Position numbers and translations under genes: made by a program
DNA from: a virus
Strand: one strand, 5' to 3'
DNA: 64,000 nucleotides
IMG/VR virus record: IMGVR_UViG_3300042503_002645
Coordinates: 32,001-96,000 of that record
Shown: positions 1-64,000 of the stretch, piece after piece
How the letters are laid out: each line of letters starts with the position of its first letter
How positions within the stretch are numbered: position 1 is the first letter of the stretch
Notes under the pieces: generated by a model
Seen by the model: only the letters and a program-made list of their open reading frames with translations
Told to the model about the DNA's origin: nothing
The model's database searches: none

Positions 1-1
1 G

Positions 2-1222
2 CTCGTCACCGACGACGACGAGCGCGATCAGGACCGCCTTGCCGTCGCGCACGACCGCGGTTTCCCCACCGACGTCGACGACGTTGACAACGAAGGCGCA
101 CTTCTCGCCCGGCCGGTGGGGCCGTACAAGCGCAACACGATTCTGACGCCGAAAATCTTGAAAGATATCAAAGAGCTCGGAATCAAAGACATTCTCGTGC
201 GCAGCCCGATGGTCGGCGGCCCTGATGACGGCGGCGTCTATGCTAAGGACGTCGGCTACCGCGAAAAGGGCAGCTTGCCGCCAATTGGCGACTATGTCGG
301 CATTGCCGCGGCCCAGGCGCTTTCTGAGCCGGTCACGCAGGCGCAGATCTCTTCGAAGCACTCGGGTGGCGTGGGCGGCGCCAGCGCCATCGGCGGCTTC
401 AAGGCGATCAACGCGCTTGTTCAGGTGCCCAAGAAGTATCCGGACGGCGCGGCGCACGCACAGGTAGATGGGCGTGTCCAGGACATTCGCCCGGCACCCC
501 AGGGCGGCCATTACGTTCAGATCAACGGCCAGGATCACTACGTGCCTGTTGATCGCGAGCTGTCGGTGACGCGCGGCCAGGAAATCGAGGCGGGTGACGT
601 AATTTCCGATGGCATGCCCAATCCGGCCGAGGTCGTCAGGCACAAGGGCATCGGCGAGGGGCGGCGCTACTTTGTGCAGGCCATGCAGACTGTGTTCAAG
701 AATTCAGGCGTGTCTGGCCACCGTCGCAACATCGAGTTGCTGTCCCGCGGACTTGTAAACCACGTGCGCATGACGGACGAGCATGGCGATTACAGCCCAG
801 ACGACATTGTTCCTTATTCGATGCTCGAGCGCGCCTGGGAGCCCCGCACGGGCAGCGTGACGGGAGAGCCCAAAACCCTGATGGGGCACTATCTGGAGCG
901 CCCGATCCTGCACTACTCGATCGGGACAAAGATCGGGAAAAACGTGGTTGGTACGCTGGGTAAGTACGGCATAAACAACATTGAGGCGCACCGCGAGCCG
1001 CCGCCATTCCAGCCCGAGATGATTCGAGGCATGTCCAATATCTCGAACGACCCAGACTGGATGACCCGTATGCTTGGCTCGTACCAGCAAAAGGGGCTGC
1101 TCAGCAGCGTGCATCGCGGCGGCACCAGTGACACGGCAGGTAGCAGCTTTGTGCCCGCTTTGTCGCGCGGCGAGACGTTCGGTGCGTCGGGCGCAACGAG
1201 CGGATGGCGCCCGCAAACGTGA
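2..1222 (+). CDS. rpoC: Phage multisubunit RNA polymerase beta' subunit, C-terminal part (5'-truncated by the window)
   Basis: The frame is open from nt 2 (LVTDDD..., cf. bacterial LVVTEDDC). It contains VGIAAAQALSEPVTQAQISSKHSGG (cf. [24 protein letters not shown]), GQEIEAGDVISDG and HRRNIELLSR (cf. KHIEVIVRQ). Confidence 0.9.
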   Translation, partial: LVTDDDERDQDRLAVAHDRGFPTDVDDVDNEGALLARPVGPYKRNTILTPKILKDIKELGIKDILVRSPMVGGPDDGGVYAKDVGYREKGSLPPIGDYVGIAAAQALSEPVTQAQISSKHSGGVGGASAIGGFKAINALVQVPKKYPDGAAHAQVDGRVQDIRPAPQGGHYVQINGQDHYVPVDRELSVTRGQEIEAGDVISDGMPNPAEVVRHKGIGEGRRYFVQAMQTVFKNSGVSGHRRNIELLSRGLVNHVRMTDEHGDYSPDDIVPYSMLERAWEPRTGSVTGEPKTLMGHYLERPILHYSIGTKIGKNVVGTLGKYGINNIEAHREPPPFQPEMIRGMSNISNDPDWMTRMLGSYQQKGLLSSVHRGGTSDTAGSSFVPALSRGETFGASGATSGWRPQT

Positions 1223-1282
1223 TTCTGTAGGATGTAAGAGCTACGACACGGTAAATTGTTGCTTACGCGTGTCTTATGTCGT

Positions 1283-1298
1283 GCCGCACGGAGGTGGC
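1283..1298 (+). promoter_or_regulatory. CsrA/Rsm-type operator hairpin over the RBS (GCCGC-ACGGAG-GTGGC)
   Basis: 5-bp stem (one G-U) with an ANGGAN hexaloop containing the SD, 4 nt before GTG 1303. Confidence 0.6.
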
Positions 1299-1302
1299 TG
1301 CT

Positions 1303-3681
1303 GTGTACAACCGTAAGAAGACTGCGTCCTCGACGGCGCACTGGCTCAACGTGGTCCGCTCGCACAGTCGAGCCCAGACAAAGGCTGCCGCTGATTTCGG
1401 CGGCAAGGGCGACTCAACGTCCTTTGAGCAGGCTTTCAGCAACCTCGCCCACGCCTACCTCCGCGATTCCGCGCCCAAGCTTCTCGACCACGAGATTGGC
1501 TTCCAGCTTCTCGACCGTGACCGCGAGAACACCAAGGCGGTCGGCGTTTTCGCCTTCAAGGTCGGGTCGAACTGGCTTTACGCGCCAGTGTTCTTCCTGA
1601 ATGGCGATCTCAAAGGTCACGAGCTCCTGTACATCAAGAACCAGGACGTGTTCGTGCCGCTCAAGGAGAACTGGATCAACTATCTGGTCAACCGGAAGCC
1701 CAACATCCTGGGCAGCTCGGTTGAGCGGAATCTCAGCCAGCTCGGGCAGCGGCAGCCCGACTTCACCCAGCTTTCGCGATCCCCGGCCAAGTTCGGCTCG
1801 GCTAAGCCGACGCTCAGGGAGATGATGGCAGCGGTTTACGGTCCGTTCGCCAAGACCGCCACGATGAACACGGCGCTGGCGTTCCAGGAGGTCGGCCGCG
1901 CGCTGGACTTGCCGAAGTTCCTCAAGGAAGCGCGCCTCACCACGATCGACATGCTCGTGAAGACTTTCCAGGACGCTCCGGCCATGGCCAAGGCGTTCGA
2001 CGAGTTTCACGGCCTGGGCGTAATCAAGGAAGCCATCGCGCTGGCCAAGGAGCGGGAGAGCCGCCCGAAGATCGCCAGCGTGCTGTCGGAAGCCCCGGAA
2101 AAGAGCCCGGCTGCCGCCGGGCTCAAGATCATCAGCTACTCGGTGACGATGCAGACGAAGCTGCCGCCAGAGACGACCGAGGAAGACCAGGAGAAGCTTC
2201 TCCGCGACGGCGTGCTCATCCTCGACCAGCGCGACCGTGACAACGTCTCGATTCCTTACAACATTCAAGTCGACAAGAAGCTCTGGAACCCGACCGAGTC
2301 GGGCCTCTACGACATTCTCGTCAAGCCCGGCAACATCGAGCGGGTCTACATCGCCATGTTCCCGATGGGCGCGGCAAAGCGCTCCGATTTCGTGACCGTG
2401 GTTCGCACTGAGGGCAAGCCCGAGTGGATCAACACCCGGGCCGACCAGGTGTTCGTGGTGGCCTGCCCTACGGATGAAGAAAAGAAAGAGTGGTTCAACG
2501 GTCTGCCCGAGGCAAACAGCCTCCCCAGCAGCGGCCGATACATGCTGATCAGCGAACGCGGTGACGCCACCGTGCCGGTCCGCGTGATTCGCGAGTACGG
2601 CGAGAGCGAGTTCGGCGTGACGAGTTACGAAGTCCACATGGAGGACCACTCGAAGTTCCCGCCGAAGGGACACATCGGCCCGTGCTGCTACACAGACCCG
2701 CTGAACTACGACAAGTGGCGAGACGGCGTGCGCATCCATCTCAACGGCAAAAAGGGCTCCAGCCTGCGCAGCTCGATGGGCGACATCTTCGTTCCCGAGG
2801 GTTTCAAGCTCCTCAAGTGCGCCCCCGGCGAAGACGACGCCGAGACGGCCGAGGACCAGGGCGCATGCGGTTGCGGCTCGAGCGATATGCCGCCGCTGAT
2901 GCCTGGCAACCTGGCGGACGCCCAGCTCGAGCTGATGGGCAAGACGGCCAGCCTCGAGGTTTACCACAACGGCACCGAGGTGGTGATCAACAAGGAGGCA
3001 GCCCGCTCGCCCGTGGTGGCGCTGGTCACCCTCGTCGAGCACCATGGCCTGCGCGAGGACGCGGCACGCGAGATCCTCAAGCAGGCTGCGGCCAAGAGGA
3101 AGTTCGGCTGCCACGTGAAATACGCCGCGCCGTACGGCCCGCCGATGATGGTCAATCAAGGCCCAACGGCTCCGACTGACCCGGGTCCGGTGATGGGCGG
3201 CGAGACGATCATGGGCGCCGATGTTCCCACCCAGATGGGAATCGACATCGGCATGCCGGTGGCGGACATGTCAGCCAGCCTCACCGACCGGCAGATCTAC
3301 AACCCGAACACGCGCCTGGACAAGAAGGACATCAACAACGTCATGCAGGCGGCGCAGTCCGGGCAGAAGGAAGTGTTCGACACGGCGATGATCGGCAGCA
3401 TGCTCCGGGCTGTCCGGGACGACTCGATGGTCGACCGGTACATGGGCGAGCTGACCAACGGGCTCGACAAGCTTGGCCGCATTCTGTTCATGTTCTACTG
3501 GCACGGCGACAAGTTCGCGGACCGTTACGGTAAGTCGGACATGCCCGAGCTCGAGGACTCGCTGCGTAACGCCTTCGAAATGCTTGGGGACGTTATCCTG
3601 TTCCTCAAGCAGAAGACCATCGAGCCGTACCCGGAAGAGGCGGGGGCTGACGCCGACCTCTCCAGTGTGGCCAACGCATAA
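1303..3681 (+). CDS. Large hypothetical protein, probable internal head protein
   Basis: ORF 1276-3681; better start is GTG 1303 after GGAGG. Many K-x-A motifs (KTAS, KAAA, KTAT, KIAS, KEAA, KQAA, KYAA). Lies in the head module. Confidence 0.75.
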   Translation: MYNRKKTASSTAHWLNVVRSHSRAQTKAAADFGGKGDSTSFEQAFSNLAHAYLRDSAPKLLDHEIGFQLLDRDRENTKAVGVFAFKVGSNWLYAPVFFLNGDLKGHELLYIKNQDVFVPLKENWINYLVNRKPNILGSSVERNLSQLGQRQPDFTQLSRSPAKFGSAKPTLREMMAAVYGPFAKTATMNTALAFQEVGRALDLPKFLKEARLTTIDMLVKTFQDAPAMAKAFDEFHGLGVIKEAIALAKERESRPKIASVLSEAPEKSPAAAGLKIISYSVTMQTKLPPETTEEDQEKLLRDGVLILDQRDRDNVSIPYNIQVDKKLWNPTESGLYDILVKPGNIERVYIAMFPMGAAKRSDFVTVVRTEGKPEWINTRADQVFVVACPTDEEKKEWFNGLPEANSLPSSGRYMLISERGDATVPVRVIREYGESEFGVTSYEVHMEDHSKFPPKGHIGPCCYTDPLNYDKWRDGVRIHLNGKKGSSLRSSMGDIFVPEGFKLLKCAPGEDDAETAEDQGACGCGSSDMPPLMPGNLADAQLELMGKTASLEVYHNGTEVVINKEAARSPVVALVTLVEHHGLREDAAREILKQAAAKRKFGCHVKYAAPYGPPMMVNQGPTAPTDPGPVMGGETIMGADVPTQMGIDIGMPVADMSASLTDRQIYNPNTRLDKKDINNVMQAAQSGQKEVFDTAMIGSMLRAVRDDSMVDRYMGELTNGLDKLGRILFMFYWHGDKFADRYGKSDMPELEDSLRNAFEMLGDVILFLKQKTIEPYPEEAGADADLSSVANA

Positions 3682-3690
3682 AGGTGAAAC

Positions 3691-4089
3691 ATGGGACACA
3701 GCACGATTTGGTCCGGCGAGACGGTGTTCGAGGCGACCAGCGGCGCAGAGGCCGTCGTGGCGCTCAAGGTGCCGCATCGCGGCGTGATCCGCGGTTTCAG
3801 CCTGTCGCAAACCAGCGGCGCCAACGCGGGCGCGGCTGCGGCGATCTACACCAGCAAGCAAGACACCACGCCCAACAGCACGCTCCCTGCCGAGGCGTTT
3901 CACATCCTCGACATTACGCTCACGGCGGCGGCCAAGGTTGATAATCACAACCTGAACGTCGCGTACGTGAACCGAGACGGCACGCCGACGAATCCGCAAA
4001 GATATCTTTACTTGAAGATCACCCCTGCAGGTTCGGGCGCCAAGAACTTCGTGTTCTCGATCACCATTGAGACGCCATCGCTGCGCTAA
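3691..4089 (+). CDS. Hypothetical beta-rich protein (132 aa), possibly virion
   Basis: AGGTG RBS, phage-like codon usage, TAATG coupling to the next gene. Confidence 0.7.
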   Translation: MGHSTIWSGETVFEATSGAEAVVALKVPHRGVIRGFSLSQTSGANAGAAAAIYTSKQDTTPNSTLPAEAFHILDITLTAAAKVDNHNLNVAYVNRDGTPTNPQRYLYLKITPAGSGAKNFVFSITIETPSLR

Positions 4090-5018
4090 TGCTCCAAGCA
4101 CTTCGAGATAACCCGCGGCGCGCCCCGAACTGGCGCTGGCTGCGGGCTGTGCATATTGACGGCGGCGGCCCCAAGGCCTCCCGCGCCATGGACGGCGAGG
4201 AGGGCTTTAGCTGGATCCGCCGCGCGTCTCGCATGAAGCGGCGGTACGAACGTGCAGGCGGCCGCCCGGACGTACTTTACCGGCTGATCCAGTACGACCG
4301 CGAAATGTTCTGGGCGCACTCGATTTGGCTTGATGACAAGGCGCCGACGCGTTGGGCGATTGAGGCCCGCATTTTGGCGGGCGAATCCAACGAGGGTATC
4401 GCGGAGCGCCTCGGCACGGCCCCCGAAATCATCGCCGCCTACGAGAGCGTCTTTTTCAATGTGCGCGACATGCTCGACCGCCGCGATTACATCGTCAACG
4501 TAGTTATGGGCGACGCCGTGACCCGCGGGCTTTCCGAGCGGCAATACGACTTGCTCTGGAAGCTTTTTGGCTACCACGGCGGCAGCCACGTCCTGGACGC
4601 GGTGATCTCGAAGTTCTCGCCGATTGCCAAGCCCGAGAAGTCGGACGACGTCGGCCAGTTCTTCCAGGACTTTGCGGTGAACACCGTGAAGCACAAGGCC
4701 GCGATTGCCACGCTGACGGTCCCAATCAACACGCACACCCAGCTGGCGATTATCGACTCGTTCGTTCAGTACGTGCAGATCGAGAAAAACAGCGAAAACT
4801 CCGGAAAAGCCCAGTCGACCATCGTCGAGAACATCGGGGCCATGCTTGGGGCGCTGCCTTTCCGAATCGGCACGAAACTGGAATCCAGAGCCGACAAAAT
4901 GTTACCTTACGATGACGGCGCGGCAGAGCTGCGCAACGATGAGTTGATGGTTGTCGCGACCGGCGGCACGATCATTGACCACAAAGAAATCCAGGACCTG
5001 CGGTTCCCGGGAGAATAA
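4089..5018 (+). CDS. Hypothetical protein (309 aa) with a possible HTH segment
   Basis: Coupled ORF. ESNEGIAERLGTAPEIIAAY resembles a helix-turn-helix. Confidence 0.7.
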   Translation: MLQALRDNPRRAPNWRWLRAVHIDGGGPKASRAMDGEEGFSWIRRASRMKRRYERAGGRPDVLYRLIQYDREMFWAHSIWLDDKAPTRWAIEARILAGESNEGIAERLGTAPEIIAAYESVFFNVRDMLDRRDYIVNVVMGDAVTRGLSERQYDLLWKLFGYHGGSHVLDAVISKFSPIAKPEKSDDVGQFFQDFAVNTVKHKAAIATLTVPINTHTQLAIIDSFVQYVQIEKNSENSGKAQSTIVENIGAMLGALPFRIGTKLESRADKMLPYDDGAAELRNDELMVVATGGTIIDHKEIQDLRFPGE

Positions 5019-5020
5019 AC

Positions 5021-6949
5021 ATGCAGCCTCTTTCGAAACAGGCCGAGGCCAAGCTGATCGCGGCTATCGAGCGCGCGGCTTCGTACGTGAACGACGGCCT
5101 TGCGCCGAACGACGCCATCATCAAGAGCGCCTCGGAGTCGAGCATTCCGTCAGGACACATCAACCTGATGGTTCACGCCTACAACACCGGGCGTACGACC
5201 AAGCAGCGCGAGCAGGGCAACGACACGCTCGAAAAGGCGGCCGATTTCCCGCTGGCTGACGGCACGACCGTCATGGACGCGCTGTTCCCCAAGGCTGTGA
5301 AGACCTCCGCAGAGATTTCACGCGCTCAAGTGGTTTCCGCTGAATACGCCGTCGACCCAGCTGGCATGCTGGCACGCCGTAAGGCCGCTCAGGCCAAGGA
5401 AGCCGCCGCAAAGATATCTTTGCCCGCGCCGACGTGGGTCCCTCCGCCGCGTGACGAGGAGGCGGCCGCCCGGCGCGCTGCCTCCGAGAAGCGCGCCGCA
5501 GAGTTGGCCCAGGAAGAGCTTCGACGCCAGGCTACGGTCGCCTACGCAAAGGCAGCCGCGGCCATGGAAGAGCTTGGCGATTATTTCCGTCGTCCGGGCA
5601 ACATGAGCTTTCAGGACGCCGTGCGCGAGACCGATCTGCGCTTCGGCGACGAGGGCGTGAGCGTGCTCAACAAGCTCGCGCAGGTCTACCCACACCTCAC
5701 CAAGCAGGCCGCCACAAAGGGGGTCGTTATTGGCGAGTGCCAGCCCTGCAAGCTGGCCGCGGCCGTGCTGACGGCGCTCGAGGCGTACAACGAGGCGCAG
5801 GCCAAGGTGCCGGTGAAGGAGGCTGCGTGTAAGAAAGACACGCCAGTCTTTCTTACAGGTTCCATTCTCTACAACCCCGCCGACGAGCCACTGACGCTGA
5901 AGAGCGCCATGGCCGTAGGTGACCGCTATGGGCTGCTCGACCAGCCGCGTACAGGGCAGGAAGGAGCGCCGCGACTCGGCAACAAAGGGGTCGAGGTCGA
6001 TCCTGCCGCGCATGCGGACTTCGTAGCGCGCCGTCCGGCGCCGGGCCCCAATTTTCGTCTGGTGATGCCAGACCGCAAGCTCGGCAATCCGATCTGGGCA
6101 GCTGACGAAGAGCTGATGGACGAGGCTGCCTTCGACGAGCAGAAGGCGCAGCAGCTGGCGCTTGAGGCAGCGCGGCGTGATGCGCGGCGGTCAACGAGCA
6201 GCAGCCCGCTGGTCAACGCGGTCGACAACATTCTTGGCGGGGCAGACGACGAGGCCGCAGATTTCATTCCCGACGATGAGCCGACCGATGCCGGTGGTGC
6301 CAGCGCCGCTGGCGGTGGCGGAAGTTCGGGTGGTGGCGGGGGTGGTATTCGCGGCAGTGGCGGCGGCGCTCCAGGTGGCCCCAGTGGTCGCGGCAACCGC
6401 GGCCCCCGAGGCGGCGGGGGCGGTCCGCCGCCACCACCTCCGGGCGGTCCTCCGGGTGGTCCTCCGGGAGGCGGCGGCCGACGCCAGGGCGGAAGCGGTT
6501 CCGGCAAAGACACGGAGCCGCAGTCGTCCTTCCCGCTCACGAAAGGCGTGCTCAACGTTGCCAAGCGGCTGGTCCAGGGCGGGCTGGCGATGCAAAAGGA
6601 TCCGCGTGATTTGACCCGCGGCGCTTACAACACGCTGACCGATCCAGAACACGAATCCGAGCTGCGCAACATTCGCGCAAACGGCGTGCTGCATGACCTG
6701 GTGCTTAATGACCCGGTCATCTCCGGACACGACCCGCACGAAGTCGCGTTGGCGTTCAATGATCTTGCGGAGGTTGCGCCCAATTTCGTCGACTCGCCTG
6801 CTACAATGCAGGCTCTGTTGCGAAAGCGCCTCGAGGCTGGCCATCTGGCTGATTTCGACATCAAGCAGCTCATCGACATGGAAAAGACCCGCGCCGATAC
6901 GGAGAAGGCGCGTGTCGATACGATGGCCGCGGAACGCCAGCTTATCTAA
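5021..6949 (+). CDS. Probable internal head protein with a Gly/Pro low-complexity insert (642 aa)
   Basis: Numerous K-x-A motifs (KQAE, KSAS, EKAA, KEAA, KQAA, KLAA) and a GGPPGGPPGG tract. Confidence 0.72.
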   Translation: MQPLSKQAEAKLIAAIERAASYVNDGLAPNDAIIKSASESSIPSGHINLMVHAYNTGRTTKQREQGNDTLEKAADFPLADGTTVMDALFPKAVKTSAEISRAQVVSAEYAVDPAGMLARRKAAQAKEAAAKISLPAPTWVPPPRDEEAAARRAASEKRAAELAQEELRRQATVAYAKAAAAMEELGDYFRRPGNMSFQDAVRETDLRFGDEGVSVLNKLAQVYPHLTKQAATKGVVIGECQPCKLAAAVLTALEAYNEAQAKVPVKEAACKKDTPVFLTGSILYNPADEPLTLKSAMAVGDRYGLLDQPRTGQEGAPRLGNKGVEVDPAAHADFVARRPAPGPNFRLVMPDRKLGNPIWAADEELMDEAAFDEQKAQQLALEAARRDARRSTSSSPLVNAVDNILGGADDEAADFIPDDEPTDAGGASAAGGGGSSGGGGGGIRGSGGGAPGGPSGRGNRGPRGGGGGPPPPPPGGPPGGPPGGGGRRQGGSGSGKDTEPQSSFPLTKGVLNVAKRLVQGGLAMQKDPRDLTRGAYNTLTDPEHESELRNIRANGVLHDLVLNDPVISGHDPHEVALAFNDLAEVAPNFVDSPATMQALLRKRLEAGHLADFDIKQLIDMEKTRADTEKARVDTMAAERQLI

Positions 6950-6959
6950 GGGTCTAGGC

Positions 6960-7811
6960 ATGGATGCCAACACACTGAACGACCTTGCTAGCTCGTTGGC
7001 CGTGCTCTCGGTGACCGGCGATCGGGCGCCGCTGGAAAAGGCCGCCGCGGATTATCTCAAACAGGCCGACCTGATGCAGCAGCTGCAGGGTTACGGCAAC
7101 CAAGCAGCCGATTACGCCAAGGGGCTGTACGCACAGGCTCAGCCGCACTTGGCTGACCCTTACGTGCGGAATTCGCTCATCGGCCTCGGCGCCGGTGGAC
7201 TTGTCGGCATGATGCAGCCGAAGCGCAAGCTTCGTAGCGCGCTGACTTACGGCCTGGTAGGCGGCCTGGGCGGCCTGGGCCTGGCGCATGCGCTCAACGG
7301 CGGCCAGCTTCCCGCGGGCGGCGGCGGAAACGCTGCTGCGTCCGCCGATCGAGCCGCACGAGTGCAGGCGGCGAATACAGCAATCGTGGCCGAGGGCAAA
7401 AATCCAGGCGCGCGGCAACTTGCCGGGCAGGTCGCAGGCTTCGCGACAGCTGTACCCGCTTATGGTGTGATTCGTGATCGGCTCATTGCCCGAAACGGCA
7501 TGCGCAACCTGTACAACGTGCCGGAGACGGCCAGCCGCGCGACGCGCGAGATTGCGCAGCGCGTCCAGCCGCAGGGCGACAAGTTTGTGTTCACCGCCAA
7601 TGAGCCGTCCGAGCTTAAGCGACTGTCGGCAGCCAAGCTTGAAGCAAACAGGCTGGCAAAACCCACGCTTAGCCAGCGCACGCTCGCGGGCACGGGCGCG
7701 GGCGTTGTCGGTATTCTGTCTTCGCTCGGCATGGGGCGGCTCGGTGAGTGGGCGGCTAACTATTACAATAAGCCGCTGTACGACGCCAAAACTAGGGCGC
7801 AAGCACAATGA
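6960..7811 (+). CDS. Probable head/ejection protein with glycine-zipper hydrophobic helices (283 aa)
   Basis: In-frame ATG at 6960 after the previous stop. EKAA and KQA near the N-terminus. Segments LIGLGAGGLVGMM, GLVGGLGGLGLAHAL and GTGAGVVGILSSLG. Confidence 0.65.
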   Translation: MDANTLNDLASSLAVLSVTGDRAPLEKAAADYLKQADLMQQLQGYGNQAADYAKGLYAQAQPHLADPYVRNSLIGLGAGGLVGMMQPKRKLRSALTYGLVGGLGGLGLAHALNGGQLPAGGGGNAAASADRAARVQAANTAIVAEGKNPGARQLAGQVAGFATAVPAYGVIRDRLIARNGMRNLYNVPETASRATREIAQRVQPQGDKFVFTANEPSELKRLSAAKLEANRLAKPTLSQRTLAGTGAGVVGILSSLGMGRLGEWAANYYNKPLYDAKTRAQAQ

Positions 7812-9283
7812 GCATGATCAAGGTCATCCAGCCGAACTCGCAGGACTTTAGCGAACCGGTTGCCGCGCTGGTGAAGCTGTCCAGCCGCGGACTGCTCGGC
7901 GCCGACCGGGTCGCGTTCATCAAGCGCGCGGGCGCCGACTTCGCCGAGAAGCTTAATCAGGTGAAGTTCGCGTCGGACGAGATTCCCGTTCACATGATCG
8001 CAATCGGCGCCACCGAGGATTACGGGCCGAACCGTAATGCCGACGGTTTCACGCGCGCCGCATGCCAGCAGCATCACAACACATTCGAGAAGTTCGCGAA
8101 GTTCTACCGTGATCATCTCAACAAGGATCCGGCCAAGAGTTACGGCGTCGTGAAGGTTGCAGCCTGGAACGAGCCGATGAAGCGCATCGAGCTGATCTGT
8201 GCGCTGAACGGCTCCAAGGAAGCAGCCGCGCGCAACGGAGGCCTGCTCGCCGACCGCGAGATGGAGAAGCTGGCTCGCGGCGAAGACATCGGCGTCTCGA
8301 TGGCCTGCAAGATTCCTTTCGACGTCTGCTCGAGCTGCGGAAACCATGCGCGCACCCGCGCCGAGTACTGCGACTCGGTTGAGAACGGCGGCATGTGCAA
8401 GGCGGGCGGCCTGAAACACAATCTCGGCCGCGTCCTGGAAAACGGCCACATCCTTCACGCTGACAACCCCGATCCCACGTTCTTCGACATCTCGCACGTC
8501 TTTCGCCCTGCCGATCGTATTGCATACATCTTCGGCAAGGTTGCGCACGACCTCGAGAAAGCTGCCAGCGCTGGCGTGCTGAGCGGCTCCGAACTGGCCG
8601 AACAGCTCGGTGTTTCTGCGCCCGCGGGTTTCGATCGCGATCTGCGCGGATCGTTGCTGTTGGCGCGGCAGCTCGACGCGCTCGAGAAGCTGGCTGCAGC
8701 GGAGATCGCTGCAGCCGCGGCCCCGCAGTCCTGGACGCAAGTAGCGTTATCGTCGGCAATCAGTGTGCAGCCGCCCATCAGTCTTGCCGACGCCGACAAC
8801 GTCAAACTAGCCGAGGCGCTGCGCGCGCTGGGCGACGCCGGTGTTGTGTTGCCTGTGCGCGACTTCTTGTCGCTGGTCGGCATCAAGCACGCTAGCGCAG
8901 ACCTCGTGCGCGCTGTGTCAGTCGAACTCGATGGCGTGTTCAGCAAACTTGCAAGCGACCCGGATATCACGCAGGCCCTTGAAAACAACGCGTTTTCTCC
9001 GGCAGGCACCGCGTCCGCCAAAGTTCGAATGTGGGCCGAAAAGGTGGCGCTCACACACAGTGTTCGTCCGCAGGCAGTCGAAAAGCGCGCGTATCAAGCC
9101 GTGCTTCGTGACGCGCGTGCGCCCGAACTTGTGCGCGAGAAGGGTGCAAGTTCGAGAGCGGCCGGGGCCCTTGCGCGGCAGTACGCTCTGTATAAGATTG
9201 CCGCCTGCGCGACCTTGAGTGAAAAAACTGAAGTTTGCTGGTTGACAGCAAACCATTGTGTTCTGCAGAATTACATTACGTGA
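7808..9283 (+). CDS. Putative prohead (capsid maturation) protease
   Basis: NRNADGF, HLNKDP and GVSMACKIPFDVCSSCGN resemble the SMxC...CSxCG signature of phage head-maturation serine proteases. Lies upstream of the scaffold and capsid genes. Confidence 0.7.
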   Translation: MSMIKVIQPNSQDFSEPVAALVKLSSRGLLGADRVAFIKRAGADFAEKLNQVKFASDEIPVHMIAIGATEDYGPNRNADGFTRAACQQHHNTFEKFAKFYRDHLNKDPAKSYGVVKVAAWNEPMKRIELICALNGSKEAAARNGGLLADREMEKLARGEDIGVSMACKIPFDVCSSCGNHARTRAEYCDSVENGGMCKAGGLKHNLGRVLENGHILHADNPDPTFFDISHVFRPADRIAYIFGKVAHDLEKAASAGVLSGSELAEQLGVSAPAGFDRDLRGSLLLARQLDALEKLAAAEIAAAAAPQSWTQVALSSAISVQPPISLADADNVKLAEALRALGDAGVVLPVRDFLSLVGIKHASADLVRAVSVELDGVFSKLASDPDITQALENNAFSPAGTASAKVRMWAEKVALTHSVRPQAVEKRAYQAVLRDARAPELVREKGASSRAAGALARQYALYKIAACATLSEKTEVCWLTANHCVLQNYIT

Positions 9284-9328
9284 ACGGAATCCGCGCGCTA
9301 AAGCGTGTGGGGCCACAAGGAGATGACC

Positions 9329-10669
9329 ATGGCACGGATGCAACGATCGCTTTTTGCGCAGCTCAACGCTTTGGCCGAAGAGATTTCACAGGGCGCTGTG
9401 AAATCTGCCGCCGACAAGAAGGCGGAAGGCCCCACCCCTGCTGATCCCGGTACCTACACTGGCACTTCTTCGCACCCGACCGCCAACGTTGACAACAACG
9501 TGCAAAAGGCGGAGACCGGCGCGCGTGCTTCGGAGTACGAAGCCGACATCAAGAAGCAGCAAGGCGCGCTTGCTGTCGACAACACTCCCGAGATGTCGTA
9601 CGAGGGGCGCCAGGACGAGGTCCAGCAGAACATCGGCACCAACGTCGCCGCCACTGGCGAAGACCCGGCTGCCGAGCGCGACTTCAAGGGCGACAAGGAC
9701 GACCCGGGCACCACGCATCCCGCCAAGACCAACGACGGCGAGAAGTACAGCTCGGTGACGTTCAAGGAAGCCCGCGACCGCGCGGCTGCTCTCGGCAACG
9801 GTATCCTCGCCGAGCTTCTCAACGCCAGCACCAAGCAGGCCGAGATGCCCGCCTTCTTGAAGGACAAGAAGAAGGAAGCTCCGGCCAAGGGTGGGCTCAA
9901 GGGCGACCAGCACAAGCTGGACGTCGATAACGACGGCAAGATCGAGGGCTCCGACCTCAAATCGCTCCGCGCTGGTAAGGAAGCATCCTTCAAGGCTGGG
10001 TATGAGCTCGCTGCGCAGCTCGGTCTGTCGAAGGAAGCCGCCGAGGCGTCTGTCCGCGAGATCTGCGCGAACACGCTCCGCGAGACTGACGAAATGGCCG
10101 ACCTTTTCATCGGTTTTGTCAGCGGCAAGTCAGCAGCGGCTGATCCGGCCGACGAGGCCGAGGAAGGCGAAGACCACTCGGCACCCGGCGATGATGCGTC
10201 CGGCGCGAGCCAGGCGGACGGCGCCGGTGGCGCTCCGGCTGACCTCGCTGGCATGATGGGCGGCGAAAGCGCACCGCCCATGGACGCCGGTGCTGAAGGC
10301 GGCGCGCCTGGCGGCGCATCGGAAGACGAAGCCATGCAAGAACTCGCCATGGCGCTTGAAGAGCTCGGCATTCCGCCCGAAGCGCTTCTCCAGGCTGTGG
10401 CTGGCGGCGCCGGTGGCGCTCCGGCTGATGCTGGCATGGGCGGCATGGGTGGCATGGGTGGCATGGGTGGCGCCCCCGCGGGTCCCGAGATGGCGCCCGA
10501 GATGGCTCCCAAGATGGCCGCGGCAAACGACCTGCGCACGATCGGCACGGCAGTCGTGAATTTCAAGCGCTCCGGCAAGTTCCAGGTCAAGGAAGCTCGC
10601 ACGAAGCGGTCGCGTCAGTTGCGCGACTTCATGAAGCAGCATGTTCTGGAACTCACTCGTTCCCGTTAA
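9329..10669 (+). CDS. Putative capsid scaffold / prohead core protein
   Basis: AAGGAG RBS before ATG 9329. Acidic and Ala/Gly/Met-rich. Contains LKGDQHKLDVDNDGKIEGSDL (EF-hand-like motif), a GGMGGMGGMGG tract and K-x-A sites. Lies between protease and capsid. Confidence 0.65.
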   Translation: MARMQRSLFAQLNALAEEISQGAVKSAADKKAEGPTPADPGTYTGTSSHPTANVDNNVQKAETGARASEYEADIKKQQGALAVDNTPEMSYEGRQDEVQQNIGTNVAATGEDPAAERDFKGDKDDPGTTHPAKTNDGEKYSSVTFKEARDRAAALGNGILAELLNASTKQAEMPAFLKDKKKEAPAKGGLKGDQHKLDVDNDGKIEGSDLKSLRAGKEASFKAGYELAAQLGLSKEAAEASVREICANTLRETDEMADLFIGFVSGKSAAADPADEAEEGEDHSAPGDDASGASQADGAGGAPADLAGMMGGESAPPMDAGAEGGAPGGASEDEAMQELAMALEELGIPPEALLQAVAGGAGGAPADAGMGGMGGMGGMGGAPAGPEMAPEMAPKMAAANDLRTIGTAVVNFKRSGKFQVKEARTKRSRQLRDFMKQHVLELTRSR

Positions 10670-10690
10670 TTCACACGGAGGTTTGAAATC

Positions 10691-11116
10691 ATGCCCGATA
10701 CCAGCAATTCGCTCGTCAAGAACATGATCGACTACATCGGTTATTCCGATGCAGCGATGACCAAGGCAGCGTCGGTTCTCAAGGAACGGGAAGAGCAAGC
10801 TGAGAAGCTGGCTCACCTAATTCCCGAGGCCGTCAAGGTCTGTCTCGAAAACGAGCGAATCGAGCCGCAGCAAAAGGAGGCCCTTGCGAAGGCCCTCGAA
10901 AACCCGGTGCGCGCGGTGGAACTCGTGATCAAGCTCGCGGCGCATCGCAACGCCGCTGAGATGGCACGCCTGGGTACGCCGGTGGCTTCCAAGTCCGCCA
11001 GCTACGACCCGTCGAACAGCCTGACGAGCGGGTATGTGGGCGCTCGTGACGGCAAGCTCAAGGCCTCGGACGCAGCGTTGTTCCGCGGCCTTGGGCTGAA
11101 TGTGCCCACTACCTGA
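10691..11116 (+). CDS. Hypothetical head-module protein (141 aa)
   Basis: GGAGG RBS; KAAS, KLAA and KSAS motifs. Confidence 0.72.
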   Translation: MPDTSNSLVKNMIDYIGYSDAAMTKAASVLKEREEQAEKLAHLIPEAVKVCLENERIEPQQKEALAKALENPVRAVELVIKLAAHRNAAEMARLGTPVASKSASYDPSNSLTSGYVGARDGKLKASDAALFRGLGLNVPTT

Positions 11117-11145
11117 TTTCACTCGGTCCTGTGATTCCAACGAAA

Positions 11146-11161
11146 AAGACATGGAGGTCTT
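11146..11161 (+). promoter_or_regulatory. CsrA/Rsm-type operator hairpin over the RBS (AAGAC-ATGGAG-GTCTT)
   Basis: Perfect 5-bp stem with an ANGGAN loop, 3 nt before ATG 11165. Confidence 0.65.
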
Positions 11162-11164
11162 AAC

Positions 11165-11713
11165 ATGGCAACTGCTCCCAATCTGATCACCGAGAAGGGG
11201 CTCGACGTCAAGAAGGGCTGGTTCCAGATGGCCGCCCTCGACTATGACGCCAAGCTCAGCTCGGCTGTCACTTTCGACGTGCCGCGCGGTCGCGTGGTCC
11301 ACGTCGATTCTTCGGGTGATTTCCGGCCCGGTGCACACAACACCGGCGTGGCGATCTTCTTGCTCAACGGCTCCGCCGAAGCGGACGTCAGCAACCCCGG
11401 CACCACGGCTTCTGGCAACTTCATGCACCGGGCCATCGCCCCGACCGGCAAGATGAGCGGCCTCGTGGCGACTGGCGGTTACGAGATTGCGTCGACCGAG
11501 TTCGACTCGGCGCGCAGCTACACCCCGGGTGATCTTCTCACCGCCGTGGCTTCGAATTCGAACGCCACGACCGGTGGTCGACTCACGAACGAGTCGGTCG
11601 AGCAGTTTGTGACGCCGGTGGTCGGTGTCGTGTCGTCCGGTAAGGCCAAGAACCACAACGGGGTCTACGCGCTGTCCTTCTGGACGGCGTGGCTCCCGGG
11701 CGCGGCCGCCTGA
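11165..11713 (+). CDS. Putative capsid decoration/cement protein (182 aa)
   Basis: Immediately upstream of the major capsid gene, strong RBS, beta-rich (YTPGDLLT...GRLT, VVGVV). Confidence 0.6.
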   Translation: MATAPNLITEKGLDVKKGWFQMAALDYDAKLSSAVTFDVPRGRVVHVDSSGDFRPGAHNTGVAIFLLNGSAEADVSNPGTTASGNFMHRAIAPTGKMSGLVATGGYEIASTEFDSARSYTPGDLLTAVASNSNATTGGRLTNESVEQFVTPVVGVVSSGKAKNHNGVYALSFWTAWLPGAAA

Positions 11714-11733
11714 GTCATTTTCTAGTCACACCC

Positions 11734-11749
11734 GGAACATGGAGGTTCC
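11734..11749 (+). promoter_or_regulatory. CsrA/Rsm-type operator hairpin over the major capsid RBS (GGAAC-ATGGAG-GTTCC)
   Basis: Perfect 5-bp stem with an ANGGAN hexaloop, 4 nt before ATG 11754. Confidence 0.68.
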
Positions 11750-11753
11750 ATAA

Positions 11754-12680
11754 ATGCCCACTCAGCAAGAAATCCAGCTGCTCAACGAGACTCTCTTCGA
11801 GCAGCTCGATACCCCCGGCATGCAGAAGCAGGCCGTTGATGCAGTGAACGACTTCACGCGCACCAAGATGCGTGAAGACGGGTTCTACCGGCGGATCATG
11901 CCGCCGCTCACCATCACCAATGACGAGCTCGACCGCCAGGTCGATACCGACAAGCCGGTGAAGGTGGTCGACAAGGAACCCGATTCTCCGGCGGCCGTGT
12001 CGCTTCCGTTTGCGACGCTCCCGATCAACTTCTACATCCGTGGCCCGCGCTACCGCGTCATGTTTGACCGGATCGTGTCGCCCCGCGCTGTGAAGGACGT
12101 CGACGAGCTCCGCACCTACGTGATCGACATCCGGCAGGTCCTTTCCGACAACATGATCAAGGACATGTTGGCGGAAGAGGACTCCAAGTTCATCGCCGCA
12201 TTCAACGCCGTCCTCCCGACTCCGGGTGTGGCGAACGTTGCGTCGGGCGAAGTTCAGTACGAGGAGATCCACGGCGGCATCACGCGTGAGACGATCGTCG
12301 ACGCGCTGAAGGTCATGCCGCGGACGCCCTCGCACTTCGAGGTCGAGACCTGCCTGGTGAACAACATCACCATCAAGGAGCTGCTGAAGTTCGGCCGCGA
12401 CGAGATGGGCGGTGACTTCTCCCAGGACATCATCAAGAACGGCTGGGCGGAGACCAACTTCCTCAACTGCCGCTGGATTGTCACGATCAAGCGGAACTTG
12501 GTCCCCGACGATTCGATGTTCATGTTCGCGTCGCCGAAGTTCATCGGCAAGAACTACGAGCTCGAACCGACCACGATGTACATCCGTCGTGAGGCGTTCA
12601 TGCTCGAGTACTTCGCGTACAACACGCAGGGTGGCTCGTTCGGTCACACGAACGGTCTCGCCCGCGTCGATTTCAAGTGA
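11754..12680 (+). CDS. Major capsid protein (probable HK97 fold, 308 aa)
   Basis: Follows protease, scaffold and decoration genes. Strongly biased codon usage. REDGFYRRIMPP E-loop-like segment and C-terminal GLARVDF. Followed by a stem-loop. Confidence 0.75.
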   Translation: MPTQQEIQLLNETLFEQLDTPGMQKQAVDAVNDFTRTKMREDGFYRRIMPPLTITNDELDRQVDTDKPVKVVDKEPDSPAAVSLPFATLPINFYIRGPRYRVMFDRIVSPRAVKDVDELRTYVIDIRQVLSDNMIKDMLAEEDSKFIAAFNAVLPTPGVANVASGEVQYEEIHGGITRETIVDALKVMPRTPSHFEVETCLVNNITIKELLKFGRDEMGGDFSQDIIKNGWAETNFLNCRWIVTIKRNLVPDDSMFMFASPKFIGKNYELEPTTMYIRREAFMLEYFAYNTQGGSFGHTNGLARVDFK

Positions 12681-12698
12681 TGATGTGAAACTTGGGAC

Positions 12699-12731
12699 GG
12701 GAGGCGGGCGCGTTGTAAACGCCCGCCTCCC
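12699..12731 (+). terminator. 12-bp GC-rich stem-loop after the capsid gene (attenuator or mRNA stabiliser; no U-tract)
   Basis: GGGAGGCGGGCG-cgttgtaaa-CGCCCGCCTCCC. Confidence 0.6.
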
Positions 12732-12754
12732 AACCCATCAAGAGGAGAGCACTC

Positions 12755-13150
12755 ATGGATCAGGTTAAGGTTGCGGCGGATCAGGCTTACGGGACGATCG
12801 TTTCGGAGCTTGCCGCGCCGTATTTCTTCGAGAAGCTCGCTGCCCACGGCATTCAGCCGCGGTCCGAGAAGGAAGCCGCTGACATGTGGGCTGCTGCCAC
12901 GAAGCTCCACGTGCTCTTTGCAGCGGAACAGGAAAAGGTCGCGGCTGCAAGCGCTACGAACATGGCGGCTGTTAACAGCCGTCTGGACGAGATGCTCGCT
13001 GCCGCTGGTTACGGCGAAGCTCCCGGAGCCGAAAAGTCGGCATCCGCGTTCGTCCACGCCGGAAACATCGCTGCCGAACAGCCCGAAATCGCCAAGGCCG
13101 TTCTGACGCTGCAGGCTGCTGCGGCGGCGGCGATGCAGAACGCCGAGTGA
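12755..13150 (+). CDS. Hypothetical head-module protein (131 aa)
   Basis: GAGGAG RBS; KVAA, EKLAA, KEAA and EKSAS motifs. Confidence 0.75.
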   Translation: MDQVKVAADQAYGTIVSELAAPYFFEKLAAHGIQPRSEKEAADMWAAATKLHVLFAAEQEKVAAASATNMAAVNSRLDEMLAAAGYGEAPGAEKSASAFVHAGNIAAEQPEIAKAVLTLQAAAAAAMQNAE

Positions 13151-13168
13151 ACAGAAAGAGAGTGAAAC

Positions 13169-13534
13169 ATGCCATACGCCCCTGTGACCACCGGCCTCTA
13201 TACGACGGTTGAAAACACCTCCGGCTCTGACAAGGTGTTCGGCTTTCTCGGCACGCACGGCAAGCGACTCGAGGCCAATGAGACCTACACGGTCCCTGGC
13301 GACCTCGTTTCGAAGCTCGGCGCGCAGCGGAGCCAGCGAAAGTTCAAGGCGTTGGAGTCGGCGCTGCAGACTGGCGATCTCAAGATCGTCAGCTCGCCCG
13401 CCGTCTACCTCTACGACGCAACGGACGAAGTGACCCGCGAACTCAGCATCGACAACGGCGTGATCGGCACGGTCGACCCCCAGTGGGATCCGACCGGCAC
13501 CGGCACGAGCGACTTCGTCGACAACGACGGCTGA
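13169..13534 (+). CDS. Hypothetical virion protein (121 aa)
   Basis: Clean ORF with structural-gene codon bias. Confidence 0.72.
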   Translation: MPYAPVTTGLYTTVENTSGSDKVFGFLGTHGKRLEANETYTVPGDLVSKLGAQRSQRKFKALESALQTGDLKIVSSPAVYLYDATDEVTRELSIDNGVIGTVDPQWDPTGTGTSDFVDNDG

Positions 13535-13563
13535 TCGCGCGTTTCAACCATCGGGACGTTCCA

Positions 13564-13599
13564 GAGGAAGGCTGGCTGCGCAAGCGGCCAGCCTTCTTC
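13564..13599 (+). terminator. Stem-loop with a GCAA (GNRA) tetraloop ending the head operon
   Basis: GAGGAAGGCTGGCTGC-GCAA-GCGGCCAGCCTTCTTC. Confidence 0.65.
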
Positions 13600-13615
13600 G
13601 CTATGAGGACCGAAA

Positions 13616-13672
13616 ATGCGCACGCTCATCACCCTTGTCGTTTTCCTGTACGCCGCCTTCTACGCGAGGTGA
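13616..13672 (+). CDS. Putative 18-aa hydrophobic micropeptide MRTLITLVVFLYAAFYAR
   Basis: GAGG upstream. Fills the gap between the stem-loop and the next gene, and its end overlaps that gene's RBS. Confidence 0.35.
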   Translation: MRTLITLVVFLYAAFYAR

Positions 13673-13675
13673 GTC

Positions 13676-14692
13676 ATGGTCGTCATCGCCACGCCGAGCC
13701 CGTATCCGCAGGTACCGGTCCCGGACCCGCAGATCTCCAACGGGCAGCTTAACCCGGTTCCTTGCGCCACGCAGAACGTCATCAGCGCGCCCGTGTCGAC
13801 AGTGAACGGCGCCCCAGTCTACGGCCGGATGCGCGCCGTCACGTTCACGCAAGGCCAGTGCGGCGTCGTCGAGTGGCAGCTACACGACAAGGACGGGCAT
13901 CCGGTCAACCTGGAAAGCTGCGGGCTCACTGACGGCTCGCTGAGCGTGCCGGACGCGGAGTTTAGGGTCGTGCTGCGCCTCAAAGAGCAGCTCAGCATCG
14001 GAAACGCCAGGCGACCCATTGAAGTCGAGGCGCAGGTCATAGACGCGTCCGAGGGGCGTGTACAGGCCGAGATCACCAAGGGAATGACCGACCTGCCGGG
14101 TGTCTATTACGGCGAAATGGCCCTGGTGAGCGCCCAGGCCGAGGCAGCCGGACAGCCCTGTGTGATCTTCGGCAACACCTTTTCGGTGATCGTCAACCGC
14201 GGCACCTTCGGCCCGCTGGGGCAGGAAGGTGGTCCGCCGTCGATCGCCGAGATCCGCCTCCATCTTCGCGACAGCGCGCCCGGGGAGAGCTTCCTGCTCG
14301 ACAACCTGATGTTCGACGACGCGGAGATCGCGCTGGCCATCGCGCGGCCGATCATGTACTGGAACGAAACCCCGCCGCCGCTCGACGAGGTGTACAACAC
14401 CCAGAACTTCCCCTTCCGGTACCACTGGCTTGAGGGAATCTGCGCAAACTTGTTCCTGATGGTCGCCGAGCAGTTCCGCCGCAACGATTTCCAGTATTCG
14501 GCTGCGGGCCTGCAGATCAATGACCAGAACAAGGCCCAGGCCTACGAGCAGGCCGGGCAGACGCGTTGGCAGGCTTACCGGGAGTGGGTTCGGGCCACCA
14601 AGGCCACGATCAACCTCGAGAGTTGCTACGGCGAGGTCACGAGTACCTACAAGTACTCGGCCTACACCAGCGGCGCCCGGATGCGCTACTAA
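13676..14692 (+). CDS. Putative head-tail adaptor/neck protein (338 aa)
   Basis: Post-capsid position. N-terminal BppU-like beta domain (GRVQAEIT...PGVYYGE) and C-terminal FDDAEIALAI...WNETPP adaptor-like helices. Confidence 0.55.
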   Translation: MVVIATPSPYPQVPVPDPQISNGQLNPVPCATQNVISAPVSTVNGAPVYGRMRAVTFTQGQCGVVEWQLHDKDGHPVNLESCGLTDGSLSVPDAEFRVVLRLKEQLSIGNARRPIEVEAQVIDASEGRVQAEITKGMTDLPGVYYGEMALVSAQAEAAGQPCVIFGNTFSVIVNRGTFGPLGQEGGPPSIAEIRLHLRDSAPGESFLLDNLMFDDAEIALAIARPIMYWNETPPPLDEVYNTQNFPFRYHWLEGICANLFLMVAEQFRRNDFQYSAAGLQINDQNKAQAYEQAGQTRWQAYREWVRATKATINLESCYGEVTSTYKYSAYTSGARMRY

Positions 14693-14696
14693 AAAG

Positions 14697-14722
14697 TGCC
14701 AGAAACGCGGGCATATTAAGTG
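14697..14722 (+). promoter_or_regulatory. Putative phage promoter motif, copy 1 (TGCCAGAAACGCGGGCATATTAAGTG)
   Basis: 21/26 identical to 54073-54098. Both copies are intergenic and precede small non-structural genes. Confidence 0.6.
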
Positions 14723-14872
14723 CCCACTGTTTTACCGTCAGGGGCCTTCCGCTTCGCATTTTGGCGCGTTAGATTCACGCCATTCTGTGAAATCGGAGGT
14801 TAGATATCTTTGACGCTCCGTGGTAGGCGTCGCGCGCTGGGCGCTCCCCAGCCCCCTGTGAAGGAGGCATCC

Positions 14873-15157
14873 GTGCCTGCGGTGCTCATAAACAAGGAGA
14901 CTGCGCTGGCCGTCAAGGCGGCGCGGCGCATCAACGAGTCGACAAAAGGCGAACTCGTGACGATAGCTCGACAAAAGGCCGCGACCGACACGCTCGAGGA
15001 GGTAGGCGCGGGTCTGGCGGGCGCCATTCGCCTCGTTTACGCGCCAGCGGTCGTGCTCGCCCCGCCGCCGATCGTGACGATGCTGAATGCGTTCATGGCA
15101 AAAGTCGATTGGGAGATTGTCGCCGAGAAGCTCGTCATTCGCCCGGAGGACAACTGA
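14873..15157 (+). CDS. Small hypothetical protein with a C-terminal VDWxxVA motif
   Basis: AAGGAGG RBS before GTG 14873; contains KVDWEIVAEKL. Confidence 0.65.
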   Translation: MPAVLINKETALAVKAARRINESTKGELVTIARQKAATDTLEEVGAGLAGAIRLVYAPAVVLAPPPIVTMLNAFMAKVDWEIVAEKLVIRPEDN

Positions 15158-15435
15158 TGGCCGCAGCTAAGCTAAACGAGATGTCGATGATTGTCCTGAA
15201 CTGGATCCGCGAGATGGACGAGGAGCCGGGCGGCACACTCCGCGAGATCGCTGAAAGCGCGGGCGTGACCGAAGACCCCGAACGGCTGGGGCAAAGAATG
15301 AAAGAAGCCCTCATGCTGTTCAATTTGCCGTTTCAGGCGATTGCCCCGGCGTTTCTCAAAGACGCCACCGCGTACTGCCTTGAGCAGGTCGATTGGACGG
15401 GCGTGGCGCGCCAGCGCATGGCGGAGACCGCCTGA
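15157..15435 (+). CDS. Small hypothetical protein, apparent paralog of the preceding gene
   Basis: TGATG coupling, GGAGG RBS; contains QVDWTGVARQRM. Confidence 0.68.
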   Translation: MAAAKLNEMSMIVLNWIREMDEEPGGTLREIAESAGVTEDPERLGQRMKEALMLFNLPFQAIAPAFLKDATAYCLEQVDWTGVARQRMAETA

Positions 15436-15456
15436 TTGCTCGCCCTATCACGGAAA

Positions 15457-15497
15457 GCGCTGGCGCCGCCCTTCGGGGCGGTGTCAGCGTCTTTCTT
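15457..15497 (+). terminator. Rho-independent terminator with a cUUCGg tetraloop
   Basis: GCGCTGGCGCCGCCC-TTCG-GGGCGGTGTCAGCGT followed by CTTTCTT. Confidence 0.75.
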
Positions 15498-15529
15498 AGA
15501 TATCAGCGCTCCCCGGATACAATAATGCT

Positions 15530-16786
15530 ATGTCGAGCTTCAAGCGCCTATTCCCGTTCCGCCAGGTTTCCGTGGACCACATGGTTCGCGGCGTGACCCG
15601 CGTCTGGTGGCAGCTCGAGCCCGCTTTCAATGACCCGGGGCCGCACGTCTTTCAGCTCCAGTACGGCAACACCCCGCTGAACGACACGACTGATTGGCGC
15701 AATGTCGGCAGCCCGATCACCGACGGCTATGTGGCCTACGACGACGTCTGGCGCGCCGCAGGGGGCGATCTGGTAACGCATTACCGGCTGACCCTGACAA
15801 CCCCCAAGGACGTCTACATCAGCGCGCCGGTGAACTGCTTTGGCGAGCTGGCCGAGCGCGACTGGAACATTGCCCGGGAGATCATCCGCAAGGAACAGCT
15901 CCGTCACCGGTACGTCTCAGTTTCGGGCTACCTGATCAAGCCGTATCGTTTCGGCCGCCCCTGTACGCGCTGCCGCGATCAGCTGACCGGCGAAGTTCTG
16001 GATTCGAACTGCCCGGTCTGCTCGGGCACCGGCTTCGAAGTGGGTTATCACCCGGCGCTGCCACTCCAGTGCTGGGACGTCGAGCCGTACACCATCGAGG
16101 AAGACCAGGACGTTAACGCCCTGGGCACAACCCGGTCGAAGCACATGACCAAGGCCCGGGTGGTCGGCTTTCCGACGCTCAACACCAACGACATCTGGGT
16201 CAACGGCACAAGCGACGAGCGCTGGATTATTCACTCGATCAAGGTGGCTGCGGCGATCCGGGGCGTGCCGCTGATTTATGAAGTCGAGATGGGCTTGGTG
16301 CCGCTGACCAACGCTATCTACGCCCTCGAGGTCGGCGGCGAGCCCCCGGAACGACCGGGCCCCACGCTGCCAATCGTCGGCTGCGGCTCGGTGACCATCG
16401 ACCACAATTACGGCGGCGTTGATAACCTGGCCTACCTCGACGCTACCGGGTATCCCGTGGTGGGCGCCGCGGTGTACCTGTTTCCCAAAGATATCTTTGA
16501 GGCCGCCACGCCTGCGCTGCCTAACCGCGAGCTTGCCGTTGCCGGAACGTTTACACGCACCAATGGGCGCTGGCAGGACGCCGTGCGTGTGCCGCCTGGC
16601 GAATATGTTGTGCTGTACGAATACCCCGGCGCATGGGGCCCGGACCACGAGCACATTACAGCCGTCGAATCTGATGAGGGCAGTTCACAAGCCTGGCTGC
16701 CGATGATGGCCCCGCCGCCGGTGTCGCGGTGCAAACCCCGTAACACCGCCTCCCAGCGCTCCGACAATGATTTTTGGAACTTCTAG
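15530..16786 (+). CDS. Putative neck/head-closure protein with a CxxC...CPVCxGTG zinc finger
   Basis: CTRC...CPVCSGTG. Lies between adaptor and tail terminator. No SD, and GATACAAT ends 6 nt before the ATG (possibly leaderless). Confidence 0.55.
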   Translation: MSSFKRLFPFRQVSVDHMVRGVTRVWWQLEPAFNDPGPHVFQLQYGNTPLNDTTDWRNVGSPITDGYVAYDDVWRAAGGDLVTHYRLTLTTPKDVYISAPVNCFGELAERDWNIAREIIRKEQLRHRYVSVSGYLIKPYRFGRPCTRCRDQLTGEVLDSNCPVCSGTGFEVGYHPALPLQCWDVEPYTIEEDQDVNALGTTRSKHMTKARVVGFPTLNTNDIWVNGTSDERWIIHSIKVAAAIRGVPLIYEVEMGLVPLTNAIYALEVGGEPPERPGPTLPIVGCGSVTIDHNYGGVDNLAYLDATGYPVVGAAVYLFPKDIFEAATPALPNRELAVAGTFTRTNGRWQDAVRVPPGEYVVLYEYPGAWGPDHEHITAVESDEGSSQAWLPMMAPPPVSRCKPRNTASQRSDNDFWNF

Positions 16787-16825
16787 CGCCGCCCGATAGC
16801 GCCTGCCGAGTTAACCGGGTATCGT

Positions 16826-16990
16826 ATGGATAAAGACAAAGCGAAAAAGCTCCGCCTGCAGCCGCCACGGATGGCGATGCACCATAAGCCGATACGCATG
16901 CTTCCGGTCATGAAGTTGCCGGAACCCGACGCAGCAAAGGATGGCTTGCGTGAGTACTTGCGACGACACGCCAAACCCGCCGGAAATTGA
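16826..16990 (+). CDS. Small basic hypothetical protein (54 aa, MDKDKAKKLRLQPPRM...)
   Basis: Fills the intergenic gap; below the ORF-track length cutoff. Confidence 0.35.
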   Translation: MDKDKAKKLRLQPPRMAMHHKPIRMLPVMKLPEPDAAKDGLREYLRRHAKPAGN

Positions 16991-17663
16991 GGCGCTGTAC
17001 CCTGAAGGGAGCACGCCGGAGCCGCGCCTGGACAAGGTGAGCGCGCTGTGCTCCTACGGCATGCGGCCGCACGTTATGACCGGCCTGCTGCGGCAGCTGT
17101 TGCTGGCGCATTTCTCCGACCCGGAGAACATCGAGGAACCGCGTGTGCGCCGCCAGCTCGAGCAGATCGGCATGTGGCGCCCCAGCGATAACGGTTTGAA
17201 CGCCGGTGGTATTTTGATAGAAAGTATCACACGCTGGCAGCCCGCAACTGCCGATAAGCGCCCGGCCATTCTGCTCCGCAGAAACGGCTGGCGCTGGCAG
17301 CGGCAAGGTATCGGCGACAAGGCACAAACGAACGCGTACGAGGGGTCGACGCACTACGCCGGGTTGTGGGAAGGCAGCCATACGCTGTTCTGCCTGTGCC
17401 CCAGCGGCGCCGAAACTGAGTTGCTGGCCACGGAGGTCGTTAAGTTTTTACACTCCTTCGCGCCCTGGATTCGCGAGCAAATGAACCTTTTCCGGTTCTT
17501 TGTCAGCGAAGTTGGCGGGGTCAGCGAAGTTCAAGAAGCGTTGCAGGGCTACGCCGTACCTGTAACCGTTGCATACATGGCCGAGGAAGCCTGGCAGCTC
17601 CAGCCGTATGCGCCGCGCCTCAAGCGGATTGTCTTTAAGGCGACTGACCTGTTGTCGTACTAA
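16941..17663 (+). CDS. Putative tail completion/terminator protein
   Basis: Directly upstream of the sheath; KRPAILLRR motif. True start may be GTG 16950. Confidence 0.55.
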   Translation: MACVSTCDDTPNPPEIEALYPEGSTPEPRLDKVSALCSYGMRPHVMTGLLRQLLLAHFSDPENIEEPRVRRQLEQIGMWRPSDNGLNAGGILIESITRWQPATADKRPAILLRRNGWRWQRQGIGDKAQTNAYEGSTHYAGLWEGSHTLFCLCPSGAETELLATEVVKFLHSFAPWIREQMNLFRFFVSEVGGVSEVQEALQGYAVPVTVAYMAEEAWQLQPYAPRLKRIVFKATDLLSY

Positions 17664-17751
17664 GGAAAATTCACACACCGTGTCGTGACAACTGATTTTT
17701 TTTGATCACGTTGCGTGGGTTATACTGAGCCCGTCGCACCGTTCACGACAT

Positions 17752-17769
17752 TTAGGCATGGAGGCCTGA
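17752..17769 (+). promoter_or_regulatory. CsrA/Rsm-type operator hairpin over the tail sheath RBS (TTAGGC-ATGGAG-GCCTGA)
   Basis: 6-bp stem (one G-U) with an ANGGAN loop, 3 nt before ATG 17773. Confidence 0.65.
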
Positions 17770-17772
17770 CGC

Positions 17773-20595
17773 ATGTCGAGCTACGTCAAACCACAAGTTC
17801 TCGTTTTCCAGGAATTCACGATCGTCCCGACGGAGATCACTGAGCCGCTGCGCGCTCACATCTCCGGCCCGCACGCGGTCCTCCATCGCTACAGCGATGC
17901 TGACGAGAAGCCGCTGTGCCGTCTCGGTGCCTACGACTACCTGAGCGATACCTGCTATCCGTGGCCCGGGCGCCTGGCAGGTTCTCGTATCGACCAGAGC
18001 TACACGAAGCTCTACGTCGACAACGCGCTGCTTCGCTACTACGAGCACACGATCGGCCAGGTCGCCACCACGGTTACGGCCGTCGAGGGCCGCTCGAACT
18101 GGATCTACGCCGACGGCCTCGCGTTCAAGAGCAACGGCTCGGCTTACTCGCGCAGCGCCGTCTTCAACGACCGCGACGTTCAGCTGGGCGACGTGGTCCA
18201 CCTCCGCACGGTGAGCCAGGACGACGACTGCGCCGAGGTCACCCTCGAAACGATCGTGACGGGTTTTGCGAGCGAGACGGTCGCCGCCACGGTTGGCACC
18301 GCTCGTGTTGACGACAGCAACGAAGCAACCAATGCGTCGACGACGGCCACGATCAACAAGATCGCCGGGCCCGACAACTGCATCGTCGCTTCGGTCGACG
18401 CGTCGGGTTACGACGGTCTCGCCGACGGCGACATCGAAGAAGAGTACACGATCGAGGTCATCAAGAGCTCGGTGCCCGGCTGCCCCGGCGCGCGCCTGCG
18501 CGTCACTTCGGCCAGCGGCAACGACGACGTGGCCGAGGTTACGCCCGGCGATTGGGAAGAGCCCACCGCGATCGGCACCCGCGGCCTCGAGGTGACGTTC
18601 GAGTACGACCCCGATCTCACCTGCTCGACTGATGCCAGCACCGACGGCGTGGAGCCCGACGTGCTTGCAGTCGGCCAGAAGTGGGTGGTCACGGTGAGCC
18701 AGCAGTTCACCGCGGTCAAGGCGACCTCGGGCGGCACTTACGCGGGTGACAAGAACGACGTTTACGTCGTGGAATGCACCAAGGGCGGCCTGTGGGCTGA
18801 TCTCCCCGAGATCACTGTTCGCACCGTCAAGGGCCTCGACTTCTCCGGCCCGACCGAGGTGACCAACCACAACGTGTTCATCGACGTCGGTTCGAACAAC
18901 GTGGAGATCAAGTTCCACGGCAACACGGTCGGTTCGTCGGTCGGCGGTCTGCGCAAGGGCGACAAGTGGTACATCACGGTCACGTCGAGCCAGGCAGGCG
19001 CTGTCCGCAAGCTCATCCTCCGCGATGACCTTCCGGCCGAGATGCAGTCTGCGTCCGACATGGATCTGCGGCTCTACATCAAGGACAACATCCAGGTGTC
19101 GCTGAATCGGGTTGGGTACGCTCCGGCGACCAACTACGCGCAGGAAGCCACCCAGATCTGCGTCCACGAGGGCATCGTCGCCTACCACCCCGAGTGGACC
19201 GACGGCGGCGCCGAGCAGCCCCTCGAAGTGCGAGCTGGTGATTTGTACGTCGAGTATCGCGAATGGCTCAGCGAGCTGGCCGACGAGGTCAACTCGATCA
19301 GCGACGTGGCGGACCTCGACCAGATCAAGGGCCAGATTCACCCCGACAACCCGCTGAAGTACGGCGTCTTCAAGGCGCTGGCCAACAGCAACGGCACCGT
19401 GGTGAAGTACACCGCTGTGGCAAACCCCGATGACCTCAACAGCTGGGTCCAGGTGCTCGAGCGGATCAAGGGTCGCGACGACATGTACAACCTTGTCCCG
19501 CTGACCTTCGACCGTCGCGTTCACAACCTGTACGCGGCACACATCGGCGCCGAGAGCAACGAGATCTCCAACAACTGGAAGAGCGGATTCTTCTCTCTCC
19601 AGGCTGTGTCGCGAAAGAAGGTCGTCGGCGAGGGCGCGGCGATCGCGGGCGTTTCGGGTAGCACGATCACCGACCCGGTGCTCGCGACGCTCGCAGACGA
19701 CCCGAACGCCACGGGTGACAACCAGTTCACGCTTCTGCAGGTGTCCGACGGATCGGGTTACTTCGTCACCAACGGCGTTCAGCCCGGCGACGTGGTCCGG
19801 TACCTCTACACCGTGGACGGTTTCGGCGAAGAGCAGTACCAGGAGTTCGTGGTCGACTCGGTGATTTCCGAGAACTCGCTCCTGCTCTACTCCGGCGCCG
19901 ACGCCGCAGTCACCGAGCCGCAGCGGGTCGAGATCTACCACAACCTCAACCGCAACGAGATCGCGGATGACATCGCCACGCAGGCCGGTTCGCTTTCGAA
20001 CCGCCGGGTGTGCGCGGTGTGGCCGGATCAGGTGGGCGAGGCGGGCACGCTCGTGGCGGGTTATTACCTGGCTTCGGCGCTCGCGGGCCTGGCCTCGGGC
20101 GTGGTCCCGCAGCAGGGGCTCACGAACGTGGAAGTGGCGGGCTTCGACGACTTCACTCGCAGCTACAAGTTCTTCAACGAGACCCAGCTGAACCGCATGG
20201 CGGAAGCAGGAGTGTGGATCGTGACGGAGGATCGGGACGGCACGCCGCACTCGCGGCACGCGTTGACGACGGACAACCTCGACCTGAACCGTCGGGAAGA
20301 GATGATTCGTCGCAACGTGGACTCGATCTCGTACCTCTTCCTGCGGCGTCTGCGCCCGTACATCGGTCGCACCAACGCCACGCCAGCGATGGTCAGCCTG
20401 CTCGAGGATGAGGTCACGGCACTGATCGACTTCTTCAAGACCAACGGAGCGACGGCCGAACTCGGCGCGCAGCTCATCGACGGTTCGATTCGCATCCTGC
20501 GCATCCACCCGTTGCTCAGCGATCGGATCGAGATCGTGCTCGATCTGACGGTCCCGGCACCGCTCAACAACATCGAACTCCACCTTGTTGTCTGA
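17773..20595 (+). CDS. Contractile tail sheath protein (940 aa)
   Basis: N-terminal YVKPQVLVFQE. C-terminal sheath motifs QLNRMAEAGVWIV, RHALTTD, EEMIRRNVD and VPAPLNNIELHLVV. Confidence 0.88.
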   Translation: MSSYVKPQVLVFQEFTIVPTEITEPLRAHISGPHAVLHRYSDADEKPLCRLGAYDYLSDTCYPWPGRLAGSRIDQSYTKLYVDNALLRYYEHTIGQVATTVTAVEGRSNWIYADGLAFKSNGSAYSRSAVFNDRDVQLGDVVHLRTVSQDDDCAEVTLETIVTGFASETVAATVGTARVDDSNEATNASTTATINKIAGPDNCIVASVDASGYDGLADGDIEEEYTIEVIKSSVPGCPGARLRVTSASGNDDVAEVTPGDWEEPTAIGTRGLEVTFEYDPDLTCSTDASTDGVEPDVLAVGQKWVVTVSQQFTAVKATSGGTYAGDKNDVYVVECTKGGLWADLPEITVRTVKGLDFSGPTEVTNHNVFIDVGSNNVEIKFHGNTVGSSVGGLRKGDKWYITVTSSQAGAVRKLILRDDLPAEMQSASDMDLRLYIKDNIQVSLNRVGYAPATNYAQEATQICVHEGIVAYHPEWTDGGAEQPLEVRAGDLYVEYREWLSELADEVNSISDVADLDQIKGQIHPDNPLKYGVFKALANSNGTVVKYTAVANPDDLNSWVQVLERIKGRDDMYNLVPLTFDRRVHNLYAAHIGAESNEISNNWKSGFFSLQAVSRKKVVGEGAAIAGVSGSTITDPVLATLADDPNATGDNQFTLLQVSDGSGYFVTNGVQPGDVVRYLYTVDGFGEEQYQEFVVDSVISENSLLLYSGADAAVTEPQRVEIYHNLNRNEIADDIATQAGSLSNRRVCAVWPDQVGEAGTLVAGYYLASALAGLASGVVPQQGLTNVEVAGFDDFTRSYKFFNETQLNRMAEAGVWIVTEDRDGTPHSRHALTTDNLDLNRREEMIRRNVDSISYLFLRRLRPYIGRTNATPAMVSLLEDEVTALIDFFKTNGATAELGAQLIDGSIRILRIHPLLSDRIEIVLDLTVPAPLNNIELHLVV

Positions 20596-20616
20596 GAATT
20601 TTAGGAGAACACACAC

Positions 20617-21090
20617 ATGGCTTTGAGTGCATTCGCGGCAGGCAACGGCAAGGACCAGTTCTTCAACGGGGCCTTCCGCGCCGACGATGTCCGGCTGAAC
20701 TGGCTGGGCAGCGGGGCCAAGGAAGGGGCGCTGGTGCAGAGCGCGCAGTGGCAGTGCCAGCGGACCGTGAACTTCCTTTACGAGATCGGTTCGACGGCGG
20801 TCTATTACGTCGGCAATCGTCGCCAGGGCAACGCGAATTTCACGCGCGTTGTGGCTGGCAGCGCGACGTTCAAGAACATGGTCAAGAAGTTTGGCAACCT
20901 CTGCGCGCCGGACAACTTGATCCTCGACGCGAAGCAGGCGGCCTGCAAGGGCGGCGCTGTTTCGGGCGGCGGCGTGAAGTACACGCTCGTCAGCGCCACG
21001 CTGACGACTGTGGGCGGAAGCGTTACCGCGCAGGACATCGTGATCAACGAACAGCTCGGATTTATGTTCGTCGACCTCTACTACGTGTAA
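20617..21090 (+). CDS. Tail tube protein (157 aa)
   Basis: Follows the sheath; LYEIGS motif and typical size. Confidence 0.78.
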   Translation: MALSAFAAGNGKDQFFNGAFRADDVRLNWLGSGAKEGALVQSAQWQCQRTVNFLYEIGSTAVYYVGNRRQGNANFTRVVAGSATFKNMVKKFGNLCAPDNLILDAKQAACKGGAVSGGGVKYTLVSATLTTVGGSVTAQDIVINEQLGFMFVDLYYV

Positions 21091-21125
21091 GCGTAGCGGG
21101 CGGCGAGCTGGCAAGCTGAACCACG

Positions 21126-21157
21126 AACGGCGGTTGCGCTTTGCGCAGCCGCCGTTT
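21126..21157 (+). terminator. Stem-loop after the tube gene
   Basis: AACGGCGGTTGCGC-TTT-GCGCAGCCGCCGTT(T). Confidence 0.6.
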
Positions 21158-21224
21158 ACGGTATTAGGCGTCGCTATGGCGCCTGGGGCCTTCGGGCCCG
21201 TAACCACACCATTTGGTGGACAAT

Positions 21225-24113
21225 ATGAGCGGATCATCGGCTCCCAAGCCCGTGGGGCAGACTCCACAAACTAGCCAGGCGACGGCCTACGACCCGACCC
21301 GGCAGGCCCGGCAAGTGCAGGCGGCAACGCAGTACGGCAGCCGCAACGCCACTTCTGCCCTCGGCGCCCAGCTCAGCGCCGTTGCCGACCCTAACTGCAA
21401 GCACGTCGGCTACAAGCTCGGGTTTCAGGACACCGGGCGCCTCTGCCTCGGCTGGATCGTCGACGGCACGGCGATCGCCAACTGTTACCGCGTCCAGGTC
21501 GAAAAGGGCCGGGCGCCCCTGATGGCCGCCACGCTGTCCGGCACCAGCCAGGCCTGTTTCGGGGCGTCGGAGATCAACACCTATACGCCGGGCACGCCCG
21601 TCGTGTTGATGATCCACGACAAGGTTGACCTGGCGTACATTCTCGGCGCCGCGCCCAGCGTCCTCGACGTGGCTTACCGGGGCTATCACGACTACATCTC
21701 GCAGATGTCGCGGAAGCGAGTCGACGACTGCCACAAGAAGTACCTCAAGATGCCGATGAGCGGCGAGGTGAGCGACCTGAGCGCCTGGCGTCCGGTCGAT
21801 GCCACGCTGGCCAGCGAGTGGGGCGCCGTCAGCACTACCGGCCTGCGCGTTACGCTCGACGACTTCATGGCGCAGCTGTCCGTGAACGAGTTTACGGGCG
21901 TGTTCGGCTTCTACCACGATTCGCTGCTGCGTGTGGCGGGCTACAACATGCAGACCTGGACCGGCGGCGCGGAGCGCGACGCTTTCGTGGACCAGGGCGA
22001 GTACAACGACTACCAGGGGTACTCGCCGTACCCGTGGGAGGCGATGGGGCTGCTCGAGACCGGCACCGAGAACATCCAGGAGTACGGACCGCTTTCGTAC
22101 CTCTGCCCGCAAGGCAGGCCGTACTACGCCCACTTCGAGAACAAGCACGAGTACCAGCAGCCGTTCCACCGGACGCAGGTGTTTCAGGGCTATCTGGGTC
22201 AGGGGCAGCGCACGCTCGTGCAGGCGCCGCCGCAGGGCGTGGACCGCTGGACGTACAAGCCCGGTGATCAGGGCCCGCAGGGCGGCGTTTACGACTCAAA
22301 CGTCGAGGCGGAAAACACAGAGCCGCCGCAGTGCGAACAGGGCCCGGCCAAACTGCGCGACTTCCCCAACGAAAACACGCCCGCCATCGGCCTGCATGAA
22401 GACAACATCGCGGCGGACGGTCGGCGTTTCATGGCCAGCGCCAAGGGCATTATCATCGCCAAGCGCATGATGATTCCGGCCCCGGCGCGCCTGAAGCGCC
22501 CGGAAGCGGGAGACGGCGACGACGCGGAGAAAGACTACAAGGCCGCGGGGAAGTTCGGCTCCGGGCCCGAGCATACGATCACCGGCGACATCCAGGCCGA
22601 GGGCGATTTTCCAAACCTGCAGCGCGCTAGCGGCGTTATGGACCTGCACGCCTACCTGTTCAACTACGCCGGGATCCACCCATTCTTCTGGCACACAAAA
22701 GACTTCAAAACCTGGGAACACAGCGAGCTCGAGTACGCCGACGCAAACCAGGTCGTGCCCGACTTTACGTCGCTCAAGGGTTCGATGTATCTCGAGGCGC
22801 CGCAGCCCAAGCAGCTGTACGTCGACCACCGCTACAAGCAGCAAGACTTCTACGAGACCACGTCGCACGTTTCACTGCTTGATGACGGCAGCGTGGTGAT
22901 CGGTGACGGTTACGGCGCCGAGATCCGAATGAGCGCGGGGACTGTTACCATTTCGGCGCCGGGCGACGTCTGGCTCAAGAGCGGCCGCCACGCGCAGGTC
23001 TGGTCCGGCGGCGACACGATCGTCCGCGCGGCTGGCAACGTCGACGTTTCGACCACCGAAAAGAGCATCCGGCTCAAGAGCGAGAAGGACGTCATGGTCC
23101 TCGCCGGAAACGAGGGCGGCGCGGGCGGCGTGCTCATCGAGAGCCGGTCCAAGCTTCAGACCTACGACTTTGAGAAGGGCGGCGAAGAAGTACAGTTTGG
23201 CGGCGTCGTGCTGCGTTCGCCACACTCCAGCGTTGTGAACCTCGCGCACCAGATCTACCTGCGCACGGGCGGCGGCGGGAGCGAGATTCAGCCCGGAAAC
23301 ATCACCATCGACGCGGGCAAGGGCGAAGCTGACCTGGTGACCAAGAGCAGCCAGCTCTTTCATTACGTCGGCCAGAGCGGGCAGATTTGCCACTTCTTCC
23401 GCGGCAGCGCAGACGACGCCACGCAGAAGGCCAACTACTTCAGCAGCAATTTCACGCTGCTCACCGGGCCGCTTGGTGTGGACGGACCGGCGATTGTTGC
23501 CGGGCCGGTGCTGGCCAACGGCAGTATCTACACGAACAGCGGCCATATCTACACACAGCAGGCGGCCTCCGGCAGCGTGTTCGTGCTCCCATGCGACGGC
23601 AACTGCGCGGGCCAGATTGAAGAAGCGATTCAGAAAGTTCGCGAGTACGTCGAGCAGATCTTGCCCGACACCGGCGACAACGTGGACGCGTCCTACCTCG
23701 AAGGCCTCTGGTACGAGGCCAAGCAGGCTGGCAACGCTGATGTCATGGACAGCATGGAGTTCAGCTTCCGCACCGACGACCAGTACAACATTCCCGATTT
23801 TGTGCTGTTCGAGGACCGGTGGCAGCAGATGGCGCGGCTGGCGAACAATGTGCCGGAGCGCTGGACGGAGCGCGCGGTCACATCCAAGAAAGCGGGCGAG
23901 ACGTACCCGTTCCCCGGCAAGAAGTGGCTGGCCGAGTCCGACGCGTTCCTGACGCAAGATTTCAGTCTGGTGGACTTCAACGGCGACGGCCTGGTCGACA
24001 AGCCGCGCGGCAGCGACGGCGATCTCGCCAGTGAGTACGCCGAGCCCCGCTTCTCGAGCGAGCAGAGAACGAAGATTAACGGGCAGTACCCGATTGTTGG
24101 CGTTGTCAAGTAA
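21225..24113 (+). CDS. Putative baseplate central spike (gp5/VgrG-like)
   Basis: N-terminal OB-like region (PGTPVVLM...YILG) and beta-helix-like repeats (DDGSVVIGDGYGAEIRMSAGTVTISAPGDVWLKSG). Confidence 0.6.
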   Translation: MSGSSAPKPVGQTPQTSQATAYDPTRQARQVQAATQYGSRNATSALGAQLSAVADPNCKHVGYKLGFQDTGRLCLGWIVDGTAIANCYRVQVEKGRAPLMAATLSGTSQACFGASEINTYTPGTPVVLMIHDKVDLAYILGAAPSVLDVAYRGYHDYISQMSRKRVDDCHKKYLKMPMSGEVSDLSAWRPVDATLASEWGAVSTTGLRVTLDDFMAQLSVNEFTGVFGFYHDSLLRVAGYNMQTWTGGAERDAFVDQGEYNDYQGYSPYPWEAMGLLETGTENIQEYGPLSYLCPQGRPYYAHFENKHEYQQPFHRTQVFQGYLGQGQRTLVQAPPQGVDRWTYKPGDQGPQGGVYDSNVEAENTEPPQCEQGPAKLRDFPNENTPAIGLHEDNIAADGRRFMASAKGIIIAKRMMIPAPARLKRPEAGDGDDAEKDYKAAGKFGSGPEHTITGDIQAEGDFPNLQRASGVMDLHAYLFNYAGIHPFFWHTKDFKTWEHSELEYADANQVVPDFTSLKGSMYLEAPQPKQLYVDHRYKQQDFYETTSHVSLLDDGSVVIGDGYGAEIRMSAGTVTISAPGDVWLKSGRHAQVWSGGDTIVRAAGNVDVSTTEKSIRLKSEKDVMVLAGNEGGAGGVLIESRSKLQTYDFEKGGEEVQFGGVVLRSPHSSVVNLAHQIYLRTGGGGSEIQPGNITIDAGKGEADLVTKSSQLFHYVGQSGQICHFFRGSADDATQKANYFSSNFTLLTGPLGVDGPAIVAGPVLANGSIYTNSGHIYTQQAASGSVFVLPCDGNCAGQIEEAIQKVREYVEQILPDTGDNVDASYLEGLWYEAKQAGNADVMDSMEFSFRTDDQYNIPDFVLFEDRWQQMARLANNVPERWTERAVTSKKAGETYPFPGKKWLAESDAFLTQDFSLVDFNGDGLVDKPRGSDGDLASEYAEPRFSSEQRTKINGQYPIVGVVK

Positions 24114-24123
24114 GGAGGCACGT

Positions 24124-25110
24124 GTGGAACTGGTAGAGAACCCGTACGTTTCTGATTTCACCAAGGCGACGCTCGAGCAGTTTGGCTGGAAGGTCGGCGA
24201 CGCCTTTCCAGCAACGCTCGGCGCGCTGCTGCTGCAGTTCAAGGAAACGGCGGCGCCCTCGTCGCGCACCGACGTGCTGGTGGACAGCGCGGGCCTCAGT
24301 CCGGCGCAGATTGCGGAGGTGCGCGCACTGCTGGCCGAGGCCAAACGGGTGGCGGCCAACCGCGATAAGACGGAAGCGGTCGAAGCGGAAACGCAGAACA
24401 TGTCTCCGGAAGTCGCGGCGCTCTACAAGACGCTTGAGGATGCCGGGCCGGAGATCGTCGACGACCGGGAAGCCCCGCCGCCCCCGCCGCCTGCTGCGCC
24501 CCAGACTCCCGCGCCGCCTGCCCCTGAACCCGCGCCTGCGGATGCCCCGGCAACCTCGGCGCCCATGGTGATCCTGCCGTTCTGCCCGCGCTGCGGCTGG
24601 GACATGCGGCAGAAGTTCGAGGTCGAGGTCACCGACAACGACAAGCAGGAGTTTCTGGCGTCGACCCTCGGTGGCCGCCGGTTCCAGCGCCGGTTTGATA
24701 TCTTTGGCGGCAAGCTGGTGCTGGTCTTCCGGTCGATGCTGGCCGAAGAAAACCGTCTGATCATGCGGCAGCTCGTGCTCGACCAGGCCTCGCAGGACAT
24801 CGTCACCGAGGACGAGTGGTTTCTTCGTCTCATGGAGTACCGCCTGGCTTGCTCGCTGGAACTCATGCTTGACGGAAACGGCAAGCCGCTGCATACCGTT
24901 CCGGAGCTGTCGCAGTTCCCGCACTCGCCGCCGCCGGACAAGCCACTGCAAACAGCCCTGGTGGGCCTGCGCGAGTTCGTGAACAACACGATCTTGCCGC
25001 ACGAGGTGACCCGGCGCATGGTTGGGCAGCAGCTGCGGTATTTCCAGCGGCTCGTTGAAGCCATTGAGGCTATGGCGCTCGAACCAAGTTTTTGGCACGG
25101 GATCGGGTAG
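24124..25110 (+). CDS. Putative tail assembly chaperone (G-like) with a CPRCG motif
   Basis: TAAGGAGG RBS before GTG 24124. Two genes upstream of the tape measure; ends near a T5 run. Confidence 0.6.
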   Translation: MELVENPYVSDFTKATLEQFGWKVGDAFPATLGALLLQFKETAAPSSRTDVLVDSAGLSPAQIAEVRALLAEAKRVAANRDKTEAVEAETQNMSPEVAALYKTLEDAGPEIVDDREAPPPPPPAAPQTPAPPAPEPAPADAPATSAPMVILPFCPRCGWDMRQKFEVEVTDNDKQEFLASTLGGRRFQRRFDIFGGKLVLVFRSMLAEENRLIMRQLVLDQASQDIVTEDEWFLRLMEYRLACSLELMLDGNGKPLHTVPELSQFPHSPPPDKPLQTALVGLREFVNNTILPHEVTRRMVGQQLRYFQRLVEAIEAMALEPSFWHGIG

Positions 25111-25499
25111 CAGCACTGATGGTGCGGGCTGCTGCGGCGGGAGTGGTCGACTACTCCCGCGCCGATCCCCAAGACGGTAAGTGGAGAATCAAGCACCGGC
25201 TGCTGCTGCAAGAACTCGAGCGGCAGGAGAACTACAAGCTGCTCGACGCGGTCCACCGGCAGTGGCTCAGCCATGTGTCGCACGGGCACCTTGTCGACGA
25301 GAGCTACCAGAACGTTAAAACGCACGCAAACGAAACGCTAGAGGCCCTGGAAGCCAACCTTTTCCCGTGGGCCGTGATCCCAAAACCCCAGGGTGAAAAA
25401 GATACAATAAGTCCCGACGCACAAATCGCGATCGAGAAGTACAAGCAGTATCGAGCCAGCTTGCAAAACGGCGAAGACAGCGATGCCCAACCCACTTGA
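25092..25499 (+). CDS. Tail chaperone extension (T-like), probably expressed by -1 frameshift
   Basis: Lies in the -1 frame, overlaps the chaperone end at AGTTTTTGG and has no SD of its own. Confidence 0.55.
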   Translation: MARDRVAALMVRAAAAGVVDYSRADPQDGKWRIKHRLLLQELERQENYKLLDAVHRQWLSHVSHGHLVDESYQNVKTHANETLEALEANLFPWAVIPKPQGEKDTISPDAQIAIEKYKQYRASLQNGEDSDAQPT

Positions 25500-28400
25500 T
25501 CCATTTTCCGGGGGTATGTTTCGGGTGCCGCACTACGGCCCGGGCCAGTCTGCGTCGATGATGCAGGACCCCATGTCGACAATGATCATGTTGTTCGGCA
25601 TGCCGATTCTGCAGCAGCAGCTGGGCGGGCGCGACAAGTTCTTGCCGCACCTCACGCCTAACCAGGCGTTGATGGACCAGTTCATGGCCTCGCAGTACCA
25701 GCGAGCAAACATGAACGCCACTCTTGCCGCGTCCCAGGCCGGGCAGGCGGCGGTGAGCAACCGGGTCGCCGGGCTTATGTCCATGATGACCGGGCAGCCC
25801 GTAACGCCCCTCAACCGGGAGCAGTCGGACAACATCGCCGGGGTCATTAACAACCCTGTCGTAAAGATGGTCTTGGGTCAGATGATCGGCCCGGACAACC
25901 TCGAAGCGGTCATGTTCGGCCGCCACGGCGACCCGAGCGCGCTGGCCGGTGCTGTGGGCCGGACGGGCTTCTTCCGCCAGGACCCCATGGGCGGGCAGCG
26001 GATGACGGCGAAATCCCTGGAAGAGTTCACAAAGTCGATTCACGCCAACCTGTACGGCGAGGGCGCCGACGTCGATCAGATGCGCGGCTTTATGGCCGGG
26101 CAGGCCGGGCAGATGTTCGAGAATCTGTTCCAGCGCGGCATGCTCCCCCAGAGCATCGGCGCCCTGACGCCTGCGGAGCGAGTGCGCGCCATCGGCGACG
26201 AGGCCCGGCGAGATGACGCCACGATGAACCGGCTGGCCGAGGAAATGGCGCGCACCGAGCTGATGCAAAGCACGGAACTGTTTGACGGCCGTCGCTTCGA
26301 CGAAGTCACCGAGCAAGAGCGCAAAACTATCCTCGAAGGGCGGCTGCCGACGTACCGCGGCCGCGTCGATGACACGATGCGGAAGATTGACGAATTCCGC
26401 AACAACGACCCACGCGCGTCGTCCGTCGAGGACATCGAGAAAAGCGCCGGGTTTGACTCCCTGGCGCGGAACGTTGACGGCGTGAAGGCCGCGAACAAGG
26501 TGAAAGAGTTCGCGGGCGCCGTGTCCGCCGTGCGCGAGATCTTCGGCGACAACGGCAATCCGAACGCCCCAATGCCTGCGCTGTTGGCAGCCCTGGACCA
26601 GCTCACGCAGGGCACGATGGCGCAGATGAGCACCGGCAAGGTTGAGAACACGCTGCGCCAGATGCGGCTGGCTGCTAAGGATGCCGGAATCGGCATGGAG
26701 CAGCTCATGGGCATGTCGGGCGAGATTAGCGCCTACGGCGACACGCTTGGCATTGCGCGCCCGATCTCGCTGCAGAACACGGTGAACGCCGCGTTGATGA
26801 CGCAGGCGATGCGGCAGGCCGGAAGCTTTGACAAGCCCGTCTTCGGCCGCATGGACCAGGCCACGGCGTCGCGCGAAGCGGCCATGCGTATCCAGCAGGG
26901 AGACGCGTCGGGCGTGGGCAAGACGCTGGCATCCATGGCCCGTGCCGTCGCAGAGAACCCGACGCAGTACGCGGGCACCGAGGTCGAGGCGCTTGTAAGC
27001 GCGTACAACAACGGTCAGGAAACGTACAACTTCGACGGCAAGACCGTGAACCTGGCGCAGCTGGCGGGCGTGGGCGGCGCTCCGGCGCTGGCCGAGTTGT
27101 TCACGCGGCCTGAGAACAAGGGCAACATGGCCACGCTGGAGATGTTCTCCTACGACCAGACGACGCAGCGCTACATGAAGCCAGGGTATGCGGTGCTGGC
27201 GCAGCGTTTTCAGCTCCAGCGCGACATGGCCAATTCGAATTTGGGCGGCGCGATCATGGACCTGGTCGACGCCAAGGGTTTCGAGAACGTGGCGGCCGGA
27301 CTGGGCATTCCGCTAACCGATCCGGACGCCGAGCGCTTCGGTTTCGGCAAGATGTTCGCAAGCGGCCTGGCCGACGTGATCCTCAGCGAAACGGGAAACA
27401 TGAACCCGGAGGAGCGCGTCGACTACCTGATGAAGGACAACCGGGTCGGGCGCATGCTCGAGCAGCAGTTCGTCGCGGCGGGGTACACCCCAGACGAAGC
27501 CAAGCGGCGGGCAGAGGCGTCAATGCCGCTGGTGATCGGAAACACGCCCGAGGAGCAGCGGGACCGGCTGGGGCGGTTCCTGTCGGCTGCAGACGTGGAC
27601 GCCCAAGCTATTACCGGTCGTTCGCTGGCGGCCAACGCTCAAATGCAAAGTCCAGCTGTCCAGGCGAATTACGTGCGAAACCAGCAGCGCTCAGAAGCGC
27701 GGTCGGAGCGTTACCGGGCCATGGCCATGGGCAACGAATCCAGTCTGCTCCAGCGCGTTTTCGAGGAGGTCGACAAAGTCTCCCAGGGCGAGACGTTTAG
27801 CCTGGAGCGCGTGGCCAACGTGCTCAGCGTTGCGGGCATGGAGCAAAAGTACGCCGCGGGCATTGCCGCGGGGCTCGAGTCGGCCTACGGCGAACGGGCC
27901 AAATTGTTTGTCTCTAAGCCTGAAGTGGATGACCTCAAGGCGCGCGCCGAGAAGGGCGACCAGGCGGCGATCAAGCAGCTCAAGTTCATGACCGGCGTTA
28001 AGGACGGCACCGAGGTCGTCTCGGCGGACGACATCAGCACCAAGCTCGGCCTTAAGTCGAACGAAGAAATCAACGACATCTACAAACGGCTCGTTGACGC
28101 GGGCGAAACAGACACGGCCAAGCAAATCACGGCGCTCTCCACCGCGGCGGGCATCGAGAACGTGGCGGGCGTGCTCGACCCGGACAAGGATCAGATCACG
28201 CAGGCGCAGCTTTCCAATCTGGCCGAAGGTACAGTTGGCCGGGTGTTCAAGGGGAGCACCGTCGAAGAGCAACGAGCCAGCCGAGACCGCGCCCGCGAAA
28301 TCGAAACTTACACGAACGCGGTCTACAACGCGGCCGGGCTCGAGACCGCCGCTGGCAGCCTGGCGACGGAGGCCGCGTCTGCGCGCAAGCTATCCGAGCC

Positions 28401-29001
28401 GCAAACAAAGGAGCTCCGCGAGCAGTACGCCAAGGCGCTGCAAGGGGACGCAGCGGCGTTGACCGCGCTCGAGAAAACCGAGTCCACAGATTCGATCACG
28501 CGGCTCAAGTCGCTGATCTCGGCGAAGACGGAAGCGGTCAAGGGCAACATCATGGCCGACGCGGGATTCCAGACCCGCTTCAGCACCGCCGACGACGCGC
28601 TCCAGCAACAGGAAGTCCAGAAGCGCGCCGAAGAGGTCACCAAGCAGAACAACGAGATCAAAGCGCGGGCCGCTGGCCGGGACCCCGCCGACGCAGCGCA
28701 GAAAGACACACCCGTTCCCGACGCCACGCAGCAGCTCGCCTCAGCGACACTGCAGGCCAGCACGGTGCAGCTCACGGCCCAGGCGGTCAACATGAACGCC
28801 GCCCCCGCCGTCGACGATGTCGCGTCTGGAACGCGGTCGCTCACGCCGTTGTCCGCCGTGGGTTCAGACGGGAACCAGCTCGTTGTGAACGGCACACTGA
28901 CCCTGGACAACATGCACCGAGCCGTGCTCGAGGTGGTGGGCGACAAGCCGCTGGAGACGCCGGACGGTCCGCCGATCATGAACGCACACGTTTACGGTTG
29001 A
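25483..29001 (+). CDS. Tape measure protein (1172 aa)
   Basis: Long Ala/Met/Gln-rich helical protein after the chaperones and before the baseplate genes. Confidence 0.75.
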   Translation: MPNPLDPFSGGMFRVPHYGPGQSASMMQDPMSTMIMLFGMPILQQQLGGRDKFLPHLTPNQALMDQFMASQYQRANMNATLAASQAGQAAVSNRVAGLMSMMTGQPVTPLNREQSDNIAGVINNPVVKMVLGQMIGPDNLEAVMFGRHGDPSALAGAVGRTGFFRQDPMGGQRMTAKSLEEFTKSIHANLYGEGADVDQMRGFMAGQAGQMFENLFQRGMLPQSIGALTPAERVRAIGDEARRDDATMNRLAEEMARTELMQSTELFDGRRFDEVTEQERKTILEGRLPTYRGRVDDTMRKIDEFRNNDPRASSVEDIEKSAGFDSLARNVDGVKAANKVKEFAGAVSAVREIFGDNGNPNAPMPALLAALDQLTQGTMAQMSTGKVENTLRQMRLAAKDAGIGMEQLMGMSGEISAYGDTLGIARPISLQNTVNAALMTQAMRQAGSFDKPVFGRMDQATASREAAMRIQQGDASGVGKTLASMARAVAENPTQYAGTEVEALVSAYNNGQETYNFDGKTVNLAQLAGVGGAPALAELFTRPENKGNMATLEMFSYDQTTQRYMKPGYAVLAQRFQLQRDMANSNLGGAIMDLVDAKGFENVAAGLGIPLTDPDAERFGFGKMFASGLADVILSETGNMNPEERVDYLMKDNRVGRMLEQQFVAAGYTPDEAKRRAEASMPLVIGNTPEEQRDRLGRFLSAADVDAQAITGRSLAANAQMQSPAVQANYVRNQQRSEARSERYRAMAMGNESSLLQRVFEEVDKVSQGETFSLERVANVLSVAGMEQKYAAGIAAGLESAYGERAKLFVSKPEVDDLKARAEKGDQAAIKQLKFMTGVKDGTEVVSADDISTKLGLKSNEEINDIYKRLVDAGETDTAKQITALSTAAGIENVAGVLDPDKDQITQAQLSNLAEGTVGRVFKGSTVEEQRASRDRAREIETYTNAVYNAAGLETAAGSLATEAASARKLSEPQTKELREQYAKALQGDAAALTALEKTESTDSITRLKSLISAKTEAVKGNIMADAGFQTRFSTADDALQQQEVQKRAEEVTKQNNEIKARAAGRDPADAAQKDTPVPDATQQLASATLQASTVQLTAQAVNMNAAPAVDDVASGTRSLTPLSAVGSDGNQLVVNGTLTLDNMHRAVLEVVGDKPLETPDGPPIMNAHVYG

Positions 29002-29018
29002 CCGGGGAGTAAATCTAC

Positions 29019-29570
29019 ATGGCTACTAGCGTATTCTCTCCGCGCACCGGCGCCGTCGTGAAGGTGAAGCCGGACGCGTCGACCACGGGGGTCTTCACGA
29101 TCACCGTGAACGGCGCCCCGCTCACGCTGCCGGTTACGGGCTTCGCGCTCGACATGAACACCAACCACCAGTTCCTGCACACGCTCAACGACTTCATTTA
29201 CGTTCATGTGTTCGGCGAGCGAATCGGGGAGCTGACCGTGTCGGGCATGTGCTTCATGGGCGACACCTGCAACAACCCCGAGCTGTCGGTGAAGAGCGCG
29301 CTGACGCAGTACAACCAGTACCGGCTCTCGAAGACCAAGCGCGGCTATCCGATCGCGCTCTCTGACGCGGGCACGTTTTGGGGCTTTCTGACCGGCATGC
29401 GCATCGACTCGGCTCGGCCCGACCTGATGATGGCGCAGTGGTCCATGCGGTTCCACGTCATCCAGAACAACAGCGGACCTATTTCCAGCCTCAACATGTG
29501 GCGCCCGCCGTCTTCAAACTACATGAACACGTTCCCGGGCGGCTTCCTGGACGGCCCCGTGCTTACCTAG
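29019..29570 (+). CDS. Putative tube initiator / baseplate tube-like protein
   Basis: Follows the tape measure; tube-like beta pattern (YVHVFGERIGELTVSG). Confidence 0.5.
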   Translation: MATSVFSPRTGAVVKVKPDASTTGVFTITVNGAPLTLPVTGFALDMNTNHQFLHTLNDFIYVHVFGERIGELTVSGMCFMGDTCNNPELSVKSALTQYNQYRLSKTKRGYPIALSDAGTFWGFLTGMRIDSARPDLMMAQWSMRFHVIQNNSGPISSLNMWRPPSSNYMNTFPGGFLDGPVLT

Positions 29571-29583
29571 TCGGATTGCTGCC

Positions 29584-30387
29584 ATGATCAACCACGCACG
29601 CACCCTGTTGCTGAACGTACCCGGCGCGACGAGCAGCCACGCTGCCGTCGGCGAGGAGTACATTCCGCCGACGTACGCGCCGCTCCAGGAGCCGTCCTAC
29701 ACCCAGGCCGTGCGCCGCACGCTGCTTGGGACGTCGCCGGACCGGTACTTCCTGAACTTCCGTGCGCGGGAGCTGATGCATAACATTCACCAGACGGAGC
29801 TGGCCGAGTACGTCTACGCGCTGGACCCACGGGTGACGTACTGGCCGGAGGTGGACACGCCTTTCCTGGGCGCCGGGTCAAAGATATCTATTGCACGCGT
29901 CGCCGGGGCAGGCAACAGCCGCTTGGTCGTCGTGGGCCAGCCAGTTGCCGACAACGGCCGCGGTCGGGCGCTGCGCGAGTACGATGTCGAGGTAGACGCG
30001 ACCAACCTGACTGTCTCGGCGGTGCTCCTCCGCGGCGAGCCACGCGCGGCTGAAACCGCGCCGCTGGCCACGGTCGACGGTATGTCGGCGCCGGTGCGCG
30101 CACCGCGCAGCCAGCTTTCCGTTAAAGTGGCATTGCCCGAGACTGGCGACCGCTGGCGGTTGACTGCGCTGGCCCGGCCCGAGCCCGCGATCACCACGCT
30201 ACTACCGATCCTGGAAATTCTGGGCGAATCGGTGTTTCTTGGGTTGTTCGGCGTCGGTAACGCTGAGCCGTACAACACCTTCAAAAACCTGTGGCTCGAC
30301 CACCCCGATCCAGCGTACCGGTTGGGCGGTCTGACCATGGCGTTGATTTACCGCACGAACGACATCAGGAACGGTATCAATGTCTAG
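29584..30387 (+). CDS. Hypothetical baseplate-region protein (267 aa)
   Basis: Clean ORF in the tail operon. Confidence 0.65.
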   Translation: MINHARTLLLNVPGATSSHAAVGEEYIPPTYAPLQEPSYTQAVRRTLLGTSPDRYFLNFRARELMHNIHQTELAEYVYALDPRVTYWPEVDTPFLGAGSKISIARVAGAGNSRLVVVGQPVADNGRGRALREYDVEVDATNLTVSAVLLRGEPRAAETAPLATVDGMSAPVRAPRSQLSVKVALPETGDRWRLTALARPEPAITTLLPILEILGESVFLGLFGVGNAEPYNTFKNLWLDHPDPAYRLGGLTMALIYRTNDIRNGINV

Positions 30388-32047
30388 CCCGCCGTATGTC
30401 ACCAGTAGCTTCGCGATCAAGGCCGAGTTCACCACCGAAAGCGGCGTGGTTGAGTTTCGGGACATCCTCTCGTTCTCGGGCTCGTATGGCTTGAACACCG
30501 TGCCCGTCGCCACCCTGGTTGTCGCGACCGGCCGCGAGGCCAAGCAGAGCGGCAAGCTGGCCACGATTCACACGGCGCGCGACCAGCTGCGCCCGGGCGA
30601 CGAGGTCAAGGTCACGCTGACGATCACCGAGCACGACGGCCAGACTGGGCGCATGGACCAGGGCACGTACGTGATCTTCGAGGGCAAGTACGCCGGGATA
30701 GGCTACCAGCGGAGCTACAACCACGCGAACTACGTGCTGCACCTGGTTCACTGGCTCGACAACCTCAACCAGGGGTCGATGATCAACGGCAACTGGTTTC
30801 CCGGCGCGCCGTATGACATGGCTCAGAACGGCCTGTACATCGGCCTGGGACCGGTGCGCGAAGGCGCGGCGGGAGCTGAAAAGGGGCACCCGGTTCCGAA
30901 GATCGACACTGAGGGCAAGCTGATCAACCTCACAACGGTGCAGGAAGACCTGTGGGGCCAGGCTCTGCGGCCTGTGTTTGAGAAAATCGCCAAATGGCCG
31001 ACGCCGCGCTATCAGGATTCCGAACGCACGCAGAACGAGGAAGACAACAAGTATGTGCTGGCCGCGTTGAGCCGGATGCCGGGCAAGGGAGCGCAGTACT
31101 ACACGCCGTTGAAGCTCGATCTGTCGGGCATCCGATCCAAGAACACCGTAGAGGCCATCAAGTCCGCGCTGACCAAAGACGCGCTGGACTCGTTCGCCTA
31201 CACCACGTTTTGGAACAAGCTCGTCGGTGACTACGCGCCGCAGTTCTACTTTGCCATTTCACCGGCGGCCGAGTTCGCGCTCCCCGTGCCGTTCTTCGCT
31301 GGCCTTAAGACGCCCTACAAGACCATCAAGGCAAGCGAGTACAGTTACTCGAATTTTAATGCCAGCCAGGTCAGCGTGCTGGAGTCAGTGGATATCTTCT
31401 ACTCCGTTAACGGTGACACAGGACTCTTCGCAGGTGCCCCGCTGCCCGGCGCCCAGCAGCCGTCGTACAAACTCGTTCCGGGCTTTTATCCGCCGCGCGA
31501 TTTGCAGAAGAAGAACAAGCGCCGCGGCCTTAAGCTCATCAAAGAGCCGCCCACGTGGATGACAAACCTTTTGGCGGGCCCGGCCTTCGCCGGGCGCGCG
31601 AGCGGTGTTGGCGCGCCGGGCAAGTGCGTCTGCTCGCCAGCCGCGGGCAACACACAAATGCCCGCAGGGTTTGTCGGCGCAGGCGCGGTGCAGGTCGAAG
31701 TGCAGCAAAGCCAGGCCCTCACCCGGTTTGCCGAGCACTGGTACAAGACCGAGGTCCTATACCAGCGCCAGGGTGAGATGTCCGGCAAGCTGCGGTTCGA
31801 CATCGCGCCAGGCAGCGTCGTCGGCATCGAAACCGCCGACTACGACCTCGGCATGTACGACACGCTTTTCGCCACCGTGACGCAGGTTTCATACGCGATC
31901 AACGCCGAGCAAGCGACAGCGGGTACGAGCTTTTCTCTGGCGCACATCCGCTCGAGCAAAGAAAACGAAGAAGAGACGCTTGTTTCAGACCGCCCGCCCA
32001 TGTATCTCAGCCCGTGGAAGGGCGCACCGCTCGCTATCAGGACGTGA
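30380..32047 (+). CDS. Putative baseplate hub protein (gp27/GpD-like)
   Basis: VIFEGKY near the N-terminus; C-terminal GKLRFDIAPGSVV...VTQVSYAI hub signature. Confidence 0.6.
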   Translation: MSSPPYVTSSFAIKAEFTTESGVVEFRDILSFSGSYGLNTVPVATLVVATGREAKQSGKLATIHTARDQLRPGDEVKVTLTITEHDGQTGRMDQGTYVIFEGKYAGIGYQRSYNHANYVLHLVHWLDNLNQGSMINGNWFPGAPYDMAQNGLYIGLGPVREGAAGAEKGHPVPKIDTEGKLINLTTVQEDLWGQALRPVFEKIAKWPTPRYQDSERTQNEEDNKYVLAALSRMPGKGAQYYTPLKLDLSGIRSKNTVEAIKSALTKDALDSFAYTTFWNKLVGDYAPQFYFAISPAAEFALPVPFFAGLKTPYKTIKASEYSYSNFNASQVSVLESVDIFYSVNGDTGLFAGAPLPGAQQPSYKLVPGFYPPRDLQKKNKRRGLKLIKEPPTWMTNLLAGPAFAGRASGVGAPGKCVCSPAAGNTQMPAGFVGAGAVQVEVQQSQALTRFAEHWYKTEVLYQRQGEMSGKLRFDIAPGSVVGIETADYDLGMYDTLFATVTQVSYAINAEQATAGTSFSLAHIRSSKENEEETLVSDRPPMYLSPWKGAPLAIRT

Positions 32048-32051
32048 CGAT

Positions 32052-32864
32052 ATGCCCAATCAAAAGCAACCCGGAATGCCGTCTATTCTCGACGACACGC
32101 CTATGCCGTTTTCGGCTCCTCCGCGGCCGCAGGGCGTTGGCGAGGACTTCGACGCCACGTTCAAGCAGTGGCAGCAGGACCGCACGCCAGAGAACAACAC
32201 GCGGCTGCTCAAAAGCGTGCATCCTGTGATCGAGACCGCGCTGACGAGCTATGCCGGTGGTAACACCAGCCCGACGATGCGCAGCCGCGCCCGGCTCATG
32301 GCACTGAAGGCCATGGAGAACTACGACCCGCAGCGCGGCAACGTCCGCACGCACTTGCTGAGCCAGCTGCAAAGCTTGCGGCGGCTGTCCGCGCAGTCCC
32401 AGAACATCATCTCGATTCCTGAGCAGGTTGGCTTGGACTACCAGCGGCTGCTGGAAAGCGAAAACGAGTTGCGCGATCGGCTGGGCCGCAACCCATCGGA
32501 CGACGAGCTGGCAGATCACACGATGTTGTCCCGGCGCCGGATCCGAAAGATTCGCGGTTTTCGCCCGCCGCTCGCCGAAGGCGCCACCGTCATCGAGAGC
32601 GGCGATGAGGGGAATGACGGCAGCGTTGCCAGCACAATTCCCGGCAGCACCCGGGCGGCCGACGCGTGGATGGATTTCGTCCATGATGATTTGAGCCCCA
32701 TCGACAAGCTCATCATGGACATGACGCTGGGCCGTAACGGCCGGGCCCGCGCCAGCACCCAGGAAATCGCCCAGCGGCTGAACATCACGCCGGGCGCGGT
32801 CAGCCAGCGCGCCGCTAAGATCCAGGCGCTGCTCGACAAGCGGTACACGCAGGGAGGATTCTGA
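32052..32864 (+). CDS. Phage sigma-70-family factor (group 3, FliA/SigB-like)
   Basis: Region 2 ALKAMENYDPQRG, region 3 LGRNPSDDELAD, region 4 HTH STQEIAQRLNITPGAVSQR. Confidence 0.85.
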   Translation: MPNQKQPGMPSILDDTPMPFSAPPRPQGVGEDFDATFKQWQQDRTPENNTRLLKSVHPVIETALTSYAGGNTSPTMRSRARLMALKAMENYDPQRGNVRTHLLSQLQSLRRLSAQSQNIISIPEQVGLDYQRLLESENELRDRLGRNPSDDELADHTMLSRRRIRKIRGFRPPLAEGATVIESGDEGNDGSVASTIPGSTRAADAWMDFVHDDLSPIDKLIMDMTLGRNGRARASTQEIAQRLNITPGAVSQRAAKIQALLDKRYTQGGF

Positions 32865-33355
32865 TGGCACACGGGCAGCCCAAGGGCGTCGTTGACGCGG
32901 CGTTCGAAGAGCGCATCAAGGACCTGGAAGCGTACGCCAGGAACTGCGCCGAGCAGTTCAAGACGTGGGAGGACCCGCGCCCGTGGGCCGTGCCCGAGCA
33001 ACTCAAGGACCGCGACCTGTTGGACGTTCCCAGCCTGCACGAGCCGTGTTGGAACCGTAACAACATCAACGAACTGTACTCTGAACAGGTGCTGAGTGAT
33101 TACGGAGCAGAAAGCGGCACGGTCGGCGACCTGATCGCGATGAAGTGGCAAGCTGACTTTATGGCCGTAGAAGAGCGCGCCTTTAGATTGCGCCACGCGT
33201 CACTCCCGCGGTGCGCGGCGGTGGCGCATGGGCGCATGGACGGGCACGGGATCACTGAACACGGCATTTTCTCGAATCTTCGGCGCGCGGTGCAGGCTTA
33301 CATCGACGCGGGACGCGCGAACGCGGCTCCCGGCGCTAACGACGACTACGCATGA
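32864..33355 (+). CDS. Hypothetical protein (163 aa)
   Basis: TGATG coupling and GGAGG RBS. Confidence 0.65.
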   Translation: MAHGQPKGVVDAAFEERIKDLEAYARNCAEQFKTWEDPRPWAVPEQLKDRDLLDVPSLHEPCWNRNNINELYSEQVLSDYGAESGTVGDLIAMKWQADFMAVEERAFRLRHASLPRCAAVAHGRMDGHGITEHGIFSNLRRAVQAYIDAGRANAAPGANDDYA

Positions 33356-33831
33356 GGTTGACCATGGGCGTTGCCGACTACGCAGACCGCAAGTACGACT
33401 ACCTGGCTTTTCGTGACGTGAAGCCGCTGGGCGACCAGCGGCTGGGGCTGGAGCTCTACAACAAGAACACGAGCGGCCAGATCGCTACGGGTATTCAAAA
33501 GCTCGCGCAGCGGTGGGCGCTCGAGTTCCTCACTGAGCGCGGCTCGATGCCGGGGCTGCCGGAGCGCGGGTCTGACTTCATGCTGGCTGTGCGGCGGGGT
33601 TATCTCCGCAGCGAATTGGACGTGATTACTACGTTCAACACGGCCAATTTGTACATGACGCGCGCGCTGCGCAACGAAGAATACGAGGGCATGCCGGATG
33701 ACGAGCGCTTCGATTACGCCGAGATCCGGAGCGTGGAATTCCTACCCGGATACATGAACCTAACTGTTATGATCAACAGCGTCGCAGGCGAGTCGCGCGC
33801 CGCAATTCTCCCCATTGAAACACTGGTGTAG
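33352..33831 (+). CDS. Baseplate wedge protein, gp25/W-like
   Basis: GIQKLAQRWALEFLTERGS...P.RGS. Directly precedes the J-like gene; start may be 33364. Confidence 0.65.
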   Translation: MRLTMGVADYADRKYDYLAFRDVKPLGDQRLGLELYNKNTSGQIATGIQKLAQRWALEFLTERGSMPGLPERGSDFMLAVRRGYLRSELDVITTFNTANLYMTRALRNEEYEGMPDDERFDYAEIRSVEFLPGYMNLTVMINSVAGESRAAILPIETLV

Positions 33832-33839
33832 GTGCTTTT

Positions 33840-35483
33840 ATGGCCCTGGAAATCGGCAGCCTGTCGGAGCTGAATGCAGCGCAGGTCGACGCGATGTTTG
33901 CGACGTTCACGCAGCTCATGAAGGAGCGCCATCCCGAGGTCGAGTTGACCCGCGGCGTGTTCCATGACCTGGTCGTTTACTTCAATGCTGTCCTGAATGC
34001 CTCGGTCCGCGAGAACATTTCCCGGGTGCTGGCCAGCAACAGCCTGCTGGCTATCTCCAGTAACCCGGAGCTGGCCGACGATGCCTTGGTGGACAAGGTG
34101 CTCTCCAACTACAACCTGGCCCGCGACGCCGGAGCGCAGGCCGTGGGAGAGGCCACGCTGGTGTTTAACCTGAACACGCAGACTTCGATCTCGGCCGCCA
34201 CGGTATTTTCCGCGGACGGCATTCAGTTTCAGCCTACGCAGACGTTCACCGCCCTGCCGACCGGTTCGATCGCCGCGGACGACAGCCAGCGGGTGATGAT
34301 CCCGGCGGGCGACGGATCATACGTCATCAACATCCTAATGCGTGCCGTCTCGGTGGGGACGGCCGGTAACATCCGCCGCGGCACGAAGCTCATTCCTGAC
34401 AACATCATTAACAACACCACGCAGGCGTTCGCGGCCACGGACTTCGTGAACGGCGCCGAGCCGCTCACCAATGTCGAGTACATCAGCAAGCTCTCGGCGG
34501 GCCTGGCCTCCAAGGCGATCGGCGGTCGGCAGAACTACATCGCGCAGATCCGAAACCAGGCCGCGTTCACGAACATCCCCCATCTGTCGATCATCGGCTG
34601 CGGTGACCCTGAGCAGCAGCGGGATCAGCACAGCCTGTTCCCCATCTCCGGCGGCGGCAAGATCGACATTTACACGCAGACGCATTCCGCCGCCCAGGAA
34701 CGCGAGCATCTGCGCGAGGCGGTGTACGTCGGCCCGGGCACAAACGGCACGATCTGGCAGGTCGTGCTGGGACGTGACGCCGCGCCGGGTTTCTACGAAG
34801 TCGTGCGCGTGGCCAAGCCGCTCGCCACCGCGGACACCGGTTACGCCGTGGTGCAGGACTCCCGCAACTTTGACCTGACGGACCTGGACTTTGTGCCAGA
34901 TATCGTCAGCGTCGCGGAGGGCGCCTACACCCGTTACCAGACGGCCGTGATTCGCTTCGAGGACACGGACACGCTTCCCGGGACGCTCGTTCCCCAGGTG
35001 AGCCGCGCGTTCTACTCCGTAACGACCGCAGGCCTGCCGCTCATCAACGAGCTACAGGATTACCTGGCTGACCGGGACGTGCGCAGCCGTGCCGCCGACG
35101 TGCTGGTCAGGGCGGCCGTTCCCTGCTTCACAAAGATATCTTTCGAAATCCGCAAGGCCGCGAACGACCCGGCCATCGACACAGCGCCCATCAAAACCGC
35201 CCTGGTGGCGGCTATCCGCGAGGTCGGCTTCACCGGCCAGCTCCACGCGTCGACCATCTCGAGCGTCGTGCACCGGTACCTTACAGGCCGGGCGGCGCTG
35301 GGGGCGATCGACATGTTCGGCCGCATCCGGCGCCCTGACGGCACAACGCAGTACGTCCGCGACAACACCCTGCTGCAGATTCCCGACGACCCGGCCCGCC
35401 TGGTGACGGGGCGCACGACGGCGTTCCTGGTGGGCGAAGACGACATCACGATTTCCTTTGTCGCCGCGGGCTTCACGAACTGA
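33840..35483 (+). CDS. Baseplate J-like wedge protein
   Basis: RDAGAQAVGEATL, GTAGNI, FVNGAEP and GGKIDIY motifs. Confidence 0.78.
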   Translation: MALEIGSLSELNAAQVDAMFATFTQLMKERHPEVELTRGVFHDLVVYFNAVLNASVRENISRVLASNSLLAISSNPELADDALVDKVLSNYNLARDAGAQAVGEATLVFNLNTQTSISAATVFSADGIQFQPTQTFTALPTGSIAADDSQRVMIPAGDGSYVINILMRAVSVGTAGNIRRGTKLIPDNIINNTTQAFAATDFVNGAEPLTNVEYISKLSAGLASKAIGGRQNYIAQIRNQAAFTNIPHLSIIGCGDPEQQRDQHSLFPISGGGKIDIYTQTHSAAQEREHLREAVYVGPGTNGTIWQVVLGRDAAPGFYEVVRVAKPLATADTGYAVVQDSRNFDLTDLDFVPDIVSVAEGAYTRYQTAVIRFEDTDTLPGTLVPQVSRAFYSVTTAGLPLINELQDYLADRDVRSRAADVLVRAAVPCFTKISFEIRKAANDPAIDTAPIKTALVAAIREVGFTGQLHASTISSVVHRYLTGRAALGAIDMFGRIRRPDGTTQYVRDNTLLQIPDDPARLVTGRTTAFLVGEDDITISFVAAGFTN

Positions 35484-35493
35484 CAGGTGACTG

Positions 35494-37071
35494 ATGGCCG
35501 TATTCGTCTATCCGGGCTCCGACCTCGACCGTGCCAATGCTCTGCTGGCCGTGCTGGGCAGTTTCTGGGCGCGCACCTACGCCGCGAGCGACCAGGTGCG
35601 TTCTTACACAACCGCAACAGCGCAGTCTGTCGCGCAGTCGCACCGCAACCTGCTTGAGGTGGCGGCGGCGCTGAGCCGGTTTGAAGTGCCGCTCTATCAC
35701 ACCGAGAGCTGGGTGCCGATCGCGCTGCGCAAGAGCGAAATGAACGCGGGCCTGGTGGGCGCGGCGCGCTTCAACGATGGCCTGGTCACGTTCGACGACA
35801 ACAAGGCCCGCTTCGACCAGCCGATCGCGCGCGCTACATATGCTTTCCCGAAGCCAGAGAAGCTGGTCAGCGCGGCGCAGATGTTCAACAAGCTCGTCGT
35901 GCCCACGGTCGCCCTGTCCGAGAACGTCGACTTCTACATCGACGAGACCCGGTCGGCGATCGTGTTCACTGCCGACCCGTTTGAGCGGCCGGACTTTCTG
36001 CGGCGCATCATCTACGAAAACTCGCAGCCCGTTGACGAAGAGATCACGATCTGGGCGTTCCAGGGTCAATTTGATTACGAGTATGTGTTCAACCAGTTTG
36101 CGTACGCCCTGGGGATGCGGCTAAAGACCAGCCAGGGCTTCAAGAACCTGATGAACGCCGTGATCGATGGCCTGGTCAACGGCGGCGCCACGGCGCTCGA
36201 CCTGGACCTGGCGTTCTCGGCGATCTGTGGCATTCCGCTGGCCACGGAAACCGAGACGGTCGAGGTTTTACAGCGCGACGCCCACGGGATCTTCATCGCC
36301 ACCGACAAGCACGTTTACCGATTTCCGGACGACGCCGTGCCCGTGGTGGCCGCCGGAGATAGGGTCCGGGCTGGTTCGCCGTTGGTTGACGCGCTGACCG
36401 TCGTGCCGCTGACCGACGGAACTGTGCCTGTAAGCGTTTCCGCGCTGGCGCTCGACGGCGGCTATTTGGCAGCCTGCTTTTACGCGGACCTGGTGTTCGA
36501 AAACAAGGAGCTGCCGCTCGAGGTGCGCACAGACCACCCGAGCGGTTACACGTTCGTGCGGTTCCCGCTGGGCGGCTTCCCTGCGGACGCGGAACGCTTT
36601 TTTGACGAGCTGCACGCCCGAGGCGTTGCCGCCGCGCAGTTTGTGCCGGACCCATGTGACCGGAAAAACCGTAAGCTGGGGACGCTGGCGCACCTCCTTG
36701 ACCGGCGGGCCCAGCCCTCCGGCGAGCCCAACGCCAGCCACCTTCCGGCTACGATCAATCCGCTCCAGTTCATCGCAAAAAACATCCTGCGCAACAATGT
36801 CTTCCTCGTCCGTATCCGGGCGGGCGCGTTGGGGCAAAATCGGCTCGGCTTGTACAATATGAGGCACCTGCGGCAGCTTTTGCCGCCGCACTCGGCCATG
36901 ATCGTGATTTACGAGATCGGTGGGATCCGGGACAGCGTTAACGGCGAAGATAACGTGTCGTCCGGCGCAAGTACCTTTACCGGAGCCGAGCCGCTAACGG
37001 ACGCAGTGACCGAGGAAATGGTGCGGGACGTCGGAGCAACCGCGCGAGCACTGTCTGGAACGTGCCAATAA
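35494..37071 (+). CDS. Putative baseplate wedge protein (I/gp7-like)
   Basis: Follows J; C-terminal LRQLLPPH motif. Confidence 0.55.
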   Translation: MAVFVYPGSDLDRANALLAVLGSFWARTYAASDQVRSYTTATAQSVAQSHRNLLEVAAALSRFEVPLYHTESWVPIALRKSEMNAGLVGAARFNDGLVTFDDNKARFDQPIARATYAFPKPEKLVSAAQMFNKLVVPTVALSENVDFYIDETRSAIVFTADPFERPDFLRRIIYENSQPVDEEITIWAFQGQFDYEYVFNQFAYALGMRLKTSQGFKNLMNAVIDGLVNGGATALDLDLAFSAICGIPLATETETVEVLQRDAHGIFIATDKHVYRFPDDAVPVVAAGDRVRAGSPLVDALTVVPLTDGTVPVSVSALALDGGYLAACFYADLVFENKELPLEVRTDHPSGYTFVRFPLGGFPADAERFFDELHARGVAAAQFVPDPCDRKNRKLGTLAHLLDRRAQPSGEPNASHLPATINPLQFIAKNILRNNVFLVRIRAGALGQNRLGLYNMRHLRQLLPPHSAMIVIYEIGGIRDSVNGEDNVSSGASTFTGAEPLTDAVTEEMVRDVGATARALSGTCQ

Positions 37072-37080
37072 GGGAATGCC

Positions 37081-37728
37081 ATGGCCTGCGACAAGATTGG
37101 AGTTAACGGGTCCGGGGTGCGCGGGCGCGTCACGCTGTGGCGCGTCGACGAGGCGAGCGGCCTGCTGACGCCCCTGCACAGCCAGCGCAACCAGATCGTC
37201 CTGTCATGGGGCCACATCGCGGCGCGCCAGCTCGGGTTTCGGCCGGGCGCCGGTCGGCCCAGCTACCACATCTCGGCGATGTACATCGAGTACGAGAACG
37301 TGGGCGACCCGGAAGACCCGGCGACCGTGGCCGTTCTCAATTCCCGCGACTTCGACCCGGATTACTACTACGGGCAGCTGGTGAACAGCTCGACCCAGGG
37401 CTTCGTTCGCGTGCCGCTGCGAATCGAGCCGACGCTCGGTATCTCGGCGCAAACTGCCGATGATTACCCCGACTACTTCACAGACGGCGTGAACGGCAAC
37501 CAGCTCACGTTCTTTGCGCAGACCTCCAACGCCGAGGTGCAGAACGCTGTCCCTTTTGGCGCGGCTTACAACAGCAAAGTGTACGCCGCCGCCCTGGTCG
37601 CCACCCCTGCGGGCGACGACCACACCCAGGACGTTGTGTTCGCGCGGACGACTTTCGCGGAGGCCAACCAGGTCACCAAGGAAGCGTCCTCGCAGATCGG
37701 CATCTCCTGGGACGTCGCCTTCGAATAG
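37081..37728 (+). CDS. Putative fibre-attachment/collar protein
   Basis: RNQIV...G and VFART...K...ISWDVAF pattern, at the baseplate-fibre junction. Confidence 0.5.
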   Translation: MACDKIGVNGSGVRGRVTLWRVDEASGLLTPLHSQRNQIVLSWGHIAARQLGFRPGAGRPSYHISAMYIEYENVGDPEDPATVAVLNSRDFDPDYYYGQLVNSSTQGFVRVPLRIEPTLGISAQTADDYPDYFTDGVNGNQLTFFAQTSNAEVQNAVPFGAAYNSKVYAAALVATPAGDDHTQDVVFARTTFAEANQVTKEASSQIGISWDVAFE

Positions 37729-37762
37729 TCGCTCAATCACGCGGACGTGTGAAAGTCTGGGA

Positions 37763-37776
37763 GGACAGGGATGTCC
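37763..37776 (+). promoter_or_regulatory. CsrA/Rsm-type hairpin spanning the fibre start codon (GGAC-AGGGAT-GTCC)
   Basis: Perfect 4-bp stem; the ANGGAU loop includes the AT of ATG 37771. Confidence 0.55.
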
Positions 37777-39663
37777 AGCAGCCAATGGTTCAACAACGTT
37801 AAGCACGTCGCGCCGGGCGAGCCCGTGAACGCGGGCGTTGTCTCTCGGCCTGACCAGGCGCTCGTCAACCGCACGAACTACCTGAAGGAGCGCCTCGACG
37901 CCGCAGCGCTGGGTCAGGCCCTGTTCGACACGGACGCCACGGTTGCGCCGGACGTGCTGCCCGGACAGCCGGTGTACTGGAACGCCGCGACGCAGCGGTA
38001 CGAAAAAGCCATCGCGCTGGCGGAGATCGAGCCCAACACGCAGACGGTCGTTACGCGGCCCTCAAGCGACGTGCTCGGTCTCTGCTACCGGAAGCGGTCC
38101 GCTACCCTGGCTGACATCGTGCTGCGCGGCATTGTGCAGCTCCCGGAGCTTACCAACGCCATCGCGGGCACGATCACGCCCGGGCGTTACTACCTGTCGG
38201 CCACCGAGCCCGGCAAGCTCGTCAAACAACGACCGCCCGTTTCTGTGAACGTCTGTTTCGTGCAGGGTGTCAAGGACAGCTGCGCCGACGCCCCGTGGGT
38301 GCTCGTGATGCCGCAGGTTCGCGACTTTCTCGAGGACCACATTCATTACCGCTTCGAGCTGACGACGCTGCCCGCGGGCGACCACGACCCGGAAGAGGCC
38401 GCGCTGAGCGGCGTGCATACCGTCACCGACGCAGACGACTCGCTGCCCGGCTGGCTCCCAGCTAACCACGCGGTGTTCGACGGCCGCGCGCCCGCAGGCG
38501 CAAAGTTTGGCTACAACCTTTCGCAGCACCAGGCGCTCTCGCTTGTCTGGCCGCCCCAGCCGCTCCAGGCGGTCGCTGTGCTCTGGGACAAAGGCATAAA
38601 CCGCGTTGGCGCCACAGAAGTCCCGCTGGGCGCGGACGGGCTGTGCGTTGTCAACAAGGACGGCATCTGGTGGATGAACGATTGCTACGCCAACGTGCCC
38701 TGGCCAGCGGACCTGAGCACCTCCGAGACCTCGTCCGAGGGCAGTCTGCCGGAGTGCCCCAAGCCGGAAAGCATGCGGCTGGTGGTGGTCTTCCTGCGCA
38801 TGCTTTACGGCAACGACCGCAGCGTCGTGACCAGCCTGAAGCCCGCGTCTGGCAGCCCGATCACGGTGGTCAACTGCGACGGTCTCCCCGCGAACGTCGA
38901 CAACGCGCTGACGGGCGATCTGGAGCTCGGACTGAACCTGCAGCTTCTGGAAGACCCGGTAGTTGTTAACGGCGGGCAGGTCTACAAGCAGATCACCAAC
39001 GAGTTCAAGTTTCGCAAGGGCTGGGTGACCGAGGGCGTCCGCATCGGCTTCGGTCCGCTGACGATCAACAGCACCAACAGCCGCGTGTTGACAAGCTCGG
39101 AGAAGACCGCGCTGGATCTGCCGCCGACAGACACGTCCTTGCTCCATCAGGGCCTGATCACGCTCTCCTACGACGACCAGCTCGTCGAGCGCGAAATCTC
39201 GCCGCAGATCATCAGGCTTTCGGACACGGTCGAGCGACTCTACAAGGATATCCCGTATCTGGGATTTCCCGAGGGCCAGAACTCGCTGGTACGCGTGCGA
39301 CTCAACGTGCCCGCCTCGAACCTGGGCCAGTTCCTCGAGATGAAGATCCGCGTGCAGCTCTTCGGCCGCACGACGGGCCTGCTGCCTGAGATGACCATGT
39401 CGTACCGGCGGCTGCCCAGGCCGTCGCCGAATCCGGTGGCGCTCACGCCGTCCGACTTTGAGTACGACATTGACTTCACCGTGCCCACCACCTCGCTGGC
39501 GATCGACACGATGGTCGAGATTGAGAGCGAGTCGTTCTGCATCAAGGAAGGCGACACGATCCTGGTCACGCTGGCGCGCAACGGCGCGTCGGACAGCTAC
39601 AACGCCGAGGTCGGGATGCTGCGCATGTCTGGAATCGTGAACGTTTCTTCTACTTGCACGTGA
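37771..39663 (+). CDS. Putative proximal tail fibre / baseplate-associated protein (630 aa)
   Basis: N-terminal SRPDQALVNRTNYLKERL fibre-attachment motif; PGRYYLSATEPGKLV. Confidence 0.62.
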   Translation: MSSSQWFNNVKHVAPGEPVNAGVVSRPDQALVNRTNYLKERLDAAALGQALFDTDATVAPDVLPGQPVYWNAATQRYEKAIALAEIEPNTQTVVTRPSSDVLGLCYRKRSATLADIVLRGIVQLPELTNAIAGTITPGRYYLSATEPGKLVKQRPPVSVNVCFVQGVKDSCADAPWVLVMPQVRDFLEDHIHYRFELTTLPAGDHDPEEAALSGVHTVTDADDSLPGWLPANHAVFDGRAPAGAKFGYNLSQHQALSLVWPPQPLQAVAVLWDKGINRVGATEVPLGADGLCVVNKDGIWWMNDCYANVPWPADLSTSETSSEGSLPECPKPESMRLVVVFLRMLYGNDRSVVTSLKPASGSPITVVNCDGLPANVDNALTGDLELGLNLQLLEDPVVVNGGQVYKQITNEFKFRKGWVTEGVRIGFGPLTINSTNSRVLTSSEKTALDLPPTDTSLLHQGLITLSYDDQLVEREISPQIIRLSDTVERLYKDIPYLGFPEGQNSLVRVRLNVPASNLGQFLEMKIRVQLFGRTTGLLPEMTMSYRRLPRPSPNPVALTPSDFEYDIDFTVPTTSLAIDTMVEIESESFCIKEGDTILVTLARNGASDSYNAEVGMLRMSGIVNVSSTCT

Positions 39664-39669
39664 TAATCC

Positions 39670-40623
39670 ATGGCAGTCGGCAACTGGAATCTCCAATTCC
39701 TAAACCACAACTCGCAGCGGGCGTATCCGCTGACCGAGCGCGCCACCAAAACAGACACGACCGGCACGATTCGCATTCCGGACAGTTTCATCGTCGGCAT
39801 GAACCTGCCAATCCACGCCGGGCTGGAGATCGAGCCCGCGAAGTTCTACATCAAGACTCTGCTGCTGGCGCCGACCGGCTTTAACATCACGATCAGCTAC
39901 GACAACGGCCAAGGCGAAAGCAACCCAGACGTGGCCGCGGCGATCATTGCCCGCAGCGCCTTCGCGCCGAACCGGGCCTTCGCGCTGGCAGGCGTCGATG
40001 AGTTCGTCGACACGATCGGCGAGGTTGTCATTGGGCGGCTAGACGAGATCGACGCGCTACCGCCCGGGCTGTACACGTTCGCGCCCGAGGCCGGAGCGCT
40101 CGAAACTGACCCGGTGCGCCCCATGATCCGCGGCATCCCGCGGCTCCGCGTGGCCAGCGGCGCCGAGATCAGCGAGGACATCTACGGCGACGTGACGCTT
40201 GTCGCGGGCGCCAACATGCGGATCGTCGTCGAGAACAGCCCGACCGCTGACCCGCGCATCACCTTCAGCGCTATCAGCGGCGAGAACCTCAACAAGGACT
40301 GCGCCTGTCAGACGCCGCAGACGGGCGAGTGCATTCGCTGCATCAACGGAGTGTGCTCGGACGACGGCACGTTCACGCTTAACCCGGGCGAGTGCGTCGA
40401 TATCACGGCGGCCAGTGGCGGCCTGTCGTTCGCGGACATCTGCGCCCAGCCCTGCTGCGGCTGCGCCGAGCTGGACGCGCTGGCGGAACAGGTGGACCGC
40501 TTCAGCGACGGCGTGAACACGCTGCAGAACTTCACGTCCCGGCTGAGTGCGGAAGTTACGCAGATGTCGCTGGTGGTTCTGGGCAGTCGACTGGGCGACA
40601 CCGGTTGCAGTACCTGTAACTGA
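39670..40623 (+). CDS. Cys-rich tail protein, paralog family member 1
   Basis: NSQRAYPL N-motif; IRCINGV; CAQPCCGC followed by a coiled coil. Confidence 0.68.
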   Translation: MAVGNWNLQFLNHNSQRAYPLTERATKTDTTGTIRIPDSFIVGMNLPIHAGLEIEPAKFYIKTLLLAPTGFNITISYDNGQGESNPDVAAAIIARSAFAPNRAFALAGVDEFVDTIGEVVIGRLDEIDALPPGLYTFAPEAGALETDPVRPMIRGIPRLRVASGAEISEDIYGDVTLVAGANMRIVVENSPTADPRITFSAISGENLNKDCACQTPQTGECIRCINGVCSDDGTFTLNPGECVDITAASGGLSFADICAQPCCGCAELDALAEQVDRFSDGVNTLQNFTSRLSAEVTQMSLVVLGSRLGDTGCSTCN

Positions 40624-40631
40624 GGGCCGCC

Positions 40632-42173
40632 ATGAGCTGCGACGACTTCATTATTTCGCCGCGGGGCCGAGCGGGCATTGGCGTGAATCAGCCGCAGAGC
40701 GGGCTGGACTACCCGCTTGTCGCGCCCTCCGCGGACATTAGATATCTAATCGCCGACTTCTACCTGGCGTACGACGACCCGCACTTCTACAGGGCTGCCA
40801 TCCCCGAGCGCGTCCATCCGCTGCGCATCAAGTGGCTGTACGGCGTCGGCTGCGAGGCTGCCAGCGCGCCGGGCTGGGCGCCGACGCCCGTGCACGCCGC
40901 GGACATTATCGTGGTGGACGCCGAGGAGAACGTCGTCTTCGACTCGACGCAGCTCATCGCCGCCCGTGGCGATCCGGAATACTCGAGCTTTCGCCAGCGC
41001 TCCTGGGGCGACGACTACGAGATCTACGAGTGGATCGGCAGCGAGGCCGTTTGTCGCCTCGTCGTCTACAAGACCTGGCCGCCGTCTTCGAGCACTGCCA
41101 TTGACGACGAATGGGCGCGGCGAAACTGGCCCGTGCATTTGGCGCCTGAGAACGCCGTCCTGGACGAGCGCGCCGTGTACAAGCTGCCGCGCCGTCTGCG
41201 GTCGCTGCGCGTCGGGGCCACGCCGACCGGGCTCGCGTTCCGGCAAACCGGCGTGGTGCTCGCCGAGGGGCACAACATGGAGATCACCGCAGCCGCGCCA
41301 GGCCGCGTCGGCGCGCGGCGCAACACGAACATCACGCTCGCCGTCATCCCGGGCACCGGGACCGGCAAGTACGAGGACTGCCCCGAGGACGAACCGACTA
41401 GCCCTATCCTGCAAATCAACGGCGTGTCACCGCGCGAGGGTGGCGATTTTCTCCTGTCCGGAGCTGACTGCATCTACATCAGGCAGCCGACCGAGCTTGT
41501 GGGCGACCGTGCCCGCCCGCTCCGCGTGGGCGGTTCGGCCGCGCTGGCGATCAATACTGACTGCCCGGCCTGCTGCGACTGCCCTGATTACGCCGCCGTT
41601 GCGCTCTACATGAATCGCGTGGCGGCGCTATACGCCGGTGTCGGCCAGCAGGCGCATCAGGCCAAGCTGCTCCACGAGGGCAACATCGACCGCTGGGTCG
41701 AGCAGCGCGATTGCCGCCTGCAGCGACCGCTTCGCGTGCTCATGACGCCGCAGAACTGCCCGACCGTAGACGTCGTGATCATGTACTGCAACCAGTGCCA
41801 GCAGTGCGCCGAGGACGTCTCCCTGGCCGTTTCGTTCAGTGCGTTCCCGGCGCCCGAAACGGTCGAGGTCGTCTGCGGCTACACAACGCTGACCGCGCCA
41901 GGTTACCCCGGCGTGAATTACAAGCTACAAGGTACATACCCGAACTTCACGGCGCAGTTGCCGCCGATCGACGTCGGAAACTCTGCGTACGTGAAGTTCC
42001 GGCTGCGGTTCCTACCGAAAACGGCGCCATATGCCGTCACCGCGACGCTGACCGGAACGGACGCCGGAGACGCAGTCCGGGCGGGGTGTGAACTTACGAA
42101 CCCGAGTGCGTCCGCGACGACCACGGTCACGCTAAAATGCAGCGCCACCGGTGAAACCCTGCAGAACTGTTAA
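40632..42173 (+). CDS. Cys-rich tail protein, paralog family member 2
   Basis: SGLDYPL; ILQINGVSP; CPACCDC. Confidence 0.68.
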   Translation: MSCDDFIISPRGRAGIGVNQPQSGLDYPLVAPSADIRYLIADFYLAYDDPHFYRAAIPERVHPLRIKWLYGVGCEAASAPGWAPTPVHAADIIVVDAEENVVFDSTQLIAARGDPEYSSFRQRSWGDDYEIYEWIGSEAVCRLVVYKTWPPSSSTAIDDEWARRNWPVHLAPENAVLDERAVYKLPRRLRSLRVGATPTGLAFRQTGVVLAEGHNMEITAAAPGRVGARRNTNITLAVIPGTGTGKYEDCPEDEPTSPILQINGVSPREGGDFLLSGADCIYIRQPTELVGDRARPLRVGGSAALAINTDCPACCDCPDYAAVALYMNRVAALYAGVGQQAHQAKLLHEGNIDRWVEQRDCRLQRPLRVLMTPQNCPTVDVVIMYCNQCQQCAEDVSLAVSFSAFPAPETVEVVCGYTTLTAPGYPGVNYKLQGTYPNFTAQLPPIDVGNSAYVKFRLRFLPKTAPYAVTATLTGTDAGDAVRAGCELTNPSASATTTVTLKCSATGETLQNC

Positions 42174-42175
42174 AC

Positions 42176-43735
42176 ATGCCCGTCCGCAATCAAAACTGGT
42201 ACGACCTTCAGGCGAACCGGCGCTACCCGCTGGACGAGCAAAGCACCGGTCTGGACGACGAGGGCGCGTTCATTCGCGACAACATCCTCGTTGATTGCCA
42301 CATCCGCTTCCCCTCAACGCTTGGCAACTATCTGTACATCCAGGGCATGACGGTCGCGCCCGCCCTGGTGTCGATTGTGTTCGGCGTGGCCGACGCGCTG
42401 TCTGACACCACCGGCACAACGATCGCGGCAATCACGTTGCCCCGTACCGCGCCGCAAAGCGTCAACCACCAGATCACTCCGCTGCAGCCCGGAGTCGCAG
42501 GCTGGGTTGTGCTGGGCCCGGGGGTAGCAGAGGAATTCGTCGGCCGGTACGCCGCGCCGCTGCAGACCATGATCTCACAGCGGTGCGCCCGCCGTTATCG
42601 CCCGCTGCCTGTTCCAACCATCGGAAAAGTGGGCCTCGGGGCCGGGCTCGAGAACATTGTGAACATGACGGCGCAGGCGCCCCTTTCTGCCCGCCACGAA
42701 AAGCTCACGATAAACGGGCAGGAGAACTGCGACGCAATCGTGTTGCGCCTCGATACAGAGCAACAGGGCGATTACAACCCGCTGCAGTACTTCCTGGGCC
42801 CGTGCGCGGAGCGGCCCGAGAGCGGCACTTGCCCCAAGACGCCCATTGAGACCATCAACGGTGTCGTGCCGGACTGCGACGGCAACATCACCCTGGTGTT
42901 CGAAGGCTTCGAAGCCTACCCGTACGCGGACTGCGGCGGCGTCGACGTCGTCTCCAACATCGGCCTGGCGGAAGCCTGCGCGCCGTACGGCGACCCGCGC
43001 GCCCGCACGCCAGTCGACCAGTGCAGCGAAAGCCTCTCCGATCCGTTTGCCCAGCTGCCCGACGCCGAGGAGTACTCGTCTGAGACGCTGCCCGACGGCG
43101 CGTATCTCGGGTCATGTCTCGTCACGCCGGTCTGCGTCGACTTCTCCGCGGGCTCGACTTCGAACTTCTTCGTGCAGAGCGGCCTGTTCGTTTTCGAGAA
43201 CGTCTCCGGGCCGCCGCTGTGCGGGCTCAGCTCCGCGTCGCCGTTTACCGCACACTACACGTACACCGCGGCCAACATCGTGCGCCGCAACATTGCCCTG
43301 TTCAAGAACTGCCCCACGAGCTGGGCGCTGGGCAAGACGATCAGCACCGAACTCCGGCTGACCTTCGCCGGGCTGCGGCGCAACGGCGGCATCGTGCTGA
43401 ACTATCTCGTCGGCGCCCAGACGACGTACTTAGTCGCCATGATCGATGGTGACACGAACCAGCTCAGGCTGTTGCGCTTTAACGGATCGAGCCTGGTTAA
43501 CGAATACAGCACGAACTTCCCGACGGCGGTCGGCCAATGGTACAACTTGTCTGCCACGCCGTTTTCGTCGGGCAGCGGGGTATCGGTTACGGTAGCCGCT
43601 TCAGTGATCGGCAGCCTGGTTCCGCCAGTGGTTTTTACCAGTGCTGTGGCGAATTACGGAAACCCGATTGGGTTGTCTGGGCTCTATACCGATCGCGCCT
43701 TCACGAACTTCAACAAGTTCATCGTCGAGGATTGA
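42176..43735 (+). CDS. Cys-rich tail protein, paralog family member 3, with a C-terminal lectin/ConA-like beta domain
   Basis: QANRRYPL; IETINGVVPDCDGNI; C-terminal VGQWYNL...GLSGL...FNKF. Confidence 0.68.
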   Translation: MPVRNQNWYDLQANRRYPLDEQSTGLDDEGAFIRDNILVDCHIRFPSTLGNYLYIQGMTVAPALVSIVFGVADALSDTTGTTIAAITLPRTAPQSVNHQITPLQPGVAGWVVLGPGVAEEFVGRYAAPLQTMISQRCARRYRPLPVPTIGKVGLGAGLENIVNMTAQAPLSARHEKLTINGQENCDAIVLRLDTEQQGDYNPLQYFLGPCAERPESGTCPKTPIETINGVVPDCDGNITLVFEGFEAYPYADCGGVDVVSNIGLAEACAPYGDPRARTPVDQCSESLSDPFAQLPDAEEYSSETLPDGAYLGSCLVTPVCVDFSAGSTSNFFVQSGLFVFENVSGPPLCGLSSASPFTAHYTYTAANIVRRNIALFKNCPTSWALGKTISTELRLTFAGLRRNGGIVLNYLVGAQTTYLVAMIDGDTNQLRLLRFNGSSLVNEYSTNFPTAVGQWYNLSATPFSSGSGVSVTVAASVIGSLVPPVVFTSAVANYGNPIGLSGLYTDRAFTNFNKFIVED

Positions 43736-43738
43736 GCC

Positions 43739-44521
43739 ATGTCGGGCGCCCGCATCCTTTACCCCCAGTTTCGCGACCAGCAGGCGGACTCTCGCTATCC
43801 GTTCGCTGACCGCGCCACGCTGGTGTCTCGCGAGCGACAGCTCGAGATCGGCCGCGACACGTTCATTGACGCCGCGCTGTACGCCATCGGCGGCGGGCGG
43901 CAGGCGTACATTTCTGCGGTGGTGGTCACGCCGCAGCTGATCACGATCCGCATCGGTGACGTCGAGACGCGCGAGCGCGCCAGCGCCAGCTTCAATCCGC
44001 TGCAGCTCCCCGAAGACGGCGTGCTGCAGGTGTTTGATATCTATGACCGCCCGGCAGGCATGCTGCTCTCGACCCCGCTCGCCCTGGCCCGGTTCTCGGG
44101 CTGGCCCGCCGAGACGCACAGCTTTGCCCAAGCGGCGACCGAGTTTGTCGCCTCGGTGGTCATTCCGGCCCGCGAGCCGGGTGTGCGGGCCCTGGTCGCG
44201 GACGACGGCGCGCTGCTCACCGGGGACGTCTGGCTCGTCGGCGGCCGGGGCGTCGTGGTCAGGAAGGAAGACGAGCAGACGATTCGCGTGGACGTGATCG
44301 GAGAGCCGCTGTTCAATCGTTTTCTGTGCGACCCAGTGCAGCGCTTCCAGCCGAAGACGCATCTGCGAACCATCACGGTCGACCGCGTGACCTGCGGCCC
44401 GGACGTGTACGGCAACTTTAACATCACGGCAAACGGCCACGCCGCGGCAGACACGGTGCTGCGAATCTCCGCCCAAGACGGAAACGTTAGAATAGACACC
44501 ATCGGCCGAAAGGTGGTATAG
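43739..44521 (+). CDS. Tail protein, paralog family member 4
   Basis: QADSRYPF; LRTI...PDVYGNF. Confidence 0.68.
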   Translation: MSGARILYPQFRDQQADSRYPFADRATLVSRERQLEIGRDTFIDAALYAIGGGRQAYISAVVVTPQLITIRIGDVETRERASASFNPLQLPEDGVLQVFDIYDRPAGMLLSTPLALARFSGWPAETHSFAQAATEFVASVVIPAREPGVRALVADDGALLTGDVWLVGGRGVVVRKEDEQTIRVDVIGEPLFNRFLCDPVQRFQPKTHLRTITVDRVTCGPDVYGNFNITANGHAAADTVLRISAQDGNVRIDTIGRKVV

Positions 44522-44522
44522 C

Positions 44523-45464
44523 GTGGCGCAGACTAGTTTCTACAACGACAACGAATACCGCGCGTACCCTTTCGTTTACCGGTCGAGCTACCCGGGAGCA
44601 GCCCTGCCCGACGCCACCATTCTGGACGCTGGGATCATCATGGGGCTGGACAGCGAGTACGACCCGGCCGAACACAGCGTCTGGCTCGCTTCGATCGCAC
44701 GCGCGGGCGGTTCGCTGCAGTTCACGTTCGCCACGGATGCGCCCGGCGCGGCAACCACGCCCCTCGTGTTCTCATGCCCGGATACCGCCGACGACTGGCG
44801 CACGGCCATGGCCGAGTCGGATCCGTCCGGTGACGTACTCGCGGCATGTGATCCGGCGCCCGTTTGGGAGGGCTTCCTGGTCACCGGCCCGCTCACTGAT
44901 CTGCTCGCGCAGCTGGCGCCAAACACGTCGTTAACCTTTCAGTCGGGCGTGCGACTTCTCGAGCCTGGCCGCATCCAAAGCCTGGTGCGCGGCTATTTGC
45001 GCAGCATCAACGTCGGCAACTTCGCGCGAACGCGCGCACTACCGCCGACGGCCTGTGCGGACGGTGAAGAGCAACCCGACCCAGACGAGGTTGTTGTCAA
45101 CGCCACCTGCATGAGCGGCAACATCCGCATCAAGGAAGGCTACAACTGCCAGCTGCGCCAGGTCGCCCGCACCAACGAGCTCAACTTCTCGGCGCAACGA
45201 GGAGCAGGCGACACCGTAGGCGCCGAGCTGTGTGCGCACGGCGGAGAGCTCCCCCTGTATGACGATGAGCCGTTCGATCCGCAGACTGGTTTTTACAGCG
45301 GCGGCGCGGCTTGCAACCAGGTGATTGCCGCGGTCAACGGCGTCGGCGGTCCCAACATCTCGTTTGTCGGCGGCACTGGCGTCGTTATCACAGCGGACCC
45401 GACAACGAATTCTGTGAAGATCGCGCTGGCGCAAGATAATATCGTCGGCAACTGCGGAACGTAA
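44523..45464 (+). CDS. Tail protein, paralog family member 5
   Basis: NEYRAYPF; LRSINV; IAAVNGVGG. Confidence 0.68.
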   Translation: MAQTSFYNDNEYRAYPFVYRSSYPGAALPDATILDAGIIMGLDSEYDPAEHSVWLASIARAGGSLQFTFATDAPGAATTPLVFSCPDTADDWRTAMAESDPSGDVLAACDPAPVWEGFLVTGPLTDLLAQLAPNTSLTFQSGVRLLEPGRIQSLVRGYLRSINVGNFARTRALPPTACADGEEQPDPDEVVVNATCMSGNIRIKEGYNCQLRQVARTNELNFSAQRGAGDTVGAELCAHGGELPLYDDEPFDPQTGFYSGGAACNQVIAAVNGVGGPNISFVGGTGVVITADPTTNSVKIALAQDNIVGNCGT

Positions 45465-45475
45465 GGCAAGGCAGC

Positions 45476-47626
45476 ATGACGCCTGTCGACCCCATCTTTG
45501 ATCCGGACAAGTGTGGCCTGGGAGAGATTCCCAAGCCGCCGACGGACTTCGTCCAGGACTGCGAGATCAAAGAGCCGCCGCCGCCGATTTTCGATTGCGC
45601 GCCGCCGATTGTGCCGGTGGACCCGCCGCCCCCGCCGTGCCCCGAGTTTGACGCGACTGTGGTGGTGGACGTCGCGCGGGCGGGATGCAGCGGCCCGTCT
45701 GCGCCCAGCGGCGTGATCACGATTACACCGCTCGATACGGATCCGTGCCGCTTCGCGCTCGATCTCGATCTGTCGATCCCCGTGCCCGCGGTGCCGTGCC
45801 CAGACATAGGTGGCGGGGACGTGCTGGTGAACGTTGGTTACGCCGACTGTGTCTCGGGCGCCAGCGGCACGCTGACGATCACGCCCACGCCGCCGACTGA
45901 CCCGTGCAGCGGCAACGAAGAAGACCAGCGCTGCCGGTTTACGGTCGACCTCGACTTGCAGGTGCCTATTCCGCGGCCGCCATGCCCGGAGATCAACGAG
46001 GGCACGGTGGCGGTGAGCGTCGGTTACGACAACTGCGTGTCGGGGCCCAGCGGCGCGTTCACGATTACCAAGACTGAAACGCCCGGCGACTGTGACACGC
46101 CCGCTGGTTGCGAGTTCACCATTGACCTCGACCTCCAAGTGCCGGTCCCCGTGCCGCCTTGCCCGACGATCAACGAAGGCACGGTAGCGGTGAACGTCGG
46201 CTACGACGATTGCGTTTCGAGCGCGGGCGGCGAGTTCACGATCACCAAGACCGAAACGGCGGGCGACTGCGATACGCCGCCCGGCTGCGAATACACCATC
46301 GACCTCGACCTGTCGATCCCCGTGCCGCGGCCACCCTGCCCGACGCTGTCTGCGACGGGAACCATTCAATACGGCGCGGCTCCGGCGGTCACCGTTTCGG
46401 CCACCACCAACGAGACGCCCGGCGACTGCGACACGCCCGCGGGTTGCGAGTTCGACCTGTCTATCGACATCACCGTGCCCCAGCCGCCGTGTCCTGAGAT
46501 CAGCGGCACGCTCTCGGTTTACGAGGCCGCTGCGCCGACGGGCGCCTTTACCGTGACCCGCAACGAAGCGGTGTCTGGAGCCTGTGAGTTCTCGCTCGAT
46601 ATCTCGCTTGGAATTCCCAAACCGCCATGTCCTGAGATCAGCGGCACGCTCTCGGTTTACGAGGCTGCTGCGCCGACGGGCGCTTTTACGGTCACCCGCA
46701 ACGAAGCCGTGTCCGGGGCCTGTGAATTCTCTCTCGACATCTCGCTCGGTATCCCTCAGCCGCCGTGCCCTGAGATCAGCGGCACGCTCGAGGTGTACGA
46801 GGCTGAGACGCCGACGGGGAGTTTCACGGTCACGCGTAACGAATCAGTGACGGGTGTCTGTGAATTCTCGCTCGACATTTCGCTTGGAATTCCCAAACCG
46901 CCATGTCCTGAGATCACAGGCACTGTTTATCTCTACCAATCGACAGAGCCGACCGGGGGCTTCACGATCACGCGCGATGAGACAGTCTCCGGCTTGTGCT
47001 CGCTGGCGATTGATCTGTCTCTCGGCATCCCCTCCCGGCCGTGCCCAGAAATCTCGGGCGCGGTCTCCGTGTATACGGCCGAAGAACCCACCGGCGTAAT
47101 CACGATCACTCAAACAGAAAGTCCAAGCGGGTTGTGCAGCTTCGATATCGATCTGGAGATCGGAGTGCCAACAGGGCGGCCGTGTCCGGTAATCACCGGC
47201 GCCATCACTGTCCACGAAACTTACGACCCAACGGGCGTGATCACGATTACGCCCACGGAGCCGTCCGGCCCCGGCGCACCATGCCAATACAGCGTAGACG
47301 TGGAAGTTGGCTACGTTCGCGCGAAGATCGAAAAGGGCGAGGTCACGTGCGCCTATACCACTTGCGGCGTGGATCCGACGTGCGACGTGCTCATTCACGA
47401 ACCAGATGAGTACGGCGTGCAGAAACTGGATATCGCCATTTACATCCCGCGCCCGCCGGAGTACACCGGTGGCGAGCTGGTGCTCCGCGACGCGAGCAAC
47501 AACGTTTACGGCACGGGCCACATCTCAGTGGGCGCCACTGGCTGCTCTCGTGACGTCAGCGGCGCGGTTACGCTTAACGTCACCGCGTGCAGCTCGGGTG
47601 GCAGCCCCGGCGATATCCCGATTTAA
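45476..47626 (+). CDS. Cys/Pro-rich tandem-repeat protein, putative fibre shaft (716 aa)
   Basis: About 10 repeats starting PPCP.I and ending C.F.(L/I)D..L.(I/V)P. Confidence 0.72.
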   Translation: MTPVDPIFDPDKCGLGEIPKPPTDFVQDCEIKEPPPPIFDCAPPIVPVDPPPPPCPEFDATVVVDVARAGCSGPSAPSGVITITPLDTDPCRFALDLDLSIPVPAVPCPDIGGGDVLVNVGYADCVSGASGTLTITPTPPTDPCSGNEEDQRCRFTVDLDLQVPIPRPPCPEINEGTVAVSVGYDNCVSGPSGAFTITKTETPGDCDTPAGCEFTIDLDLQVPVPVPPCPTINEGTVAVNVGYDDCVSSAGGEFTITKTETAGDCDTPPGCEYTIDLDLSIPVPRPPCPTLSATGTIQYGAAPAVTVSATTNETPGDCDTPAGCEFDLSIDITVPQPPCPEISGTLSVYEAAAPTGAFTVTRNEAVSGACEFSLDISLGIPKPPCPEISGTLSVYEAAAPTGAFTVTRNEAVSGACEFSLDISLGIPQPPCPEISGTLEVYEAETPTGSFTVTRNESVTGVCEFSLDISLGIPKPPCPEITGTVYLYQSTEPTGGFTITRDETVSGLCSLAIDLSLGIPSRPCPEISGAVSVYTAEEPTGVITITQTESPSGLCSFDIDLEIGVPTGRPCPVITGAITVHETYDPTGVITITPTEPSGPGAPCQYSVDVEVGYVRAKIEKGEVTCAYTTCGVDPTCDVLIHEPDEYGVQKLDIAIYIPRPPEYTGGELVLRDASNNVYGTGHISVGATGCSRDVSGAVTLNVTACSSGGSPGDIPI
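45977..47180 (+). repeat. Coding tandem repeats: 177-nt (59-aa) units followed by 138-nt (46-aa) units
   Basis: TGCCCG at 45983 and 46160 (177 apart). CCTGAGAT at 46493, 46631, 46769 and 46907 (138 apart). Confidence 0.9.
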
Positions 47627-47670
47627 GTTAGCCGCGTAGTGTTTGAAAATGCGAAACAGCGTGATGCCTG

Positions 47671-48531
47671 ATGGCTGTAAAGTATTTGTTTACCCACTAC
47701 GGCAAGTTGCTTGTCTCCGGCGCCGCGCTGGCGATCAGCTCAGCGTGTTGTTGCTCGTCGTCATCGTCGAGCAAGTCGTCGTCTAGCTCCAGCTCCAGCT
47801 ACAGCTCCAGCTCCAGCTCCAGCTCCAGCTCCAGCTCCAGCTCCAGCTCGCGTTCCAGCTCCAGTTCTAGCTCCAGCTCCAGCTTCAGCTCCAGCTTCAG
47901 CTCCAGCTCCAGCTCCAGCTTCAGCTCCAGCTTCAGCTCCAGCTCCAGCTCCAGCTTCAGTTCCAGTTCCAGCGACAGCTCTAGCTCCAGCTCCAGCTTC
48001 AGCTCCAGCTTCAGCTCCAGCTCCAGTTCAAGCTCCAGCTCTAGCAGCAGCTCCAGCTCTAGCCGCAGCTCTAGCTCTAGCTCTAGCTCTAGCTCGAGCT
48101 CCAGCCGGAGCTCCTTTAGCTCCAGTTCCAGCCCCAGCTCGAGCGACAGCAGCCTGTCCAGCTCCAGCCGCCGCGGCGGTTGGAAATGTGTGTCTTCGAG
48201 CAGCTCGTCCAGTTCCTCGAGCAGTTCGCCCAGTTCTTCGAGCCGCTCGTCGCAGTCGCAAAGCTCTAGCAGCTCGACGTACGGAAACTTCTGCCGTTGC
48301 CAGGTTGTGAATTACGTTATTGTTGACGGGTCTTGCGTTACGCTTTCTGCGGAAGAAGCCTGCGCTGCGTGCCCCGGCGCCTGCACCGGCGCCGCGTGTT
48401 TTGTCGAGGAACCGTGCGCTGGCGGCGGCTGCGGCTACGACTACAGCCCTGGCGATTGCCCGGCGCCGCTGATGCCGATGATGATGATGCCGACTTCAAA
48501 CGAAAACACGATTTACCTCTGCGACGATTGA
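47671..48531 (+). CDS. Poly-serine/Cys-rich protein (286 aa)
   Basis: A Ser tract of more than 130 residues follows ACCC; Cys-rich C-terminus. Confidence 0.65.
   Translation: MAVKYLFTHYGKLLVSGAALAISSACCCSSSSSSKSSSSSSSSYSSSSSSSSSSSSSSSSRSSSSSSSSSSFSSSFSSSSSSSFSSSFSSSSSSSFSSSSSDSSSSSSSFSSSFSSSSSSSSSSSSSSSSSRSSSSSSSSSSSSSRSSFSSSSSPSSSDSSLSSSSRRGGWKCVSSSSSSSSSSSSPSSSSRSSQSQSSSSSTYGNFCRCQVVNYVIVDGSCVTLSAEEACAACPGACTGAACFVEEPCAGGGCGYDYSPGDCPAPLMPMMMMPTSNENTIYLCDD
47784..48130 (+). repeat. (AGCTCC)n hexanucleotide microsatellite encoding poly-Ser
   Basis: Directly visible, with AGCTTC and AGCTCT variants. Confidence 0.92.
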
Positions 48532-48543
48532 GCGTGAGCGATC

Positions 48544-50028
48544 ATGGGTACATGCGTCTACTTCGACGATTGTCCGGGGTGTTATGAAACCCAAGTGCTC
48601 TGCGAGTGCTTGTGTGGCAATCCGAACCCGTCAGAGGAGTGCGTGTGCGCTGCGGCGCCGGAAAGCGTCGAGTGCGTGTGCATCGGTCTGGGCCAGTGGG
48701 AAGAGTGCCCCGCTAATCACGTCCTGGTCGTCAACCAGGGAGAGGTCACTACGACCTGCACGTGCGAGTGCGCTGCTGCGTGCGCCAGCGTGACAGAGGT
48801 CCAATTCGATGATTGTTCATGTTGCGACTTAAGCACGCACGAACGGTGTTTTGACGCGAACGGCGCCGAGCTGTGCGTTACGCTTTGCACGGAAGGCACG
48901 ACGCGCTGCAACGCGCCAGGTGACGAGGAATGTCCCTTTGTCTGCTGTAATTCCGCGACGGAGTTTTGCTGCAACGGCGAGTGTTACCAGGAATGCGCGG
49001 CCAACGAAACAAAATACCTGATCACTCGGCCGTGGGAGTGCGCATACATTTGCTGCAACTCCGAAACCGAGGTGGGCTGCGGCGAAAACTGCGTGCCAAA
49101 GTGCAATGAACCCGAAGTGTTGTCGCAGCGGACGTGTAACTGTTTTTGTCCGCCTGAGTACGAACGGGTCAACGGACAATGCGTGCAGCGGTCCTACAAC
49201 TGTCTTGGCGGCGTTTGCCTTCAGGTCAGCGGCACAGGCGGCGCCTACGACACGCTCTACAACTGTCGCGCCGGATGCCAGGGCGGCTGTAGCGTCATTC
49301 CGCTCCCGCCCCCCTCCGTGCCGCTGTTCTGCGCTGACGGCACGCAGTACGGACTGATCGTCTACAGCCAGTTTGATCCGCTGACTTGTAGCTGGTCGCC
49401 CACGACGCTCATCTTCAACATTTGCCAGCCGCCGGAAAGCAGCAGCTCTGGCGGCGGCCCGGAACCGAGCAGCTCTTCCTCGTCGTCGTGCTGTGCCAAA
49501 GCACCTGGCCGAGCGTTTACGGAGCAGTGCGGTTACCTTGTGCCCACCGTTGTGCCAGATCCGAGCCCGTGCGCAAAGTGGTATATCCGCTACAACTGGT
49601 GCGAGACATGTTTAGACAACGGCGCGCCTAAACTACAGTCCGTCTGGCATTTTCACCTGAACCCCAACACCTGCGCGTTCGAGCCAAGCCCCGGCAACGG
49701 GCTTGGCGGTTTCACGTGCCCGCCTAGCTCAAGTTCAAACTCGTCGGCGAGTTCGATTTCGTCCAGCTCAAGCGACAGTAGTTCGTCAAGCAGCGAGAGC
49801 TCGAGTTCTAGTGTGAGCAGCAGCTCCAGCAGCTCCAGCAGCTCCAGCAGCTCCAGCAGCTCATCAAGCAGCAGTTCCAGCAGATCATCCAGCAGTTCAT
49901 CAAGCAGCAGCTCCAGCAGCTCCAGCAGATCATCCAGCAGTTCATCAAGCAGCAGCTCCAGCAGATCATCCAGCAGCAGCACGGCAGGCGGCGGTCCAGG
50001 CGGCGCGGGAGGCGGCGAGCCGCTGTAG
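48544..50028 (+). CDS. Very Cys-rich protein with a C-terminal poly-Ser tract (494 aa)
   Basis: Dozens of Cys in EGF-like spacing; Ser tract encoded by (AGCAGCTCC)n around 49815-49980. Confidence 0.68.
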   Translation: MGTCVYFDDCPGCYETQVLCECLCGNPNPSEECVCAAAPESVECVCIGLGQWEECPANHVLVVNQGEVTTTCTCECAAACASVTEVQFDDCSCCDLSTHERCFDANGAELCVTLCTEGTTRCNAPGDEECPFVCCNSATEFCCNGECYQECAANETKYLITRPWECAYICCNSETEVGCGENCVPKCNEPEVLSQRTCNCFCPPEYERVNGQCVQRSYNCLGGVCLQVSGTGGAYDTLYNCRAGCQGGCSVIPLPPPSVPLFCADGTQYGLIVYSQFDPLTCSWSPTTLIFNICQPPESSSSGGGPEPSSSSSSSCCAKAPGRAFTEQCGYLVPTVVPDPSPCAKWYIRYNWCETCLDNGAPKLQSVWHFHLNPNTCAFEPSPGNGLGGFTCPPSSSSNSSASSISSSSSDSSSSSSESSSSSVSSSSSSSSSSSSSSSSSSSSSSRSSSSSSSSSSSSSSRSSSSSSSSSSSRSSSSSTAGGGPGGAGGGEPL

Positions 50029-50099
50029 TGTGTCGCAAATTGTATTTTCTAGGTCCCGCGATACACTGACGGTTCACGCGCATCAAGGAGGCGTTGACC

Positions 50100-50627
50100 A
50101 TGCGTTGTCGTTATGCAGAAGTGCCGTGCGCCAGCGGGGGCGGTTTTATTTGTTTGCGTTGCGTGAACTGCAAAAAGCAGCTGAGCGTGGCCCGCAACCT
50201 TCGCGACAAGCTTGATGCGACTACGGCTGTTTTGCCAGACTGCGCCGCCACTACGGATCTTGGCGCGGCCGCCGTTGCGGAGCTTGAAGCGGCAACTGCC
50301 GCGGAGGCCCTGCCATTCGCCGCTTTCCCGCCGTTACCGCCCGCGCGGATCGTTTGGGATCCGACCGGCGCTGGGACGCAACTCAAGTTCTTGCTGTCGA
50401 AGCTGGGCATCAAATCAACCGAGAATTGTTCGTGTAATGCCCGCGCACGCGCCATGAACGAGCGCGGTATCGAGTGGTGCGAGCAGAATGTTGGCGAAAT
50501 CGTCGGCTGGCTCAAAGAAGAGGCCACACGGCGCAACTTGCCGTTCCTCGCGTATCCCACGAAGCTGCTTGTTCAGCGCGCTATCAAGATCGCCAAGCGG
50601 CAGCGAGACAAGAAAGAGCCGCAATAG
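50100..50627 (+). CDS. Small Cys-containing protein (C.C..R...MN..G..WC motif)
   Basis: AAGGAGG RBS; CLRCVNC and NCSCNARARAMNERGIEWCEQN. Confidence 0.68.
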   Translation: MRCRYAEVPCASGGGFICLRCVNCKKQLSVARNLRDKLDATTAVLPDCAATTDLGAAAVAELEAATAAEALPFAAFPPLPPARIVWDPTGAGTQLKFLLSKLGIKSTENCSCNARARAMNERGIEWCEQNVGEIVGWLKEEATRRNLPFLAYPTKLLVQRAIKIAKRQRDKKEPQ

Positions 50628-50636
50628 GAACCAGTC

Positions 50637-52529
50637 GTGACGCGGCCTCGTCGGCTGGTTCTTACCCACAAGCGGGCGCCCGGCGACACCGTTGTCATGA
50701 CGGCGCTCGTCCGGGACATCGCGCTGACGTACCCCGGCGAGTTCGAGGTCGCCGTGGACACAAACGCCCCGGCGTTCTGGGAGAACAATCCCTATGTCGT
50801 GCGGCTCAAAGATATCAAAGCCCACGGCGCCGCCGTCCAGCAGGTCCGGCTGACCTACGGGCAGGGCCTGAAAGAGCAGAACACCGAAACCGTTCACTTC
50901 CTTTCCTATTTTCACAGGGACCTCGAGGCCCAGACACGAATCCGGGTGCCGCTGACCCTGCCGTACCCGGATCTCCACCTGAGCCCCGAGGAACGCTCCC
51001 AGAGGCCCGTAGAGGGCCGCTACTGGGTGTTTCTCTCCGGGGGGAAGTCAGACTTCACCGCCAAGGTCTGGGGCGTCCAGGCGTGGCGCCAGACGGCCCA
51101 GGAGCTAATCGGGCTGGGCATCCCGCTGGTTCAGCTCGGCGCGACCATCCACGGCCACTGGCACCCCGAAATTCCGGGCGCCCTGAACCTGGTTGGCCGG
51201 ACCAGCCCGCGGGACTGGGTTCGGCTGATACACCACGCCGACGGGGTCATTTGCGGCGTAACCGGCGCGATGCACCTGGCGGCCGCGCTACAGCGCCCCT
51301 GCGTCGTTCTGGCGGGCGGACGGGAGGCCTGGTGGTGGGAGGCCTATGTGCGGGAGAACGCCGGTCTGGGAGGCCTCCAGACGGCCCAGAAGCTCGAGGT
51401 GCCGCACCGCTACCTGCACACGATCGGCCTGCTGGACTGCTGCAGGCGGCACGGCTGTTGGAAAAACAAGGTGTTGCCCCTCAACGGCGACCCGTCGATC
51501 TGTAAGTATCCGGTGATCCAGCCGGGCCAGGCTGTGCCAAAATGCCTGGACCTGATTACGCCCGCCCATGTTGTGGAGGCCGTCATGAGCTATTACGAGG
51601 ACCGGTCGCTGCCGCCGCTCCGGCCCCTGGAAGATGTCGTGCGCTACCGTGCCGAAGGGCCGCCCGCGGACCCGCCGGTCCTGGCGCCGGACGCCGCGCT
51701 TGGCGAACCAGTTGCGCCAACCAACCGCCTGCCGCCCGGCGCAACGGACAAAGATATCTTTGACCACCCGGTCATCGGCGGGAAATTCACGGTCTGCGTG
51801 TTGTTCTACGGCCCGGCCGAGTTTCATGCGCTGCACATGCGCTGCCTGAACTCGATCATCGCCACCACGCCGCCCAACCGGATCGATCTGCGCGTGGGGT
51901 CCAACGAGCTTTGCGAGGAGACCTGCGCCGTGCTGGACCGGCTGGTGGAGCACGGCGTGATCACCAAACACTACAAGCACGTGGAAAACGCGCTGAAATA
52001 CCCGGTGATGCGCGAAATGTTTCACGACCCCGATGCGCCCATCACAACCAATTACCTGCTTTGGTTCGATGACGACTCCATCGCCGATCGAAATCAGCAG
52101 TGGCTGACGCTGCTTGCCAAGACGATTATTGCCAACCAAGAGGCCGGGTTGTTCGGCGCCGACATGACCATCCGACTGGCCCCGGCGCAGCAGCAACTCT
52201 ACCGTTCGCGGCCCTGGTACCGCGGCCAGCCGTTCCTGATGCGCAACAAACGGCCCGCGCCCAATGGCGACCACACGCTTTTCGTGGCCGGTGGGTTTTT
52301 CGCGCTGAAGACCGAGGCGCTGCGTGCCGCAGACGTTCCAGACGCGACGCTCACGCACAACGGCGGCGACTACACGATTGGCGAACAGCTGCGCCAGGCA
52401 GGCTACGCCGTCGTGGGCTGGAACCGGCAGAAGCAGTACATTCATACATCGAGCGTGCCGCGCCGCGGAGTGGCGCAGCCCCATTTCGGGACGACTGCCT
52501 GGCAGGCCGCAATTCGGAGAAAACCATGA
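50637..52529 (+). CDS. Bifunctional glycosyltransferase: GT9 (heptosyltransferase-like, GT-B) fused to a GT2-like (GT-A) domain
   Basis: GT9 motifs PGDTVVMT and NLVGRTS...LIHHADGVICGVTGAMHLAAALQRPCVVL. GT-A motifs YLLWFDDDS and AGGFFAL. Confidence 0.85.
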   Translation: MTRPRRLVLTHKRAPGDTVVMTALVRDIALTYPGEFEVAVDTNAPAFWENNPYVVRLKDIKAHGAAVQQVRLTYGQGLKEQNTETVHFLSYFHRDLEAQTRIRVPLTLPYPDLHLSPEERSQRPVEGRYWVFLSGGKSDFTAKVWGVQAWRQTAQELIGLGIPLVQLGATIHGHWHPEIPGALNLVGRTSPRDWVRLIHHADGVICGVTGAMHLAAALQRPCVVLAGGREAWWWEAYVRENAGLGGLQTAQKLEVPHRYLHTIGLLDCCRRHGCWKNKVLPLNGDPSICKYPVIQPGQAVPKCLDLITPAHVVEAVMSYYEDRSLPPLRPLEDVVRYRAEGPPADPPVLAPDAALGEPVAPTNRLPPGATDKDIFDHPVIGGKFTVCVLFYGPAEFHALHMRCLNSIIATTPPNRIDLRVGSNELCEETCAVLDRLVEHGVITKHYKHVENALKYPVMREMFHDPDAPITTNYLLWFDDDSIADRNQQWLTLLAKTIIANQEAGLFGADMTIRLAPAQQQLYRSRPWYRGQPFLMRNKRPAPNGDHTLFVAGGFFALKTEALRAADVPDATLTHNGGDYTIGEQLRQAGYAVVGWNRQKQYIHTSSVPRRGVAQPHFGTTAWQAAIRRKP

Positions 52530-52882
52530 GCTGCGCGACCTTTGCCCGCGACGACTTTTACAAGCTCATCGCGGCCGACGATTTCTTCGAGCACAACCCG
52601 GCCTTCGCGCCCGTCCAGGAAACCGTGACGCAGTGCAAGCAGGCCTACGTCGAGAGCGCAGCCAAGAAGAGCTGCGGCTGCGGCGGCTCCTCGCAGCTGA
52701 TTTTCGGCTGCCTGGACGCGACGCTGGCCCTGATGGAAACATTTCGCGCCGAGAACCCAGAAGCCCTGACAACGCTGCTCGAGTACGTCCGCCGCAATCG
52801 CGGCGACCAGAGAATTACCGCGATAACGTTATACTATCGCAAGACATCGCAGGAGCCGCTGCTAAAGGTCACGTTCCCATGA
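52526..52882 (+). CDS. Small hypothetical protein with a CGCGG motif (118 aa)
   Basis: ATGA overlap with the glycosyltransferase stop. Confidence 0.65.
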   Translation: MSCATFARDDFYKLIAADDFFEHNPAFAPVQETVTQCKQAYVESAAKKSCGCGGSSQLIFGCLDATLALMETFRAENPEALTTLLEYVRRNRGDQRITAITLYYRKTSQEPLLKVTFP

Positions 52883-53184
52883 GCACGCCCGATCCGACCC
52901 GATCCAAACTGCTGTTCGGCAACAGGCACCAGGCCAAAGCCGACGGTGTGGAGACCGTCGCGATCAAGGTGCGGTTGCGCGATTTCCGCGGACGGCCGAT
53001 TGCCGGGCGGTACGTCGAGCTGATGGCTGACCGAGATGGCGTGGAGATCGAGCAGCCCGGCCCGACAGATGCGACCGGGCTGGCTATTGGGCTGGTCCGC
53101 GCTACGACCCCCGGGCCGGTCAACATTAACGGCGTCGTCCTGCCGGAAGAAGAGCTTGGGTCGTCTTCCACTGCGCTAATTTAA
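52879..53184 (+). CDS. Stand-alone bacterial Ig-like (Big_1/invasin-type) domain protein
   Basis: ADGVETVAIKVRLRD..G.PI.G..V...TDATGLA...T.PG. Confidence 0.72.
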   Translation: MSTPDPTRSKLLFGNRHQAKADGVETVAIKVRLRDFRGRPIAGRYVELMADRDGVEIEQPGPTDATGLAIGLVRATTPGPVNINGVVLPEEELGSSSTALI

Positions 53185-53199
53185 CATGCCTCTGTGAAA

Positions 53200-53213
53200 T
53201 GCCAGGGAGGGCA
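53200..53213 (+). promoter_or_regulatory. CsrA/Rsm-type operator hairpin over the RBS (TGCC-AGGGAG-GGCA)
   Basis: Perfect 4-bp stem with an ANGGAN loop, 2 nt before ATG 53216. Confidence 0.55.
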
Positions 53214-53215
53214 GC

Positions 53216-53758
53216 ATGAGTTGCGAACAGTCTTCTTCGTTTGGCGGCGCGATTGAGCTTAACGAAGCAATCGGGATCAACTTTTACGCACCGGATGCGC
53301 CGGTCGAGCCGCCCAGCACAAGCGGCCGCCGCGTCCGCCTCACCTGGAGCGTGAGTCGGTACAACTTCCACGGCACCGACGGCATCCGCGTGCGCATCGA
53401 GGCGGCGGACGCCGAGTTGATGTCGGACAAGGTGTTCGCCTACCTGCTTCTGCCGATGAAGCCCGCGGCTGGTGAACGCGAAGGCGCGTTCAGCCATGTC
53501 TGCTCGCCAACGGACCTCGCCGAGTACCCCGAGGACGAGCCGATTCCCGGCGTCCGCCCGGAGTTCTTTCGGCTCAACTACGTCGACGTGCAGCTGCGCT
53601 CGCGCTCTGAAGCCAAGGCGTTCATTCAGGACGTCACCGATGACGTGCAGCGACTCAAGACTACGTTGGACATCATGGACACGCTGCAGACGGGCGGCTC
53701 GGTGTGGATCGGCGACGAGCCAGAGCCGGAAGTTTCCTCCTCGGAGAGTATCGGATGA
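53216..53758 (+). CDS. Hypothetical protein (180 aa), possibly virion
   Basis: GGAGG RBS and clean ORF. Confidence 0.68.
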   Translation: MSCEQSSSFGGAIELNEAIGINFYAPDAPVEPPSTSGRRVRLTWSVSRYNFHGTDGIRVRIEAADAELMSDKVFAYLLLPMKPAAGEREGAFSHVCSPTDLAEYPEDEPIPGVRPEFFRLNYVDVQLRSRSEAKAFIQDVTDDVQRLKTTLDIMDTLQTGGSVWIGDEPEPEVSSSESIG

Positions 53759-54057
53759 CGGAGCTGGCGATCATTGAAGACAGCACGATCCTGACGATGC
53801 TGCGCGACCCGCGCTTCACCGAGGCTATTCCATGCCTAGCGAACAAGCTCGCGCTGTTCAAGCAGGCTGCGGGCGGCTGCGGCACCTGCGCTCAGAAGCG
53901 CAAGGAAAAGCAGCGGACCGAGATGGCCAAGATCAAGTCGTGCCTGGCGGCGCTGGCCCCCGACAAGAAAGTCGCGCTGAAGCAGCTGCTCGACGCAAAG
54001 AAAGTTCGCGTTACGTACGTTAACGCCGCAGGCACGGTGGTGCAGCTAACGTTCTGA
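53755..54057 (+). CDS. Small basic protein with a CGTC (CxxC) motif (100 aa)
   Basis: ATGA coupling and GGAG RBS. Confidence 0.68.
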   Translation: MTELAIIEDSTILTMLRDPRFTEAIPCLANKLALFKQAAGGCGTCAQKRKEKQRTEMAKIKSCLAALAPDKKVALKQLLDAKKVRVTYVNAAGTVVQLTF

Positions 54058-54072
54058 CAACCAGCTAAATTT

Positions 54073-54098
54073 TGGCAAAAACTCCGGCATATTAGGTG
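54073..54098 (+). promoter_or_regulatory. Putative phage promoter motif, copy 2 (TGGCAAAAACTCCGGCATATTAGGTG)
   Basis: 21/26 identical to 14697-14722; at the boundary between structural and non-structural genes. Confidence 0.6.
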
Positions 54099-54143
54099 TA
54101 CCACCAACATTGGTTTTGGCGGTAGTCACCACGGAGGTTTGTC

Positions 54144-54515
54144 ATGGCTCTTGCCACCTGGAACGAGTTGGAGACGATCGAGGGGATCATCGGAGGGCTC
54201 GTTACGCCCGAGGCGCTGCCGTTCGCGCAGCTCTCAACCGACGAGCAGGCTGCCGTGATCAACGAGATCGATGACGTCATTGAGGACGTCGCGCCCAGCG
54301 TCACCGAGCGGTACGCCGAGTTGGACAACCCGGCACAGCGCAACGACCGCCTCCGCGCCTATCGGGAGGAGCTGCTGCGCCGCAAAGATCCCTCGGTGCG
54401 CGACGCCTGGGCGTCGTACTTCGACGCCTTGATGGGCGTCTGCCTTCGGAACGCCTCCGCTCCCCGGAACTACTCGATCGACGAGTCCGGGGTAGTGGTG
54501 ACGTTCGCCGCCTGA
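54144..54515 (+). CDS. Hypothetical protein (123 aa)
   Basis: GGAGG RBS. Confidence 0.7.
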   Translation: MALATWNELETIEGIIGGLVTPEALPFAQLSTDEQAAVINEIDDVIEDVAPSVTERYAELDNPAQRNDRLRAYREELLRRKDPSVRDAWASYFDALMGVCLRNASAPRNYSIDESGVVVTFAA

Positions 54516-54641
54516 TAGGTGCGTCATGTTTCGGCTATGTGGCCGGACACGACTCATATCTACCCAGATATGATCGTGCTCTGGCCACATAGCCGTTGCG
54601 TATCTATCGTGTCTCCTTTTCCTTTGCTATCAGGGATTCCT

Positions 54642-55175
54642 GTGAAAAAGCACACCCTCGAAAAAAGACCGCCAACGAAGCGGCCGCCTTTTGTGATGAA
54701 GGAGCCAAACGACAATCTCGAGGCGTATGGTTTCTCTCTTCGCACGTTGCGGGACCGTACAGAGCTCGACCTGGCCGGGCGGCCGCTGTTCCAGATTGCC
54801 ATCGACATCAAGGAGATGCGCAAGTACGGGGTCGAACTCGAGTTCCTCGACCCGAATTACCTGCACTACATGCTTGAGCAGCGCCCCGAGATTAAGAAGG
54901 GGGCAGAAAAAGCCAGGGCCGCGGGTTATTCACCCGAGGCCCTGGAGAAGTTCAAGAACACCGTAGTCAAGGTCTTCGAAGAACACGTGCTGGTCGACAT
55001 CGTCCAGCGGTTTTTCAAAGTCTCGTCACTCGTCGCCCAGTTCTATGCGGCCAAGCTTGCCTATGAAGACACGTTTGGCCGCGACGACGAAGACGAGGAC
55101 GCGGCGCAGGAAGCCGCGCCCAAAAAGAAAAAGCCGCCTCAAATCGACGCCAAGACCACGAAGTCCCGGCGGTAG
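54642..55175 (+). CDS. Hypothetical protein (about 177 aa)
   Basis: ORF 54519-55175; likely start GTG 54642 after AGGGA. Confidence 0.6.
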   Translation: MKKHTLEKRPPTKRPPFVMKEPNDNLEAYGFSLRTLRDRTELDLAGRPLFQIAIDIKEMRKYGVELEFLDPNYLHYMLEQRPEIKKGAEKARAAGYSPEALEKFKNTVVKVFEEHVLVDIVQRFFKVSSLVAQFYAAKLAYEDTFGRDDEDEDAAQEAAPKKKKPPQIDAKTTKSRR

Positions 55176-55414
55176 CCAGCGACCGGCCCGCGCTTGCCCA
55201 TAAGCAGCTCGTCATCGGTCTTCCCGTCGGCGTCGACCGGGTAAGGTCCGCTGGCATTCGAGACGCCCGGCCTGTTCAGTCCGGCCTCAGCGGCCTTCTG
55301 CAATACCATGTTCGACGTGGAGGCGGCGAGCAGGTCCTCGATGCTCTTGCTCGTGACCGTGAAGTCGGCCCGCCCGTTCGTGACCTTCGACAACTCGTTC
55401 AAAATGGAAACCAT
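55139..55414 (-). CDS. Hypothetical protein (91 aa, MVSILNELSKV...)
   Basis: GGAGGT RBS on the minus strand before ATG 55414. Confidence 0.7.
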   Translation of the reverse strand: MVSILNELSKVTNGRADFTVTSKSIEDLLAASTSNMVLQKAAEAGLNRPGVSNASGPYPVDADGKTDDELLMGKRGPVAGYRRDFVVLASI

Positions 55415-55880
55415 GGAAAACACCTCCGAGAGTGAATTGGCCGTAACGGTGGCCAGTCTAACGCCGATTCTGAAGCTCGACAAGCTGCAGCTGCGCATGC
55501 TTACGGGCGGCTACAGTGATCTTGAGCCGCTGCCCAAATCACGTGTCGGCATACTGCTGCTGGCCGACCTGCTTGAACGCCTGGCGTTTTTGACGCCGAG
55601 TCAACGGCAGACAGTTCTTGCGCACTACAAGCCCGACCTACCGGCCACCTTCCCCGTGTGGGAAACGTTGGCGTTCGCCGACGGAAACTGGTGTACCTGG
55701 ACCGGCCAAACCGGCTGGCTCGACCTCACCACGGGCGACGTCGTCGAAGCCCTCCCCGCCGCTCCGGTGGAGACCATTGGGTACAATCTGGTAACGCGCT
55801 ACGTGCGAGCAATGGCGCAGCTTAGGAAAAGGACTTCCGATGGCGAAAAACATCCTGCAGGAAGCATGGACCAGCCGTGA
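55413..55880 (+). CDS. Hypothetical protein (start uncertain)
   Basis: ORF 55308-55880 with in-frame ATGs at 55404, 55413 and 55498. Confidence 0.5.
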   Translation: MENTSESELAVTVASLTPILKLDKLQLRMLTGGYSDLEPLPKSRVGILLLADLLERLAFLTPSQRQTVLAHYKPDLPATFPVWETLAFADGNWCTWTGQTGWLDLTTGDVVEALPAAPVETIGYNLVTRYVRAMAQLRKRTSDGEKHPAGSMDQP

Positions 55881-56514
55881 AACCTTCGCGTCGGTGCTGC
55901 TGACGCTATTCCTGGACCGGTTCGGCACGGAAGCGCTCGAGTGGGAAGCTTCCACGATCGCCCTGGAAATCGAGGAGGAGTTCGACGTCGATCTGTCGCG
56001 CCTGAGCTTCGACAAGCTTATGGTCGCCGTGCAGATCCTGACGACGGATCGTTTCCACAAGAGCCTTCCAGACTTCATCGAGTTCTGTAACGTCCTGAAC
56101 GGGGACATCTACGACCCCAACACGTTCGACCCGGCCGACGCCGAAGACGTGGCCTGGGGCATCACCGAGGCGCTGCTGATCGCGCCCCCGGACGACGATG
56201 ACCCTGAGCCGTTCACGGCCGAAATTCGGGCCTACATCGGCGCCGTCCTCGACCAAGAGGGGATCATCAACGCGCCGGACATTTTGCGCATTGCTTTGCG
56301 CAAGGCCCGAGTCTCGCCCGCGATCGGTGATTTCTCTGACGACCCGGAAATGTTCTCGGCGATCTACGAAGTCGAGGCTGGGAAGACAGAAGAAATCAAC
56401 CAGACCATCCGCACTAAGACGCAGATTCTTGCGGCCCAGCTTGCCGCACTGCACCTGACCAATGGAAACACTCAGTCTGTAGCCAAGTTGCTGGGCGATT
56501 CTGCGCAGCGCTAG
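55840..56514 (+). CDS. Acidic hypothetical protein (224 aa)
   Basis: AAGGA RBS and strong coding bias. Confidence 0.72.
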   Translation: MAKNILQEAWTSRETFASVLLTLFLDRFGTEALEWEASTIALEIEEEFDVDLSRLSFDKLMVAVQILTTDRFHKSLPDFIEFCNVLNGDIYDPNTFDPADAEDVAWGITEALLIAPPDDDDPEPFTAEIRAYIGAVLDQEGIINAPDILRIALRKARVSPAIGDFSDDPEMFSAIYEVEAGKTEEINQTIRTKTQILAAQLAALHLTNGNTQSVAKLLGDSAQR

Positions 56515-56529
56515 GCAGAAAGGATTCCC

Positions 56530-56724
56530 GTGCTCGTTCTCTCGCGCAAGCGGAACGAAAAGATCAACATCGGCAAAAATATCAAAATCACAGTCGTCGA
56601 GATTTTGCACGACCGCGTTCGACTGGGGATCGAGGCGCCCGCGGAACTGACAATCGTCCGCGAAGAGATAGCCGACAGCTGGCGCAAGGGCAAAGAAAAG
56701 GCCAACGGCAATGGGGTGGAATGA
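56530..56724 (+). CDS. csrA: Carbon storage regulator CsrA/RsmA-family RNA-binding protein
   Basis: MLVLSRKRNEKINIG...IKITVVEI..DRVRLGIEAP....IVREEI. Confidence 0.93.
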   Translation: MLVLSRKRNEKINIGKNIKITVVEILHDRVRLGIEAPAELTIVREEIADSWRKGKEKANGNGVE

Positions 56725-56989
56725 CCGCCTCGCCGAAGATCCCTACGAACAATCTGATGAGCAGCGCCAGGAGTATCTCGACTGGCAGGAATTCCAGCAC
56801 TATCTTGCGTCCATAGAAGACGCTGCTCTTGAGCCGCCTGCTCCGGCTCCGCCATGTCCCGACCGCCTGGCCATTGATATCTTTGGCCTGGCCGGGTTCC
56901 CTACCTCAGAAACACCATGCAACGCACCAGAGAAGAAAGAGCCAAAGTCACCCGGCAGCGGATGCTCGCAGAGGTCAGGAAAGACCTAA
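56711..56989 (+). CDS. Hypothetical protein (92 aa)
   Basis: Overlaps the csrA end. Confidence 0.45.
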   Translation: MGWNDRLAEDPYEQSDEQRQEYLDWQEFQHYLASIEDAALEPPAPAPPCPDRLAIDIFGLAGFPTSETPCNAPEKKEPKSPGSGCSQRSGKT

Positions 56990-57210
56990 GACACATCTGT
57001 GACGAGACGTTCTCGTACAAGATGCACTATCTCAACAACGGCCAGACGGCGTTGATCCGGCGCGAGGCGTACCGCCTGCGGCTCCTCATCGAGGATTGCT
57101 GCGCGGCCGAAGCCCCGCCGCCCATCCCGTCGAAGAAGAAGCGAACCGGCCCACTTCTCAAAAAAGTGAAGCACCGCGGCAGCAAAGCAAAAGATCAAGC
57201 GCCGCCGTAA
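56917..57210 (+). CDS. Small basic hypothetical protein (97 aa)
   Basis: Its stop abuts the stop of the convergent gene. Confidence 0.5.
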   Translation: MQRTREERAKVTRQRMLAEVRKDLRHICDETFSYKMHYLNNGQTALIRREAYRLRLLIEDCCAAEAPPPIPSKKKRTGPLLKKVKHRGSKAKDQAPP

Positions 57211-58386
57211 TCAGTCTTCGCGCGCCAGCTCGTAAAGCCGGTCCAGCGGAAGCAGGTTGTCAGCCGCGGCTGACTTCACGGCAGGCGCCAGCCCTTTCTC
57301 CGCAGCCAACCGATCGAGCGTGGACGCCATGCCGCGGTCCAGGGTGGGCACGATGGACGCAAGCTTGTCACGGTCGAGGTATACGCCTCCGGCCGTCACG
57401 GCATCCGCGAACTCGTCGCCCATCCAGGACCGGACGTCTTCCTCGGCAAGCTTCTCGAGATCCTCGAGGTTGTAGACGTTGCCGGTGGTGGTCTCGACGT
57501 GCGCCTTCATGAAGTCCGCGGCCACCTTTTCGGTGATCGCAAACAGGACCTCTTCGGGACGCGTCAGGCCGCCCTCGTCATAGAGCCGCGCAAGTCCGGT
57601 CGCCCGGTCGTATTCGTCGACCGCGGCGGCCAGCTTCAGCCGCATCGCCTCGCTGCGGGCCTCCTCGGGGTTCGCCTCGACCACACCGGCAAGCTTCGTC
57701 ATCTCTGCGGCCAGTTCTTTCTGGCTGTGCGCGACGAGGCTCGCCCGGTTCCGCAGCATGTCGGCGGCAACCTTGGCCGCGCACGCGCCCCGGCCAGCAG
57801 CCAGCTCCAGGGCGTCGTCCGCTTCGCGCGTATCGACGCCGTACGCGGCGGCCTTTTCGAGAATCTTGTTGGCGATCGTGTGGCGATCGGCGAAGGTGAA
57901 CTGGTCGCGGTGCGCCTTAAAGTGCGCGGCCGCGAACTTGACCTCGGCGCCGTTGCGCAGCGGCCAATGTCGGTCCTTGTTACCGGCTTCGTCCGCCCAA
58001 ACGATGGCGAACTCGCTGTCCGGAAGGTTGTCCAAATCCACGCCCTGCGCGGCTGACACCTTCTCGCGGAGTTCCTTCACGAGGCCCGTGATGCCAAAAT
58101 GATAGGCGGCGCTCTCGAGCCGGGCGGTGATGTCGGCGGCCTGCTTCTCGGAAAACGAGGCGCGCTTGTCTTCAAAGAAAAGAGCGCTGAGCCACGTTGC
58201 AGCCGCGGTGTGGCACGGATAGAGTTTGTTGAACTGGTCGGCGTACATGTGCCGCTGGAGGTTTTCACCCCCATGCAGCCGTTCCTGGCTGGCCGACTTC
58301 ACGAAATCCGGCGGCGGGTATAGGGAGGTCAGCCGGTGAGTTTCCCGACCACTAACGTCCTGAGCCTGATCGAGCGGATTTGACAT
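57211..58386 (-). CDS. Probable internal head protein (391 aa), rich in K-x-A motifs
   Basis: Starts MSNPLDQ at 58386 with AGGT upstream; KSAS, KQAA, KFAA, EKAA, KVAA, KLAA and KSAA motifs. Confidence 0.72.
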   Translation of the reverse strand: MSNPLDQAQDVSGRETHRLTSLYPPPDFVKSASQERLHGGENLQRHMYADQFNKLYPCHTAAATWLSALFFEDKRASFSEKQAADITARLESAAYHFGITGLVKELREKVSAAQGVDLDNLPDSEFAIVWADEAGNKDRHWPLRNGAEVKFAAAHFKAHRDQFTFADRHTIANKILEKAAAYGVDTREADDALELAAGRGACAAKVAADMLRNRASLVAHSQKELAAEMTKLAGVVEANPEEARSEAMRLKLAAAVDEYDRATGLARLYDEGGLTRPEEVLFAITEKVAADFMKAHVETTTGNVYNLEDLEKLAEEDVRSWMGDEFADAVTAGGVYLDRDKLASIVPTLDRGMASTLDRLAAEKGLAPAVKSAAADNLLPLDRLYELARED

Positions 58387-61021
58387 GGCGTCGTTACCTG
58401 TATCTTTAGTCCGCCGACACAACCATCTCAGCGCCCTGTCGGCTCTGGGCATTCTGCCGGAAAAGCCCGCGTTTCCAGCGGTCGTCGATTGTCCGTTCTG
58501 CCAGCAACCTCAACTGTACTTGTTCGATGACGTGGTGACAGACGGTATCTGGACGCACTGCGAAGCCTGCCGTGCGCATGGAGATATCATAACCTGTGGC
58601 GCGTTAATCTGGAACAATAGCCGCGCCGAGGCGCTGACGCGGCTGGTAGACCTGGGTGCAGCCAGTCAAGGCGAAGCCGATCGGCTGTCCGGAGACTATT
58701 TCCGGGCAATAAATCGGCTGGAAGCGGCCGAGGCGTTCTGGAATCTGGCACGCGAGCAGATCTGGAACCACCACGACGACGTTATCGCGTGCCGTCAGCG
58801 CGAGCTAGGGTTTGATAACACGATCGACGCCTGCGCCGATGTTGTTGGCGTGGCGCATCCCGATCAAGTCGCCGAGTTCTGCCGCGCCGTCGGCCGGGCC
58901 GTACCACCGCGCATGCGTGAACACGGTCCCAGCCTGGTCCTGCCGTACTACGACTTGCCCGGGCGGCTCACGGGCGTACTGCTCGTCCAGTACAACGACG
59001 ATTTCATGTCGCGGCGCACGTTTATCGCGCTGCAGGGCTGCCCAAAACGCCGGGCGGACGCCGGGTACTTCATGCTCAACACGGTTCTGCTGCCCTGCAA
59101 TCCGGCGCTGCGCGACTCGTACTTCGTCTCCGACGACCCGTTCTGGGTAATCCGCGCGCAGATGGCGCAGCGGAAAGCGGGCCTGACGGCGCTGCCGCTG
59201 GCGGCCAGCTATTCTGGTCCGGAGGCCGTGAGCACCGGGCTGAACTGGCAATCGTTCGCGCCAACGCCCCGGTTCTTCCACAGCGCGCTTCTGACGCCGG
59301 ATGTTATCTCGCAGGCCTGCACGGCCAAAGGTTACGTCTGCGTCCTACCCAACCAAAGCGTTGAGTCGCGGGCCACGCCGGTGCGCAACATGCAGCGCCT
59401 GGCCGCAATACGGCGGCAGGCGCAAACCTGGCAGGCGGCGCTCGAGTCGGCACTGGCGCACACCAACGAGACAGCTGCGCACTCGTTCATGTCCAAACTG
59501 ACCATCGCGCTACCCCGGCTGCAGTACTTTTTCCAGAATCGCAAGCACGATCTCTCGCCCGAGTTCTGCGCGCGCCTGCTGACACAGATCGAGGCGGCAC
59601 CTGGGCTGCCGACCAAGGTCTACAAGAAAGCAACCATCATCGAGCGCGACGGGTGTTGGTGGACGCATACCAACCACCAAGTCTGCAACGCTCGGCCGCG
59701 CATTTACAAGATCGTGCACTCCGACCAGGGCGAGCGGATGTACGTCGGCACGGTCGCCATTAACGGCCAGGAGCTGGATTTTGTCGACAGCGCCACGCGT
59801 ATCGAACGCGTCGGCCTGCTCGCCTTTGCGGCGCAGCACGCTGCATCGCACGGGCAACTGCTCCTGTTCGACCGGCACTGGAACGTGAAGAGCCACCTGG
59901 TTGCAATGCGGCTGCACGAGCCGGAAATCGTGCATATCTCCGGCGACGCAGGCTGGAACGAGCAGACCAGTCAATTCTGCTTCAGGAACTACGCGATCAA
60001 TAACGACGGCAGCGTTACCTCCTGCCCATATCCGCAGATCCAGGCCGCGCTGCCGAACTTTCCCGAGCCGATCGAGATCGCGCCGGTGACGGTGCATCCG
60101 CTGCTGACGCCGTCCTACGAGAACGCCACCATCTGGACCAGTTTCGCTGCGATCGCCGCCGACTTGCTGGCGCCGGTCCTCAACCAGCAGGCGACGGCCA
60201 CGGCTGCGACCGGCAGTACGTTCAACACGGCCTTGGAGGTCGGGTTGAGTCTCGACTGCACCCAGCACCGTTGCTCCAGCTCGCAGCGGCAGAACGCGTC
60301 CAGCAGCGTCATTACGCACCTTAAGAACGTCCGCTGGCCGCTTTTTACCGCCCACGCCTTCGACGACCTGATGCTGTGCCGCACCGTGTTGCGCGTCCCC
60401 AACGGGCCGATCTTTGCCCGCTTGGCCGACCTGACCGCGCACCTGGCGCCAGGCTACGGCTGGCAGGTTATCCGCGGTCCCGGGCTGGACGTTGTGCCCG
60501 ACCTTTCGGCCCTACGGTACATCCTACCGACGTACATCCAGCGCGCGCTGACGCGGCGAATGCAGCTCGCGACGCAGAAAGAACACCTGACAACGGCCGT
60601 GCTCCAGGACCTCTCCGGGTGGCTCAAAGATATCTATGGCGCAACGTTCAACCTGGCGTACGCGACCAACAAGCTGGTCACCCCCGCCCAGGCCCACGAG
60701 GCCTTGATGGCGGCGATCAACATCGGTATCACCGCGGGAAAGCTCGATGTACTCCCCCGGCCACGCCGGAAGGACCAGCAAGGCAACTACCTGCTCCGAC
60801 AAAAAACAAACTGGTGGTTGAATCAGAAGGCCATAGATCGTTACTGTATTTTTGCTGGCGGAGTGATTCCGAATTGGGCGGCAGTTACCGAGTTACTGGC
60901 GCAGCGCGGTTTGCTGCACGATGAACAGGTCGTGAACGGCATGCCGGGCTTGCTGGTCGACAAAGAATGGTGCGACGCTTTCTGGAGCGATTACACAACC
61001 AATGCACGCGAACTTGGATAG
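58385..61021 (+). CDS. Large protein with an N-terminal primase-type zinc-binding domain; degenerate primase/helicase-like
   Basis: CPFC...WTHCEACRAHGD; LVLPYYDLPGRLTG; GWNEQ...F. No clear Walker A or TOPRIM acidic motifs seen. Confidence 0.55.
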   Translation: MASLPVSLVRRHNHLSALSALGILPEKPAFPAVVDCPFCQQPQLYLFDDVVTDGIWTHCEACRAHGDIITCGALIWNNSRAEALTRLVDLGAASQGEADRLSGDYFRAINRLEAAEAFWNLAREQIWNHHDDVIACRQRELGFDNTIDACADVVGVAHPDQVAEFCRAVGRAVPPRMREHGPSLVLPYYDLPGRLTGVLLVQYNDDFMSRRTFIALQGCPKRRADAGYFMLNTVLLPCNPALRDSYFVSDDPFWVIRAQMAQRKAGLTALPLAASYSGPEAVSTGLNWQSFAPTPRFFHSALLTPDVISQACTAKGYVCVLPNQSVESRATPVRNMQRLAAIRRQAQTWQAALESALAHTNETAAHSFMSKLTIALPRLQYFFQNRKHDLSPEFCARLLTQIEAAPGLPTKVYKKATIIERDGCWWTHTNHQVCNARPRIYKIVHSDQGERMYVGTVAINGQELDFVDSATRIERVGLLAFAAQHAASHGQLLLFDRHWNVKSHLVAMRLHEPEIVHISGDAGWNEQTSQFCFRNYAINNDGSVTSCPYPQIQAALPNFPEPIEIAPVTVHPLLTPSYENATIWTSFAAIAADLLAPVLNQQATATAATGSTFNTALEVGLSLDCTQHRCSSSQRQNASSSVITHLKNVRWPLFTAHAFDDLMLCRTVLRVPNGPIFARLADLTAHLAPGYGWQVIRGPGLDVVPDLSALRYILPTYIQRALTRRMQLATQKEHLTTAVLQDLSGWLKDIYGATFNLAYATNKLVTPAQAHEALMAAINIGITAGKLDVLPRPRRKDQQGNYLLRQKTNWWLNQKAIDRYCIFAGGVIPNWAAVTELLAQRGLLHDEQVVNGMPGLLVDKEWCDAFWSDYTTNARELG

Positions 61022-61328
61022 CAGCGCAACACTCGTGTCTTTCGAGGCCTACAACGAGCTGGCGAAGCAGTACGCCCGCTTTGACGACGGCCTCGACGAC
61101 GACTTTGTCGAGGAAGAGTGGCAGTTCGTGCGCGAGGACGACGAGGACGACGACGAAGACAGCGCGCCGCCAACGCCGGGCTGGCTCTTTACTGACGACG
61201 AAGACGACGCCGAAGACGATGAAGACGACGGCGGAGATGACGACCAGGACTGGGACGCTGGCACTGAGGACGCTGACGAAAACGAAGACGACGACAACGA
61301 CTGGTTCGAAGATGACGAGGAGGAGTAA
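61002..61328 (+). CDS. Highly acidic small protein (108 aa, about 47% D/E)
   Basis: Composition counted from the translation. Confidence 0.6.
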   Translation: MHANLDSSATLVSFEAYNELAKQYARFDDGLDDDFVEEEWQFVREDDEDDDEDSAPPTPGWLFTDDEDDAEDDEDDGGDDDQDWDAGTEDADENEDDDNDWFEDDEEE

Positions 61329-61777
61329 TACAAACTTTTCTACCGTACGACCGCTTCAACAAGTGTGCGTACTGTTTGGACAACAGACGTTTGTTCAAAC
61401 AAGCCGTTGAAAGCAAGCAGATACTTCTGGCGCTCGGCGTATCAGTCGGCGCCAACCGGCCAACGGGCAGCAAGGCCTGGCAGAATCACCCCGCCGTGCG
61501 CATGTGGCGTGGGCACGAGCTGGCGCTGGCCATCTACTCCGTGCATATCTCGCGCGAATGCCGCCGTCGCGGCTACAAAGACAAACTGCTCGAGGAGTTC
61601 CTCGACGTTGTCCGGCGCCTGCGCAAGCCCGGCGAGCCCGCACGCTATCCGCCGTGGATCCGCGACTGGGGCATTATGTTTAGTCACCGCTCAAACCTTC
61701 TACGAAAGGACAAGGACCACTACACGCGGTTTGGCTGGCTCGTAAAACCAGACCTGCCGTACAAGTGGCCGTGTTGA
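61328..61777 (+). CDS. Pyrimidine-dimer DNA glycosylase / endonuclease V-like protein, apparent ATA start
   Basis: (I)QTFLPY...LDNRRLFKQ.VE..QIL, NHPAVRMWRG, SHRSNLLRKD, LPYKWP. Confidence 0.8.
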   Translation: MQTFLPYDRFNKCAYCLDNRRLFKQAVESKQILLALGVSVGANRPTGSKAWQNHPAVRMWRGHELALAIYSVHISRECRRRGYKDKLLEEFLDVVRRLRKPGEPARYPPWIRDWGIMFSHRSNLLRKDKDHYTRFGWLVKPDLPYKWPC

Positions 61778-61782
61778 ACAAC

Positions 61783-62019
61783 ATGAACACAAAACCAGAC
61801 TCAAAAGACGGCGGGCAGGCTTTCCCGGTGACAGACATGAACGGTGGCCCGGCCTCTGGCGGCATGAGTCTCCGCGACTACTTCGCGGCGGCGGCGCTGC
61901 AGGGGTTTTTGGCGCACCCAGACCCCGACCCCGACAAGCCAGCGGTCACGTTCGCGGCGTGGGCCTACGAACAAGCCGACGCGATGCTCGCCGCGCGCGA
62001 GCCGCGGGAGAGGGAGTGA
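61783..62019 (+). CDS. Small phage protein (GMSLRDYFAA motif)
   Basis: DGGQAFP...GMSLRDYFAAAALQG...AYEQADAML. Confidence 0.75.
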   Translation: MNTKPDSKDGGQAFPVTDMNGGPASGGMSLRDYFAAAALQGFLAHPDPDPDKPAVTFAAWAYEQADAMLAAREPRERE

Positions 62020-62321
62020 TGCGCGATCCCGTAATCTCGTTGTTTCACCACGCAAACGGCACGCGCGTTGCCATTGTGCAAGAAGAAAGCTCGGCTGATT
62101 TTTGGGAGAAACACGACAACCATGACCGCAATAACACGGACGAATACATCGAAGACGTTCCGCTGCCGCCGTTGTTTGCCGCGGCCACCGACTTGCTAGC
62201 GGCACTCAAGGGTATGGTTGCCATGGTTGAGGCTGAGTACGGCGGATTTGATGCGGTGCCCGAGTGGCAGGTTGCTACAGAAGCGATCAACAAAGCAGAG
62301 AGGAAGGAACGCAACCCGTGA
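62019..62321 (+). CDS. Small phage protein (AAAxDLLAAL motif)
   Basis: TGATG coupling; LFAAATDLLAALK...AINKAE. Confidence 0.68.
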   Translation: MRDPVISLFHHANGTRVAIVQEESSADFWEKHDNHDRNNTDEYIEDVPLPPLFAAATDLLAALKGMVAMVEAEYGGFDAVPEWQVATEAINKAERKERNP

Positions 62322-62527
62322 GAGCATTTCTGGAGGGTATGGCCCGCTGCTTCGATCTCTTCGGCATTCTCGACGAACCGATCGATCTGCCGAAGACAGA
62401 CGCAGAAGCGTTCGAAAGAGATAAACTGGCGCTACAGAAAGACTGGGAAACCATTTACGGCCAGGCTGTGTTCCTGGAACCGCCTGTAGCGCAAAGCGAG
62501 GACAAGCATGAGCTGGATCGTAGTTGA
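62318..62527 (+). CDS. Small hypothetical protein
   Basis: GTGA overlap and AGGA RBS; D..AL.KDW motif. Confidence 0.6.
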   Translation: MRAFLEGMARCFDLFGILDEPIDLPKTDAEAFERDKLALQKDWETIYGQAVFLEPPVAQSEDKHELDRS

Positions 62528-63026
62528 CGTTGAAGCTGACGGCCCGGTGCCACCCACGTTCTCGATGATCTGCTTCGGCGCCGTTGTCGTTGAGGCTGGA
62601 CTGAGCCGAACGTTCTACGGTGAAGTTGCACCCATCTCGGAGCAGACAAACCTGGCGGCGGCCGCAATTAGCGGCATCAGCCGGGCCAAGCACGAGACGT
62701 TTGAAGCGCCGAAGATCGTCATGGCGCGGTTTGCCGACTGGATCACCGCGAACACCAAGGGCCGCCCGATCTTTGTGTCGGACAATCCGGCATTCGACTG
62801 GCAGTGGATCAACTATTACTTCCACTCGTTCTGCGGTGGAAACCCGTTCGGCTACTCGGCGCGCAGGATCGGCGACCTGTACTGCGGCATGGAAAAGAAC
62901 GCGTACGCGCAATGGAAGCATCTGCGCAAAACACGACACGACCACAACCCGGTAAACGACGCCAAAGGCAACGCCGAAGCGCTGCTGCGCATGCGTGAAC
63001 TGGGACTGAAAGTGAACTTCGAATGA
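62508..63026 (+). CDS. DEDDh-family 3'-5' exonuclease/exoribonuclease
   Basis: VDVEADGP, FVSDNPAFDW and HNPVNDA. Confidence 0.85.
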   Translation: MSWIVVDVEADGPVPPTFSMICFGAVVVEAGLSRTFYGEVAPISEQTNLAAAAISGISRAKHETFEAPKIVMARFADWITANTKGRPIFVSDNPAFDWQWINYYFHSFCGGNPFGYSARRIGDLYCGMEKNAYAQWKHLRKTRHDHNPVNDAKGNAEALLRMRELGLKVNFE

Positions 63027-63331
63027 GCATCAACTTCGAGATCGAAACCATCCGGCATGTCCGCCTGGCCTATATCATCCGCCACGTCAGCCACGAGGTC
63101 CGGGACTTTGTCGACGAGGCGCTGATCAATAGCGACTTGTCTTTCGGCACCAACGAGAATACGCTCGCAAGTCGCCAGGCAATCATCGATATTCTTGAGT
63201 CCGCCTGGGCAGGATACGACGAAGATCGCGAACAAGACGAAGAGTACTGCGAGCAAAAAGACGCCCTCGCCCGTGTGATCGCCGCGATCAACGCGCTCCC
63301 CGACGACGTGCTGTTCTCACTGGGATCTTGA
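63023..63331 (+). CDS. Hypothetical protein (102 aa)
   Basis: ATGA coupling. Confidence 0.62.
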   Translation: MSINFEIETIRHVRLAYIIRHVSHEVRDFVDEALINSDLSFGTNENTLASRQAIIDILESAWAGYDEDREQDEEYCEQKDALARVIAAINALPDDVLFSLGS

Positions 63332-63332
63332 T

Positions 63333-63656
63333 ATGGAAACGGTCGAGTGCGACGAGTACCAGGTCTCCGCACGCGTGACGCTGCGCAAGGGCGACCTGTT
63401 CCGGGCCACCGGCGGGCCGTACTACATCGTGCGCGACGAGACCGGCAAGAAGATCAAGTCGTCCATGGCGGCCAAAGGCCCGTTCAGATTCGTTTCGTAC
63501 TGCGAGCGCGGTCGGCGAAAATGGATCGTGGCTTACTCCACCAAAGAGGGCGGCTATACAACGCTGCCCCTCACGCGGTGGCGCACAGTGGACTTAGACA
63601 ACTTCGTGAATCGCCCCTACAAGATTCTGGGCAAGAAGCGCCCCAAGAAGAGGTGA
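63333..63656 (+). CDS. Basic hypothetical protein (107 aa)
   Basis: Clean, closely coupled ORF. Confidence 0.65.
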   Translation: METVECDEYQVSARVTLRKGDLFRATGGPYYIVRDETGKKIKSSMAAKGPFRFVSYCERGRRKWIVAYSTKEGGYTTLPLTRWRTVDLDNFVNRPYKILGKKRPKKR

Positions 63657-63659
63657 CCC

Positions 63660-63824
63660 ATGAGTCGAACCAGAAAGCGACCCTACACCCGGTCCAAACG
63701 TTTTGACACTAGCTGCCGTTGTCATGGCGGCTGCCCGTGGTGCCGCAACAACCGGCTCCACAGCGACATCAGTCGTCGGACTGCTGCCGACACTGCCATC
63801 CGTGAGTACCGCTACGCAAGCTGA
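63660..63824 (+). CDS. Small basic Cys/His protein (54 aa; SCRCHGGCPWC)
   Basis: GAGGTG RBS; MSRTRKRPYTRSKRFDTSCRCHGGCPWCRNNRLH. Confidence 0.6.
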   Translation: MSRTRKRPYTRSKRFDTSCRCHGGCPWCRNNRLHSDISRRTAADTAIREYRYAS

Positions 63825-63854
63825 GGTTCGCGCAGCGCGGTTCGATAAAATGGA

Positions 63855-63872
63855 TGTCGCACGGAGGCGGCA
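63855..63872 (+). promoter_or_regulatory. CsrA/Rsm-type operator hairpin over the RBS (TGTCGC-ACGGAG-GCGGCA)
   Basis: 6-bp stem (one G-U) with an ANGGAN loop, 2 nt before ATG 63875. Confidence 0.62.
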
Positions 63873-63874
63873 CC

Positions 63875-64000
63875 ATGAATTTCGAAATCAGAATCAAAGA
63901 TATCAATGCGTTGTCGCCAACCGAGGTGACCACGATCTACAACCAGCTGTCGCATCCGGCATCTGGTTTGGTCGATTCAATCCGCCCAGAGCTGGAGCGT
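63875..64000 (+). CDS. Hypothetical protein, 3'-truncated by the window
   Basis: GGAGG RBS; MNFEIRIKDINALSP... is open to the window end. Confidence 0.6.
   Translation, partial: MNFEIRIKDINALSPTEVTTIYNQLSHPASGLVDSIRPELER

Follow-up and report, generated by a model that had tools for sequence, protein, structure and literature searches.

A short AT-rich palindrome repeated about every 4 kb along the GC-rich chromosome of a jumbo phage: a putative array of docking sites for a dimeric protein

A number of systems are known in which a short DNA word is repeated over a whole replicon. ParB/parS, KorB/OB, MatP/matS, SlmA and Noc employ 12-16-bp palindromes that are read by dimers, are scattered over the replicon and act at a distance by spreading or bridging. 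The USS/DUS and Chi sequences are over-represented, fairly evenly spaced and located in genes in preferred frames, with selection at the level of the array; these are asymmetric words of cellular genomes with known readers (the competence machinery and RecBCD). Among phages, the Cluster O mycobacteriophages (Corndog and relatives) carry 17-bp dyad-symmetric repeats, TGTTCGG-N3-CCGAACA, in more than 30 copies genome-wide, 14 of 34 being intergenic and the rest in-gene, with invariant arms (PMC4351075). In the sections of that article dealing with them, the repeats are unoriented with respect to transcription and absent from the host genome, and the authors assigned no function and thought a transcriptional role unlikely (PMC4351075). 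For the stoperators of Cluster A phages, the word of the repressor occurs in dozens across the genome and at the early promoter, and drifts by lineage together with its reader (PMC6550527); the sections on these sites describe them as 13-bp, asymmetric, monomer-read and mostly in one orientation, in temperate phages (PMC6550527, PMC9283540).

Here we describe an uncultured jumbo phage from lake water, in which a GC-rich chromosome carries one short AT-rich palindrome about every 4 kb. In the 64-kb window (the whole stretch of DNA that was analysed), WWWGATATCWWW was found 15 times against 0.00 expected from 100 dinucleotide shuffles, and the whole 119-kb phage record (G000) carries 30 copies and none of the reversed control. 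GATATC alone is present 26 times in the window (4.85 expected, shuffle maximum 10), and the palindrome motif makes up 31 of the record's 78 AT-rich 12-nt patches. The motif scan of the window (15 matches) reproduced all 15 coordinates and spellings of the original prediction, and its 14-bp forms at 5409, 16486 and 51749, plus ATTAGATATCTAAT at 40737, were seen in the sequence; its GC content of about 65% should be replaced by the measured 60-65% per 4-kb block and 62.3% for the whole record. Concerning the host, a single genome-contig scan gave one match only, at 26% identity to an unrelated MAG.

Arrays of the same kind, hereafter the lattice, were found in relatives. The lattice-bearing genomes G000, G001 (a relative with 55% third-position identity to G000) and G002 (a sister lineage) carry 30, 49 and 40 copies, respectively; further dense arrays are present in G011 (40 copies), G012 (40), G013 (27) and G014 (23), and the complete genome G006 carries 21 copies, only 3 of which are perfect palindromes. 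Hardly any copies occur in other relatives with genomes of about 200 kb, and the lattice is absent from G005 and G007. Whole sister phages of the same architecture exist without it, so the lattice belongs to the accessory systems and is no core signal of the family for packaging or replication. The sites of the window are as follows, with their state in relatives; no strand is assigned.

161..172: AAAGATATCAAA, RNA polymerase beta'-C gene, frame 0 (K-D-I-K); kept in G001, CGCGAGCTCAAG instead in G002, and AAAGACATCAAG (same peptide, GC-rich codons) in two 90%-identity relatives.
3998..4009: AAAGATATCTTT, frame 1 of a 132-aa gene, stop 80 nt downstream; conserved more deeply than any other copy, with 11 of the 19 related loci under comparison (L009-L012, L051, L015, L049, L019, L020, L023 and L047) having it at the orthologous position, to about 74% protein identity.
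5410..5421: AAAGATATCTTT, 14-bp form CAAAGATATCTTTG, 642-aa gene, frame 2; kept in G001, lost in G002.
14800..14811: TTAGATATCTTT, intergenic, about 80 nt past a promoter-like motif at 14689-14718; the ortholog in G001 is ATAGATATCTAT, with the core kept and the flanks respelled.
15496..15507: TTAGATATCAGC, relaxed copy (W: three left, one right), intergenic, past a hairpin, with an ATG (15530) 22 nt on.
16487..16498: AAAGATATCTTT, 14-bp form, 418-aa gene, frame 0 (K-D-I-F); lost in G001 (AAAGATGTTTTT), where the closest site is 681 bp off.
24694..24705: TTTGATATCTTT, frame 0 (F-D-I-F); lost in G001 and G002, where sites are 461 and 414 bp off.
29880..29891: AAAGATATCTAT, 267-aa gene, frame 2; no alignment to G001 or G002.
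35132..35143: AAAGATATCTTT, 547-aa gene, frame 2; lost in G001, with a site 140 bp off.
40738..40749: TTAGATATCTAA, 14-bp form ATTAGATATCTAAT, 513-aa gene, frame 1; kept in G001 as TTAGATATCTAT.
44033..44044: TTTGATATCTAT, frame 0 (F-D-I-Y); lost in G001 and G002, each with a site 255 bp off.
50808..50819: AAAGATATCAAA, 630-aa GT9 glycosyltransferase gene, frame 0; AAAGATATGAAA in G002.
51750..51761: AAAGATATCTTT, 14-bp form, 630-aa GT9 glycosyltransferase gene, frame 0; kept as AAAGATATCTAT in G001 and AATGATATCTTT in G002, the core constant and the flanks respelled.
56873..56884: ATTGATATCTTT, intergenic.
60626..60637: AAAGATATCTAT, 878-aa gene, frame 0 (K-D-I-Y); kept in G001, lost in G002.
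63896..63907: AAAGATATCAAT, frame 0, gene start 21 nt upstream; letter-for-letter in G001 and G002.

The combination of T-tract and TTAGATATCAG element found at 15496 is also present in G003, G004 and G006, probably at orthologous places.

Selection acts on the DNA of the sites and not on the peptide. After 500 synonymous-codon shuffles of G000, 0.52 in-gene copies were obtained (maximum 3) against 22 observed, and for G001 and G002 the shuffled values were 1.4 and 1.1 against 32 and 24; over the whole record the excess thus survives the codon-preserving control that had been proposed for it. The encodable peptides, [KNIYLF]-D-I-[KNIYLF], carry the motif in 16 of 25 cases in G000, 19 of 32 in G001 and 22 of 34 in G002 vs 1 of 25 in the lattice-free G005. 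AAA, GAT and TTT are minority codons, yet they are used to spell the motif, and the rare codons that the sites had been said to force are indeed rare (AGA, 29 of 2215 Arg codons; ATA, 38 of 1583 Ile codons). At lost sites in relatives, AAGGACATCAAG gives the same peptide by GC-rich codons. An absence of function, with the palindrome arising incidentally from a peptide motif, codon usage or repair bias, would agree with the finding that 16 of the 22 in-gene copies of G000 are in frame 0 over a K/F-D-I-x peptide, but this explanation is already contradicted by the shuffles, the GC-rich respelling in relatives and the non-random spacing described below; copies are also found in other frames and in intergenic DNA, the motif-carrying proteins are mutually unrelated, and we give it almost no credence.

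As to placement, 13 of the 15 window copies are in genes and two are intergenic (14800 and 56873). The proposal that copies lie mostly in genes and in all three frames is correct in both respects, but the use of frames is uneven, with 8 in frame 0 (K/F-D-I-F/Y/K/N), 2 in frame 1 and 3 in frame 2. Intergenic sites make up 8 of 30 in G000, 17 of 49 in G001 and 16 of 40 in G002 vs about 8-9% non-coding DNA, several being located 14-33 nt ahead of a start codon, and the distance of in-gene copies from the start of their genes ranges from 12 to 3339 nt, without a preference for gene ends. The sites are set where they are cheapest, namely in encodable peptides, stop-codon overlaps and intergenic gaps.

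Of 23 sites mapped between G000 and G001, 15 are kept and another 4 have a replacement within 500 bp; where the alignment is complete, 14 of 20 sites retain the GATATC core, vs 20% of random aligned hexamers. For single sites of G000 vs G002, conservation is no better than chance (4 of 14 vs 18%). The spacing, for which a test of regularity had been suggested, is evener than random in three genomes (CV 0.59, 0.60 and 0.67; P 0.0012, <5e-5 and 0.0044), with few gaps below 1 kb and none above about 9-13 kb. Individual sites turn over, but the number of sites and their regular spacing are maintained. The two largest gaps of the window, 5410-14800 and 16487-24694, span the most conserved structural genes. 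As predicted, there is no copy in the sheath gene, taken as the gene at 17773-20592 (weak PHROG sheath matches); searches with Pfam and PHROGs named no gene as capsid or tube. The flanks of orthologous sites are respelled between genomes, and every lineage respells them symmetrically: the pooled half-site is CAAAGAT in G000, ATAGAT in G001 and CTCATTGAT in G002, in genes and intergenic DNA alike. In G002 the dyad extends to an 18-bp palindrome, CTCATTGATATCAATGAG, both in and between genes. Around the sites we found neither flank asymmetry nor a -35-like partner or second element at a fixed distance.

These observations make it likely that the sites are docking sites for a dimeric protein. We regard as evenly balanced the more specific proposal that they form one array of putative docking sites for a two-fold symmetric protein acting at kilobase range; given dimeric docking, we would assign about half of the weight to a role at the scale of the chromosome (coating, condensing, self-marking or protection) and roughly one third to control of transcription throughout the genome. 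The array would offer about 50 sites per chromosome of about 200 kb to a sequence-specific protein reading the GATATC core within AT-only flanks, and the reader is expected to be a homodimer, probably phage-encoded and co-evolved with its sites. Because the conserved feature is coverage, the bound protein should act over kilobase distances, possibly by spreading, sliding, bridging or blocking, and it may mark or organise the whole phage chromosome apart from the motif-poor GC-rich DNA around. The original prediction of a genome-wide, orientation-independent site for a dimeric protein is strengthened by the selection on DNA, the flank symmetry, the 18-bp dyad and the even spacing; the functions it named are not shown.

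Profile searches for the reader gave ParB_N (PF02195) in none of 5 genomes, the control search matching 10 of 14 control genomes, and the suggested parS-like organisation loses support accordingly. HTH_3 was likewise found in 0 of 5 genomes, HU/IHF, RHH_1 and MarR searches were negative in all genomes tested, and HTH_17 exceeded its threshold solely in an island specific to G000. In gene-content profiling, no gene correlated cleanly with the lattice. Two genes follow it (G001 gene calls g1_112 and g1_136), both with acidic products, and a basic 107-aa protein follows the densest-lattice genomes only, being missing from the complete G006 with its 21 sites. The gene for this protein adjoins a DEDD 3'-5' exonuclease gene only in G000, G001 and G002, and is present without the exonuclease in G012.

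Transcription offers two further explanations. The family possesses an asymmetric promoter, GCTAAAT-N15/16-GGCATATTA, in G000-G007. The existence of this separate promoter indicates that the palindrome is not the sigma-dependent promoter of the family, a candidate rejected also for its lack of a second box and its absence from G005 and G007. The palindrome could still be a promoter, for instance a middle or late one, used by the multisubunit RNA polymerase and sigma factor of the phage itself. The site count of about 50 is similar to that of the T4 late promoters, and the GCTAAAT promoters, only 1-7 per genome of about 200 kb, leave a need for more. Genes for a beta/beta' polymerase and a sigma factor (Sigma70_r3, 33.4 bits, window 31980-32861) are present in the phage, and in the cultured distant relative Arash both proteins are described as packed in the virion in the relevant part of PMC10585845. 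The high intergenic share and the sites shortly ahead of start codons also fit. On the other hand, the lack of asymmetry and of a second element, the perfect 18-bp dyad of G002, which is of no use to a one-way promoter, the scatter of in-gene copies, and sister phages with the same polymerase and promoter without the lattice make this very unlikely. Global control of the stoperator type, in which a phage repressor recognises one word both at some early promoters and at dozens of positions within transcription units, blocking the elongating polymerase across a co-directional genome, is unlikely but deserves more serious consideration. Nearly all genes run in one direction (136 of 140 calls in G000, 223 of 228 in G001); the palindrome lies within 35 nt upstream of the -35 box at 2 of 3 GCTAAAT-type promoters in G002 and 2 of 5 in G006, where five promoter-region copies fall inside 4 kb; 'CTAAA' follows downstream of 8 of 45 intergenic sites vs 2.4 expected; and Cluster A stoperators, as far as described in the relevant sections, are also numerous, dispersed and respelled by lineage with their repressor (PMC6550527). 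Most sites, however, lie at a large distance from promoters, and in G000 and G001 no GCTAAAT promoter has a site upstream. Operators do not require even spacing, the stoperators described in those sections are asymmetric, monomer-read and mostly one-way (PMC9283540, PMC6550527) and not palindromes, no HTH_3 repressor was found in the five genomes, and only one of the five, G000, has an integrase, so the family does not look temperate.

Alternatively, the sites could be the target of an enzyme that modifies or cuts DNA, for example a methylase of GATATC, a recombinase, or a nickase or endonuclease that introduces programmed interruptions. Among 6-bp enzyme words GATATC is a classic, palindromes suit dimeric enzymes, and the phage DNA is clearly exposed to restriction: GCCGGC is absent from the window, where 62 copies would be expected, and from G000-G002, where the expectation is 94-147. 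We nevertheless consider this quite improbable: D12-class Dam methylase (PF02086) was found in 0 of 5 genomes and N6/N4 methylase (PF01555) only in the lattice-free G007, which also weakens the suggested modification mark; HNH genes, present only in G002, G003 and G004, do not track the lattice; and the lineage-specific site of 12-18 bp is longer than typical type II words. Such enzymes would account for avoidance; unlike in an EcoRV-type restriction-modification system, the word here is enriched and no cognate methylase was found by these two profiles. A Chi-like 'self' signal, which halts or tames a nuclease, be it RecBCD/AddAB of the host or an exonuclease of the phage, and thereby spares phage DNA while motif-free DNA is degraded, would predict protection by coverage, as seen in the density of about one site per 4 kb, the even spacing and the near-saturation of cheap positions, and the pair of DEDD exonuclease and 107-aa genes is confined to the densest-lattice genomes. 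Known Chi words are, however, short, asymmetric and host-wide, the respelling of flanks among phages with a common GCCGGC-purging signature argues against one host reader, and the cassette is absent from the array-bearing G006 and G014, all of which renders a Chi-like signal highly improbable. Returning to dimeric docking, we mention as a long shot that the lattice is a sequence-addressed 'self' code: a dimeric reader would load at each site and coat or fence the chromosome every 4 kb or so, and a phage or host nuclease, which could be the DEDD exonuclease accompanied by the basic, all-beta 107-aa protein, would destroy motif-free DNA and halt on phage DNA. If true, the lattice would represent a palindromic counterpart of Chi that belongs to the phage, or a system that spreads without ParB.

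In comparison with known systems, the lattice resembles USS/DUS and Chi in being selected at the level of the array, fairly even and in preferred frames, and nothing here ties it to the competence machinery or RecBCD. It differs from ParB/parS and KorB/OB in the lack of a ParB_N-domain gene in the five genomes and in a site density far above that of parS, and from the parS type in general in the lack of a plasmid or prophage maintenance context. With respect to kinship with Cluster O, the word is WWWGATATCWWW here, and the 801-aa structural protein (window 1276-3678) had no match in 50,697 phage records. The Cluster O word, as presented in the sections on the repeats, is GC-rich with a 3-bp spacer in 70-kb actinobacterial siphoviruses, in contrast to an AT-rich word in a GC-rich, myovirus-like phage of 200 kb with its own polymerase; an even-spacing test, synonymous recoding and lineage respelling are not reported in those sections (PMC4351075). 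Unlike the Cluster A stoperators, as those are described in the corresponding sections, the sites are dyad-symmetric without flank asymmetry, and the family lacks conserved lysogeny genes. Cluster O dyad repeats and Cluster A stoperators are still the closest published parallels: in the descriptions cited, the former share with our palindrome the class of more than 30 copies, the dyad symmetry and the unoriented dispersal in and between genes, and the latter share similar numbers per genome, dispersal and a lineage-specific spelling.

The AT-rich palindrome WWWGATATCWWW, a GATATC core within AT-only flanks (spelled for instance CAAAGATATCTTTG or ATAGATATCTAT, and CTCATTGATATCAATGAG in the type of the related phage record G002), is dispersed over the window in 15 copies, against none in any of 100 dinucleotide shuffles, and all 15 positions listed in the original prediction are exact. 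The bare GATATC is present 26 times in the window, with 4.85 expected. In the whole parent record (G000; 119,044 bp, 62.3% GC), 30 copies of the word were found and none of a reversed control word; of the 78 AT-rich 12-nt patches in this record, 31 are explained by the word, which also ranks first among the over-represented 8-mers and 10-mers. G000, of which the window is bases 32001-96000, is estimated to be 58% complete, which indicates a phage genome of about 205 kb; 136 of its 140 genes are on the plus strand, and genes cover 91.6% of the record as called with a codon model. The stretch was found as contigs in 3 DNA runs of lake-water metagenomes, no RNA run containing it being listed, and a phage epimerase, used as a query against genome contigs, gave a single match with 26% identity. 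Fibre-like genes (window 45476-50028) with long tandem coding repeats of 12-nt Ser-rich and 138-nt units are the source of the remaining top k-mers, for example GCTGGAGCTG.

An 801-aa protein encoded in the window (1276-3678) gave no match in 50,697 phage records and 53 loci in IMG/VR (43-91% identity), several of which are on complete records of about 200 kb. The counts of the word in whole related IMG/VR records (see the table below), in which the reversed control word was found 0-1 times everywhere, indicate that the dispersed array, herewith referred to as the lattice, is an accessory feature restricted to a single clade, being missing from sister phages whose gene order is the same. No substitute dispersed word was detected in G004 and G005, for which the top k-mers are coding repeats.

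Table. Copies of the word in related phage records, and in-frame encodable tetrapeptides [KNIYLF]-D-I-[KNIYLF] that carry it (last entry, where given)
G001, 204 kb: 49 copies; 19/32
G002, 197 kb: 40 copies; 22/34
G011, 127 kb: 40 copies
G012, 154 kb: 40 copies
G013, 107 kb: 27 copies
G014, 120 kb: 23 copies
G006, 198 kb: 21 copies; 14/30
G010, 158 kb: 15 copies
G009, ~200 kb: 10 copies
G008, ~205 kb: 9 copies
G003, ~205 kb: 8 copies; 5/19
G004, ~203 kb: 4 copies; 2/19
G005, ~205 kb: 2 copies; 1/25
G015, 112 kb: 1 copy
G007, 192 kb: 0 copies; 0/10

In the distant, lattice-free G007 (stretches L094-L103), an asymmetric AT-rich word, GGGTTTCTAATTACC, was found 13 times; 4 of these copies are located about 20 nt before start codons and 9 are reverse-oriented, abutting ATG. 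The records G001, G003, G004 and G006 are labelled as having direct terminal repeats, but the exact end overlaps are only 73-127 bp and are more in keeping with an overlap left by the assembler on a circular or permuted genome than with true terminal repeats, and for this reason no inference on packaging was drawn from the labels.

As the original prediction had proposed, the in-gene copies were compared with a control in which synonymous codons are permuted within each gene. The observed 22 copies in G000 stand against 0.52 in the shuffles (maximum 3 in 500), and the same excess was found for G001 (32 against 1.36) and G002 (24 against 1.14). The in-gene copies of G000 are mostly in the frame of the D-I tetrapeptide (16 of 22; frame 1 has 2 and frame 2 has 4), and 16 of the 25 tetrapeptides that could encode the word in frame do carry it, using minority codons for Lys (AAA, 21%), Asp (GAT, 24%) and Phe (TTT, 29%); copies in the other frames require AGA or ATA, which make up 29 of 2215 codons for Arg and 38 of 1583 for Ile. 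Relatives without a given site often retain the peptide through GC-rich codons, as in the change from AAAGATATCAAA to AAGGACATCAAG. The shuffle excess, the use of the tetrapeptides and the GC-rich respelling in relatives together indicate that it is the DNA word that is selected, and that it is placed where it is cheapest. Intergenic sites make up 8 of 30 in G000, 17 of 49 in G001 and 16 of 40 in G002, against about 7-9% non-coding DNA, so that intergenic DNA is used at about 3-4 times its share; these sites frequently abut or overlap the stop codon of the upstream gene. An origin of the lattice by repair bias, for which very-short-patch repair offers an analogy, was rejected because it cannot account for the degenerate W flanks or for the even spacing.

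The spacing itself, for which a test of regularity had been proposed, is more even than random placement in all three dense genomes, with a coefficient of variation of the gaps of 0.59 in G000 (P=0.0012), 0.60 in G001 (P<5e-5) and 0.67 in G002 (P=0.0044). Gaps shorter than 1 kb number 3, 3 and 1 in this order, with 6.5, 10.3 and 7.2 expected, and the largest gaps are 9.4-13.3 kb. Conservation in relatives, another check named in the original prediction, was found between G000 and G001, whereas single sites are kept no better than by chance towards G002. G000 and G001 share about 74% identity where their DNA can be aligned and 55% at third codon positions. Of 23 mapped sites, 15 are retained and a further 4 have a replacement no more than 500 bp away; the GATATC core is kept at 14 of 20 fully aligned sites, compared with 20% of random aligned hexamers. 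For G002, which is more distant, survival drops to 4 of 14 sites (control, 18%), yet this genome has a full array itself. The number and the spacing of the sites are maintained through the turnover of single sites.

The spelling of the word changes with lineage in a symmetric manner. The pooled half-site is CAAAGAT in G000 (ATAGAT in its intergenic copies), ATAGAT in G001 and CTCATTGAT in G002, the last forming an 18-bp palindrome in genic and intergenic copies alike, and at orthologous sites the core is retained while the flanks vary by lineage, for example AAAGATATCTTT, ATAGATATCTAT and TTTGATATCAAA. No asymmetric signal was found at positions beyond the 12-mer; in-gene copies have a C in front of the word and a G behind it, which would fit codon boundaries. 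Such symmetric respelling is the outcome to be expected if a two-fold symmetric protein recognizing the sites, hereafter the reader, had co-evolved with them. A hairpin or cruciform reading of the palindrome is not favoured, as many copies have non-complementary flanks, for example AAAGATATCAAA; flank complementarity is 0.5-0.9 beside the core and at background farther out, with the exception of G002.

The lattice word does not look like a restriction-modification word, because the genomes purge such words completely whereas GATATC is enriched. GCCGGC is absent from the window (62 expected) and from the whole of G000, G001 and G002 (94, 127 and 147 expected), and sister genomes purge other 6-bp palindromes (CTCGAG, GAGCTC, ATGCAT, GGATCC, AGATCT, CTGCAG, GGGCCC and others). 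From this pattern of purging, the DNA seems to be unmodified and to face strong pressure from type II restriction, with hosts, or host restriction-modification sets, that differ by lineage. Genes for D12 Dam and N6/N4 methylases were not found in the lattice genomes. The palindrome was also rejected as a promoter, because it has neither a second box nor flank asymmetry. The promoter-like element of the family is instead the asymmetric two-box motif GCTAAAT-N15/16-GGCATATTA (window 14689-14718 and 54065-54094; CTAAAW-N15-GGCATATTA occurs 2 times in the window with 0 expected), which is present at 1-7 copies in every genome examined, including the lattice-free G005 and the distant G007, and which probably works with the sigma-polymerase holoenzyme of the phage. 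This phage has genes for a beta/beta' polymerase and, located among the structural genes, for a 294-aa sigma factor (window 31980-32864) that matches Sigma70_r3 at 33.4 bits, above the cut-off, and r4 near the cut-off; a six-frame search for Sigma70_r2 (PF04542) gave no match, indicating that region 2 of this sigma is very divergent. According to the available text on Arash, a distant cultured relative, polymerase and sigma proteins are in the virion (PMC10585845). The palindrome is located just upstream of the -35 box in 2 of 3 two-box promoters of G002 and 2 of 5 of G006, and at none of those in G000, G001, G003 and G004. An element composed of a T-tract and TTAGATATCAG is found near early promoters even in the lattice-poor G003 and G004, and the lattice may have arisen by expansion from this element. 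A link with terminators, scanned as hairpin plus T-tract, was rejected, since sites within 60 nt of a terminator number 0 of 30 in G000, 1 of 49 in G001, 0 of 40 in G002 and 1 of 21 in G006.

The reader was searched for by protein family and by gene content. Six-frame family searches gave no gene of the D12 Dam, ParB_N, HU/IHF, RHH_1, MarR or HTH_3 type (PF02086, PF02195, PF01381, PF01402, PF00216 and PF01047 all being negative), and matches to PF01555, PF01844, PF12728 and PF00589 were obtained solely in genomes out of step with the lattice. In so divergent a phage family a negative search carries little weight, because PF04542 was missed although the sigma gene is real. The majority of the phage proteins have no Pfam or PHROG family. 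Among 20 proteins correlated with the lattice, Pfam recognized sugar enzymes, a cupin, a DEDD exonuclease and DUF6745, none of them DNA-binding, and Pfam and PHROGs searches with 10 window proteins each named only the sigma, a GT9, a sheath (weakly) and the exonuclease. Profiling of gene content against lattice density identified two acidic proteins of G001 that track the lattice (g1_112 and g1_136; nothing usable in the protein atlas), together with a two-gene cassette:

Window 62508-63026, DEDD 3'-5' exonuclease (Rv2179c-like / RNase_T), adjoining P0001
Window 63333-63656, P0001, a basic 107-aa protein

The cassette is present only in G000, G001 and G002, which have the densest lattices, and P0001 alone is in G012. 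P0001 is modelled confidently as an all-beta domain (pLDDT 91.2) with no PDB match at E <= 0.001, and its 43 relatives are all unnamed. By profile search P0001 is missing from the complete G003, G004, G005 and G006 (21 sites) and from the partial G014 (23 sites), and for this reason it is kept only as a weak lead. An island found only in G000 encodes a tyrosine recombinase together with an excisionase-like ORF of the HTH_17 family (L007:8649-9137, corresponding to G000 104649-105137 on the minus strand, and L007:9978-10127); it is absent from G001, G002, G005 and G006, has a lattice site about 75 nt away, and may be an inserted mobile element.

Taken together, DNA-level selection, dyad symmetry extending to 18 bp and respelling by lineage make it likely that a dimeric protein with sequence specificity, probably one encoded by the phage, docks at the sites. 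The binding site for a dimeric protein put forward in the original prediction is supported by the same three lines of evidence, whereas its parS-like variant loses support, no ParB_N gene having been found in the family searches. We favour a role at the scale of the chromosome, since selection preserves coverage and the sites ignore gene boundaries. The reader would nucleate at the sites and then spread, slide, bridge or fence, and the bound protein could mark the phage DNA as self, organize it or protect it. The main rival is genome-wide blocking of transcription after the manner of stoperators, which would agree with the promoter-adjacent copies and with a genome transcribed one way, but it is opposed by the symmetry of the sites, the lack of lysogeny genes and the distance of many sites from promoters. 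The readings as promoter, enzyme target, Chi-like element or sequence without function are ranked after transcription blocking.

Parallels to the lattice are offered by sites of the ParB/KorB type and the MatP/SlmA/Noc type, by USS/DUS and by Chi. In the open-access literature searched, no account of the GATATC lattice was found. The family represents an unusually clean case of dispersed dyad repeats: the word is conspicuous against 62% GC and its cost is legible in codons, number and spacing are held despite turnover, the spelling changes symmetrically, and close relatives lack the word. These features supply natural controls, both in the search for the reader and on the question of what a virus gains when its whole chromosome is addressed at a spacing of kilobases. 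Should the reader spread, bridge or block, it would represent a new way in which viruses manage their chromosomes or recognize self. Phage genomes with dispersed dyad repeats have been in the literature since at least 2015, with no explanation given. The closest published case, as far as the available text describes it, is a dyad repeat of 17 bp in Cluster O mycobacteriophages, with 34 copies, 14 of them intergenic, unoriented and of no known function (PMC4351075). The next-closest parallel is the Cluster A stoperators, whose motif drift with their repressors, as outlined in the available text of PMC6550527, matches the respelling of the lattice flanks; if the lattice were a global roadblock, the stoperator idea would be extended to lytic jumbo phages with their own polymerase.

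Follow-up and report, generated by a model that had tools for sequence, protein, structure and literature searches.

Hairpins with CsrA-site geometry at ribosome-binding sites of an uncultured jumbo phage family, and their probable control by CsrA

In Bacillus subtilis, CsrA acts on a hairpin at the Shine-Dalgarno (SD) sequence of hag, and CsrA, FliW, and flagellin form a partner switch. Phages also have translational operators, for instance the MS2 coat protein-replicase hairpin and those of T4 RegA, and T4 RegB cleaves early mRNAs at GGAG. The SELEX consensus of the CsrA/RsmE family is RUACARGGAUGU, in which ACA and GGA are invariant and GGA lies in a hairpin loop (PMC4347634). Phage-borne csrA genes have been described (Campa et al. 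2021, PMC8450108; Sobrero and Valverde 2020, PMC7366521), and knock-down of one of them, gp28 of PTXU04, led to small plaques (PMC11879866). Phage CsrA has been proposed to manipulate the host, e.g., CRISPR-Cas (PMC8450108, PMC7366521, PMC11879866), and one of these papers states that what it does during the phage life cycle had gone untested until then (PMC11879866). The available portions of these three papers describe no CsrA operators on phage genes, and our literature search found no earlier report of CsrA-type hairpin operators there. On a plasmid element, host CsrA represses the ColE7 lysis gene cel (PMC2896534).

The DNA analyzed here (the window) is a 64,000-nt part of a 119-kb IMG/VR record from an ~200-kb jumbo phage. 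An earlier note on this DNA had listed seven CsrA-type hairpins at translation starts, four weaker sites, and a csrA gene. All seven hairpins (1283, 11146, 11734, 17752, 37763, 53200, and 63855) read exactly as claimed; each lies 2 to 5 nt 5′ of a start codon, except that the one at 37763 holds the AUG itself. The four weaker sites are present, with stems of merely 0 to 2 bp, and the hairpins at 37737 and 55825 are additions to that list. The features are as follows.

1283 to 1298, plus strand: hairpin GCCGC-ACGGAG-GTGGC, 5 bp with one G-U, over the SD of a 792-aa ORF (1303 to 3681, GTG at 1303)
9316: weak site CAAGGAGA, stem within the 0- to 2-bp range
10674 to 10681, plus strand: weak site CACGGAGG, 2-bp hexaloop stem, 5′ of a 141-aa ORF (10691 to 11116)
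11146 to 11161, plus strand: hairpin AAGAC-ATGGAG-GTCTT over the SD of a 182-aa gene (11165 to 11713), probable cement/decoration protein
11734 to 11749, plus strand: hairpin GGAAC-ATGGAG-GTTCC over the SD of the major capsid gene (11754 to 12680)
17752 to 17769, plus strand: hairpin TTAGGC-ATGGAG-GCCTGA, 6 bp with one U-G, over the SD of the tail-sheath gene (17773 to 20595)
37737 to 37752, plus strand: upstream hairpin TCACGC-GGAC-GTGTGA, GGA in a tetraloop, ~26 nt 5′ of the start-codon hairpin
37763 to 37776, plus strand: hairpin GGAC-AGGGAT-GTCC holding the start codon of a 630-aa ORF (37771 to 39663)
50084 to 50091, plus strand: motif CAAGGAGG, SD of ORF 50100 to 50627, 1-bp stem, motif only
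53200 to 53213, plus strand: hairpin TGCC-AGGGAG-GGCA over the SD of a 180-aa ORF (53216 to 53758)
54130 to 54137, plus strand: motif CACGGAGG, SD of ORF 54144 to 54515, 1-bp stem, motif only
55825 to 55838, plus strand: hairpin GGAA-AAGGAC-TTCC, closing A-U, over the SD of a 224-aa gene (55840 to 56514) directly 5′ of csrA
56530 to 56724, plus strand: csrA, 64 aa, GTG start, PF02599
63855 to 63872, plus strand: hairpin TGTCGC-ACGGAG-GCGGCA, 6 bp with one U-G, over the SD of a 147-aa ORF from 63875 that runs past the window end (contig 95875 to 96318)

These sites resemble bacterial CsrA/RsmA/RsmE targets in several respects. First, as in RsmE-hcnA (PDB 2jpp), an A-N-GGA-N hexaloop closed by C-G overlaps the SD. 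Second, the AC/GU pairs flanking the phage loops match the SELEX consensus. Third, the phage protein is itself a member of PF02599 (bit score 79.7, cut-off 27, E 1.6e-22). A phmmer search matched it to RsmE 2jpp (E 6.9e-9) and nine other CsrA/Rsm chains. The alignment with RsmE covers residues 1 to 52. Within it, the residues aligned to RsmE L2, L4, R6, R44, E46, and I47, positions that we take to be functional, are kept, and the gene looks intact. There are also differences from the bacterial systems: the predicted targets are the virus's own genes, among them those for the most abundant proteins of its virion; leaders mostly have a single site rather than two or more; and neither a sponge RNA nor a FliW antagonist turned up, while binding by the phage protein is a prediction. 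The search for GGA-rich sponge RNAs of the CsrB/RsmZ type, which the earlier note had suggested, came back empty, and FliW homologues were found in 0 of the 5 clade genomes searched.

The hairpins are small. In isolation their stabilities are modest, from −0.8 to −7.4 kcal/mol (−6.6 for the one at 1283), and the minimum free energy (MFE) fold of the −40 to +20 region contains only 9 of the 13 hairpins at start sites. Conservation differs among sites. In relative G002, the orthologue of 1283 has the same hairpin and GTG start, and that of 63855 reads TGCTGC-ACGGAG-GTGGCG, its changes compensated. At 53200, the G002 loop is shifted and the stem lost, and the hairpin is absent from the MFE fold of its context; the 50084 motif showed no conservation in G002. 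The weak sites at 10674, 50084, and 54130 (CANGGAGG) have stems of 0 to 2 bp, and orthologues of 10674 form 4-bp stems (GATC-ATGGAG-GATT and GATC-ACGGAG-GATC in G031 and G035). At 37763, the AUG comprises loop positions 5 and 6 plus the closing G, with the SD GGGAGGA just 5′ of the hairpin; orthologues read GGAC-ACGGAT-GTCC, GCC-AAGGAT-GGC, GGTC-AAGGAT-GGCC, and GAGGGGC-ACGGAT-GTCCTTT, and no such hairpin was seen in three outgroup genomes. This leader would be a dual-site one, with the upstream hairpin at 37737 as its second site. The 37737 hairpin is absent from the MFE fold of −40 to +20; close relatives have TTCACAC-GGAT-GTGTGAA at this position, and two carry GGGC-ACGGAC-GCTT.

The whole 119-kb contig served to assess the excess of these hairpins over chance. 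On its plus strand, 25 of 392 A.GGA. hexamers have at least 4 flanking pairs, versus 2 of 156 on the minus strand; for any hexamer the figure is 2,489 of 119,039. Gene starts host 13 of the 25. Among uncurated NNGGAG sites, stems of at least 4 bp occur at 10 of 89 SD-like versus 9 of 356 other sites (Fisher P = 0.0012). After 40 of the 89 SD-like rows were removed by hand as internal in-frame starts, 8 of the remaining 49 gene-start SDs had such stems. The SD-preserving null, in which 3′ flanks were permuted among sites, gave a mean of 1.26, and none of 20,000 permutations reached 8, so the enrichment anticipated in the earlier note is borne out. In the C-ANGGAG-G subset, the count was 8 of 13 (permutation mean 2.0; 2 of 20,000 reached 8). 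The motif CANGGAGG shows mild over-representation in the window (15 versus 8.8 expected; 6 of 100 shuffles reached 15), with 13 of the 15 on the plus strand and 10 of these 13 directly 5′ of start codons.

The stem sequences vary and the pairing is kept, as had been claimed: each of the four orthologous sites analyzed exceeded all 500 shuffles in covariation. For the capsid site (39 distinct sequences), 86.7% of cells are paired, 31 cells are double changes, and the covariation is 0.430 versus 0.136 in shuffles. The values for the cement-like gene (37 distinct relatives) are 84.3%, 23 double-change cells, and 0.369 versus 0.152. The sheath site (38 distinct sequences) is 66.2% paired with 0.395 versus 0.189, where the anchor GGA was the one with the best stem within a region of 38 nt, a choice that favors pairing. 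The 630-aa gene is 93.5% paired with 0.627 versus 0.180, where anchors in distant rows were likewise picked by best stem. The G-U pairs on the sense strand in the 1283, 17752, and 63855 stems indicate structure at the RNA level.

The loop geometry was tabulated for 667 GGA-type SD sites from four csrA-positive genomes and 582 from three csrA-less genomes. In the former, stems of at least 4 bp peak at 2 nt before plus 1 nt after GGA, with 61 sites; other geometries have 4 to 22 sites each, except 3+2, whose 38 sites we regard as mostly these hairpins again, counted with an open closing pair. Of the 61, 51 have A as the first loop base and 43 have C-G as the closing pair. In the csrA-less genomes, the table is flat (13 of 582 at 2+1; Fisher P = 1e-7). 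The capsid site illustrates the match to the consensus: it reads AAC-A-U-GGA-G-GUU, and relatives conserve columns A8, C9, A10, G12-G13-A14, G16, and U17. Part of the match comes free, because the SD GGAGG by itself supplies GGA-N-G. However, the A-N-GGA loop is also kept off the SD, at 37763 and its orthologues, in a hairpin just 3′ of the AUG of a peptidase gene (contig 20180 to 20195), and at 37737, so SD display cannot explain those hairpins. Together, these data support a genuine RNA motif that is conserved, co-varies, and agrees with CsrA/RsmE sites in geometry and consensus.

The genes concerned had been described as structural, but the set is wider than that. The capsid assignment comes from a tblastn match (28% identity, E 1e-22) to the protein annotated as major capsid in Salmonella phage Arash, and 17773 to 20595 matches the PHROG tail sheath (E 1.6e-6). 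The cement/decoration assignment is no more than a lead, from an Atlas score of 0.97 to clusters with Phage_cement in 13 to 24% of members, and searches with the 630-aa protein gave scores below 0.9. The set also holds genes for a dCMP deaminase and a PG_binding+M10 peptidase, and several products have no known function; the hairpins thus extend beyond virion genes. The gene in the tube position, at 20617, is without one. A single site is present in 10 of 12 hairpin genes, and extra GGA motifs between −70 and +60 average 1.58 versus 1.27 at other SD genes. Two leaders, that of the peptidase among them, carry two GGA hairpins spaced 20 to 26 nt apart, resembling classic dual-site CsrA targets.

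Of 50 related records, 27 contain a csrA orthologue; among the 20 that are at least 90% complete, 17 do. In three distant relatives, the SD of csrA itself lies in a CsrA-type hairpin (ATCGA-AAGGAG-TCGAT, TGGA-AAGGAG-TCCA, and CAGG-AAGGAG-CCTG). SD hairpins number 5 of 105 (G031), 19 of 65, 9 of 74, and 12 of 106 in csrA-positive relatives and 7 of 45 in the phage's own contig, versus 2 of 109, 2 of 122, and 3 of 95 in the three most distant, csrA-less outgroup genomes. The expectation that hairpins would be rarer in relatives lacking csrA therefore held against the outgroup (the four csrA-positive relatives pooled, 45 of 350 versus 7 of 326, P = 6e-8), a contrast that amounts to about one evolutionary event. 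The motif CANGGANG follows suit at SDs (54 of 350 versus 14 of 326), and the cement, capsid, sheath, and 630-aa gene hairpins are present in csrA-positive genomes and missing from the outgroup. GC content is no explanation, since outgroup genome G050 has 66% GC and hairpin-bearing G016 52.5%. Within the clade, the link to csrA is less tight. In G015 and G016 (capsid 95% identical), csrA is missing exactly between the orthologues of 55840 to 56514 and 56711 to 56989, and a PF02599 search of their 123 and 168 kb gave no match, yet G016 keeps hairpins (6 of 51 versus 9 of 543 background, P = 0.0008). The phage gene is thus not needed for their upkeep, unless the ~18% that is unsampled holds a copy. 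The relation is also loose elsewhere: csrA-positive G031 has just 5 of 105, and two records in which csrA was not found have 6 of 70 (G034) and 3 of 70 (G042).

We favor, at a probability of roughly 0.55, the reading that the hairpins are operators through which a CsrA-family protein would control these phage genes. About a dozen genes would begin with such an operator, an A-N-GGA-N hexaloop hairpin, usually C-G closed, on the SD or start codon; the targets would include the major capsid, cement-like, tail sheath, and 630-aa proteins, the peptidase, and the dCMP deaminase. A CsrA dimer would bind the GGA loop and compete with the 30S subunit, and this competition would lower or delay translation. 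The reader would be the phage CsrA where present and probably host CsrA too. That the phage protein is the main reader is a tentative proposal, and that host CsrA alone serves is rather doubtful. Binding, repression, reader identity, and any timing role are what we infer from these patterns.

The most serious alternative, still an unlikely one, is that the hairpins act in cis without a protein reader, setting initiation rates in highly expressed genes, keeping the SD from long-range structure, or stabilizing processed mRNA 5′ ends, while the clade's csrA is coincidental and aimed at host mRNAs. The persistence of hairpins in G016 fits this, as do the single site in most targets, the host manipulation proposed for phage CsrA (PMC8450108 and PMC11879866), and cultured csrA-positive phages without hairpin enrichment (F116 1 of 21, Bcep22 0 of 11, Vibrio D65 0 of 13, Dartukuta 2 of 24). 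AU-rich TAACTAA-type runs 5′ of the capsid hairpin in relatives could likewise be RNase E-type sites. However, a cis role predicts neither the sharp hexaloop geometry, with its loop A and C-G closure, nor A-N-GGA loops off the SD, and the outgroup lacks the hairpins even at 66% GC. It is decidedly improbable that the operators serve another clade-specific RNA-binding protein, in the manner of MS2 coat or T4 RegA, with a convergent likeness to CsrA. The csrA-less G016 would suit such a protein, most phage genes have no known family, and 2 of 37 ingroup-core ORFs are missing from the outgroup (one encodes 1285 aa, the other 155 aa and is orthologous to 32864 to 33355), but a candidate bearing a known RNA-binding domain did not turn up, the motif fits CsrA specificity position by position, and most near-complete relatives encode CsrA. 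Chance palindromes or DNA-level signals (phage RNA polymerase promoters, DNA-binding-protein operators, or terminators) are very unlikely, because, although AACA-N6-TT at the capsid site resembles what we take to be the AR9 late-promoter consensus, the permutation tests and strand asymmetry argue against them, stems vary among sites and co-vary where the sequence of a promoter or operator would stay constant, G-U pairs form on sense RNA alone, no U-run follows the stems, and 4- to 6-bp stems are too short for RNase III, which requires longer ones.

CsrA control of the phage's own genes would be like MS2 coat and T4 RegA regulation in that a protein of the phage has as its target a small hairpin or the ribosome-binding site of other phage genes, but the protein families and motifs differ, and nothing in these hairpins suggests a nuclease like RegB, which cleaves early mRNAs. 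An analogy between hag and the capsid and sheath genes is plausible, each encoding a massively produced self-assembling subunit, although the clade genomes searched yielded no FliW homologue and no sign of coupling to assembly was seen. Like ColE7 cel, the peptidase gene with its dual GGA-hairpin leader may place a lysis function of a mobile element under CsrA, but there the reader is host CsrA and the element a plasmid (PMC2896534), and the phage lysis role is suggested by domains only. The described phage CsrAs have the host as their proposed target, as far as the available text goes, whereas here the putative operators lie on phage genes. A late-gene timer or a link to carbon status, as the earlier note had it, would be pure conjecture. 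This uncultured family of large freshwater phages carries ribosome-binding-site hairpins on capsid, sheath, and ~10 other genes; because these are small, conserved, and CsrA-site-like and most of the phages have a csrA gene, CsrA probably controls protein synthesis of these phages through them.

Hairpins made of a stem and an A-N-GGA-N hexaloop were found at 12 gene starts of the contig (the whole record), 13 hairpins in all, and each overlaps the Shine-Dalgarno (SD) sequence or the start codon. Seven of them had been written out in an earlier note, and all seven are in the sequence exactly as given there. That note assigned the hairpins to structural genes, which does not hold: a dCMP deaminase and a peptidase also belong to the set, and not all virion genes do (gene 20617, the next after the sheath gene, is hairpin-less).

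Genes with hairpins at their starts (positions in the contig or in the window, as marked)
Contig 496: 708-aa ORF, hairpin at the gene start
Contig 10958: dCMP deaminase (Pfam E 2.3e-11, PHROG E 5.8e-20), hairpin at the start
Contig 20180-20989: gene with PG_binding_1 and Peptidase_M10 domains (Pfam E 4.4e-18 and 5e-9), two hairpins 20 nt apart
Contig 30382: 242-aa ORF just 3′ of the FDGD-motif gene, hairpin at the start
Window 1303: hairpin gene
Window 11165: cement-like gene
Window 11754: capsid gene
Window 17773: sheath gene
Window 37771: 630-aa gene
Window 53216: hairpin gene
Window 55840: hairpin gene
Window 63875: hairpin gene

Searches of Pfam and PHROGs returned nothing for most of the hairpin genes. 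For the gene at 11754-12680, matches were to jumbo-phage proteins annotated as major capsid (Salmonella phage Arash, 28% identity, E 1e-22). PHROGs of the tail sheath are weak matches of the gene at 17773-20595 (E 1.6e-6), and the gene at 11165-11713 resembles clusters with a phage-cement domain in 13-24% of their members, a cement-type product being a lead only. The PG_binding_1 and Peptidase_M10 protein is a candidate endolysin. The label "fibre" for ORF 37771-39663 was unsupported (Atlas scores <0.9), and it is called here the 630-aa gene. Two other features were observed in passing. The FDGD-motif gene (locus L177, 10080-10110; contig ~30085), which ends just 5′ of the hairpin at contig 30365, encodes ...FDGDAMQYH..., and this motif resembles the catalytic motif of RNA polymerase beta′. 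In GC content at the three codon positions (0.26/0.76/0.79 in the first), the ORFs at 47671-48531 and 48544-50028 are unusual and unlike all their neighbours, which suggests low-complexity, possibly Ser-rich proteins.

The window corresponds to positions 32001-96000 of an IMG/VR virus record of 119,044 bp, which has a CheckV completeness of 58%; GC content in the window is ~62%, and the + strand holds nearly all genes. A capsid-based scan of IMG/VR found 65 related loci at 56-99% identity, many of them on ~200-kb contigs with terminal repeats, and these therefore represent a clade of uncultured jumbo phages. A near-identity DNA search with window 11000-19000 found no match among GenBank phages. 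Window 10600-13000 occurs mainly in DNA runs labelled lake water or freshwater. Four RNA-library runs gave 44, 3, 12, and 1 contigs of relatives (≥85% likeness to 10600-13000), mostly of the capsid ORF, and one 978-nt contig (X20) spans from upstream sequence into the capsid gene; from such contigs neither the ends of a transcript nor individual transcripts can be read, and these libraries may also contain DNA.

The hairpins occur well above chance. A strong GGAGG SD is present in some genes only, with C-A-N before most of these, and 13 of the 15 copies of CANGGAGG are on the + strand, 10 of the 13 directly 5′ of start codons. Across the whole contig, flanks with at least 4 pairs were seen for 25 of 392 A.GGA. 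hexamers of the + strand and for 2 of 156 of the − strand, the rate for any hexamer being 2.1%; 13 of the 25 on the + strand lie at the 12 gene starts. The enrichment over SD-preserving shuffles that the earlier note had anticipated was borne out. With NNGGAG and its 5′ flank fixed and the 3′ flanks permuted among gene-start sites, stems of at least 4 bp were seen at 8 of 49 sites against a permutation mean of 1.26, and none of 20,000 permutations reached 8; for stems of at least 5 bp the count was 7 against 0.60. These 49 sites came from manual curation of 89 automatic "SD-like" sites, 40 being dropped as internal in-frame starts, and in the uncurated set 10 of 89 sites had a stem of at least 4 bp compared to 9 of 356 other NNGGAG sites (p 0.0012). 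Within the C-ANGGAG-G subset, the figure was 8 of 13 versus 2.0 permuted (2 of 20,000 reached 8).

The stems also covary in related phages. In the capsid gene, the loop A-Y-GGA-G and the closing C-G pair are constant, whereas changes in the stem are compensated (GGAAC/GTTCC, AGAAC/GTTCT, AAGAC/GTCTT, GCAC/GTGC, CGATC/GATCG, and TTC/GAA). In each of four hairpin alignments, no shuffle out of 500 reached the observed covariation score, and slid controls scored below it. The anchors of the capsid alignment were set by SD position and not by the stem, whereas the sheath rows and the distant rows of the 630-aa gene were anchored on the best-stem GGA in a short region, which favours pairing, so that these two alignments give upper estimates. 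No G-U pairs are found other than on the sense strand.

Covariation of hairpin stems among related phages (distinct rows; cells paired; double-change; covariation observed versus shuffled; shuffles reaching observed)
A1, capsid: 39; 86.7%; 31; 0.430 versus 0.136; 0/500
A2, sheath (upper estimate): 38; 66.2%; 35; 0.395 versus 0.189; 0/500
A3, 630-aa gene (upper estimate): 23; 93.5%; 16; 0.627 versus 0.180; 0/500
A4, cement-like gene: 37; 84.3%; 23; 0.369 versus 0.152; 0/500

Outside the stems, TAACTAA-type runs, which are AU-rich with stops in all frames, were seen in several relatives 5′ of the capsid hairpin, at a distance of ~50 nt from the capsid start (locus ~2940-2985, L019-L021), and many relatives (L189-L211) have a conserved CCGCACACA ~25 nt 5′ of the sheath hairpin.

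When every loop geometry around SD-type GGA sites was scanned for stems of at least 4 bp, the 667 sites of four csrA+ genomes gave a peak of 61 at two bases before and one after GGA. Other geometries had 4-22 sites, except for 38 at three before and two after, which we interpret as mostly these hairpins again, their closing pair being open. Among the 61 hexaloops, A was first in the loop in 51 and the closing pair was C-G in 43. The 582 sites of three csrA-less genomes gave a flat table, with 13 at the peak geometry, 3 of them A-first and 1 C-G-closed. The GGA hairpins match the site consensus (A)CA-N-GGA-N-G(U), with GGA in the loop of a short hairpin, and judged by sequence their hexaloop architecture is that of a high-affinity CsrA/RsmE site. 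PMC4347634 gives the CsrA SELEX consensus as RUACARGGAUGU, in which ACA and GGA do not vary and a hairpin loop contains the GGA.

The number of sites per leader is the one feature in which this likeness is less clear. In 2 of the 12 hairpin genes, which encode the peptidase and the 630-aa protein, another GGA hairpin lies within 20-26 nt of the first, and extra GGA motifs showed no general excess in hairpin genes over other SD genes (1.58 versus 1.27). Two or more sites bridged by one CsrA dimer are usual in well-studied targets but not obligatory. In the peptidase leader (contig 20160-20195; window ~−11840, thus outside it), TCGC-AAGGAC-GCGA covers the SD and ATGGC-AAGGAT-GCCAT starts at the AUG, and both are kept in the relative G002. 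In every other sequence or structure feature that can be judged in silico, the hairpins would pass for CsrA operators.

Could the hairpins act in cis, with no protein reader at all? Folded in isolation they have energies of −0.8 to −7.4 kcal/mol, and the minimum free energy fold of −40 to +20 retains 9 of the 13. At 37763, the hairpin contains the AUG and its GGA is not an SD; its orthologues are GGAC-ACGGAT-GTCC, GCC-AAGGAT-GGC, GGTC-AAGGAT-GGCC, and GAGGGGC-ACGGAT-GTCCTTT, and GGA is likewise not the SD in the hairpin upstream at 37737-37752 and in ATGGC-AAGGAT-GCCAT at the AUG of the peptidase gene. Since the A-N-GGA loop is kept where GGA is not the SD, simple "SD presentation" cannot explain it, and we consider action purely in cis unlikely.

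The phage encodes a candidate reader, and the csrA gene reported earlier at 56530 was confirmed by profile. ORF 56530-56724 matched PF02599 with 79.7 bits (cut-off 27, E 1.6e-22, profile positions 1-50 of 53; 73.3 bits in the contig-level search), and phmmer found 10 distinct CsrA/Rsm chains, the top one being RsmE 2jpp (E 6.9e-9). The alignment to RsmE (MLVLSRK... and ...IVREEI) shows identity at L2, L4, R6, R44, E46, and I47, which we take to be RNA-binding positions. By these matches the predicted product is a member of the CsrA family. A tblastn search with it at E 1e-3 gave no match; the more canonical CsrA of the relative G040 matched 95 phage records at E ≤0.1. Variants were also seen. 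A − strand locus of the relative G035 (L073, 1162-1653) has a 163-aa ORF with two tandem CsrA domains, a one-chain "dimer" with its SD within the hairpin ATCGA-AAGGAG-TCGAT, and other relatives (L075-L078, L084, L085) have CsrA followed by a C-terminal tail of ~50 aa with many Ser, Thr, and Pro residues. The SD of csrA itself lies in the same type of hairpin in three distant csrA+ members, which suggests autoregulation there; the csrA start in the window has only a 3-bp GAA-AGGA-TTC, although the adjoining upstream gene 55840 does carry a hairpin.

Across relatives, PF02599 was found in 27 of 50 records. Of the 20 records with a completeness of at least 90%, 17 have it; the other three carry the most distant capsids (56-60% identity) and serve as the outgroup. 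Whole records were compared by an automatic rule (NNGGAG, then within 3-11 nt an ATG opening at least 60 codons near an upstream stop).

SD sites with stems of at least 4 bp in related records (SD sites; background of other NNGGAG)
Own contig, csrA+: 7/45; 21/797
G002, csrA+: 9/74; 17/910
G031, csrA+: 5/105; 25/1435
G035, csrA+: 19/65; 87/2444
G040, csrA+: 12/106; 55/1987
G016, in clade, csrA not found: 6/51; 9/543
G034, in clade, csrA not found: 6/70; 36/1227
G042, in clade, csrA not found: 3/70; 61/2532
G047, csrA-less outgroup: 2/109; 25/1403
G048, csrA-less outgroup: 2/122; 38/1870
G050, csrA-less outgroup: 3/95; 47/1945

The expectation that hairpins would go with csrA was upheld in part. 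Pooled, G031, G035, G002, and G040 had 45 of 350 compared to 7 of 326 in the outgroup (p 6e-8), CANGGANG was at 54 of 350 versus 14 of 326 SDs, and the cement, capsid, sheath, and 630-aa hairpins, which csrA+ genomes retain, are absent from the outgroup; this contrast is essentially one phylogenetic event. Within the clade, however, the relation is loose, as seen in G034, G042, and the csrA+ G031. In G015 and G016 (capsid 95% identical), the orthologue of 55840-56514 is directly followed by that of 56711-56989 with csrA cleanly absent, and no PF02599 match was found in their 123 and 168 kb. G016 still has its hairpins at the capsid, cement, and sheath genes, with an 8-bp stem at the last, and shows an excess overall (p 0.0008). 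In these loci (L274/L275, syntenic with window 55840-57210), the next gene (MGWNDRL...) abuts the upstream gene. In G042, a csrA neighbourhood of the G040 type is rearranged, without csrA. By coordinates, the distance between csrA and the capsid gene is 45-50 kb in G002, G009, G021, G024, and G031.

The simplest way to reconcile these patterns is that CsrA-family proteins in general may read the hairpins and that host CsrA can serve once the phage gene is lost. Overall, we put the probability that a CsrA-family protein is the reader at about 55%; that the phage's own CsrA is the main reader is a more tentative proposal. Binning of a phage contig gives weak evidence on the host of a relative, from which we conclude nothing about the host here: a capsid gene 68% identical is on a contig binned with a Nannocystaceae MAG (two fragments are in a MAG), and CsrA is present in 25 of 31 Nannocystaceae genomes. 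The csrA-less G015 and G016, together with the question of host CsrA, form a natural experiment on who reads the sites.

Another protein might read the hairpins instead, which we judge improbable. Of 37 ingroup-core ORFs compared by phyletic pattern, only 2 lack an outgroup counterpart, and neither has a known RNA-binding domain. One of the two is window 32864-33355 (orthologue L155, − strand, 155 aa), which has no tblastn match in the outgroup; its G002 orthologue has an SD hairpin of its own, AGCC-AAGGAG-GGTT. Chance or DNA-level signals are very improbable. Sense-only G-U pairs taken with the covariation place the signal in RNA, not in DNA, and promoter (the AR9-like consensus being AACA-N6-TW), terminator, RNase III site, and DNA operator readings were rejected.

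A GGA-rich sponge RNA, which the earlier note had suggested seeking in the rest of the genome, was not found in the contig or in G002, the one relative through which the missing part of the record was checked. Rfam, searched with the window at gathering thresholds, returned 0 hits and thus no CsrB/RsmZ-type sponge, and clusters of GGA-loop hairpins were similar on both strands. The densest GGA-motif windows of the contig, 422-480 and 30046-30217 (the FDGD-motif gene), are coding sequence and were rejected as sponges. FliW (PF02623) was found in 0 of 5 clade genomes. Four cultured csrA+ phages showed no enrichment of such hairpins: among NNGGAG SD sites in the first 50 kb of the respective records, stems of at least 4 bp were present at 1 of 21 in F116, 0 of 11 in Bcep22, 0 of 13 in Vibrio D65, and 2 of 24 in Dartukuta, the last not independent of F116 because their layouts resemble each other. 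A CsrA-like gene lies in the head/structural module of Bcep22 (31170-31364, L272; immediately upstream of the major head gene), F116 (33363-33569, L172), and Dartukuta (25862-26056, L310), and the latter two have a second csrA in the early region. A perfect GTTCGC-ACGGAC-GCGAAC hairpin is at F116 32716-32733, inside the gene preceding the CsrA-like gene.

If a CsrA-family protein is the reader, binding of its dimers to the A-N-GGA-N loops would block access to the SD or AUG, and a defined set of phage mRNAs would be translated less or later. The tightest targets would be the two dual-site leaders, those of the peptidase and the 630-aa protein, and relief could come from late mRNAs simply outnumbering CsrA. 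It is possible, though we hold this loosely, that a freshwater jumbo-phage clade has a private CsrA circuit, in which phage CsrA reads 10-20 covarying operators on its own mRNAs and governs virion-protein supply and lysis timing. Its targets would be the capsid, cement, sheath, fibre-like protein, lysis-type peptidase, and, in some members, csrA itself, and such control of virion proteins would be akin to the control of flagellin by CsrA.

Phage-borne csrA is known, and host manipulation is the role proposed for it in PMC8450108 and PMC11879866; according to the latter, its own knock-down was the first test of what csrA does in the phage life cycle. In the full-text literature covered, which did not extend to supplements of csrA surveys possibly listing csrA genes of this clade, we found no report of CsrA-type operators on phage genes. 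In this clade, the phage genes with the highest expression carry candidate operators, about a dozen, that are both precise and conserved; these make the function of phage csrA directly testable. A private CsrA circuit, if real, would be the first case of a virus directing CsrA at viral genes instead of those of the host. If confirmed, virion synthesis of a dsDNA phage would be self-regulated post-transcriptionally through a borrowed bacterial global regulator, and the hairpins would provide a sequence signature for spotting such regulons in metagenomic phages.
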